DNA from: Anaerobacillus alkalilacustris
GTDB taxonomy: Bacteria > Bacillota > Bacilli > Bacillales > Anaerobacillaceae
DNA length: 40,000 nucleotides
Reading direction: 5' to 3'
NCBI RefSeq assembly: GCF_001866005.1
Contig: NZ_MLQR01000001.1
Location: forward strand, 661,106 to 701,105
Below are positions 1-40,000 of the stretch, piece by piece. The notes beneath the pieces were generated by a model, which worked only from the letters and a program-made list of their open reading frames with translations, had not been told where the DNA came from and made no database searches. Made by a program: the position numbers and the translations under genes. Position 1 is the first letter of the stretch. Every line of letters starts with the position of its first letter.

Positions 1-360
1 CGATTCTTGTTCAATGACCCGTAGCGTTTCTTCTAACGTACGAATATTCGACTTGAACACTTTTTCAGCTACAGCTTTTTCATCATCCCCTACTTGAATT
101 TTTTCATGTATATTATTCATCGGGGTTACAACCTCAGAAGCTAGAGCGATTTTCATGGCCTGGTAGCCTTTAAATCCAATCCGTTTACAAAAACGAAAAA
201 CAGTAGCTTCAGCAACGCCTAGATCCTCGGCAACTTGGTTGATGGTTGAATGAATAATGTTTTTAGGACTATCCATAATATAATCAGCTATCTTTTTCTC
301 TTTATCACTAAAATCAGAGTACGATGATTTTATTCGAGCAATACAATGTGTTTGAATCAT
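1..360 (-). CDS. MurR/RpiR-family transcriptional regulator, N-terminal HTH part (gene runs off the left edge of the window)
   Basis: Absent from the ORF track because it is open at the window edge. Reverse-strand translation from ATG (360-358) reads MIQTHCIARIKSSYSDFSDKEKKIADYIMDSPKNIIHSTINQVAEDLGVAEATVFRFCKRIGFKGYQAMKIALASEV..., a typical RpiR HTH N-terminus. GAGGAG RBS (complement of 369-374) lies 8 nt upstream. Confidence 0.8.
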   Translation of the reverse strand, partial: MIQTHCIARIKSSYSDFSDKEKKIADYIMDSPKNIIHSTINQVAEDLGVAEATVFRFCKRIGFKGYQAMKIALASEVVTPMNNIHEKIQVGDDEKAVAEKVFKSNIRTLEETLRVIEQES

Positions 361-404
361 TTTAAACACTCCTCGCTAAAAATTAGGATCTACCTATATA
401 ATAT

Positions 405-419
405 ATGAAAACGGTTAAT
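405..419. promoter_or_regulatory. cre-like CcpA operator (one mismatch) in the divergent rpiR / gnd-like intergenic region
   Basis: ATGAAAACGGTTAAT compared with the cre consensus WTGNAANCGNWNNCW; mismatch only at the penultimate C. Confidence 0.3.
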
Positions 420-445
420 AAAAAAATATTTTTTCGTAAAAAGTC

Positions 446-473
446 TTGAAAAAGAAAAAATTTATCATATAAT
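446..473 (+). promoter_or_regulatory. Candidate sigma-A promoter for the plus-strand sugar-acid operon
   Basis: TTGAAA (446-451), 16-nt spacer, TATAAT (468-473), about 120 nt upstream of the ATG at 595. Confidence 0.3.
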
Positions 474-594
474 AAAACTTGTAAGGAAATTTATTTCATA
501 ATACTAAAAGCGAAACAAAATTTCACCCTTACATTCATGTATTTTAAAAAGACGGATTTTTCAAAAAAAAACGGCTTTTAAAAAGGAGGAAGCA

Positions 595-1490
595 ATGAAA
601 CTAGGAATGATTGGCCTCGGTAAGATGGGTTACAACTTGGCATTAAACATCATAGATAACGGTCATTCAATAGTTGGTACAGATGTAGATGCTGAACTAG
701 TAAAAAAAATTACTACAGATGGTGGCGATGGTGTTCATACAATTGAAGAACTCGTAAAACAACTTCCGACACCTAGAGTTATATGGGTTATGGTTCCACC
801 TGGTGAAGTAACGGGACAGGTAATAAAAAAATTGTCTGAATTATTATTAGATGGTGATATTGTCATAGACGGTGGGAATTCTCATTACCAAGATTCAATC
901 CAACGAAGTGCTTTACTAAAGGAGAAAGGAATTTTCTTCTTTGATATTGGTACAAGTGGTGGAATAGCAGGTGCAAGAAAAGGCGCTTGCACAATGATAG
1001 GTGGAGATCCTGAAGTATTTAAAACAATAGAACCACTATTTAAAGATATTTCAGTTGAAAATGGCTATTTATATACTGGTCCAGTTGGTAGTGGACACTT
1101 TTTAAAAATGATCCATAATGGCATCGAATATGGTATGATGCAATCTATCGCAGAAGGATTTGACATTCTTAAAAAAGTCAATTTGATTATGATTATGAAT
1201 CTGTTGCGAAAGTATGGAACAATGGTTCAGTAATCAGATCTTGGTTAGTGGAATTGACACAAGCAGCTTTTTCAAAGGATGCTAACTTAGAAGAAATTCG
1301 TGGTGTGATGCACTCATCTGGTGAAGGAAAATGGACAGTTGAGACAGCGCTTGATTTACAAGTTGCAGCACCTGTAACAGCTTTAGCATTGATGATGCGT
1401 TATCGATCGCTAGAGGATGATACTTTTACAGGAAAAGTCGTAGCTGCACTTAGAAATGAATTTGGTGGTCATGCAGTAGAAAAAAAATAG
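595..1490 (+). pseudogene. Short-form decarboxylating 6-phosphogluconate dehydrogenase (Gnd-like/YqeC type, ~298 aa), split by a 1-nt frameshift in an A6 run at 1171-1176
   Basis: ORFs 595-1233 and 1248-1490 carry 6PGDH hallmarks (GLGKMG Rossmann motif, GGNSHY, GTSGG, HNGIEYG, SGEGKWT, ALRNEFGGH). The second frame is open from 1176 and reads SQFDYDYESVAKVWNNGSVIRSWLVELTQ..., which continues the protein exactly. The first frame turns into LIMIMNLLRKYGTMVQ* after the A run. Confidence 0.85.
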
Positions 1491-1520
1491 AGATATAAGA
1501 TCAAAAAAATTTAATTATAA

Positions 1521-1535
1521 ATGGAAACGTTAACA
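1521..1535. promoter_or_regulatory. cre site (CcpA operator), full match to consensus
   Basis: ATGGAAACGTTAACA fits WTGNAANCGNWNNCW at every constrained position. It lies between the gnd-like gene and the TRAP binding-protein gene. Confidence 0.45.
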
Positions 1536-1629
1536 AAGTTGTCAAAGAAATTGAGAATGAGTTGCTAAAATTGGAATGCTTCTTTAATTCCATTTTAATA
1601 AAATAAAAATTTCAAGGGGGAAACCTGAG

Positions 1630-2679
1630 ATGAAGAAAAAGTTAGGGTTAATGTTAAGTACTGCGGTGTTGGCAATTGGTTTAGTAGCATGTGGTGGGGG
1701 AAGCCAAAGCTCGACAACAGAGACAGACCCATCATCAGACGCAAAAGTAGAGACAAAAACGATGCGTGCTGGTATTGGTCTAAATGATCAACATCCTCAG
1801 TACAAGGGCTTACTTAAGTTTAAAGAAATTGTAGAAGAAAAGACTGATGGAGCAATTAAAGTCGAAACATATCATAGTGGACAACTTGGTGACGATCGTA
1901 CGATGATCGAAGGGTTACAATTAGGTTCACAGGAAATTACAATTCCATCAACTGCAGTTATTGCTAACTTTGTTCCTGAATTTGCTGTATTTGATATTCC
2001 ATTCTTATTCCCAAATGAAAAAGTTGCTGATGCTGTTTTAGGTGGTGAAGTAGGAGAAGGATTATTAGAAAAATTAGAAGCACAAAACTTAGTAGGGTTA
2101 GGTTACTGGGAAAATGGTTTCCGAGACTTAACAAACAGTGTTCGTCCAGTAGCTACAGCGGAAGATTTCAGAGGGTTAAAAATTCGTACAATGGAAAATC
2201 AATTGCATTTAGAAGCGTTTCGCGCTTTAGGTGCTAATCCAACACCAATGGCCTTCACTGAGTTATTTGCTGCGATGCAACAAAGAACAGTAGATGGACA
2301 AGAAAACCCTTATTCAACTATTTATTTGCAAAAGTACTTTGAAGTTCAAGAGTATGTGTCTAATACTCACCACATCTATAGCCCATGGTCATTTTTAGTG
2401 AGTAAGCCGTTCTTTGATGGGTTAACTCCAGAACAACAAGAAATTGTTACGGAAGCTGCTTATGCCGCAGGTGCTTACCAACGTGAAATGAATCGTGAGG
2501 CTAGTGCAGAATATTTAGCTAACTTACAAGAAGAAGGTATGATTTTCACAGAAATTACTCCAGAAGCACGTCAAGAAATGGTAGATCTTGTACAACCGGT
2601 AATTGAAAAATTCACAGATCAAATTGGTAGAGAAACAGTAGAAGCCGTATTTGACGCTGTAACAGAAGCTCAAAAATAA
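1630..2679 (+). CDS. TRAP transporter solute-binding protein, DctP family, lipoprotein
   Basis: Signal peptide with lipobox (LVAC-GG). DctP-family length and motifs (YWENGFRDLTN, ENPYST). GGGGGA RBS upstream. Followed by the DctQ and DctM genes. Confidence 0.9.
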   Translation: MKKKLGLMLSTAVLAIGLVACGGGSQSSTTETDPSSDAKVETKTMRAGIGLNDQHPQYKGLLKFKEIVEEKTDGAIKVETYHSGQLGDDRTMIEGLQLGSQEITIPSTAVIANFVPEFAVFDIPFLFPNEKVADAVLGGEVGEGLLEKLEAQNLVGLGYWENGFRDLTNSVRPVATAEDFRGLKIRTMENQLHLEAFRALGANPTPMAFTELFAAMQQRTVDGQENPYSTIYLQKYFEVQEYVSNTHHIYSPWSFLVSKPFFDGLTPEQQEIVTEAAYAAGAYQREMNREASAEYLANLQEEGMIFTEITPEARQEMVDLVQPVIEKFTDQIGRETVEAVFDAVTEAQK

Positions 2680-2684
2680 TAGAT

Positions 2685-2720
2685 TAGGAGAGAAGGTATT
2701 TTTAAACACCTTCTCTCCTA
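2685..2720 (+). other. Perfect 13-bp stem-loop directly after the dctP-like stop, without a U tract
   Basis: TAGGAGAGAAGGT (2685-2697) pairs with ACCTTCTCTCCTA (2708-2720). It is followed by an A run, not a T run. Confidence 0.6.
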
Positions 2721-2727
2721 TAAAAAA

Positions 2728-2788
2728 AGGAAAGCAAAAGTGTATATCTGTTTTCTACCCATACATAGGTGTACAGCTTTGCTTTCCT
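2728..2788 (+). other. Second inverted repeat in the dctP-dctQ spacer (11-bp arms, ~39-nt loop)
   Basis: AGGAAAGCAAA (2728-2738) pairs with TTTGCTTTCCT (2778-2788). Confidence 0.5.
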
Positions 2789-2840
2789 TAAATGAAATGG
2801 GAGTAGTTATTTTTAGTATAAATGGAAAGAGGGGAACAAA

Positions 2841-3365
2841 ATGAAAGTATTAAAGTGGTTAGATGATCATACGGAAGAAGTTATTTTAGGAATTTTCTCG
2901 GTCATTATGGTTGCTGTAATCTTTTTACAAGTAATTATGCGTTATGTTTTTGACAACTCACTTTCATGGTCTGAGGAACTAGCACGCTACTGTTTTATCT
3001 GGCTCGTTTATATTGGTATTAGTTACGGAGTCAAAAAGCAGCGTCATATAAAAGTAGATGTATTACTTTTATTATTCAAAGATAAAGCTAGGTTAATCTT
3101 TACGATTATTTCTAACCTTTTATTCTTATTCTTTTGTTTATTTGTTATTAAATATGGATCAGACATAGCATTTAAACTACTAGAATGGGGACAGAAATCC
3201 CCTGCAAACCAAATCCCGATGGGGCTTGTATATTTAGCGGCACCAGTTGGAATGGGATTAACCGCCATCCGAATTATTCAACACTTAGTGAAACAAATTA
3301 GAGGATTACTAGGTTTTGAAGAGATTGATATTAAAACCACTCAAGAAAAATTACAAGAGGAGTAG
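2841..3365 (+). CDS. TRAP transporter small permease, DctQ family
   Basis: 174 aa with four predicted TM segments. Located between the DctP and DctM genes. GAGGGG RBS upstream. Confidence 0.85.
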   Translation: MKVLKWLDDHTEEVILGIFSVIMVAVIFLQVIMRYVFDNSLSWSEELARYCFIWLVYIGISYGVKKQRHIKVDVLLLLFKDKARLIFTIISNLLFLFFCLFVIKYGSDIAFKLLEWGQKSPANQIPMGLVYLAAPVGMGLTAIRIIQHLVKQIRGLLGFEEIDIKTTQEKLQEE

Positions 3366-3377
3366 GAGGCGAGATTT

Positions 3378-4646
3378 ATGGTTGCAGTAGTTTTGTTCGT
3401 TACATTTGCTGTTTTTCTTTTATTAAGTGTTCCAATTGGGGTAGCCCTTGGGTTATCAACATTAGTTACTATTGTTTATTCAGGTTCATTACCATTAGAC
3501 TTTCTAGCAAAAGAATTAATAACATCAGTAGATTCGTTTCCATTAATGGCCGTACCGTTTTTCATTCTTGCTGGTGAAATTATGGGTAAAGGTGGGATTT
3601 CAGATCGCCTATTTCGCGTAGCTAATTCCCTTGTTGGAAATAAAACGGGTGGATTTGCGATTGCTACAATTATTACTTGTATGTTCTTTGCCGCTATTTC
3701 AGGTTCTGCTCCAGCAACAGTAGCAGCTATTGGGGGGATTATGATCCCGGCAATGGTTAAGCAAGGTTATGATAAGCGGTTTGCTACTGCGGTAGTTTGT
3801 GCTGCAGGGTCATTAGGAGTTATTATTCCACCAAGTATTCCTATGGTTATTTATGGTGTAGTTGGAAGTGTATCGATTGCTAATATGTTTATTGCTGGTA
3901 TTTTGCCAGGTTTACTAGTTGGTTTTGCACTTATTGTTTACGCATACTTTTATTCAAAAAAGATGGGTTATACAGGTTTAAAAGAAAAAACATCACTTGC
4001 TAACATAGCTAGATCAACATGGGATGCTAAATGGGCACTGTTAATTCCAGTCATCATTTTAGGTGGTATTTACGGTGGGATCTTTACACCTACAGAGGCA
4101 GCAGTTATTGCAGTTGTTTATGGTCTTATCGCTGGATTATTCTTTTACCGTGAATTAAAGATTAAAGATTTACCAAGTGTGTTTGCTAATTCGGCACTTA
4201 CAACAGCTACCATCTTAATAATTGTTGGAACAGCTACAGCATTTGGAAGACTACTAACAATTGAACAAGTTCCGAATCAAGTTGCTGAAGCAATGTTATC
4301 AATCTCGGAAAGTCCGATTGTTATTATCTTATTAATTACTTTATTATTATTGATTGTTGGCTGTTTCATGGATACATTAGCTGCCATTATTATTTTAACA
4401 CCAATTTTATTACCAATTGCTACAAACATAGGATATGACCCAATTCACTTTGGTATCATTATGGTCTTAAATTTAGCCATAGGCTTTATTACTCCACCAC
4501 TTGGAGTGAACTTGTTTGTTGGATCTGGTATTTCGGGGTTATCGATTGAAGCGTTATCAAAAGCAATCATTCCATTTTTCTTAGTTATGTTATTTACGTT
4601 ATTTATCGTTATTTTCTTACCACAAATCTCACTGATTTTTCTATAG
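3378..4646 (+). CDS. TRAP transporter large permease, DctM family
   Basis: 422 aa polytopic membrane protein with typical DctM sequence (FPLMAVPFFILAGEIMGKGGIS, ISGSAPATVAAIG). Tightly coupled to dctQ by a 12-nt gap. Confidence 0.9.
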   Translation: MVAVVLFVTFAVFLLLSVPIGVALGLSTLVTIVYSGSLPLDFLAKELITSVDSFPLMAVPFFILAGEIMGKGGISDRLFRVANSLVGNKTGGFAIATIITCMFFAAISGSAPATVAAIGGIMIPAMVKQGYDKRFATAVVCAAGSLGVIIPPSIPMVIYGVVGSVSIANMFIAGILPGLLVGFALIVYAYFYSKKMGYTGLKEKTSLANIARSTWDAKWALLIPVIILGGIYGGIFTPTEAAVIAVVYGLIAGLFFYRELKIKDLPSVFANSALTTATILIIVGTATAFGRLLTIEQVPNQVAEAMLSISESPIVIILLITLLLLIVGCFMDTLAAIIILTPILLPIATNIGYDPIHFGIIMVLNLAIGFITPPLGVNLFVGSGISGLSIEALSKAIIPFFLVMLFTLFIVIFLPQISLIFL

Positions 4647-4683
4647 TAAATAAAATGTAAATATTATCTTAAGGAGGTAACTG

Positions 4684-4947
4684 ATGGTGGCTAAAGAATG
4701 TAGCAAGGAAATTGTCGTAAACATAACAGAAGAGCAAACCATTACAGGTTTAAGTAATTCTATTCAACCACTTGAGTCAGAAATATTTTTAAAAAAGATG
4801 GTACGTGGGATGATTATTGAAGTAAACTTAAAAAGTTTTCTCGGATTAATTACATTGCAGTTGAAGAATGGCGACAAAATCCAGGTTCGTGCTGTTGGAG
4901 ATGACTGTGAGACTGCAATACAAGAAGTTGTAAATTACCTAACTTAA
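4684..4947 (+). CDS. HPr-like (PTS phosphocarrier fold) protein with no histidine; Ser46-type motif retained
   Basis: VNLKSFLGLITLQLKNGDKIQVRAVGDDCETAIQEV aligns with B. subtilis HPr [36 protein letters not shown]. The 87-aa protein contains no His at all. AAGGAGG RBS lies 6 nt upstream. Confidence 0.7.
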   Translation: MVAKECSKEIVVNITEEQTITGLSNSIQPLESEIFLKKMVRGMIIEVNLKSFLGLITLQLKNGDKIQVRAVGDDCETAIQEVVNYLT

Positions 4948-4960
4948 TAACACAACAAAG

Positions 4961-5000
4961 AAAAAGCGGTATGTACATTAGTGTACCGCTTTTCTTTGTA
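4961..5000 (+). terminator. Rho-independent terminator ending the gnd-like/TRAP/HPr-like operon
   Basis: AAAGCGGTA (4963-4971) pairs with TACCGCTTT (4984-4992), followed by TTTCTTTGT. Confidence 0.7.
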
Positions 5001-5004
5001 CCAA

Positions 5005-5160
5005 GGTAAGAAGGTATAAAATTTCTTACTTAGAAACTGTCTAGCTCCAGGCGCCATCGGCTCGACCACTTCAGGCCTACTCTTTCGGCCAAAAAACGAC
5101 CGCTAGAGTAGGCCTTCCAGTGTTTGTCGCCGATAGGCGGGCGCCTTGCGCTTTTCTTAT
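5005..5160 (+). repeat. Structured intergenic repeat, short form (156 bp), copy G; the only copy in plus polarity
   Basis: GGTAAGAAGGTATAAAATTTCTTACTTAGAAACTGTCTAGCTCCAGGCGCC...GGCGCCTTGCGCTTTTCTTAT is the reverse complement of the consensus seen at 27180-27491. Central perfect 11-bp stem at 5073-5083 / 5105-5115. Confidence 0.85.
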
Positions 5161-5177
5161 GGTGGGAGGTATTTAGG

Positions 5178-6131
5178 GTGGATGTTGTAACAATAGGTGA
5201 AACAATGGTGTTATTTACACCGATAACAAACGGACCAATGAGATATGCAGGGCAATTTACACGTAGTTTTGGAGGTTCTGAATCTAATTTTGCCATTGGC
5301 TTGGCTCGTTTAGGTCATAAAGTTGGCTGGATAAGTCGAGTTGGAGATGATGAATTTGGTAGGGCGTTAATTTCTTTTGTTCGTGGAGAAGGAGTTGATG
5401 TAAGTTACGTATCGGTCGATGAAAGTGCTCAAACAGGTGTGTTTTTTAAGGAAATTAAGACAGAACAAAATATTTCGGTTTATTATTATCGGAGTGGTTC
5501 AGCAGCTTCAAGAATGTCACCTGATCTCATTGATGAAGATTATATAAAAAAAGCAAGGTATTTGCATATTTCAGGAATTACACCTGCTTTAAGTGATAGT
5601 TGTTATGAGACTGTTCATAAAGCAATTGATATAGCTAAAAAGCATAAGGTTCAGGTGATTTTTGATCCAAACGTTCGGCGCAAGCTGTGGAGTGAAGAAC
5701 GTGCCCGAGAAGTGCTTATTGAACTAGTTAGTCGCTCAGACATTGTTTTACCAGGAATTACAGAAGCTGAATTTATGTTTGGAGATAAAGGTCCTGAATT
5801 GTTAGGAAAGAAAATCTTAACCCTTGGAGCAAAGCTTGTAGTTTTGAAAGTTGGTGCTAAAGGTGCCTACTATTTTACTGATGATCATCATGAATTAGTT
5901 CCAAGTATAAAGGTGCAACATGTTGTAGATCCAGTGGGCGCAGGGGATGGTTTTGCAGCGGGATTTATATCAGGACTACTTGACGGTCTTACAACTAGAG
6001 AGTCCGTTGCTAGAGGTTGTGCGACTGGAGCAATAGTTACGATGTATCGAGGAGATTTTGAAGGTCTTCCGACAAAGCAAGAATTATTGGATTTTACTAG
6101 TGATAAGGCGGTAGATGATGTTACAAGATAA
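5178..6131 (+). CDS. PfkB-family sugar-acid kinase, 2-dehydro-3-deoxygluconokinase (KdgK)-like; could equally be a 2-ketogluconate-type kinase
   Basis: VDVVTIGETMVLF N-terminus, GGSESNFAIGLARLG, and the DPVGAGDGF nucleotide-binding motif. Start refined to GTG 5178 with a GGGAGG RBS at 5164-5169. The ORF-track extension from 5124 runs through the repeat element. Confidence 0.85.
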   Translation: MDVVTIGETMVLFTPITNGPMRYAGQFTRSFGGSESNFAIGLARLGHKVGWISRVGDDEFGRALISFVRGEGVDVSYVSVDESAQTGVFFKEIKTEQNISVYYYRSGSAASRMSPDLIDEDYIKKARYLHISGITPALSDSCYETVHKAIDIAKKHKVQVIFDPNVRRKLWSEERAREVLIELVSRSDIVLPGITEAEFMFGDKGPELLGKKILTLGAKLVVLKVGAKGAYYFTDDHHELVPSIKVQHVVDPVGAGDGFAAGFISGLLDGLTTRESVARGCATGAIVTMYRGDFEGLPTKQELLDFTSDKAVDDVTR

Positions 6132-6155
6132 TAAGTTTTAAAGAGGGTTAATTTT

Positions 6156-7052
6156 ATGGAAATATTCTTTCAGGTCGTACTTCCGGTTATCTTAGTATTC
6201 TTGATCGGATACGTGGTTCAGAAATGGAAAAAGGTTGAAATTACATCTATTTCTACGATTGCTATATATGTTATGACACCTTGTTTAGTTTTTCGAACGT
6301 TTTATTCAGCAGAACTTGATTTGCAATATTTATACATGGTGATATTTTCAGTTATTTTACTGGTGGCTATTATTTTAATAAATAAAATCTATGCCAAAGT
6401 AAAAGGACATTCTCAGTCAATTGAAAGTGGTTTAATCCTTTCAACAGCTTTTATGAACTCTGGAAATTACGGTGCCCCAATTATTTTATTTGCTTATGGC
6501 GAAATTGGTTTTGCTTACTCCGTGTCTTTTCTGGTATTACAAGCAATTATTATGAATTTTTTCGGAGTTTATTATGCTGCTCGCGGTAAAGCAAATATTA
6601 GAGTATCTGTCCGTTCCGTTTTTGAAATGCCAGCTACATATGCAGTCATCGTTGCCTTAATTTTAAAAGGATTACATTTAGAATTACCTAGTAACTTGTA
6701 TCAAACAGTTGATATTATTGCAGATGCTACAATTCCAACGGTAATGGTGATTTTAGGGATGCAGTTAGCAAATATTCAGTGGACGAAGTTTGAATGGGGT
6801 CATATTTCTTTTGGAGTGATTATCCGATTAATCATCTCACCGCTGATCGCATATGGCATCACATTATTATTCCCGTTTGATCCATTACTTGCCAAAGTGC
6901 TAATAGTCTCGGCAGCCATGCCTTCTGCAGCAACTATAGTCATGTATGCAGTTCAGTTTAATGCAAAGCCGAGATTAGTTTCTGCTATTACGTTGGTGAC
7001 GACCATTATAAGTATTTTTACGATTACTATTTTACTAGCTATTTTAGGTTAA
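6156..7052 (+). CDS. AEC (auxin efflux carrier) family membrane transporter
   Basis: 298 aa with ~10 TM segments. Typical AEC-family N-terminus (VLPVILVFLIGY) and architecture. Confidence 0.75.
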   Translation: MEIFFQVVLPVILVFLIGYVVQKWKKVEITSISTIAIYVMTPCLVFRTFYSAELDLQYLYMVIFSVILLVAIILINKIYAKVKGHSQSIESGLILSTAFMNSGNYGAPIILFAYGEIGFAYSVSFLVLQAIIMNFFGVYYAARGKANIRVSVRSVFEMPATYAVIVALILKGLHLELPSNLYQTVDIIADATIPTVMVILGMQLANIQWTKFEWGHISFGVIIRLIISPLIAYGITLLFPFDPLLAKVLIVSAAMPSAATIVMYAVQFNAKPRLVSAITLVTTIISIFTITILLAILG

Positions 7053-7065
7053 GGAGTGAGTGGTT

Positions 7066-8058
7066 ATGTATAAAGTAGTTATTACAGATTATGAATATAG
7101 TAGCTTAGCACCTGAAAAAGAAGTATTGAGAAAGATAGGAGTAGAGTTAACAGCTGTCCAATGTCAAACAGAGGAAGAGGTTATCGAGGCATGTAAAGAC
7201 GCAGATGCCTTATTAAACCAGTATGCACCAATTACGAGAAAGGTAATTGAGAAGCTTGAGAACTGTAAAGTCATTGCCCGTTTCGGAGTTGGTGTTAATA
7301 CGATTGACATAGGTGCGGCTACAGAAAAAGGTATCATCGTTAGTAATGTTACAGATTATTGTATTGATGAAGTATCAGACCACGCCTTTGCATTATTGAT
7401 AAGTGCAGCAAGGAAGGTAGTACTATTGAATAAGGAAGTAAAAAAGGGAGTTTGGAATTTTAATGTTGGTGTTCCAATTTTTCGGTTAAAAGGACGCGTG
7501 TTAGGTTTAGTTGGCTTTGGTCAAATTCCTCAAGCTCTTGCAAAAAAAGCACAAGCATTTGGACTACAAGTTAAGGCGTTTGATCCGTTTGTCCCTATAG
7601 ATGTAGCCGAAAAATTGAATGTCCAGCTACTTAGTTTAAGTGAACTATGTAAAGTATCTGATTTTATATCCGTTCATGCTCCTCTTAATGAGCATACTTG
7701 TGGAATGATCGGTGATGCACAATTTGATTTAATGAAAAAAGAGGCTTTTATTATTAATACTGCAAGAGGTGCTGTTATTAATGAAAAAGCTCTAATTAAA
7801 GCCTTACAAGAAGAGAAAGTTGCCGGTGCAGCAATTGATGTAGTTGAACAAGAACCAATAAATTTAGATAATCCTTTACTCAAAATGGAGAATGTTATTA
7901 TAAACCCACACGTTGCTTGGTATTCAGAAGAAGCACAGGAAGAGTTAAAACGAAAAACAGCTCAAAATGTTGTAGATGTACTGAGTGGTTATTTCCCAAG
8001 ATATATAGTAAACAATTCAGTAAAAGATTTACTAGATTTAAAAGTGATGTGCAAATAA
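7066..8058 (+). CDS. D-isomer-specific 2-hydroxyacid dehydrogenase, NAD(P)-dependent (glyoxylate/hydroxypyruvate/2-keto-acid reductase class)
   Basis: GLVGFGQIPQALAKKA Rossmann motif, then INTARG...D, then HVAW catalytic His. Start refined to ATG 7066, 9 nt after an AAGGAG RBS at 7051-7056. Confidence 0.85.
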   Translation: MYKVVITDYEYSSLAPEKEVLRKIGVELTAVQCQTEEEVIEACKDADALLNQYAPITRKVIEKLENCKVIARFGVGVNTIDIGAATEKGIIVSNVTDYCIDEVSDHAFALLISAARKVVLLNKEVKKGVWNFNVGVPIFRLKGRVLGLVGFGQIPQALAKKAQAFGLQVKAFDPFVPIDVAEKLNVQLLSLSELCKVSDFISVHAPLNEHTCGMIGDAQFDLMKKEAFIINTARGAVINEKALIKALQEEKVAGAAIDVVEQEPINLDNPLLKMENVIINPHVAWYSEEAQEELKRKTAQNVVDVLSGYFPRYIVNNSVKDLLDLKVMCK

Positions 8059-8067
8059 AATAATTAA

Positions 8068-8107
8068 TAAAACCAATCTGGAATTCTGGGGATTGGTTTC
8101 TTGTTTA
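8068..8107 (+). terminator. Rho-independent terminator after the dehydrogenase gene
   Basis: AAACCAATC (8070-8078) pairs with GATTGGTTT (8091-8099), followed by CTTGTTT. Confidence 0.6.
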
Positions 8108-8346
8108 TGGAATTTTTAAGAATAAAAAACTGTTATAAATGGCATAAAACGTATTGTTATTGATACAACTTTATTAAGTGAGAAGGAAATTTACTACTTT
8201 TGAAGGGGAATATTAGTTAACTGGAGAAAGTAAAATTATCAGCCAATTGCATAATTTGGGAGTTACTGAAAATATCATAAAAAAGAGGATTCCTTAAAAA
8301 AATAAAAATCATCACAACATGTACGTTGTTGTAGCGATTAGTTAGG

Positions 8347-9222
8347 GTGAGAAAATTGAAATTAATTGCAATTGATTTAGACGGAACATTATTATCTGAT
8401 GATGGAACTATTAGCCGAGAAAATAGAGAGGTGATTTATGATGCACAGAACCAGGGGAATATTATTACAATTTGCTCTGGGCGTTCCCTTCATGATACAC
8501 AAAAAATTTTATTAACTGCTGAAATTGATTGTCCAATTATTACTGGTAATGGAGCGATTGGATTTCATTCAAATAAGTTCATTCAAAGACTTGTAATACC
8601 AGATTGTGTTATTAATGAATTTCTTCCGGTGTTAGAACAAAAAGGCTATTATTACGAACTTTATACTAACCAAGGAATTACATTACTAGAAAATGGTAAG
8701 AGTAGATTAGAAAATGAGATTCTCTCAATGAAAGAAAGTGATTTGGAATTTCCGGTTGAATGGGCAAATAACGAAATAAATATTCAATTACGACAACATG
8801 GGATTAGTTATATGAAGCATTATCAAGATATCAATATATCTGAATTAGAAATATATAAAATTTTTGTCTTATCCTTTAATAAGGATTACTTGAAAGAACT
8901 CGAAAACATGCTAACCGGGAGGCAAGATCTTTCACTAACTACCTCAGGGTGGCATAAACTTGAGATCGCCCATAAAGAAGTAAGTAAAGGAAATGCATTA
9001 ACTTATATGGCTAATCATTTAGATATTCCTATGAAAGATACAGTTGCGATTGGTGATAATCTAAATGACCTTGCAATGTTCAAAGTAGCTGGAATGAGCA
9101 TAGCGATGGGTAACGGAGAAGAAGAAGTCAAAAAACAAAGTACATATACAACACGTAATTATAATGAAGACGGTGTAGCCTATGCTTTGCGGAAATACGT
9201 ATTAAAACAAGGGAATGAATAA
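8347..9222 (+). CDS. Cof-type HAD-IIB sugar phosphatase
   Basis: IAIDLDGTLL motif I, CSGR motif II, and a C-terminal GDNLNDLAMF...GNG motif. The start is uncertain: GTG 8347 or TTG 8356. Confidence 0.85.
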   Translation: MRKLKLIAIDLDGTLLSDDGTISRENREVIYDAQNQGNIITICSGRSLHDTQKILLTAEIDCPIITGNGAIGFHSNKFIQRLVIPDCVINEFLPVLEQKGYYYELYTNQGITLLENGKSRLENEILSMKESDLEFPVEWANNEINIQLRQHGISYMKHYQDINISELEIYKIFVLSFNKDYLKELENMLTGRQDLSLTTSGWHKLEIAHKEVSKGNALTYMANHLDIPMKDTVAIGDNLNDLAMFKVAGMSIAMGNGEEEVKKQSTYTTRNYNEDGVAYALRKYVLKQGNE

Positions 9223-9445
9223 TACAGATTTTATACTACAAGGGTACTATTTTTGAATTAGTACGTTCTAAACTTGAGATAACTTTGTGTAGCTGAATTT
9301 TATCCCACCCTTAAGGGGCAGTAAGACCCCAATGTCATCAGGCTAAGGATACAAATATTGGAATGTTACTTTGAGGCCACTGAAAAAGTGAATGTTTTTG
9401 AAAAACGAATGATTATAGGGGGGCAAAAATGTCGCCCTAACCCTC

Positions 9446-9484
9446 AAACGAGCCTTAGAAGCGATTCTAGAGGCTCGTTTTTTG
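9446..9484 (+). terminator. Orphan rho-independent terminator, ~225 nt downstream of the Cof gene with no ORF in between
   Basis: AAACGAGCCT (9446-9455) pairs with AGGCTCGTTT (9471-9480), followed by TTTTG. Confidence 0.55.
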
Positions 9485-9723
9485 AATATTATTTTTCAGA
9501 TAAAAAAATTTGGACTTTTTCAGCAGTCCGTGTTACTTTCTGCTTCTTTTTTTGTAATGAGCTACTATCAAAGTCCCGTAAAATAATCATTGAAATATAG
9601 AGAAATAACTTGACTTTTGAAAAAACGCCTAACAATCGATTTTGTGTGCCTGCTGACGTATGTTCGTTAAAGTTTGGTGTAAACCAAATGGCAGTAAATA
9701 AAAAGAACACCGTCATCGAAAAC

Positions 9724-10053
9724 GTCCCAGTGTGGCCGATCACCCTCTCAGGTCGGCTACGCATCGTCGCCTTGGTAAGCCGTTACCTTACCAACTAGCT
9801 AATGCGACGCGGGCCCATCCTGTAGTGTTAGGTAAACCCAACTTTCACTTTAGAACCATGAGGCTCCAAAGATTATCCGGTATTAGCTTCGGTTTCCCGA
9901 AGTTATCCCAGTCTACAGGGCAGGTTGCCCACGTGTTACTCACCCGTCCGCCGCTAACTCTCATAAAGCAAGCTTTAATTGAGTTCGCTCGACTTGCATG
10001 TATTAGGCACGCCGCCAGCGTTCGTCCTGAGCCAGGATCAAACTCTCCATAAA
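9724..10053 (-). rRNA. rrs: 16S rRNA gene, 5' fragment only (~330 nt), truncated at 9724
   Basis: The reverse complement reads TTTATGGAGAGTTTGATCCTGGCTCAGGACGAACGCTGGCGGCGTGCCTAATACATGCAAGTCGAGCG...TGAGAGGGTGATCGGCCACACTGGGAC. Identity to 16S then stops: the expected TGAGACACGGCCCAGACTCC is replaced by GTTTTCGATGACGG. Confidence 0.9.
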
Positions 10054-10181
10054 AGTGTTTGATAAAGCTCAAAATAAAACATTGACGAGATATTTACTAT
10101 CTCTTTTAATTCGCTTGGCTGTGTGTTCAGTTTTCAAAGAACATTCTTCTAATTTCGACGTCACCCGACAGCGACTTAATT

Positions 10182-10210
10182 AATATATCATATCAACAAC
10201 TCACTGTCAA
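10182..10210 (-). promoter_or_regulatory. rrn promoter P2 (sigma-A)
   Basis: Minus strand: TTGACA (10210-10205), 17-nt spacer, TATATT (10187-10182). It is followed by a typical Bacillus rRNA leader (CTTTGAAAACTGAACAC...). Confidence 0.6.
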
Positions 10211-10261
10211 CAATTATTAAAAAACATTTTTTTGTAACTTTCGTTTAAAGCGACAAGTAAT

Positions 10262-10290
10262 AATATAACATCATTAACCTATATTATCAA
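10262..10290 (-). promoter_or_regulatory. rrn promoter P1 (sigma-A)
   Basis: Minus strand: TTGATA (10290-10285), 17-nt spacer, TATATT (10267-10262), with an A/T-rich UP-like tract upstream. Confidence 0.5.
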
Positions 10291-10361
10291 CAACTTTTTA
10301 AAAAAACATTATTGATGAACTCATTATTTTTTCATCACACTATTTTTATAATAATAAAATC

Positions 10362-10515
10362 GTAAGCGCCACAGCTCTATACATATGCTGCATGTAGCTA
10401 ATCAACGAAAGATTTCAAGAGGTAATTGAAGTCAGAAACCTGACTGAAGTGATCGAACCGATGGCACCTGGAGCTAGACAGTTTCCAAGTTAGAAAGTTA
10501 TAAATTCTGATACTG
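10362..10515 (-). repeat. Structured intergenic repeat, long-form variant, copy B
   Basis: Shares GCTGCATGTAGCTAATCA...ATTGAAGTCAGAAACCTGACTGAAGTGATCGAACCGATGGCACCTGGAGCTAGACAGTTTCCAAGTTAGAAAGTTATAAATTCTGATACTG with copies at 18274, 27180 and 32046. Confidence 0.8.
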
Positions 10516-10551
10516 CAAAAAAGAGCAGACCGAAAATCGATCTGCTCTTTT
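10516..10551 (-). terminator. lysS rho-independent terminator
   Basis: AGAGCAGA (10522-10529) pairs with TCTGCTCT (10541-10548). The T run on the minus strand is the complement of 10517-10522. Confidence 0.8.
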
Positions 10552-10559
10552 AACACCAA

Positions 10560-12068
<1,509 letters not shown>

Positions 12069-12232
12069 CTATATTTGTAAGTTCTCTGCCTTACCAAAGT
12101 AGTGTATATGTATAATTGCGCTATTACTCTTTATATCCATTTATCACGAACAGTATAAGGTTCGCTATTAGAAATCGTATCAAAACCGAGGGCGCTCCTT
12201 AGTTTTTGAGATAATGGTGAACTACTCAATCT

Positions 12233-12265
12233 ATGAAGAAAAACTGCCCGCATCTAGCTGGCAGT
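12233..12265 (-). terminator. Rho-independent terminator-like hairpin between dusB and lysS
   Basis: AACTGCC (12241-12247) pairs with GGCAGTT (12259-12265). The minus strand continues TTTTTCTTC. Confidence 0.6.
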
Positions 12266-12280
12266 TACTAATCTCAGAGG

Positions 12281-12309
12281 TATTATAGGTTACATAGCGA
12301 AGATTGTCA
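12281..12309 (-). promoter_or_regulatory. Consensus sigma-A promoter immediately after the dusB stop codon
   Basis: Minus strand: TTGACA (12309-12304), 17-nt spacer, TATAAT (12286-12281). Confidence 0.6.
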
Positions 12310-12311
12310 AA

Positions 12312-13313
12312 TTAACGGACGAATGTCCCTTCACCTTGTCTAGCTTCTATTTCCGCAACAAAACTTTCTAAAACATCTTTAACTTTCTCTCTAGATTCAA
12401 ATTGGTTAATTTGATCCTTAATCTTTGACGCCCCGTGCATTCCTTTAACATACCAAGCAACATGTTTCCTCATTTCTCGCACGGCTACCTTTTCACCTTT
12501 TAGATCAATTAAACGATCTAAATGAATCATACAAACATTCATTTTTTCTCGAGGAGTTGGTTCAGGGGAAAGTTCACCAGTTTCTAAATATTGTACAGTT
12601 CTATACAACATCCAAGGATTACCTAAAGCTGCCCGACCAACCATGACACCATCTGCCCCGGTTGTTTCTAGTAAACGTTTGGCACCTTGGGGGTCCTTGA
12701 CATCTCCATTCCCAATTACCGGTATATTAACAGCTTCCTTTACCTGTCTAATAATATCCCAATCTGCAGTACCTTCATACATTTGTACACGCGTTCTACC
12801 GTGTACGGCAACTGCTTTTCCACCAGCTCGTTCTACTGCAAGGGCATTATCTACAGCGTAAATATGTTCTTCATCCCAACCCATACGCATTTTAACGGTT
12901 ACAGGCTTTTGAACAGCATCAACAACCGCTGCTACCATTTCGTAAATTTTATTAGGGTCAAGTAGCCACTTTGCCCCTGCATCACACTTCGTTATTTTAG
13001 GTACCGGACACCCCATATTGATATCTATAATATCAGCATTCGTTTGCTGATCTACTACTTTAGCAGCTTCCACTAATGTCTTTTTATCGCCACCAAAAAT
13101 TTGTAAACTTAGTGGTTTTTCTCTTTCATCAACATATAACATTTGTAGAGATTTTTCATTTTTATATAGTATCGCTTTATCGCTAACCATTTCAGCACAA
13201 ACTAAACCGGCACCAAATTCTTTAGCTATTAAACGAAATGCCGGATTACAAACACCAGCCATCGGTGCTAAAACAACAGGATTTTTCATGGTAACATCAC
13301 CGATTTTCAACAC
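12312..13313 (-). CDS. dusB: tRNA-dihydrouridine synthase B
   Basis: KNPVVLAPMAGV and IDINMGCPVPK motifs; position conserved between yazB and lysS. The start is probably GTG 13313, 8 nt after GGAGG. The ORF-track TTG at 13328 lies inside the RBS. Confidence 0.9.
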   Translation of the reverse strand: MLKIGDVTMKNPVVLAPMAGVCNPAFRLIAKEFGAGLVCAEMVSDKAILYKNEKSLQMLYVDEREKPLSLQIFGGDKKTLVEAAKVVDQQTNADIIDINMGCPVPKITKCDAGAKWLLDPNKIYEMVAAVVDAVQKPVTVKMRMGWDEEHIYAVDNALAVERAGGKAVAVHGRTRVQMYEGTADWDIIRQVKEAVNIPVIGNGDVKDPQGAKRLLETTGADGVMVGRAALGNPWMLYRTVQYLETGELSPEPTPREKMNVCMIHLDRLIDLKGEKVAVREMRKHVAWYVKGMHGASKIKDQINQFESREKVKDVLESFVAEIEARQGEGTFVR

Positions 13314-13338
13314 GGATGCCACCTCCAATCTATATGAA

Positions 13339-13545
13339 TTAATTAATTGTGTTTAAATCTTCTTTGGCAATATTTAAAACAACAGAAATTTGGTTTATTA
13401 ATTCCTCTGTAGGAACACGGTTTCCTCGCTCAATTTCCCCTAAAACAGAAACTGATACACCTATTTGGTACGCTAGTTGTTCTTGAGTATAGCCTTTCAG
13501 CTTTCGGAATGCCCGAATTCTTCTTCCCCAAATGGTTTCTTCCAT
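13339..13545 (-). CDS. XRE-family helix-turn-helix protein (YazB-like)
   Basis: 68 aa. IRAFRKLKGYTQEQLAYQIGVSVSVLGEIERGNRVP is a classic Cro/C1 HTH. Same position as yazB in B. subtilis. AAGGTG RBS upstream. Confidence 0.8.
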   Translation of the reverse strand: MEETIWGRRIRAFRKLKGYTQEQLAYQIGVSVSVLGEIERGNRVPTEELINQISVVLNIAKEDLNTIN

Positions 13546-14030
13546 AAGTAAACACCTTCTTTATCTCTTAGTTGTTCGTAAACTGCATCTATCGATTTCT
13601 CAATTGACGGAAAGTAAAGAACTGGATTTACTTCCCTAAGTGGGATAATCACAAAACCTCGTTCAAACATTCTTGGATGAGGAACAATTAATTGTTCCAT
13701 TTTAATATTTTCATGATTATATAACAAAATGTCAAGATCTAATGTCCTTGGACCCCAACGTATATTGTATTCTCTACCAGCATTGTCTTGGATTTTTTGA
13801 GTACGACTTAACAATTGCAAAGGTGAGTAAGATGTCTTTAATTCAATCACCATATTCAAAAAGTTCTCTTGATCGGTATAACCGATTGGAGCCGTTTCAT
13901 AAATTGATGAATATCGAGTAAGGGATATATTTACATCCTCTTTCATACATTTTGCCGCATACTTTAAAAAAGACAATCTATTCCCCATATTTGATCCCAT
14001 TGATAAATAAACAGTATTTTCGTTAGTCAT
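13497..14030 (-). CDS. folK: 2-amino-4-hydroxy-6-hydroxymethyldihydropteridine pyrophosphokinase (HPPK)
   Basis: HPPK-like sequence (RWGPRTLDLDILLY, PHPRM) and its position in the folate operon. Confidence 0.9.
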   Translation of the reverse strand: MTNENTVYLSMGSNMGNRLSFLKYAAKCMKEDVNISLTRYSSIYETAPIGYTDQENFLNMVIELKTSYSPLQLLSRTQKIQDNAGREYNIRWGPRTLDLDILLYNHENIKMEQLIVPHPRMFERGFVIIPLREVNPVLYFPSIEKSIDAVYEQLRDKEGVYLWKKPFGEEEFGHSES

Positions 14031-14388
14031 TCTTACCTCTATTAATTTCCACCGCTACTGAGTGATAATGACCTACAATCGGCGGGTTAGGCTTTATTAC
14101 TTTTACAGTACAACGATCAACGACAGAAAATTGGCCAAGCACTTTCTCTGCAACTCTCTCGGCTATTGCCTCAATTAATTTGAAAGGTGGACCCTCCAGA
14201 ATCCCTTTCACTATCTGATAGACCTCTGCATAGTTAACCGTATTCACTAAATTATCTGTCAACCCAGCTTCATTTAAGTCTAACTCTATTGTAAGATCAA
14301 CAATAAACTTCTGCCCAAGCTTTGTTTCTTCCGGTAAGACACCATGATACCCATAAAACTCCATTTGATTTATATATATTTTGTCCAT
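14023..14388 (-). CDS. folB: Dihydroneopterin aldolase
   Basis: 121 aa; MDKIYINQMEFYGYHGVLPEE...NYAEVY is typical FolB. Overlaps the folK start by 8 nt. Confidence 0.9.
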   Translation of the reverse strand: MDKIYINQMEFYGYHGVLPEETKLGQKFIVDLTIELDLNEAGLTDNLVNTVNYAEVYQIVKGILEGPPFKLIEAIAERVAEKVLGQFSVVDRCTVKVIKPNPPIVGHYHSVAVEINRGKND

Positions 14389-14391
14389 TTT

Positions 14392-15219
14392 CTATTCCCT
14401 CCCAACTAGAGCGTCCATCATTTTGGCTGTTCTTGATATTTGTAATATGTCATGAACCCGCATCATTTGACACCCTTTCATGATGCCGTAGCAGACAGTT
14501 GATTGCGTTCCCTCTAGTCGTTCATCAGCCGGTAAATCTAAAGTTATACCAATGAAGGATTTCCTTGATGTCCCTAATAAAACTGGATATCCTAGTTCTA
14601 CAATTTTATCTAAATTTTGCATCACTTCAATGTTTTGCTTGTATGTTTTAGCAAAACCAATACCCGGATCTAAGATGATTTGCGCATCTTCAACGCCAAC
14701 CCGTTTACAAAGAGAAATACTTTCATTTAGGTCAGCGATGACCTCTTCAATTAAATTGTTGTATTCTTTACTATGTCGGTTATGAGTTAGAACAATGGGT
14801 ATATTATGATTAGCAGCAACCTCTGCTATTCCTGGTTCTTGTTTAGCTCCCCATACGTCATTAATAATTGTTGCTCCAGCTTCAACCGCTTGCTTAGCAA
14901 CCGACTGCTTATAGGTATCAATAGAGATTGGAACATCTACAACCATGGAGACAGCTTCAATTATTGGGAGTACACGCTCAAGTTCTTCTTCCTCACCTAC
15001 GGTTTTGGCACCAGGTCGAGTCGATTCCCCACCAATATCGATAATATCAGCACCTTCCTCAACCATTTTAACAGCCCTACTTACCGCCTCACCTAACACA
15101 GTATATTTACCACCATCAGAAAAAGAATCTGGTGTTATATTTAGAATACCCATAATAATTGTTTTTTTTGAAACATCTATTTCTTTTGTTCCACATTTTA
15201 TTATATTGTGCCTAAGCAT
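14392..15219 (-). CDS. folP: Dihydropteroate synthase
   Basis: MGILNITPDSFSDGG and DIGGESTRPG motifs. Confidence 0.92.
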   Translation of the reverse strand: MLRHNIIKCGTKEIDVSKKTIIMGILNITPDSFSDGGKYTVLGEAVSRAVKMVEEGADIIDIGGESTRPGAKTVGEEEELERVLPIIEAVSMVVDVPISIDTYKQSVAKQAVEAGATIINDVWGAKQEPGIAEVAANHNIPIVLTHNRHSKEYNNLIEEVIADLNESISLCKRVGVEDAQIILDPGIGFAKTYKQNIEVMQNLDKIVELGYPVLLGTSRKSFIGITLDLPADERLEGTQSTVCYGIMKGCQMMRVHDILQISRTAKMMDALVGRE

Positions 15220-15223
15220 ACGG

Positions 15224-16078
15224 TCACGTCCTTTCTTCGATCGACCAAAGGCGTTGATATATATATTTTTGATATAGCTCTTGCAATAAAGTTGTCACTT
15301 TCTTATCTTTTGTATATTCATGTTTATCAACCATACTAATTGCTACAACTTCTTGTATGGAATTAGTGACAAATACCTCATCTGCCTCTAACAATTCTTG
15401 GGCCGTGTAGTATCCTTCGCGACACGGCATCTCATTATCTTTTAGTATCTGAATAATAAACTGTCTTGTTATTCCATTTAAAATGCCAGTATTCACAGAG
15501 GGAGTGAATACTTGTCCATTTTTAACCCAAAAAACATTAGAAACAATCCCTTCAGCTACATAACCGTCAATCGTAAGGAAAATTCCTTCATGATCACCGT
15601 TAGGAACTTCACGTTTACCAACTATATTATTTAAATAATGATGTGATTTCAGACGTTCTTTTCCTTCAGGTGTGTTTCTTGGAGTGTTTAAGAGAACTGC
15701 TTGTTTTGTACTTACTAACTTACCGTAAATCGGCTTGATAAAAGCAATTATATTAGGAGAACTGTAAGCTTCAGTACGCAAACCAACAGGCGCCTCACCC
15801 GCAGAAACATTAAAGCGAACATACGCATCCTTTAGATCATTTATAGTTAAAAGCCGATTAACAATCTCTCGCAAATCCTCTTTCTTTAAATTAAATATAA
15901 TGTTTAACTCTTTTACACTTCTTTCTAATCGACGAAAATGGTCATCCAATAAAAATGGATGACCATTATAAATACGAAATGTTTCAAATACACCAAGTCC
16001 ATATAAAAAACCATGGTCAAAAGGAGAAATTCTTACTTTCTCTTGTGAAACGTACTCCCCATTAAAATATATATACAT
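15224..16078 (-). CDS. pabC: Aminodeoxychorismate lyase (class IV aminotransferase fold)
   Basis: 284 aa. DHGFLYGLGVFETFR N-terminal motif; position between pabA and folP. Confidence 0.85.
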   Translation of the reverse strand: MYIYFNGEYVSQEKVRISPFDHGFLYGLGVFETFRIYNGHPFLLDDHFRRLERSVKELNIIFNLKKEDLREIVNRLLTINDLKDAYVRFNVSAGEAPVGLRTEAYSSPNIIAFIKPIYGKLVSTKQAVLLNTPRNTPEGKERLKSHHYLNNIVGKREVPNGDHEGIFLTIDGYVAEGIVSNVFWVKNGQVFTPSVNTGILNGITRQFIIQILKDNEMPCREGYYTAQELLEADEVFVTNSIQEVVAISMVDKHEYTKDKKVTTLLQELYQKYIYQRLWSIEERT

Positions 16079-16079
16079 T

Positions 16080-16658
16080 TTATTTTACCCTCGAATAGGA
16101 ATTGATGAAATTTCTTAACATTTGTTTGCCATCATTAGTCATGATCGATTCTGGATGAAATTGCACTCCTTCAATCGGCAACTCTTTATGGCGAATGGCC
16201 ATTATCTCTCCTTCATTTGTTTCAGAAGAAATCTCAAAACAATCAGGAAGCGTTTCTCTTTTTACAATTAATGAGTGATATCTAGTCGCAGTAAGCGGAG
16301 AGGATATACCTTCAAAAATTGTTTTCCCATCATGGAGCATTTCAGAAGTTTTCCCGTGCATTAAACGTTCCGCTCTTACAACATCTCCACCAAACACTTG
16401 CGCAATTGATTGATGACCTAAGCAAACTCCAAAGATAGGAATTTTTCCTGCGAAATACTTAATTGCTTCCATGCTAATTCCTGCTTCATTAGGACTACAT
16501 GGTCCAGGAGAAATCATTAAATAACTGGGATTTAATTGTTCAATTTCCTCGATTGTTATTTTATCATTTCGTCTTACTAATAGCTCTTGACCCATTTCCC
16601 CTAAATATTGAACTAGGTTGTACGTAAAAGAATCATAATTATCAATCATTAAAATCAT
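16080..16658 (-). CDS. pabA: Aminodeoxychorismate/anthranilate synthase component II (glutamine amidotransferase)
   Basis: [26 protein letters not shown] catalytic Cys, and HPES. Confidence 0.92.
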
Positions 16659-16664
16659 TTTTTT

Positions 16665-16710
16665 CTCCTCCTCAGCTCTTCACTTGACTTTTCTCTTCTT
16701 CACTAAGCTC
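16665..16710 (-). promoter_or_regulatory. Array of NAG triplets with 5-nt periodicity covering the pabA Shine-Dalgarno; resembles a TRAP (MtrB) binding site
   Basis: Minus strand: GAG ct TAG tg AAG aa GAG aa AAG tc AAG tg AAG/GAG ct GAG GAG GAG, then A6, then ATG. B. subtilis trpG(pabA) is translationally repressed by TRAP through such triplets. Part of the array is also the Glu/Lys-rich C-terminal coding sequence of pabB. Confidence 0.3.
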
Positions 16711-18126
16711 TTTGGCTTTCCATAAAGCCATTGCCTTTTTAAGTGATTCTTTGTATTCAGCCCTAGGGTTAGAATCAATAACAATTCCCGCTCCAGCCTG
16801 AACATAAGCATAACCATTTTTGGAAACCATTGTTCGGATAGCTATATTTAATTCCATATTACCATTATAACCTATCCAACCGATAGAACCAGTATAAACC
16901 CCTCGACGAACAGGTTCAAGTTCTTCTATTATTTCCATAGTCCGAACTTTTGGTGCACCTGTAATTGTTCCACCTGGAAAAGTCGCTTCCACAACATCAT
17001 ATACATCATATGACGAGTCAAGTTTTCCTCTTACATTTGAAACAATATGCATTACATGAGAGTATTTCTCTATCACCATTAATTCATTAACTTCTACTGT
17101 ACCAAAACGACTTACTCTACCTAAGTCATTTCTTTCTAAATCAACCAACATCACGTGTTCGGCTTTTTCTTTCTCATTTTCAATAAGAGTTTTAGCTAAC
17201 TCTTCATCTTCAAAGGCATTTTTACCTCTTGATCTTGTCCCAGCAATAGGACGAGTACTAATGTCATCTCCCTGCTTTTTAACTAAAAGTTCTGGTGAAC
17301 CACTAACTAATTGAAAATGAGGAGCTTGAAGAAATGCCATATAAGGAGAGGGATTTATTTCTCTTAACTTATCGTAAATCTCCATCGGATGAGTTTTTAA
17401 TTTCTTCTCTTGCCGAACAGATAGGTTCACTTGAAACACATCGCCCGCTGCTATATAATTTTGAACTCGTTCTACCGCGTTCTTAAAAGCTTCTTCAGAA
17501 AGAGATGTGTTCCAATAGTCCTCTTCTATTGTTGCATCTCCACTAAAATCATATGTTGGTTCAATTAAAGGTTCAAACCACATTGTCTCAAGCTCTTTTA
17601 GCCTTTTTTCTGATTTAGTCTTCTGACCTTCACTATAATGAGTAATAATCCAAAACAAATCTTTTTGGTGATCAAAAATAAAGACATCGTCAAAAATGTA
17701 AAAAAATAAATCTTCTGTTTCTAAATCATCTTCACTAAGCAGTGGTAAACTTTCGATTTGCCTAATTAGGTCATAACTTATAAATCCGACTGCCCCACCT
17801 TGAAATTCTGGCAAATCATCTATAACGGCTGTTCGGTAACAGTTCATCCACTCTTTCATTGAAGTAAGAAGTGGTCCTTTTTTTGTTTCTGTTTGTTTAT
17901 CTATTGTAATTTTTAATTCATCATTTTTACCAGATAAAATCGCCCAAGGGTCTAACCCGATGATACTATATTTACCACCGCGACCACTTTCAAGAAGGAT
18001 ATGGTGTTTTTTATTCATTGAAAGTTGTCTATACTTATTATACCAATCGAACCCTTTTGCTTTAAACGATTTACCTAATGGCAAACGTTGAATGTTTTCG
18101 TTAGTTTGTCGCAAAATAACATTCAC
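16672..18126 (-). CDS. pabB: Aminodeoxychorismate synthase component I
   Basis: Chorismate-binding enzyme C-terminal motifs ([29 protein letters not shown]). Confidence 0.9.
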
Positions 18127-18273
18127 ACTCCAAATAATACTTTTTATAATTTAGTTTCTCTGACTTGTCCTATTTTTATTTTATCACTAATCTATATAAG
18201 ACATAAAGAAGTTGATAAATATCATTGAATAATAAAAGTTTTTAATTATCTTTATCGCCTATAAAACCATATC

Positions 18274-18506
18274 AAGAAGAGCGCAAGCGCCTTGGTCACG
18301 AGCAGCTGCTCCTGTGCCACTCCGTTTGCTCAAGAGCAATTGTTTTTCCGTGCGACGAGTAAGCGCAGGAGCAAAGCTGCATGAAGCTATTCAGAGGCGT
18401 TATTCATGTAGTTATTGAAGTCAGAAACTTGACTGAAGTGACCGAGCTCGTAGGTTGCTTGCGCTAGACAGTTTCCAAGTTAGGAAATTTATAAATTCTG
18501 ATTATA
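18274..18506 (-). repeat. Structured intergenic repeat, composite 233-bp copy C (short-form outer arms plus long-form inner modules)
   Basis: AGCGCAAGCGCCTTGGTCACGAGC at the lower-coordinate (plus-strand 5') end. Internal TTTTCCGTGCGACGAGTAAGCGCAGGAGCAAAGCTGCATGAAGC and ATTGAAGTCAGAAACTTGACTGAAGTGACCGAGCTCGTAGGTTGCTTGCGCTAGACAGTTTCCAAGTTAGGAAA. Confidence 0.85.
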
Positions 18507-18538
18507 ACAAAAAGCAGCCCAAGAAGGACTGCTTTCAA
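18506..18538 (-). terminator. cysK rho-independent terminator
   Basis: AAAGCAGCCC (18511-18520) pairs with GGACTGCTTT (18526-18535) with one mismatch. T run on the minus strand. Confidence 0.7.
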
Positions 18539-18541
18539 AAA

Positions 18542-19465
18542 TTAATCTTCAAATTGATATAATGGTGTACTTAAATATCTTTCACCGTTACTCGGAATAA
18601 TTGCGACTACTTTTTTACCTTTACCAAGTTTTTTCGCTAATTTTAACGCAGCTGCTATTGCCGCTCCTGAAGAAATTCCACCTAGTACGCCTTCTTCCTT
18701 CGCAGCTCGACGCGCGTGTTCGAAAGCTTCTTCCGTAGTAATTTGAATAACTTCATCATAGATCTCAGTATTTAGGATGTCAGGAACAAACCCTGCTCCA
18801 ATTCCTTGAATTTTATGTGGACCTGGCTTTCCACCTGATAGGACAGGTGAGTCAGTCGGTTCAACCGCTGCAATGTGTAAATTAGGGAATTTCTCTTTTA
18901 ACACTCCACCAGCACCTGTGATTGTTCCCCCTGTACCAATTCCTGAAACAAAACCATCTAATTGGTCACCAACTTGCTCTAATAGTTCTTTACCAGTCGT
19001 TAAACGGTGAACTTCTGGATTTGCTTCATTTTCAAATTGTTGCGGGATGAAATAACCATTTTCTTTAGCTAATTCAGTAGCTTTACGAATAGCACCACCC
19101 ATTCCTTCTGGTCCAGGTGTTAAAACTAATTCAGCTCCATATGCACGAAGTAGGTTACGACGCTCTAAACTCATTGTTTCAGGCATAACTAAAATTGTAC
19201 GGTAACCTTTTGCAGCTGCAACCATAGCTAAACCAATCCCAGTGTTTCCACTAGTTGGTTCGATAATTGTGTCACCTTCTTTTAGTCTACCATCTTTTTC
19301 TGCCGCTTCAACCATTGCTAGCGCAATACGATCTTTTACACTACTTCCTGGATTCATGTACTCTAACTTCAAATAAACATCTGCATGATCTTCTGAAACA
19401 AGGCGATTTAATTTCACTAAAGGTGTTTGACCGATTAATTCTGTAATTGAATTTGCTACTTTCAT
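18542..19465 (-). CDS. cysK: Cysteine synthase A (O-acetylserine sulfhydrylase)
   Basis: SVKDR PLP lysine and [11 protein letters not shown] motifs. Start refined to [17 protein letters not shown] (ATG 19465) with a GAGGAGG RBS 9 nt upstream. Confidence 0.95.
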
Positions 19466-19529
19466 AAATAAAATCCTCCTCGACGCTATTATTTTAATAC
19501 CGAGTAAATTCATTGGTTTAATTACTATT

Positions 19530-19558
19530 AATTTATCAGAGGATTCTTAAACTGTCAA
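19530..19558 (-). promoter_or_regulatory. Candidate sigma-A promoter for cysK
   Basis: Minus strand: TTGACA (19558-19553), 17-nt spacer, TAAATT (19535-19530). Confidence 0.4.
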
Positions 19559-19649
19559 TATATTTCTTTGTAAAAAATTACCCATTTGTAGAATTCGTTA
19601 ATGAATCGTACCTTTTTCATTTTCGGCGCACCAAAGTAAAGGCTATCTC

Positions 19650-20528
19650 TTAATTTGAATCTTCTCTTAACTCTTGAAGTTCCGCTTTTGTAAACATATA
19701 TTTCTCGTTACAGAAATGACATTCTGTTTCGGCTTGGCCATCTTTTTCAATTATATCTGTAAGTTCCTCTTTACCTAGACTAATTAACGCACTTGCAATT
19801 CTTTCCTTTGAACAATTACATTTAAAAGTAACATCCATCTTATCAATTATTTTTACATGATCATCACCTAATAGAGCCAACAGTAATTCTTCAGGGGGCA
19901 TGCCAGCCTCTATTAATTTAGATACAGGTGGTAAGGTGCTAAGCCTTTTTTCAATAAAATCAATAGTTTCATCATCAGCTCCAGGCATCAACTGGATAAT
20001 AAACCCACCAGCGGCAAGGATACTCATATCAGGGTTAACTAACACACCTACGCCTACAGATGATGGCGTCTGCTCTGAAGAAGCAAAATAATAAGTAAAA
20101 TCTTCACCTAACTCACCTGAAATAAGTGGCACACTTCCAGTAAAATGATCCCTCATACCTAAGTCTTTCACAACCGCAAGCAAGCCATCTTTCCCTACAG
20201 CACGGGCCACATCTAACTTACCATGCTGATTTAATTCAAAGTCAACCTTAGGGTTCGCTACATAACCTCTCGTTTCACCTTTAGCATTACTATCAACGAT
20301 AATAGGTCCGATTGGGCCACCGCCCTCTATTTTAACAGTTAGCTTCTCTTCACCCTTTAACATTGCTCCCATCAATGTTGTCCCAGTCATTGCTCTACCT
20401 AAAGCTGCTGATGCCGTCGGCCACGTTCCATGGCGTCTAACTGCTTCTCCAACCATATTAGTCGATTTAATAGCATATGCTCTTACTTTGCCTTCAAAAC
20501 CAATCGCTTTTACTAAATAATCACTCAT
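19650..20528 (-). CDS. hslO: Hsp33 redox-regulated chaperone
   Basis: C-terminal zinc centre CNCS...CHFC. Start refined to MSDYLVKA (ATG 20528) with a GAGGTG RBS. Confidence 0.9.
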
Positions 20529-20606
20529 TTTATTCACCTCATAATAGTACAAAGAGATGGAACAAACTTCATCCTTAACAGGAGTTGAGTTGTCCATCCT
20601 CAAATT

Positions 20607-21374
20607 TTACTCAATATTTTTTTGATAAATTAACTTTAATCCTTTTAGTGTTAGAAACGGATCGACAACGTCTATCATCGCTGATTCATTGGCAATTAAA
20701 GAAGCCAAACCACCTGTTGCTATTACTTGAGGATTGCCTTTTGATTGCTGTTTTATACGATTTACAATTCCCTCAACCTGTCCAACATATCCATATAAAA
20801 TACCAGCTTGCATTGCACTTACTGTATTTTTACCAACAATATCTTTAGGTTTAACTATTTCAATTCGTGGTAATTTAGAAGCTCTTGTGTACAATGCTTC
20901 AGTTGAAATACTTATTCCCGGGGCAATAGCTCCACCCATATATTGCTTTTCTTCGTTAATGTAACAGTATGTAGTTGCAGTACCAAAATCAATAACAATT
21001 AACGGGCTGCCATAAAGTTCAATTGCCGCTACAGCATTTACAATTCGATCAGCTCCAACCTCTTTAGGGTTGTCGTACTTTATATTTAGTCCTGTTTTAA
21101 TTCCTGGTCCAATAACCTTAGGCGTAACCGAAAAGTATTTTTTACACATTTGCTCTAGTGCATACATAATGGGTGGAACTACAGAAGAAATAATAATTCC
21201 GTTAATATCTCTTGTCGTTAACCCTTCGTATGAAAATAATTGTTTTACCATCATTCCATACTCATCTTCTGTTTTATGACGGTCAGTTCCTATACGCCAA
21301 TGATATTTAAGCGTATCCCCATCATATACCCCTAAAACAATATTCGTATTTCCGACATCTAAAACCAATAACAT
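20607..21374 (-). CDS. coaX: Type III pantothenate kinase
   Basis: LVLDVGNTN and DFGTATT motifs. Start refined to ATG 21374; the ORF-track GTG at 21383 lies within the AGGTGG RBS. Confidence 0.9.
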
Positions 21375-21463
21375 TTTATCCACCTACTTTTAAGGTTTTT
21401 CTATTTGTACCATATAAGTATAATAGTTTAAAAAGAAAAATGAATAACAAAAATGTGTATTTT

Positions 21464-21612
21464 TAAGAAAAGTACGGGCGCTGCAGCTCTAGACATAAAA
21501 AGTAATTTCCCATCTGTGTCTTCTAGCATAGCTTTGAAGCAGTGGCTTGTGCCATGAGTAATCACTTGCACTTGAAAGCTTTGTAACTTTAAAAATTTTA
21601 TGCTTTCTTATC
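21464..21612 (-). repeat. Structured intergenic repeat, divergent copy F
   Basis: Conserved ends: TAAGAAAAGT...GGGCGCTGCAGCTCTAGACAT (compare copy B, GCGCCACAGCTCTATACAT) and ...AAAATTTTATGCTTTCTTATC (compare 27470-27491). The interior is diverged. Confidence 0.5.
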
Positions 21613-21685
21613 TTTTAAAACCGTTAAAACTTTTTCAAAATTAACTTAGTTTACTTTCGATATAAAGCCTTAGCAAAATGAAAAG

Positions 21686-21720
21686 TAGAAAAAAGGTGTC
21701 CTAGTGTAGACACCTTTTTA
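21686..21720 (-). terminator. ftsH rho-independent terminator
   Basis: AAAAGGTGTC (21691-21700) pairs with GACACCTTTT (21709-21718). T run on the minus strand. Confidence 0.8.
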
Positions 21721-21727
21721 ATTTTTG

Positions 21728-23734
21728 TTATTCTTTTTTGTTGCCTTCTTCATTCTTATCTTCTGAGTTGTCAGTTGTTACCTGTTCTCCTTCACCATTT
21801 GATGGAGGAGCTTCATCTTTTTTAGCGTGAATGTTTACTTTCACATCTTCTGTACTCTCCGTTGAGGAAGTCGCTGTTTCATGATTATTATTTGAATGAT
21901 GCTTCTCTGGTAGCTTTCCATCATTCATCAATGATTTAATTTGCTCTGCATCTAAAGTTTCTACGTCCATTAACGTTTTTGCAATAAGCTCAAGCTTATC
22001 TCTATTTTCAGTTAATATCGTACGACAACGCTCATAGGATTCCTTAATAATTCGTTGCATTTCCTGATCAATTTCATAAGCAATCGCATCACTATAATTT
22101 TGATCATTATTAATATCTCTACCTAGAAAAACATTGCCGCCCTGAGATGTCCCAAATTGCATTGGACCTAACTTGTCACTCATTCCATACTCTGTAACCA
22201 TTTTACGAGCTATACCTGTCGCTCGTTGGAAATCATTATGTGCACCAGTACTTACTTCACCAAAGATAACTTCTTCAGCAACACGACCACCTAAAAGCCC
22301 AACGATCTTATCTAATAATTCTGGTTTAGTCATAAAGTAACGATCTTCTTTCGGAAGCATTACAGCATAACCACCAGCTTGACCACGTGGGACAATGGTT
22401 ACTTTATGTACCATATCAGCACTTTCAAGTTTCACTCCAACAACGGTGTGACCAGCTTCGTGATAAGCTACGATGTTTTTCTCTTTTTCAGAAATAACTC
22501 TGCTCTTCTTGGCTGGACCAGCAATAACACGATCAATCGCTTCTTCAATATCGTTCATATCAACTTTCTTCTTATTACGACGAGCTGCCACTAATGCTGC
22601 TTCATTAAGTAGATTCTCTAAATCTGCTCCAGAAAAACCAGGTGTACGAGTAGCAATCGTTTTAAGATTTACATCTTCAGCAAGTGGCTTATTTCGAGCA
22701 TGAACTTTCAATACTTCTTCTCGACCTTTAACATCAGGTCGTCCAACTAAAATTTGACGGTCAAAACGTCCCGGACGAAGTAATGCAGGATCTAAAATAT
22801 CAGCTCTGTTTGTAGCAGCAATAATAATAATACCTTCATTAACTCCGAAACCATCCATTTCAACTAGCAATTGGTTTAGTGTTTGCTCACGTTCGTCGTG
22901 TCCTCCACCTAAACCAGCTCCACGTTGACGACCAACTGCATCGATCTCATCAATAAAAATGATACAAGGAGCATTCTTCTTTGCATTCTCAAATAAGTCA
23001 CGAACTCGAGATGCACCGACACCTACAAACATCTCAACAAAATCTGAACCACTTATTGAGAAAAATGGAACTCCGGCTTCACCAGCTACCGCTCTAGCAA
23101 GTAACGTCTTACCCGTTCCCGGTGGTCCAACCAATAGAACACCTTTTGGAATTCTTGCTCCGATAGCTGCAAATCTACGAGGATCCTTTAAAAATTCTAC
23201 GACTTCAACGAGCTCTTGCTTCTCTTCATCAGCACCAGCTACATCCTTGAACTTCGCCTTCTTTTTATCGTCATAAAGCTTTGCTTTACTTTTTCCAAAA
23301 TTCATAACACGGCTTCCGCCACCTTGTGCCTGACTAAGTAGGAAAAAGAATAAAATAAAGATAATCACAAATGGAATGATAGATGTAAAAAACGTTACCC
23401 AACCACTTGTTTGTTCGGCCTTTAATACTTCTAACCTTGTATCACCCAGTTTAGCAGTTTCGAGAACTTGTTCAATGGCAATATCAGATATAGGTACGTT
23501 TACAATGAAGAATTCATCCTCAGCCATTGTTCTCAATTGACCACGAATTACGTATACATCTCGTTCTGGCTGCATTGTAATGTTGGCAACCTCACGATTT
23601 TCTAACCTTGTTTGAAAATCACCATAAGTCATTTCCTCTGTCTCTGTTGGTGGTCCATTAAAAAAACTTACGATCCCAACAATGACTAAAAAGATTAATA
23701 AATAAAAGATTGTATTTCGAAAAATTCGATTCAT
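21728..23734 (-). CDS. ftsH: ATP-dependent zinc metalloprotease FtsH
   Basis: Two N-terminal TM segments, GPPGTGKT Walker A, DEIDA Walker B, and the HEAGH zinc site. Long acidic, low-complexity C-terminal tail. Confidence 0.97.
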
Positions 23735-23805
23735 CCTTTACCTCCTCCCGCTGACAAATAAAGCTTAGATAATATTACCATAAAAGTATAGTTTTTCACA
23801 ATCAA

Positions 23806-24348
23806 TTACCCTTGATAAACCTCTGGTTTTAATACGCCGATATACGGCAAATTTCGATAACGCTCTGCAAAATCTAATCCATACCCAACAACGAACTCAT
23901 CAGGTACTATAAACCCGGCCAAATCAGGTGTTAAATCTACTTTACGACCTTCTGGTTTATCTAACAATGTTACAACCTTAACAGATTTTGCTTTACGATA
24001 ATGAAACAATTCAACTAAATAGTTTAATGTTAGTCCACTATCGATAATATCTTCAACAATTAGTACGTCTCTTCCTTCTACGGATGTATTTAAATCTTTT
24101 ATGATTTTAACCTCGCCTGATGAAACCATTTCATTTCCATAACTAGAAACGTCCATAAAATCCACCTCTAAGTGGATGTCCATTCTTTTAATAAGGTCGC
24201 TCATAAAAGGCATTGCTCCTTTTAATACACCAACCACTAGAGGAAAACTTTCACTATATTCTTTAGATAAATTAGCACCTAATTCTCTAACTTTCGTTTG
24301 AATTTCCTCTTCAGATATCAATACCTCTTTAATCTCATCTTTCATCAT
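23806..24348 (-). CDS. hprT: Hypoxanthine-guanine phosphoribosyltransferase
   Basis: [17 protein letters not shown]-binding motif. Start refined to [16 protein letters not shown] (24348) by similarity to the B. subtilis HprT N-terminus. Confidence 0.9.
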
Positions 24349-24525
24349 GACTAAAAAATAACCCCCTAAAATAAATGTAAAATAAAAACATTTCACCAAG
24401 TTCCCAATGCTGTAGTAGCCTTAAGTTTTCTTACCAGTATACCTTTTGGCCTTCATAAAGAGTAATAAGGATAACCCCATAGCAATGCTTTTATCATTCA
24501 ACTTAGTATGTAAACTTATATAACT

Positions 24526-25917
24526 TCAATTACCTTCTTTATAATATACCAAAAGAAATTTCTTTGTCTCGCTAGAAATAGTTGCGATAGTGGACCTCTT
24601 TAAACCTGGTACCCAAACAATCTCACCATTACCATCTACCAAAATTGGCCAATCATCTCTTTTTTCTCGTTCAACTTTATTATCAATAAATAGGCTTTTC
24701 AATTTTTTAGTTCCTTTTAGCCCTTTATATGAGAGACGATCACCCTTTTTACGTGTACGTATCGTTAGAGGAAGGGTTAACTTTTCCAAATCACATACTA
24801 TGGCATTTTCATTAAGGTTAACATTAGGGAGAGCTTCAAGCACTTCTCCAATTATATTACCCTTTTTCACTGTAACAATCCCTGGTATCGGGAAATCAAA
24901 TTGATAACTAGTAGTCTGTGTTATTCGGTTGAAAGTAAACGTGCATTCGTCATAAGATTTCTTTATGGTTAACCCTTTTGGAAATTGTATTTGTCCAGAA
25001 GGGTGAGAATTTTTCAAGAAAGATAAAAACTCCTCAATATGTATAGTGGTAATTTCAGGCATGTTTGTTTTATAAAGATAATCTAATATTAGTTGAAAGC
25101 CTCTTCTTTGTAAAGGGACAGCAATATGATTGAAAGTAGTTATAGAAAGTACTAGCTCCTTGTCCCTTGTTCGGATGAATGCTTTACGGATTTCTGTTTC
25201 AGCAAGTTCTTCTAATAATATTTGATCCTCTAACATTAACTCACTTTGCTGTTGAAATCTAAGATGTACCGATGGGTTTTCTTCTTTTAATATAGGTAAT
25301 ACTTTATTTCTTATCCTATTTCTTAAGTATTTTGATGATAGGTTACTTTGATCAAGACGTGAAGCAAGGTTCTGGGTTTCACAATAAGTATTAATTTCAT
25401 CTTTACAAACACATAAAAACGGCCTAATAATTTCACCAGTGGAAAACCGTCTTCTTACAGGTATACCAGCTAAACCGGCTCCATATGCACCTCGTACTTG
25501 CCTCATGAGAATAGTCTCTACTTGATCATCACCGTGGTGTGCTAAAGCAAGCTTATCTGCAGCATGCTTCATCATAACCTCTTGAAAGAAACGGTATCGA
25601 CACTCTCGTGCAGCGACTTGAGTACTAACATTGTGCGTACGTTGATATGATAAAACGTCTATGTTTGCACCCTCAAAAGCAATACCACTTTCAGCACAAA
25701 ATTGCTGAACGAACATATAATCCAACTCCGCCTCTTCTTTACGGAGCATATGGTTTACATGAGCTGCAACTAAGGTAAGGTTATAACTATGCTCCTGTTC
25801 TTTTAAGAAATGAAGGAGAGCAATAGAATCTGGGCCCCCAGAAACTCCAACGATAACGATCTCGCCATTAAGTAGTAGCGAATGTTTCTTTATGAAACGA
25901 TTAACGATTTGCCTCAT
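24526..25917 (-). CDS. tilS: tRNA(Ile)-lysidine synthase
   Basis: PP-loop VGVSGGPDS; 463 aa; conserved position upstream of hprT. Confidence 0.9.
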   Translation of the reverse strand: MRQIVNRFIKKHSLLLNGEIVIVGVSGGPDSIALLHFLKEQEHSYNLTLVAAHVNHMLRKEEAELDYMFVQQFCAESGIAFEGANIDVLSYQRTHNVSTQVAARECRYRFFQEVMMKHAADKLALAHHGDDQVETILMRQVRGAYGAGLAGIPVRRRFSTGEIIRPFLCVCKDEINTYCETQNLASRLDQSNLSSKYLRNRIRNKVLPILKEENPSVHLRFQQQSELMLEDQILLEELAETEIRKAFIRTRDKELVLSITTFNHIAVPLQRRGFQLILDYLYKTNMPEITTIHIEEFLSFLKNSHPSGQIQFPKGLTIKKSYDECTFTFNRITQTTSYQFDFPIPGIVTVKKGNIIGEVLEALPNVNLNENAIVCDLEKLTLPLTIRTRKKGDRLSYKGLKGTKKLKSLFIDNKVEREKRDDWPILVDGNGEIVWVPGLKRSTIATISSETKKFLLVYYKEGN

Positions 25918-26353
25918 AACGGTAACTATTCCCCTTCCCTAATGAAAATACAGATAAGGCAAATACTACGCCTGCTGCTATCGCTCCTGCTTGTAACATC
26001 GTCTCAATCCCTAATTGCAAACCACCTAAATAATCCCCTTCAACAAATGCTAACATTGTATAATACGCTCTACTTCCGGGTACTAATGGTATAATCCCTG
26101 GAATTGTAAACGCGGTAGCCGGAATCCGAAATTTTTTTGCAAGAAAGTGGGCTAGTGTCGCCGCAGTAATAGAAGCAATACTTGTTGCGAATATAGCGGT
26201 AACACCATACTCTGGAAGTGTACGAGAAATACCAAAGGCAAGCATCCCAATAAATCCACCTACTAAAAGTGATTTTCTAGGAACACTAAAAATAATTCCA
26301 AAGGAAACAGTAGCAAAAAAACAAACAATCAATTCTATTATCATTTTATACAC
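25901..26353 (-). CDS. Threonine/serine exporter (ThrE) family, small subunit (YjjB/DUF3815-like)
   Basis: 150 aa with 4-5 TM segments. Paired with the upstream DUF1212-like gene. Its 3' end overlaps the tilS start by 17 nt. Confidence 0.7.
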   Translation of the reverse strand: MYKMIIELIVCFFATVSFGIIFSVPRKSLLVGGFIGMLAFGISRTLPEYGVTAIFATSIASITAATLAHFLAKKFRIPATAFTIPGIIPLVPGSRAYYTMLAFVEGDYLGGLQLGIETMLQAGAIAAGVVFALSVFSLGKGNSYRYEANR

Positions 26354-26360
26354 CTAGCTT

Positions 26361-27116
26361 TTACAGAAATAATGTTATTGCCAAGGCAATACCCGTGGCA
26401 ATAGATAAGGATGTGATGGTTGCTTCAGCTCCGCGACTAACCCCAGCAACAAGATCTCCACTCATTAAATCTCTTACCGCGTTAGTTAATGGAACTCCAG
26501 GGACTAAAGGCATTAACGTACCAATAATTATTTGATTTAAGTTGGTACCAAGTCCAAAGTAAACGAGACCAATCGCCACGGTTCCACCCATAAAAGCAGC
26601 TATAAACTCAGCAAAGAACTTCACCTTTAAATATCTTTCAACCTCGATCAGACATACGCTTGCCGTTATCCCAGCAATAAAAGCAGGAAGGGAGTCTTTG
26701 ATACCACCACCAAATAAATAGGAAAATCCCCCCCCTGCAATTCCAGAAGCTATATGTATAAGCCAAATTGGATATGCAAGCCTTGCACTTGCGATATTTT
26801 TAAGCTCTAAATAGGCTTGTTCAGTAGTTAGGTTACCAGTAACAAATTCACGAGAAACTTGATTGACAAGTGATACCTTGTTTAAATCATAATTCCTGTC
26901 ATCAATACGAATCATCTGCATAATGTCGCCTCGCCCATCTTCTTCAAAAGAGAGAAAAATACCTGTTGTTGTAACAAAGCTATGTACATTTTTTAAATTA
27001 GCAGCATTAGCCATTCGCTCTAATGTTTCTTCTACACGATATGTCTCTGCCCCGTATGTAAGCATTATTTCACCCGCAAGCAAACACACGTCCATCATTT
27101 GATCAGCCTTGCCCAT
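26361..27116 (-). CDS. Threonine/serine exporter (ThrE) family, large subunit (YjjP/DUF1212-like)
   Basis: 251 aa. The N-terminal soluble part (GAETYRVEETLERM) followed by TM segments is typical of ThrE/YjjP. AGGGAGG RBS upstream. Confidence 0.7.
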   Translation of the reverse strand: MGKADQMMDVCLLAGEIMLTYGAETYRVEETLERMANAANLKNVHSFVTTTGIFLSFEEDGRGDIMQMIRIDDRNYDLNKVSLVNQVSREFVTGNLTTEQAYLELKNIASARLAYPIWLIHIASGIAGGGFSYLFGGGIKDSLPAFIAGITASVCLIEVERYLKVKFFAEFIAAFMGGTVAIGLVYFGLGTNLNQIIIGTLMPLVPGVPLTNAVRDLMSGDLVAGVSRGAEATITSLSIATGIALAITLFL

Positions 27117-27179
27117 TCCAATCCTCCCTTATTTAAGAAAATGTAGAATTGTTATGTAATGATTAAACACCCTACGCCA

Positions 27180-27335
27180 CTAAGAAAAGCGCAAGCGCCT
27201 TGGTCACGAGCGAAAGTCACTGGAAGGCCTTTGACAGAAGCCGCTCTTTGGCTTCCGAAAAGGACTGAAGTGACCGAGCTCGTAGGCGCTGAAGCTAGAC
27301 AGTTTCCAAGTTAGAAATTTATTAATTCTGATACT
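27180..27335 (-). repeat. Structured intergenic repeat, short form, copy A1 (first unit of a tandem dimer)
   Basis: 27181-27287 is identical to 27337-27443 (107 nt, period 156). Its tail is ...GCTGAAGCTAGACAGTTTCCAAGTTAGAAATTTATTAATTCTGATACTG. Confidence 0.9.
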
Positions 27336-27491
27336 GTAAGAAAAGCGCAAGCGCCTTGGTCACGAGCGAAAGTCACTGGAAGGCCTTTGACAGAAGCCGC
27401 TCTTTGGCTTCCGAAAAGGACTGAAGTGACCGAGCTCGTAGGCTGCTTGCGCTAGACAGTCTCCGAGTTAGAAATTTTATGCTTTCTTACC
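27336..27491 (-). repeat. Structured intergenic repeat, short form, copy A2 (second unit of the tandem dimer)
   Basis: Same 107-nt core as A1. Its tail is ...TGCTTGCGCTAGACAGTCTCCGAGTTAGAAATTTTATGCTTTCTTACC. Confidence 0.9.
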
Positions 27492-27508
27492 TTGTTAAAA
27501 AAACAATT

Positions 27509-28471
27509 CTACATCATTTGTCCAAATAAGTATAGGATATATGCTAATAGAAGGAAAGAGGCAAATAAAAATGTTTCGATAAGTCCATTTGATTTTTCTC
27601 CCCTTGAGTCTTTGTTTGTAGTTGTTGGTTTTTTAGGTTGTTTCATCGAGGACTTGGTAAAAGATGACTTACTTTTACTAATTGCACTAATAACATCTTT
27701 TTTCATTAGCTGCGCATTGCTGTATTTACCCTGTAATGCGTTTAAAAGAACAAAATCATACTGCTTTAAAGTAGATTGCTTTTCAATTTTTTCCTTCAGC
27801 TGCTTCAAGCCTTCGCCGTTTTTTTCAAAACGCTTAGGGTAACATATATTGATGATGATCATAGCGACACTAAAGAGATCATACGTAATCTCAGCTCTAC
27901 GTGTTCCTAAACCCCAGTAACCACGATCAAAAAACTCCGTATACTCCTTAATTGATCGCCCTAATAATGTTGTGCCACCTACATCAATCCAACGCACTCG
28001 CGCTGGAGGTCCGATAACAATTAAATTATCAGGCTTTAAATCACCAAACACCCAACCTGCTTGATGTAAACGATCTAAATCACCAAGAAGTTGTACAATA
28101 AGAATTCCAACCCACTCGCTTCCTTTCCCTTGCATAAAAGGGATAAGTCCTTGTCCCTTTAAATATTCCATGGCATAAAAAGGAAAGGTCCCTTCTTGAG
28201 TTACCCAGTCATCGACATCGATTAAAGAAGGCCCAAGGATTTGCCCTTGGACCTTGGAAAAATGCTTGAGGACATTTACCTCTGAAGTAATTGCCATACT
28301 GTTTAAACCTATTTTCAAAGCGACCAACCCTTTTGGCGACTCTGCTAAGTAAACAGAACCTGTCGCTCCGTTACCAAGCTCTTTTACTATTTTGTAAGGC
28401 TGCTTGTGCCATTTCCCTAAAATTTTTGTATTAGGAGATAAATTACATACCTGACTCTTCTTGATACTCAT
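27509..28471 (-). CDS. yabT: Membrane-anchored Hanks-type Ser/Thr protein kinase, YabT-like
   Basis: GNGATGSVY glycine loop, ALKIG lysine, FGDLKPDN catalytic loop, and a C-terminal TM segment. Follows yabS as in B. subtilis. Confidence 0.85.
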   Translation of the reverse strand: MSIKKSQVCNLSPNTKILGKWHKQPYKIVKELGNGATGSVYLAESPKGLVALKIGLNSMAITSEVNVLKHFSKVQGQILGPSLIDVDDWVTQEGTFPFYAMEYLKGQGLIPFMQGKGSEWVGILIVQLLGDLDRLHQAGWVFGDLKPDNLIVIGPPARVRWIDVGGTTLLGRSIKEYTEFFDRGYWGLGTRRAEITYDLFSVAMIIINICYPKRFEKNGEGLKQLKEKIEKQSTLKQYDFVLLNALQGKYSNAQLMKKDVISAISKSKSSFTKSSMKQPKKPTTTNKDSRGEKSNGLIETFLFASFLLLAYILYLFGQMM

Positions 28472-29171
28472 CAGAAATCAGACTCCTTCTACTTTTTCTT
28501 GGAAACATGGAGATAGCTTCTTGTAATGCCGGACCTGTAGGTGTAATACCACCTAGAGATAGCTTATGGAATACACCAGTTAGAGATTCAATTTTCGGTG
28601 TCCAACCGACTAATTTGTCAACAGCTTTTCGTTTCCCCGGAAATGAATACAATGAAAAACGATTTGTACCTACTCTCGAATTGAGACTAATCGATAGATC
28701 AGTTAGAGCTTCTTGAACCATTACTAGTTTATTTTTCATACTAGCACTAGTGTCAACTAATATTAACAGCTCTAAGTCCATTGTTTCACCTAGTTCATCA
28801 ACGACTTCCATAACCTGTCCTCTTTTTTCCGGTGGCAGATCTTCTATTTCTTGGTTTTGCCCTAGTATTTGGGTAAGCTCTCTATTAACAACCCCGTGAA
28901 TAGTTTGTGTCATAGCTTTTCTTGTCACCATTTGAACAGTCTTTGCTAACTGCTTTGCATAAACAATTTGACTAATTCCACCACCACTCATAGCTATTGA
29001 TTTAATTTCTTCTATACCTTGTTCACTGATTTGGTCATCTTCAACTACACCAATAACATTAACAGTTATTCCTTCCTCTTTAGCCAAGGCCGCAATAGCA
29101 ATTGGATCTTCCCCTTGATTTGAGCACCCATCGGTTAATAATAGTATTTGCTTTAACGTTCCTTTTCCCAT
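28443..29171 (-). CDS. yabS: von Willebrand factor A domain protein, YabS-like
   Basis: LLLTDGCSNQG and LILVDTSASM (DxSxS MIDAS) motifs. Start refined to MGKGTLKQ (29171) with a GGAGGGG RBS 9 nt upstream. Overlaps the yabT start by 29 nt. Confidence 0.8.
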   Translation of the reverse strand: MGKGTLKQILLLTDGCSNQGEDPIAIAALAKEEGITVNVIGVVEDDQISEQGIEEIKSIAMSGGGISQIVYAKQLAKTVQMVTRKAMTQTIHGVVNRELTQILGQNQEIEDLPPEKRGQVMEVVDELGETMDLELLILVDTSASMKNKLVMVQEALTDLSISLNSRVGTNRFSLYSFPGKRKAVDKLVGWTPKIESLTGVFHKLSLGGITPTGPALQEAISMFPRKSRRSLISDEYQEESGM

Positions 29172-29329
29172 AAGCTGTTTCCCCTCCATTTTTACGAATG
29201 TTACCATCATTCACTTTTTTAGGAGGGAATATACTTTAATATTCAGAATTTAAGTATTAAATGGTATCTTACAAACTTTAACAACGATTCACCCACCTTC
29301 TCATCTTATTCTGGAGTGGCTTTAAAAGC

Positions 29330-31828
29330 CTACAGTGCTTTCTTCTTTCTATTTAATCCAACTGTCTGATACATAGGTATTGTCGCCCACCTCGGTAAAT
29401 TTCTTTTCACATTCGCTACAACAACAGTCATATCATCATCTATTTTATTATCCCCTGTACGAATTACTTGTTCAATTATTAAATCAGCGACTTCTTGTGG
29501 TTCTGTTGCTTTAATTTCTTTTATGATACGCTTCATCCAAGCTTCACTATTCTCAACATGCTTTGGACCATCAAAAATTCCATCACTCATCATAATTAAC
29601 AAATCTCCAGCCTTTAATTGCTCACTGACAACATCGACATCAAATTCATTTATAATTCCCATTGGTAGATTACTAGCTTCTACCATAAAAACTTTATCTC
29701 CCCTTTTTATAAAACTAGGAGTAGAGCCGATTTTCAGGAATTTTGCAGAAGCATCTTGCAAATCAATCATCGCTAAATCCAATGTAGAGAAAATTTCATC
29801 GGTAGAACGTAAAGATAGAACTGAGTTCACAGACTTAATAGCCACTGTTTCTTCTATGCCAGACTGTAATATATTTTGAAGAAGCTGCAATGTTTCATTA
29901 CTTTCTAAATGAGCTCTCTCACCATTTCCCATTCCGTCACTTATTGCAACGGCATATTTACCAGCCCCAATCTCCATCGTTGAGTAACTATCACCAGAAA
30001 TCCATGCACCACCTTTAGCAACTGTAGCAATACCAGTCTCCACAACAAATTGTTTAGCAGAACCGAATGATACATTCGTATAACCGTTAGGGTAGTAGTT
30101 TATATCAACTTTCTTTACTACGATCGTTTCTTCTAAAATATGAGACAACATCGGGGCAACGATTTTTTCACATTCCCCATGTTCATTTGTAGGTACACTA
30201 ATTTCAATATCTACATTCCCCTCATCAAGTTGGAATATCTCTACATGTCCAATATCTACCCCTGCATCACGAAGCGCATCTAGTATTTGCTCCTCTTGAA
30301 TTTGAAGATTTTCCCTTTCTTTTTGTATTTCTTTCGCAAAATCGCCCATTACCTTTGAAACTCCTAAAAGTTGGTCTGCAACAAGTTTTCTACTTTCTAG
30401 TAACTGCCTTTTTAATTTTTTTCCTGCTTGATACTGATTTAATTCATGTTGAATCACATGAATTACTTTCTCCGCCTTCAAACAATATCTTTCCCAATCA
30501 GCTTTTAACCGTTTATTTACTTGGTGGTCGTTTTCGTAACTAAGCATAATTTCTTGCATATGATTATACGTTTTATCAAAATTTTTCGTCCAACACTGCT
30601 CCTTTCGAAAACACATTTGACATGTTTTTTCCGTAACGTTACTTAAAAAGTAGTCAACTTCTCGCTCTGGGTCTTCCTCATCAGTATCTACTTGGACGTT
30701 AGAAAAACTATTTGATAATGTTTGAAATAGGGTTGAGAATTGTTCAACCTTTCCAGCTGTTACATCTCTAAATTTCCGTAAATATTGTTGTTGCTCCTTC
30801 CAATATTCTGCAGTACCTGGAATATACTTAGAAATTCTCATAATTAAATTTCGTGGGGTTATTATAAATATAAGTATAGCTACTAGTGATTCCATTACGG
30901 TTAATGTAATGGTTCCACTCCCGTCTCCATATAAGCCTATTAATAGTGTTCCAACTAAGAGTCCAATACCAACGCCTATTTTTTTCCCATCTTTTAATAG
31001 GCCACCTAACAAACCTGAGAATGCTAATAAACTCATTTGGTAAAGACTTGCAACACTCGCTAAACTTAAAATTAGCCCTGTTACCACTCCAACTGTTGAA
31101 CCGATAGCAGCTCCACCGACAAAAGCAAAAATTAACACTAAGTATCTAGCTAATATATTTTCAGCTGCCATACCGTAAAAAATCCAACCGATCGTACCTG
31201 TCATAACTGAAGCAAGTAAAATAATTAAACAAATGATTTCTTCATTTTTCAAAGAATGTTTGCGCTTTCTCTCTGTAATAATTGGAACACTTTGAATAAA
31301 AATCATCGTCAGAATAAAACTTAGACCACCCTCAACAACCGATACTAACCAAACATAATTTGTAATTGTTCCTTCTAAAACATACGCAAGCAACGTTTTC
31401 GAAATAAAAATAGCAGCAAAGACTAAAAATGGTAATAACCTTGACTTGTTGTCATATAATCTATTAAATAAGCGATATAAAAATAAAAAAGTTAAAATAG
31501 AAACAAAAGCATAACCACCATTAATAGGATCAATCGTGATTGCACCGGCTATTAAAGCTAACATAGCAATAGTAGCCTTTTCACGTTTTAATAGAAAGAT
31601 TGCTGCAAAAAACGGCAAGATAAAAGGTAGCATTTCTGATAAAATGATTGCCCGTCCAAGTAAAAATCCAATAATGAAAATTAAAAATCCCCATTTATAG
31701 AAGATAAGTGAAAATAGTTTGCCAAATCGATCCGTCTCACTTTCCTTTAGGTAGTTATCCCCATTCATTGAATTTGACAGTACCGTTCCTCTCATTGGTT
31801 CAACTGCTTTCAGTACTTTTCGAAACAC
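29330..31828 (-). CDS. spoIIE: Stage II sporulation protein E (PP2C phosphatase for SpoIIAA-P)
   Basis: 832 aa. About 10 N-terminal TM segments, a central domain and a C-terminal PP2C domain (ISDGMGNGERA, LIMMSDG). GTG start with a GGTGGTGG RBS. Confidence 0.95.
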   Translation of the reverse strand: MFRKVLKAVEPMRGTVLSNSMNGDNYLKESETDRFGKLFSLIFYKWGFLIFIIGFLLGRAIILSEMLPFILPFFAAIFLLKREKATIAMLALIAGAITIDPINGGYAFVSILTFLFLYRLFNRLYDNKSRLLPFLVFAAIFISKTLLAYVLEGTITNYVWLVSVVEGGLSFILTMIFIQSVPIITERKRKHSLKNEEIICLIILLASVMTGTIGWIFYGMAAENILARYLVLIFAFVGGAAIGSTVGVVTGLILSLASVASLYQMSLLAFSGLLGGLLKDGKKIGVGIGLLVGTLLIGLYGDGSGTITLTVMESLVAILIFIITPRNLIMRISKYIPGTAEYWKEQQQYLRKFRDVTAGKVEQFSTLFQTLSNSFSNVQVDTDEEDPEREVDYFLSNVTEKTCQMCFRKEQCWTKNFDKTYNHMQEIMLSYENDHQVNKRLKADWERYCLKAEKVIHVIQHELNQYQAGKKLKRQLLESRKLVADQLLGVSKVMGDFAKEIQKERENLQIQEEQILDALRDAGVDIGHVEIFQLDEGNVDIEISVPTNEHGECEKIVAPMLSHILEETIVVKKVDINYYPNGYTNVSFGSAKQFVVETGIATVAKGGAWISGDSYSTMEIGAGKYAVAISDGMGNGERAHLESNETLQLLQNILQSGIEETVAIKSVNSVLSLRSTDEIFSTLDLAMIDLQDASAKFLKIGSTPSFIKRGDKVFMVEASNLPMGIINEFDVDVVSEQLKAGDLLIMMSDGIFDGPKHVENSEAWMKRIIKEIKATEPQEVADLIIEQVIRTGDNKIDDDMTVVVANVKRNLPRWATIPMYQTVGLNRKKKAL

Positions 31829-31862
31829 TTATATCCACCACCCGTTTTTTTATCGTGTTTCT

Positions 31863-31896
31863 ATTATAAGCAGATCTTTCATTCAATTTTTGTCAA
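31863..31896 (-). promoter_or_regulatory. spoIIE promoter with overlong spacer, plus Spo0A-box-like sequences upstream
   Basis: Minus strand: TTGACA (31896-31891), 22-nt spacer, TATAAT (31868-31863). The B. subtilis spoIIE promoter is known for a ~21-bp spacer and Spo0A dependence. 0A-box-like heptamers (AGTCGAA, TTAGACA, TTTGACA) occur between 31890 and 31940. Confidence 0.5.
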
Positions 31897-32045
31897 AACA
31901 ACAGAGCTTGTCTAAAAAAGTGTTCGACTCGTTTCTAGTAAGCTAGTCAAAAAAACACTCAAAGATTGCACAATAATTTTAGTATATGTAAAAGCATCTC
32001 GAATTGTACTACAAAACCAATTCGAAAAGGCGAAATTTGGAAAAA

Positions 32046-32241
32046 GGTTTTCGTGCGACGAGTAACCGCAGGAGCAATTGGTTTTCGTGCGACGAGTAAC
32101 CGCAGGAGCAAAGCTGCGTGAAGTTAATCGACGAAGGATCTCATGCAGTGATTGAAGTTAGTTGCTTGTCTGAAGTGACGAAGCTCGTAGGCGCCTGGAG
32201 ATAGACAGTTTTTAAGCAAAGAAATTTTATTCTTTCTTAGC
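32046..32241 (-). repeat. Structured intergenic repeat, long form, copy D, with an internal 34-bp tandem duplication
   Basis: GGTTTTCGTGCGACGAGTAACCGCAGGAGCAA occurs at 32046 and 32080. It is followed by AGCTGCGTGAAG...ATTGAAGTTAG...CTGAAGTGACGAAGCTCGTAGGCGCCTGGAGATAGACAGTTTTTAAGCAAAGAAATTTTATTCTTTCTTAGC. Confidence 0.8.
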
Positions 32242-32243
32242 TT

Positions 32244-32280
32244 AAAACTAAAACACCCTTCTTTCCGAAGGGTGTTTTAT
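32244..32280 (-). terminator. yabR rho-independent terminator
   Basis: AAACACCCTT (32251-32260) pairs with AAGGGTGTTT (32269-32278). T-rich on both sides. Confidence 0.85.
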
Positions 32281-32326
32281 TATATATTAAAGATATTTAT
32301 TATGTTCAATTGTCAAATGCAGCAAG

Positions 32327-32800
32327 TTAGCCTCGTCTAGCACCTCGACCTCCACGTTTTGATTCTGTGTTACGCTTTAAAGAAGTAAGTCTTTCCTCAC
32401 TATCTTTTAAAAAGCGATTCATTTTATCCTCAAAAGAAAGGGATGGACGAGCTTGGTTATTCCTATTGCCATTATTACGAGATCCATATTGTTTGTTTCC
32501 TGGTCTTTCTTGATCACGATCACGTGGCGGCCTTTTTTGAGGTCTTGGTTGCTCTTCTTGTGGACGCTCCTTAGCCTTTCTTATTGAAAGTCCAATTTTA
32601 CCGTCCTTTTCAACTGCAATAACTTTAACCTCAACTTCGTCACCAACTTTTAATATTTCATTGATGTCTTTAACATAATTATCCGCTACCTCACTAATGT
32701 GAACAAGCCCAGTAATACCACCTGGCAGCTCAATAAATGCTCCAAAATGGGTGATACCTGTTACCTTCCCTTGTAACTTGCTGCCTACTTCGATTGACAT
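32327..32800 (-). CDS. yabR: S1 RNA-binding domain protein YabR
   Basis: MSIEVGSKLQGKVTGITHFGAFIELPGGITGLVHISE S1 fold with a basic, disordered C-terminal tail. Start refined to ATG 32800 (AAGGAGG upstream). Confidence 0.85.
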   Translation of the reverse strand: MSIEVGSKLQGKVTGITHFGAFIELPGGITGLVHISEVADNYVKDINEILKVGDEVEVKVIAVEKDGKIGLSIRKAKERPQEEQPRPQKRPPRDRDQERPGNKQYGSRNNGNRNNQARPSLSFEDKMNRFLKDSEERLTSLKRNTESKRGGRGARRG

Positions 32801-32870
32801 GAAAAAAATGCTCCTCCTTAAAAACATAATTATAATACTATCTAATTATACATGATAAAAAAAACAAGTG

Positions 32871-33260
32871 TCAATCAGCAGTAATAGTTGGGAGTTTAAA
32901 GATAATCTCTCCTGGTTTGGTTAAGAAATAATCTCTTCTAGCAATTTCTGCAATGTACTCAAGACTATTTAAATTTTCTATTTCGTCTATGAGATCTCTC
33001 TCCACTAACTGTAACTGAACTAGTTCATTCTCTAGATATTGTTTTTTCTCTATTTTCTGACTAAGAACAGTATGTTGTGATTGTAGAGTTATTACTGTAG
33101 CTACCATTACAGTCGCAACAAATAAACCTAAGGCACTAAGGCGACGAACAAGTCCTTTATTACTTATTGACTTCTGCTCTATTTTCTTATCATGCTGTTC
33201 ATTGTAATGAGAGTTGAGCTCTCTTACATTCCTTTGTTGTGCGCTATTCATCCTCATCAC
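32871..33260 (-). CDS. divIC: Cell division protein DivIC (FtsB/septum formation initiator family)
   Basis: Single TM segment followed by a coiled coil (LENELVQLQLVERDLIDEIENL) and IAEIARRDYFLTKPGEIIF. The exact start among the GTG/ATG cluster is uncertain. Confidence 0.85.
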   Translation of the reverse strand: MMRMNSAQQRNVRELNSHYNEQHDKKIEQKSISNKGLVRRLSALGLFVATVMVATVITLQSQHTVLSQKIEKKQYLENELVQLQLVERDLIDEIENLNSLEYIAEIARRDYFLTKPGEIIFKLPTITAD

Positions 33261-33286
33261 CCTTTTACGACTCTTATATTATAAAC

Positions 33287-33874
33287 TTACTCTTTTTTAT
33301 TAAGCCGTTGTTTTATATAGTTCTTTATTTTGCTTAAAAATCCTAGTTTACTTTTATATTTTTTGATTTTTTCCTTCGGCAAAAGCCTCCAAATTCCTTT
33401 ACCAATCCAAATGAAAGGTGTATAAATGACTTTTAAAAGGAAAAATATGACTGATATTGTAAAACTTATTATCATCATACACAGCTTGTATAAAAGTTTC
33501 AACAACTCTTTCGTAGGATTTATAATAAGCATAAATAAAGCAGCTTTACAAAATTTATAGGTTTTAATAATTGTTGAGATAAGTGCTTCTAGAATCTTTA
33601 GATATATACTAAATAAAAGAGCTCGATAGCAGGAATAACCACACAACAGAGCAAGCAAAATATAAAATCTCATTTCCCCTTCATTTACTTGCAATAAAAT
33701 ATAAAATACAATAAGCCCTTGTAAAACCCAAAACAAACTATCATTAATGACTGTAATCCATTTTTTCCACTTACGACCTCTAATTAAGCGGCTATAGGTG
33801 TCGATAGCCATACCTAGCCATCCACCCATAGCCACCATAATAAGCATGGTTTGCAGTTGAACTGTTAGACTCAC
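33287..33874 (-). CDS. yabQ: Spore cortex biosynthesis membrane protein YabQ
   Basis: 195-aa multi-TM protein. Its start overlaps the yabP stop by 4 nt, in the conserved yabP-yabQ-divIC order. Confidence 0.8.
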   Translation of the reverse strand: MSLTVQLQTMLIMVAMGGWLGMAIDTYSRLIRGRKWKKWITVINDSLFWVLQGLIVFYILLQVNEGEMRFYILLALLCGYSCYRALLFSIYLKILEALISTIIKTYKFCKAALFMLIINPTKELLKLLYKLCMMIISFTISVIFFLLKVIYTPFIWIGKGIWRLLPKEKIKKYKSKLGFLSKIKNYIKQRLNKKE

Positions 33875-34179
33875 TTGAATAACTTCCCAAAGAAGCCTTT
33901 GGCCTTATCATTCTGTTGCTGATCTAAATATACAAGGTCGTAAATTTTTCCTTCAATAGAAACAATACCTTGATCTACATCTAGGTTTTTCATGTGAAGA
34001 TTGTGCCCTCGAATTGCTAAAAAGCCTAATTCTGTTTCCATTAAGAACTCTTCGTTATCAAAGCTTTCCACTTGCTTTACTCCTGTAATATCTAAGTGTT
34101 TTCTCCCCCGCATAGTAATATTATGTTCTTTCATCTTTTTATCTCTCCCCATTGGAGTGCCGAATTCATACTGATCCAT
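33871..34179 (-). CDS. yabP: Sporulation protein YabP
   Basis: HNITMRGRKHLDITGVKQVESFDNEEF...IEGKIYDL is the characteristic YabP family sequence. GAGGAGG RBS 8 nt upstream. Confidence 0.9.
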   Translation of the reverse strand: MDQYEFGTPMGRDKKMKEHNITMRGRKHLDITGVKQVESFDNEEFLMETELGFLAIRGHNLHMKNLDVDQGIVSIEGKIYDLVYLDQQQNDKAKGFFGKLFK

Positions 34180-34261
34180 ACTAAATTCCTCCTCGTATCC
34201 TCTATTTACGCTTATATTTATGTAAACGAGTTAAAGAATAGAACAAGCCTTTTTTCAAAGC

Positions 34262-34400
34262 GGTGTTTTGTAAAAAGTGTAACCGTAGAAGCAGGTTTTG
34301 TGTGACGAGTAACCGTGCATAAAGGCAATCAGAGATGTATTTCATATAGTTATTAAAGCAGTTGCTTGACTGAAATGACTGACCTAGTAGCATTTCTCTC
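34262..34400 (-). repeat. Structured intergenic repeat, degenerate long-form copy E
   Basis: GTTTTGTAAAAAGTGTAACCGTAGAAGCA and GGTTTTGTGTGACGAGTAACCGTGCATAAAG are a decayed version of the 34-bp module pair. These are followed by ...TTATTAAAGCAGTTGCTTGACTGAAATGACTGACCTAGTAGC. Confidence 0.5.
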
Positions 34401-34410
34401 TATACTAATA

Positions 34411-34446
34411 TTTAGAAAAAGGAGTGACCGAGGTCATCTCCTTTTT
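34411..34446 (-). terminator. yabO rho-independent terminator
   Basis: AAAAAGGAGTGACC pairs with GGTCATCTCCTTTTT (34416-34446). T run on the minus strand. Confidence 0.8.
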
Positions 34447-34722
34447 CTAAAATTGATTTTCTGTTGTATGAACTGGTTCCTCTTTTAATATCGTGTACAT
34501 AGTCGCTGCTTCATCTTTTTTAGATGTTTCCTTAATATCATCAATTCTAACAGTTACCATCTTTTGACCGAAGCGTACTTTTAATTCATCTCCAATTTTC
34601 ACCGTTGAACTTGCTTTTGCAACTTGCCCATTTATCGAAATTCTTCCTTGATCAGAAACCTCTTTCGCTAGAGTTCTACGCTTGATTAAGCGTGACACTT
34701 TCAAAAATTTATCTAACCTCAA
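34447..34722 (-). CDS. yabO: S4-domain RNA-binding protein YabO (RqcP, ribosome quality control)
   Basis: MRLDKFLKVSRLIKRRTLAKEVSDQGRISINGQVAKAS is a typical S4/Hsp15-like domain. TTG start with a GGGGGG RBS. Confidence 0.9.
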   Translation of the reverse strand: MRLDKFLKVSRLIKRRTLAKEVSDQGRISINGQVAKASSTVKIGDELKVRFGQKMVTVRIDDIKETSKKDEAATMYTILKEEPVHTTENQF

Positions 34723-34787
34723 TTTTATCCCCCCAAATTAACTAGATTACAGTTGATTTAAACATTTTTTTGATGCTAGCAACCAAA

Positions 34788-36248
34788 TTACATCTTTTTC
34801 GCTTCTTCCCATATGGCATCTAAATACGCCAAGTCCACTTCAGCGAAGGTTAGCCCACGTTCTTGTAGTGTTTTTTCAATATAAGCAAATCTGTTAAAAA
34901 ATTTCTCGTTTGTTGAGTGGAGCGCTAACTCAGGATCGATCTGATAATATCGAGCCAAGTTAACAAAAGCAAACAATACGTCACCGAACTCTTTTCTTGT
35001 TTTTTCTGAATTATTTTGCTTTGTTTCAATCATAAATTCAGCAATTTCTTCTTGAACCTTCATCCAAATCGGGGCTACTTCATCCCAATCAAAGCCAACT
35101 TTTGCTGCTTTTTTTTGAAGATTACTTGCCCGCGATAAGGCAGGCATACTTTTAGGAACTCCTGATAAAAACGATTGATCACTTTGGCCACTTGTTTCTT
35201 TTTCCTGTCGCTTAATTTCATCCCACTTCTTAATAACTTCTTCTGAATCAGATAAATTTCCTTCTTCGAAAACATGTGGATGTCTTCTAATCATTTTTTC
35301 TGTGAGAGAAGAAATAACATCGTCTACCGAAAACATTCCTTCATCTTCACCAATTTGAGCGTGCAGCATAACCTGCAAGAGAACATCACCTAGTTCTTCT
35401 GCTAAATGATCCTCATCCTCTTCATCAATAGCATCAAGAACTTCATATGCTTCTTCTAATAAATATTTTTTCAAAGAGGTATGAGTCTGCTTTTTATCCC
35501 AAGGACATCCGTTAGGGCCTCTTAGGTGAGCAATTACTTCTCTTAGTTTCTCAAAATCACGATAAAGAATTGTTTCGTCTTTAACCGGTGGTACATAAAC
35601 GGCTGTTAAGTTATTTAAAATAGCTACACGATCTAACTCATATAGTGGTACCTTTTTGATCTCTTCTTGGCTACTCCCTGCTGCAGTGACGATCGTAACT
35701 TCATATTCATCAGGTAATAGATCCATTAAAGTTAATTTCACTTCACTTGCAATAAACGCATCGTAGACTTGGCAAATGATTATATGATGTCTTACTTGTA
35801 TTTCCGCTTTTAAAAGCGCCGTCCCATCAACAATTTGACAGCCTTCAATAGGGTCAATTTGTAGGGCTTGAAACATATTATCTAGAAAGCTTTGCCCACC
35901 AACTATCTCTAAAGTAATATTGTGTTCTTTTGATTGTTGTACTAGTAACTGTACAGTACTTTCAGCAACAAAAGGGTGACCAGGAACACCATAAACAATA
36001 TCCTTTTCTTTTGCTTTTTTTATTAGTTGGGATGTGATTTCTTGATAAACATCTTTAAATTGGTCATTATTTTCATATACGTGGTCAAAGGATTGATAAG
36101 TAAATCCTTCAGCTTCAAGTTGTTCGACAACTGGGTGTTCTTTCGTTCGGAGATACACATTTTCAGACTTCATTAACGTATGGTATATACCTAAAGGCAT
36201 TTGATTAAGGTCTCCAGCCCCTAAACCTAAAATAACAATTTTCCCCAT
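34788..36248 (-). CDS. mazG: YabN: tetrapyrrole-methylase-like domain fused to a MazG nucleoside triphosphate pyrophosphohydrolase
   Basis: 486 aa. N-terminal GKIVILGLGAGD methylase-like fold. C-terminal tandem MazG repeats (EEAYEVLDAI...ELGDVLLQV and EEIAEF...EFGDVLFAFVNLAR). Confidence 0.9.
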   Translation of the reverse strand: MGKIVILGLGAGDLNQMPLGIYHTLMKSENVYLRTKEHPVVEQLEAEGFTYQSFDHVYENNDQFKDVYQEITSQLIKKAKEKDIVYGVPGHPFVAESTVQLLVQQSKEHNITLEIVGGQSFLDNMFQALQIDPIEGCQIVDGTALLKAEIQVRHHIIICQVYDAFIASEVKLTLMDLLPDEYEVTIVTAAGSSQEEIKKVPLYELDRVAILNNLTAVYVPPVKDETILYRDFEKLREVIAHLRGPNGCPWDKKQTHTSLKKYLLEEAYEVLDAIDEEDEDHLAEELGDVLLQVMLHAQIGEDEGMFSVDDVISSLTEKMIRRHPHVFEEGNLSDSEEVIKKWDEIKRQEKETSGQSDQSFLSGVPKSMPALSRASNLQKKAAKVGFDWDEVAPIWMKVQEEIAEFMIETKQNNSEKTRKEFGDVLFAFVNLARYYQIDPELALHSTNEKFFNRFAYIEKTLQERGLTFAEVDLAYLDAIWEEAKKM

Positions 36249-36347
36249 TACCTTGCTCCTTCCAGATGTGTATTAAGTTTATAAGATAACATTTCTATTG
36301 AATTTAACAACATAAGCCTGATGAACATTTTAATAACAATAACCTAG

Positions 36348-37937
36348 TTATGTACTATTTTTTGACTGCATAAACGCTGCAAGCTTTCTAATTTTCGGTA
36401 TATGTTCTAACTCATCTTCTGAAAATAGCTTATTTATAATCATCAATATTAATAATATAAAAACTCCAATGGTTACACTACTTATAGCAATAAATGCATT
36501 ACCAATTCGACTATAGACTAAATCATTAAAAATAATTAAACTACTTTGCTTCCATATAAAAGTAACTAACCCCATTACCACCAAAGAAAGGATTGTCTTA
36601 ATTCCCCTTGGATAGTGTATCGTCGGCAAAACATTGTTCTTTCGTAACACATAGAAATTTAAACTTGCACAGATAGCACATGAGATTACCGTAGCCATGG
36701 CTGCACCCAATGTACCGTGTACAGGAATTAACCAAAGATTAAGTATTAATTTAACGAGTAAACCAACTATTACATGAACAACAGTAACATAAACTTTGTT
36801 TAACCCGTGTAAAATAGCTGATGTAGTTAGAAAAATAGATGTAAAAAATATCGCCATACCCATAGTACCAAGCACAACAGAATCTTTATCGTCTTTAAAA
36901 AGCATCACATTAGTAGGATCTATAATGACTGCAAGACCTATTGAGGCCGCTGCACCTATGAGAAAGCTAATACGAAAGGCAAGGCCACTATACTTTTTGA
37001 CTAAATCTTGTTTTCCCTCTAAATTTACTTTCGCAATAAGCGGCACGATTATTAAAGAGAAAGACGTTGTAATTACTGTACCCATCTGCACAAGAGGTTG
37101 TCCACGATCAAAGACTCCTTTAGATACCTTTGCAACTTCTAAAGCTACCCCATTTTCGAGTAAAATTCTTAATACAGTGATTGAATCAATAAGTTGAAAA
37201 ATAATCAATAAAAGACTACTCAGACATACCATAATCCCTTGTATAAAAATGATTTTTACTATGTCCATACTTATTCGTTTGTTGTGTAGAGGTGGATCAG
37301 TTTTTTTATATTTTTGATAATAAAATAAAAGGACAAAAAAACCAATAAAACCTCCAATAACTGAAGCTATTGCCGCTCCCGTTCCCGCAGCATAGGGTCC
37401 ATAACCATTTATGATAAAAATATAGGTAACAAATAAAATGGCACATACTCGAGAGAATTGTTCGCTAACTTGAGAAACAGCTGTTGGCAACATTTCCTCC
37501 TGACCTTGAAAAAAACCTCGCAATACAGAAAGAAAAGGGATGATAAAAAAGATAAACGAAACGGCTCTTAAAGGGGTTTCTAAATTTTCATCGCCCATAA
37601 ATTTAGCTAACGTTGGAGTAGTAAAATAAATAAGGATAAAGCCTAAAAAGCTGAATGTTAGTAAGCTCCAAAAAGCACTCTTAATAATTGTATGACGCTC
37701 ATTTTTTCTTTCTAAAATCAACCTAGAAATAATGATCGGAAATCCATATGTAGATAAAGCAACCGCAACTCCATAGATAGGATAAATTTGTTGATAAACA
37801 TAAAACCCTACATCTCCAACGATGTTTTGAAATGGTACCCGATAAATCGCACTTAAGATTTTTATCACGACCGCCGCGAGGGACAAATACAATGCACCCT
37901 TCCATAGCTTCTTTCCTTTATTCAATTCGCTTTGCAT
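36348..37937 (-). CDS. yabM: MOP-superfamily polysaccharide/lipid II flippase-like membrane protein YabM
   Basis: 529 aa with ~14 TM segments, SpoVB/MurJ-like. Conserved position between spoVT and yabN. Confidence 0.85.
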   Translation of the reverse strand: MQSELNKGKKLWKGALYLSLAAVVIKILSAIYRVPFQNIVGDVGFYVYQQIYPIYGVAVALSTYGFPIIISRLILERKNERHTIIKSAFWSLLTFSFLGFILIYFTTPTLAKFMGDENLETPLRAVSFIFFIIPFLSVLRGFFQGQEEMLPTAVSQVSEQFSRVCAILFVTYIFIINGYGPYAAGTGAAIASVIGGFIGFFVLLFYYQKYKKTDPPLHNKRISMDIVKIIFIQGIMVCLSSLLLIIFQLIDSITVLRILLENGVALEVAKVSKGVFDRGQPLVQMGTVITTSFSLIIVPLIAKVNLEGKQDLVKKYSGLAFRISFLIGAAASIGLAVIIDPTNVMLFKDDKDSVVLGTMGMAIFFTSIFLTTSAILHGLNKVYVTVVHVIVGLLVKLILNLWLIPVHGTLGAAMATVISCAICASLNFYVLRKNNVLPTIHYPRGIKTILSLVVMGLVTFIWKQSSLIIFNDLVYSRIGNAFIAISSVTIGVFILLILMIINKLFSEDELEHIPKIRKLAAFMQSKNST

Positions 37938-38162
37938 TTTATTCCACCTAAACCTTTCACAAAACTCTTGCTATTATAGCATACCGTTTCAACTCCAAGT
38001 ATTTCTAATGTTTTATCAAATGAGCCAATTCCATAATCATACTCTTTCAATCACACCAGTCCATACCGAAGCATTTCAATTTAACTAAATATAGTTAATG
38101 CTCTCCAAATTTGTATGATGGAACCAGCAGGAAAAAATTTATTGATATATTTTTAGGGAAAT

Positions 38163-38190
38163 AGAAAAAGAAGGGTCAATAACCCTTCTA
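38163..38190 (-). terminator. spoVT rho-independent terminator
   Basis: AGAAGGGT (38169-38176) pairs with ACCCTTCT (38182-38189). T run on the minus strand. Confidence 0.85.
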
Positions 38191-38212
38191 ATGGCTCTTA
38201 TATTTATTACTT

Positions 38213-38752
38213 TTATTGTTCCATTTGTCTTGCTAAAAATCCAGCTGCTGTTTCAGACAATTTTTGTTCAACGTCACCCATTGTTCGATCATTTTTTGAT
38301 AACATAACTACAGCACCAATTGGATCACCGTTTGCTACAATAGGGGCAACTACATATGATGTAATCTCTTCGGTAGAATCCCCTACAATGTTATATTCAC
38401 CCTGGCTTGTTTGAACGATAGACTGTCTGTCATTCATAGCAGTCTCAACAATTTCACCAATATTTTTGTTAGAGTAATCTTTCTTTGAACCGCCCGCAAC
38501 AGCTATATATGTATCGCGATCAGCTATAAGAACGACATGATTCAAACTTTCAAAAAGCGCTTCCGCATATTCTTTGGCAAAGTCACCTAACTCAGAAATT
38601 GGGGAGTACTTCTTTAGGATCACTTCTCCGTCTCTATCGACAAAAATTTCTAATGGATCGCCTTCACGAATTCTTAGCGTTCGGCGTATCTCTTTTGGGA
38701 TTACTACACGACCTAAATCATCAATTCGACGTACAATTCCAGTAGCTTTCAT
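38213..38752 (-). CDS. spoVT: Stage V sporulation regulator SpoVT (AbrB-type N-terminal domain plus GAF-like domain)
   Basis: MKATGIVRRIDDLGRVVIPKEIRRTLRIREGDPLEIF is nearly invariant among SpoVT proteins. Confidence 0.95.
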   Translation of the reverse strand: MKATGIVRRIDDLGRVVIPKEIRRTLRIREGDPLEIFVDRDGEVILKKYSPISELGDFAKEYAEALFESLNHVVLIADRDTYIAVAGGSKKDYSNKNIGEIVETAMNDRQSIVQTSQGEYNIVGDSTEEITSYVVAPIVANGDPIGAVVMLSKNDRTMGDVEQKLSETAAGFLARQMEQ

Positions 38753-38850
38753 TTCTGATGATGCCTCACTTTCTTTGTTGTAGTTACTTGATGTTAAGGA
38801 ATCAATTTCTTTAGCTTAGAACTAAGAAATTAATACTTAATTCTTAGTCT

Positions 38851-38880
38851 TATTATCCTTCTTTAAGTAAGAACTATTCA
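38851..38880 (-). promoter_or_regulatory. Candidate forespore (sigma-G type) promoter for spoVT
   Basis: Minus strand: TGAATA (38880-38875), 18-nt spacer, ATAATA (38856-38851). spoVT is sigma-G dependent in B. subtilis. Confidence 0.35.
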
Positions 38881-39009
38881 CCATTTCTTCAATTATTTGC
38901 TTAATTGTAATAACTGGCTTTTACCATTTTTATCACGGCAAGCTTAGTTTTTCTTTTTTAGTGAACATTATTCAAAAAGGCATCGTCAAATGACGAAATA
39001 GGTCGTTAC

Positions 39010-40000
39010 TTACTCTTCTTTTTTCACTGTCCAAATTTTTGTTAATATTTCTTCGAGAATCTCCAAATATCGTATTGATGTAAACGATTTTGTTTTAATA
39101 TTTATTTTTATTTTTTGCCCAGATGTTCCGACTGAAAACTCACGGCCCATTTTACTAATCATTTCAAAAAGCTTCACTCCATCAATACGTTGACTTTCTT
39201 CTTCTGTTAAGACAATGGAACATTGTTGAGGGTCTTCTGTTATCGATTCTACTTGTTCCTTTTGAGCTAGCAATTTGATAGAAGCTATTTTTAATAAATA
39301 ATTTACTTCTTGTGGGAAATCGCCAAAACGATCGATCATCTCACTTTGAAGATCTTCAATATCTTCTTTTGACTCGATGGACTTAAAACGCTTATACATA
39401 TCAATCTTTTGCTTTGAATCATTAATGTATGACTCTGGGATATAGGCATCGACGTTTAGATCCAGTTCTACTTGGTTTCGAACAGCTTCTGTTCCCTTAT
39501 CTCCTTTACGTTCCTCGATTGCCTCTTTTAGCATTTGGGAATATAAATCAAAACCTACAGAAGCAATAAAACCATGCTGCTGCGCTCCTAATAAGTTTCC
39601 TGCTCCTCGGATAGATAAATCTCGCATGGCAATTTTAAATCCAGACCCTAGCTCGGTAAACTCTTTAATTGCTTGTAACCTTTTTTCTGCAACCTCAGAT
39701 AAAACTTTATCTTTTTGATACGTGAAATAAGAATAGGCTACGCGATTGGAGCGTCCTACCCGTCCTCTTAACTGATATAGCTGTGACAAGCCCATTTTAT
39801 CAGCATTATATACAATTAACGTATTCACATTTGGAATGTCTACACCAGTTTCAATGATCGTTGTTGTTACTAAAACATCACTGTTCGCTTCTAGAAAATC
39901 AATAATAATAGACTCTAACTCAGTTTCATTCATTTTTCCATGGGCAAACGATACTCTTGCATCCGGCACGAGCATAGCAATTTTATCAGCCATTTGAGCA
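39010..40000 (-). CDS. mfd: Transcription-repair coupling factor Mfd, C-terminal part (gene continues past the right edge)
   Basis: Helicase C-terminal motifs (TTIIETGVDIPNVNTLIV, QLRGRVGRS) followed by the TRCF C-terminal domain. The frame is open to the window end. Confidence 0.95.
   Translation of the reverse strand, partial: AQMADKIAMLVPDARVSFAHGKMNETELESIIIDFLEANSDVLVTTTIIETGVDIPNVNTLIVYNADKMGLSQLYQLRGRVGRSNRVAYSYFTYQKDKVLSEVAEKRLQAIKEFTELGSGFKIAMRDLSIRGAGNLLGAQQHGFIASVGFDLYSQMLKEAIEERKGDKGTEAVRNQVELDLNVDAYIPESYINDSKQKIDMYKRFKSIESKEDIEDLQSEMIDRFGDFPQEVNYLLKIASIKLLAQKEQVESITEDPQQCSIVLTEEESQRIDGVKLFEMISKMGREFSVGTSGQKIKINIKTKSFTSIRYLEILEEILTKIWTVKKEE

Follow-up and report, generated by a model that had tools for sequence, protein, structure and literature searches.

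Hairpin-forming repeats parked behind terminator hairpins in Anaerobacillus alkalilacustris are probably non-autonomous mobile DNA

Bacterial class C group II introns reportedly home behind intrinsic terminators; these retroelements are ribozymes of about 0.7-2 kb that have conserved domains and, in most cases, carry a reverse transcriptase. Bacillus subtilis is said to carry a 190-bp repeat; its roughly ten copies are uniformly oriented and origin-proximal and have a conserved predicted structure. SPRITE, an AT-rich (28% GC) repeat of about 105 bp confined to S. pneumoniae and S. mitis, is presumed to be parasitic, and its description left target duplication open (2011, PMC3049150). The bcr1 repeat, a ~155-bp intergenic Bacillaceae repeat from the Bacillus cereus group, has been considered a MITE of a special kind (Delihas 2011, PMC3184786; PMC3446304).

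The family that we compare with these systems was found in a 40,000-nt stretch of A. alkalilacustris DNA, here called the window. The sequence-only reading had recognised eight copies there; all eight are real, their coordinates match to within a few bases, and the conserved blocks are present as quoted. Copy boundaries were refined with alignments and empty-site comparisons. Six copies are clear and two decayed, and the modular unit measures 75-330 bp. When scored with a covariance model made from 14 copies of at least six genomes, the window copies reach 25-163 bits (E 3e-31 to 0.03), with c34262 below the reach of the model. They do form GC-rich islands, at 0.37-0.50 GC against 0.25-0.38 in the flanks and 0.36 in the window.

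The sole plus-strand copy, c5005 (5002-5159; 163 bits, E = 3e-31), is intact and of the short type; its 3' end stops ~10 nt short of the next gene's RBS, and copies in A. arseniciselenatis and MAGs match it along its full length at 80-83% identity. On the minus strand, c18274 (18273-18506; 64 bits) is an intact long-type copy and a lineage-specific insertion. Past the yabT stop codon lies a tandem pair, with c27336 (27337-27494, minus; 148 bits) as the upstream and c27180 (27181-27336, minus; 145 bits) as the downstream member; the start of c27180 directly abuts the 3' tail of c27336, and 107 nt are 100% identical between them. The long-type copy c32046 (32046-32243, minus) is 3'-truncated and contains a 34-nt tandem duplication (32048-32129). 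The copy c10362 (10350-10516, minus; 37.6 bits) is a chimera in which a long-type 5' half is joined to the 3' end of another element; at this site the genome of the sister species A. alkalidiazotrophicus, whose flanks are 97% identical, holds two complete tandem elements (~650 nt), of which ~500 internal nt are missing from the window. The degenerate c21464 (21464-21614, minus; a weak 25 bits, E = 0.028), ~75 nt past the ftsH terminator, retains the termini AAGATAAGAAAGCATAAAA...CTTTTCTTA, and its sister-genome counterpart retains GAAAGCTGTCTAGCGCAA and CTGTCTAGCGCAA. The decayed c34262 (about 34262-34400, minus; nhmmer E = 3e-8) has lost its 5' module to a 29-nt deletion; the copy at this site in the sister genome is better preserved and retains ATAATCAGAATTTATAAATTTCTAACTTGGAAACTGTCTAGC.

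Relatives of the element occur in Anaerobacillus, Pseudalkalibacillus, Anoxybacillus, Geobacillus and two uncultured Bacillaceae (MAGs), with 72-83% identity and conserved unpaired loop motifs across genera. The repeats could not initially be placed in a known family, and an Rfam search likewise gave no match. Neither plasmid and phage searches nor a search of B. cereus-group plasmids matched the element, we found no published description of it in the literature, and about 0.5 Mb held no autonomous partner or adjacent transposase.

The element begins with 5-6 nt of variable sequence, followed by an AT-rich leader, TAAGAAAG.ATAAAATTTC, that forms a small hairpin of its own (TAAGAAAG-N7-TTTCTTA), and by an invariant box, ACTGTCTAGC, between leader and main hairpin. 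The main hairpin is long, GC-rich and imperfect, with covarying stems and conserved internal loops (CACTTCAG / CTTCCAGTG, GCCGATAGG); because its tip accepts large insertions, there are short and long types. The tail is GCGCTTTTCTTA, so that the 3' end of the element resembles an intrinsic terminator, and a terminator scan marks 5139-5153, in the 3' end of c5005, as terminator-like. The long hairpin predicted at the outset is real (c5005, -66.6 kcal/mol, z = -5.5; c27336, -64 kcal/mol, z = -5.1), and covariation supports it: the 25 consensus pairs are 91.6% paired, compared with 25-46% when the pairing is slid, and double changes occur in 48 cells compared with 16.5 in shuffles, a count that 0 of 500 shuffles reached. 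G-U pairs occupy only 4 cells, the stem covariation being almost wholly Watson-Crick, and the sense and antisense strands fold with equal strength. The proposed terminal inverted repeat stands in part: the complementarity of TAAGAAAG and CTTTTCTTA is real, but it is short and set 5-6 nt inside the 5' end.

Copies of the element have inserted recently in this lineage, seamlessly and without target-site duplication. Presence/absence polymorphism, which had been raised for the spacers of relatives, is seen at cysK-pabB and yabT-thrE, both empty in A. alkalidiazotrophicus. At the first, the empty site of c18274 reads GCTGCTTTTTGT^ATATGG and the insert TATAATCAGAA...GCGCTCTTCTTG, with no duplication; at the second, the empty site of the tandem pair reads GTGTTTTTAA^GTGGCGTAGG and the insert CAAGGTAAGAAAGC...GCGCTTTTCTTA, with a duplication of at most 1 nt. 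These are the two fully clean filled/empty pairs, in which insertion and seamless excision are separable solely via outgroups; the orthologous spacers of the outgroup regions L017 and L019, that of c18274 among them, are empty. The cysK-pabB spacer of IKA-2 (L018) contains its own inverted copy, the only copy in L018, and this copy is an independent insertion. At the c32046 site the sister genome carries a different, 75-nt minimal variant, whose 5' module differs at several positions within near-identical flanks. Breaks in short-read contigs fall inside element copies.

The element sits 5-11 nt past a hairpin and T-run on its own strand, supplied either by a gene's intrinsic terminator or by a copy already in place, whose 3' end is terminator-like. 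The sequence-only reading had placed six of seven loci past a terminator, and the window terminators, obtained from the terminator scan and direct sequence reading, agree. They belong to the HPr-like gene (4961-4996, plus strand, AAAAAGCGGTATGTACATTAGTGTACCGCTTTTC; domain match PF00381 PTS-HPr), the target of c5005, with the hairpin and T-run ending 9 nt before the copy; lysS (10517-10551, minus, AAAAGAGCAGATCGATTTTCGGTCTGCTCTTTTTTG, then directly CAGTATCAGAA), the target of c10362; cysK (18509-18537, minus, AAAGCAGTCCTTCTTGGGCTGCTTTTTGT), the target of c18274; ftsH (21690-21719, minus, from the scan, 12-pair stem); yabR (32249-32279, minus, from the scan, 13-pair stem), the target of c32046; and yabO (34415-34448, minus, AAAAAGGAGATGACCTCGGTCACTCCTTTTTC), the target of c34262. 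At the seventh locus, after yabT, just a weak AT hairpin and T7 lie upstream of the copy. In a wider sample of about 30 copies, taken from short loci instead of whole genomes, a hairpin and T-run ending 5-11 nt away lies 5' of the element in 18/29 copies and a hairpin and T-run lies on the 3' side in 2/29 (asymmetry, Fisher p = 1.6e-5). Tandem copies begin immediately past GCGCTTTTCT(T/G/A)A. The 5' flanking tetranucleotides differ among copies (TTAA, TTGT, TTTG, CTTA, GTAC).

A fixed polarity relative to transcription had also been claimed. It holds for all eight window copies, which are co-oriented with their upstream genes, but not for L018, L024 and L013, where copies are inverted; in relatives some copies run antisense to the transcription unit that contains them, as in a Geobacillus 16S-23S spacer. 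The inverted copies of L018 and L024 each have a stop codon on one side and a bidirectional terminator on the other, and a hairpin and T-run precedes them on their own strand. Since they still obey the hairpin and T-run rule, polarity follows the target and not transcription: the fixed polarity relative to genes is no separate rule but follows from the strand specificity of the targeted hairpin and T-run. A single targeting rule explains post-terminator parking, apparent gene polarity, tandem arrays and the rare inverted copies upstream of bidirectional terminators. Purifying selection alone would likewise concentrate copies in the interval from a terminator to the following promoter, but would explain neither the constant spacing of 5-11 nt nor the inverted copies.

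We consider it probable that the copies are foldback/MITE-like non-autonomous mobile DNA of 75-330 bp, homing to terminators, mimicking them, and served by an enzyme supplied in trans. Seamless filled/empty sites, empty outgroup sites and the 5'-sided hairpin and T-run all support the original suggestion of a terminator-targeting non-autonomous mobile element. Movement would be catalysed in trans by an enzyme encoded outside the element, and that enzyme would recognise folded, probably single-stranded, DNA hairpins and not a fixed target sequence. The likeliest candidate would be a transposase that makes no target duplication, such as an HUH/Y1 enzyme (IS200/IS605 or RAYT-like). The varied 5' flanking tetranucleotides disagree with the fixed target of classical IS200/IS605 elements. 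Occupied terminators may, as a side effect, gain an extra terminator-like hairpin behind them.

The elements could instead be classical MITEs, deletion derivatives of a DDE-type IS moved by cut-and-paste via terminal inverted repeats, with an IS66-like source as one candidate (ends begin GTAAG). They are structured, non-coding and small, their short termini complement each other imperfectly ((G)TAAGAAAGC / GCTTTTCTTA(C)), and one genome bearing the element encodes IS66, IS4 and IS1380 transposases. IS66 and other DDE families generate target duplications, however, and both clean empty sites lack one. The 5' complementary block is subterminal, with 5-6 extra nt outside it, insertion is strand-specific and beside a structure, and an IS sharing the element ends was not seen, all of which makes this origin unlikely.

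Selected functional RNA modules, whether back-up terminators, insulators, 3'-UTR stabilisers or a small RNA, would explain position and polarity as function, and they would fit the strong folding and clear covariation, the unpaired motifs kept across genera, the terminator-like 3' end and the co-orientation of 8/8 window copies with genes. The related early proposal of a transcribed structured RNA that insulates or regulates adjacent operons nevertheless finds no support. Copies are polymorphic between 97%-identical genomes and missing from orthologous sites in congeners; they occur truncated, chimeric and in tandem, some antisense to their transcription unit; G-U pairs are almost absent and both strands fold equally; and most copies lie past a terminator, a position at which transcription should be low. 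We regard such a role as improbable. Cross-genus identity and conserved loop motifs could, in their own right, also mean a host function.

Spread might also need no enzyme, proceeding by template switching or gene conversion among terminator regions with T-runs and hairpins as microhomology. Donor and target alike carry a hairpin and T-run, variable 5' starts (CAAGG, CAGTAT, TATAAT) are common to subsets of copies, and the c32046 site has different variants in sister genomes, which suggests conversion among copies. At both clean sites, though, the T-run of the target with 2 further nt is intact, as is the TTTTCTTA/TTCTTG tail of the element; the junctions fall outside shared microhomology, and deletion by TTG slippage predicts CTTTTTGATATGG where the actual sequence is CTTTTTGTATATGG; we therefore doubt this route strongly. 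Eroded remnants of class C group II introns, with the same type of target (terminator hairpin and T-run) and strand-specific orientation and with a group II intron reverse transcriptase in the A. amylolyticus record, are an extremely improbable and already largely refuted origin, as Rfam group II intron models give no match at E up to 5, the 75-330 nt elements have no GUGYG 5' end or domain V-like hairpin, and the intron examined lies neither beside an element nor behind a terminator.

Read as terminator-homing mobile DNA, the element resembles class C group II introns in its terminator stem-loop and T-run target, its strand specificity and its freedom from target duplication; unlike them, its copies contain nothing ribozyme- or reverse transcriptase-like. 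The B. subtilis 190-bp repeat is also reported to be a structured, uniformly oriented Bacillaceae repeat. The bcr1 repeat shares presence/absence variation between strains and compensatory changes, but it has flanking 5-bp direct repeats, folds as a cruciform of two independent stem-loops and is reported to be specific to the B. cereus group (PMC3184786; PMC3446304). Our element forms one long hairpin, makes no duplication and occurs in other genera, a distinction drawn from the descriptions of the two. SPRITE, too, is a small non-coding interspersed repeat, enriched near gene 3' ends; its 5' end is rich in A and its 3' end in T, and a U-rich tract follows its long duplex, but homing to existing terminators, tandem self-targeting and empty sites were not demonstrated for it (PMC3049150); the element differs in being GC-rich, modular (75-330 bp), spread over several Bacillaceae genera and seamless at empty sites, and the sequences are unrelated. 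IS200/IS605-derived elements and REP/RAYT repeats also make no target duplication and are orientation-specific and seamless, and their ends bear hairpins with a short conserved box at the stem foot (PMC3733652). In our element that box is CTAG, within ACTGTCTAGC, and differs from the REP tag, GTAG or CGTC; its left end has no fixed 4-5 nt target, unlike IS200/IS605, it is far longer than REP (20-40 nt), and a Y1 gene flanked by copies was not found. Conservation at the level of the DNA hairpin is common to our element and to these repeats (Di Nocera et al. 2013, PMC3733652).

The hairpin repeats of the window are a real family, recently active and spanning several genera. A repeat finder (families D1-D6 and I1-I3) and our reading of all eight stretches confirm the eight copies first noticed by eye, c5005 on the plus strand and c10362, c18274, c21464, c27180, c27336, c32046 and c34262 on the minus strand; they are, as claimed, richer in GC than their spacers (37-50% against 25-38% in the flanks). 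In element orientation, each unit opens with a variable start of 5-6 nt and the leader TAAGAAAG.ATAAAATTTCTAACTTGGAA, continues through a box, ACTGTCTAGC, into a long imperfect GC-rich hairpin, and closes with the 3' tail GCGCTTTTCTTA; the 5' module can be written TAAGAAAG.ATAAAATTTC...ACTGTCTAGC. Units range from 75 to 330 nt. Centres are of two types: those of c5005, c27180 and c27336 are short (about 157 nt), and those of c18274, c32046 and the 5' half of c10362 are long (200-330 nt), with additional sequence at the hairpin tip that includes the motif CGACGAGTAAC/GCGCAGGAGCAA. The long copy c32046 contains an internal 34-nt tandem duplication (GGTTTTCGTGCGACGAGTAACCGCAGGAGCAA; 32048-32129), a motif that recurs within long-type copies of other genomes. 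Copies c21464 and c34262 are decayed, and we accept them as members because better-preserved copies occupy the same sites in the sister genome.

That genome, Anaerobacillus alkalidiazotrophicus GCA_001866055.1, serves as sister since its flanking DNA is about 97% identical to that of the window. The HslO of the window groups with the HslO proteins of A. alkalilacustris and A. alkalidiazotrophicus. The sequence-only reading proposed comparing orthologous spacers for presence/absence variation, and two clean filled/empty differences were found. Between cysK and pabB the window carries c18274 (TATAATCAGAA...GCGCTCTTCTTG) and the sister has the empty site GCTGCTTTTTGT^ATATGG, with a target-site duplication of 0 nt; between yabT and thrE the window holds the tandem pair c27180/c27336 (CAAGGTAAGAAAGC...GCGCTTTTCTTA) and the sister the empty site GTGTTTTTAA^GTGGCGTAGG, with any duplication ambiguous to at most 1 nt. 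The element-sized gain is seamless. The empty-site sequences are not those that a microhomology-mediated deletion would leave. Even at E up to 1, not one copy appeared in the orthologous 20-kb regions of Anaerobacillus sp. CMMVII and Halalkalibacterium halodurans, so the two differences are most plausibly recent insertions in the lineage of the window. Recent insertion also fits the 107 identical bases common to the tandem pair, and the independent short-read (Logan) contigs from the same organism that stop inside copies, at 10482, 18302, 34286 and about 5031. These contig ends further suggest that the family is abundant genome-wide.

Other shared sites differ in form. Between lysS and the rrn operon, the window has a fusion without about 500 internal nt and the sister two complete tandem elements; between yabR and spoIIE, the window copy is long and 3'-truncated and the sister has a minimal element of 75 nt, the two 5' modules differing at several positions within near-identical flanks; and between yabO and yabP, the 5' module lost from the window copy is intact in the sister. 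The sister ftsH-coaX spacer (locus L016, about 8766-8896) is longer by an insert of about 130 nt, absent from the window at about 21639/21640, that carries its own hairpins (CCCCCACCTCTAAGCGTAGCGTAGGTGGG and GTTCTAGCGAAGCTAGAAC) and may be a further small repeat or an upstream copy that has decayed.

The sites of insertion follow a rule of structure. A simple search for a hairpin with a T-run, made over 55 nt on the 5' side of each copy and likewise on the 3' side, found one 5' of 18 of 29 copies and 3' of 2 of 29 (Fisher p = 1.6e-5), in agreement with the association with terminators first seen in the window, where a recognisable intrinsic terminator does precede the element at six of seven loci. 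Between the end of the 5'-side hairpin and the element lie 5-11 nt (median 7), and several copies without a hit, such as locus L008 and the yabO site, clearly follow terminators that have larger loops or mismatches. For three of the 18 copies, the 3' end of the copy in front serves as the target (GGCGCTTGCGCTTTTCTTA). Further copies are seeded at the copies' own 3' ends, which explains the tandem arrays. The predicted fold of the minimal 75-nt element places, after the native terminator, a small AT hairpin and a 10-bp GC hairpin followed by UUUUCUUA, so that a terminator-like structure would be gained with each insertion.

The fixed polarity relative to genes proposed in the sequence-only reading holds within the window, where each of the eight copies points the same way as the gene upstream of it, and fails beyond it: copies are inverted relative to the gene at cysK in Bacillaceae IKA-2 and at a DUF1540 gene in Anoxybacillus amylolyticus. 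Both inverted copies have the stop codon on one side and a bidirectional terminator on the other, and therefore still directly follow a hairpin and T-run on their own strand. Copies adjoin the hairpin and T-run strand-specifically, and polarity is set by the target, by neither transcription nor replication. A rule of replication direction is contradicted by the IKA-2 copy and by copies in a Geobacillus rRNA spacer, which oppose the presumed direction.

The hairpin itself is real, the short type folding at -64 to -67 kcal/mol (z about -5). In an alignment of 14 sequences, the 25 pairs of the consensus hairpin are paired in 91.6% of cells, a share that falls to 25-46% once partners are shifted by 1-3 columns. 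Changes on both sides occur in 13 pairs, and double changes fill 48 cells, compared with 16.5 ± 3.0 after shuffling (0 of 500 shuffles reach 48). Just 4 cells are G-U, and the two strands fold about equally well, the antisense being more stable in 9 of 14 copies (means about -54 and -56 kcal/mol). This pattern is expected of complementarity kept in DNA, or in both strands; the complementarity is conserved at the DNA level. The other explanation first offered for the repeats, a transcribed structured RNA module, is not supported: covariation so poor in G-U and the equal folding of both strands do not suit an RNA made from a single strand. Promoter and terminator scans gave no convincing match to a sigma-A promoter, outward or internal to the element. 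The conserved unpaired blocks, ACTGTCTAGC at the stem foot, CACTTCAG/CTTCCAGTG and GCCGATAGG, are candidate protein-recognition sites.

Movement probably depends on a trans-acting enzyme that recognises folded DNA. Because targets are not duplicated, DDE cut-and-paste is unlikely, and the mover is more likely an HUH/Y1-type single-strand transposase or some other recombinase that makes no duplication. A partner gene was found neither beside the copies, the neighbouring ORFs at nine loci being housekeeping genes and no transposases, nor elsewhere in the sampled DNA (about 0.5 Mb), and the TnpA, TnpB and IscB loci of A. amylolyticus gave no match to the element. In that species a solitary sequence resembling the 5' module, AAAGATAAGAAAGAAAATTGC (AAAGATAAGAAAG), lies directly after a terminator at 46790-46825 on the minus strand of locus L021, with a TnpB gene about 270 nt downstream. 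The TnpB element apparently starts about 100 nt beyond the motif, at TTAC and its own hairpin; judged on these positions, the solitary sequence is probably a remnant copy rather than a left end shared with the IS605 family.

A covariance model built from 14 copies, the scan proposed at the outset, returned 32 matches in 478 kb. Among genomes sampled once per species, a pattern scan found at least 5 carriers: Pseudalkalibacillus decolorationis, Pseudalkalibacillus sp. A8 and Anaerobacillus arseniciselenatis, with one Anaerobacillus MAG and one uncultured Bacillaceae MAG further among the matches listed. Over their whole length, the elements of Anaerobacillus and the MAGs are 80-83% identical to c5005, within unrelated flanks. 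Four copies occur in 258 kb of Anoxybacillus amylolyticus, and Geobacillus subterraneus has tandem copies inside, and upstream of, an rRNA operon; these occupy the 16S-23S spacer and the stretch just upstream of 16S (locus L013, 3870-4118 and 5708-5859), antisense to the rRNA, and are GC-rich, with no AT-rich leader. The records concerned, NZ_CP051163.1 and NZ_CP015439.1, are filed as plasmids and look chromosomal: pBsrF12 of G. subterraneus contains an rRNA operon and a tRNA cluster, and pDSM15939_1 of A. amylolyticus contains pheST, thrS, polA, dnaE, leuS, ribosomal proteins and a prophage. There was no match among PLSDB plasmids queried with c27336 and c18274, in a phage database, or in pattern scans of IMG/VR and JGI metagenomes.

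The window (36% GC, from a spore-forming Bacillaceae) is reproduced with 100% identity by SRR4934940 short-read contigs. From 10.5 kb on it holds an origin-proximal conserved run of minus-strand genes: lysS, dusB, folKB, sul, pabABC, cysK, hslO, coaX, ftsH, hpt and tilS, continuing with thrE, yabT/S, spoIIE, yabR, divIC, yabQ/P/O, mazG and spoVT. The 16S rRNA gene at 9649-10050 (minus strand; promoter region 10060-10350) comprises just its first ~358 nt and breaks off after ...CACACTGGGAC, followed by unrelated DNA with plus-strand genes; the sister contig also stops within this gene. The break has the look of an assembly join spanning an rRNA operon, or else of a real rearrangement, and in both cases the true neighbour of the remainder may not be the left 9.6 kb. 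A 6-phosphogluconate-dehydrogenase-like gene at 595-1490 (plus strand) is split into adjacent ORFs of 212 and 80 aa and may reflect a frameshift or a pseudogene. Mechanically called ORFs cross c5005 at 5030-5296 (minus) and 5124-6131 (plus), the latter a 335-aa frame whose TTG start codon lies inside the copy. The sugar-kinase gene more likely starts at a GTG near 5187, 3' of a GGGAGG ribosome-binding site, so the repeat can mislead gene callers.

Elements have reshaped the 3' regions of the core genes lysS, cysK, ftsH, yabR and yabO, and can land inside an operon junction (yabT-thrE) or immediately before a ribosome-binding site (the kdgK-like gene). The 3' end of c5005 lies about 10 nt before the ribosome-binding site of the next gene, and the tandem pair sits in the 80-nt yabT-thrE junction. 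These placements make effects on expression plausible, and the elements may alter termination and read-through. Moreover, they break short-read assemblies and enlarge the spacers between genes in Anaerobacillus, Anoxybacillus and Geobacillus, and they offer strain-level markers. If the enzyme were found, seamless structure-guided insertion could be of use in genome engineering.

The sequence-only reading could match the repeat to no named family, and Rfam (release 15) likewise matched 0 copies, whether at the gathering score or with E allowed to reach 5; loci L013 and L014 matched rRNA, tRNA and T-box models alone. A literature search that included literal motifs, with most subscription journals outside its reach, found no description, and the family may already be described under another name. 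The B. subtilis 190-bp repeat could be related.

Like the classical, DDE-derived prokaryotic MITE, the element is small, non-coding, structured, multi-copy and strain-variable. Unlike a MITE, it makes no target-site duplication at either clean pair. Its terminal complementarity spans 9-10 nt and is subterminal at the 5' end, and about 0.5 Mb contained no IS with matching ends. With IS200/IS605-derived, PATE-like elements it shares the missing duplication, strand-specific insertion and hairpins at both ends: at the 5' end a small one, TAAGAAAG...TTTCTTA, and at the 3' end the GC hairpin, with TTTCTTA after each. Those elements, however, use a fixed left target of 4-5 nt, and the left flanks here end in TTAA, TTGT, TTTG, CTTA or GTAC, a variable left-junction tetranucleotide that makes canonical IS200/IS605 a poor fit. 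REP sequences are palindromes of 20-40 nt tagged GTAG or CGTC that flank a RAYT gene; the units described here differ in their length of 75-330 nt and in the stem-adjacent box CTAG.

Class C group II introns have ribozyme domains I-VI and GUGYG...AY ends, and home to the same site, a terminator stem-loop with a T-run, with sense-strand specificity. This is a resemblance of working, not membership, with nothing else in common. Terminator homing is otherwise known mainly from these introns; the family would be a compact DNA case, and would hint at an enzyme able to read folded DNA where genes end. The pneumococcal SPRITE, an AT-rich repeat of ~105 bp with AAAA/TTTT ends and an 18-bp duplex with a U-rich tract (PMC3049150), has a similar A-rich, hairpin, T(U)-rich layout and a similar location near gene 3' ends. 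It differs in size and host, in composition (the element is 37-50% GC in a 36% GC genome), in its narrow host range and in lacking documented empty sites. The bcr1 repeat, reported as confined to the B. cereus group and about 155 bp long with 5-bp direct repeats and two independent stem-loops in a cruciform (PMC3184786), is set apart by its description: the element has no direct repeats and a single long hairpin, and its hosts are Anaerobacillus, Anoxybacillus, Geobacillus and Pseudalkalibacillus. Group II intron remnants are dismissed by differing termini and by the absence of any Intron_gpII or group-II-D1D4 match, and an IS66 origin (ends GTAAG...) by the missing target duplication.

It is possible, if rather doubtful, that the family represents an undescribed class of bacterial mobile element, homing to terminators by structure rather than sequence, inserting seamlessly in one orientation and seeding further insertions through its 3' terminator mimic; the mover would then be a transposase or recombinase with uncharacterised target recognition, or a host replication or repair activity. 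Within the known kinds, the element is best described as a non-autonomous foldback repeat of the MITE/REP-like kind that homes to terminators, mimics them and inserts free of duplication.
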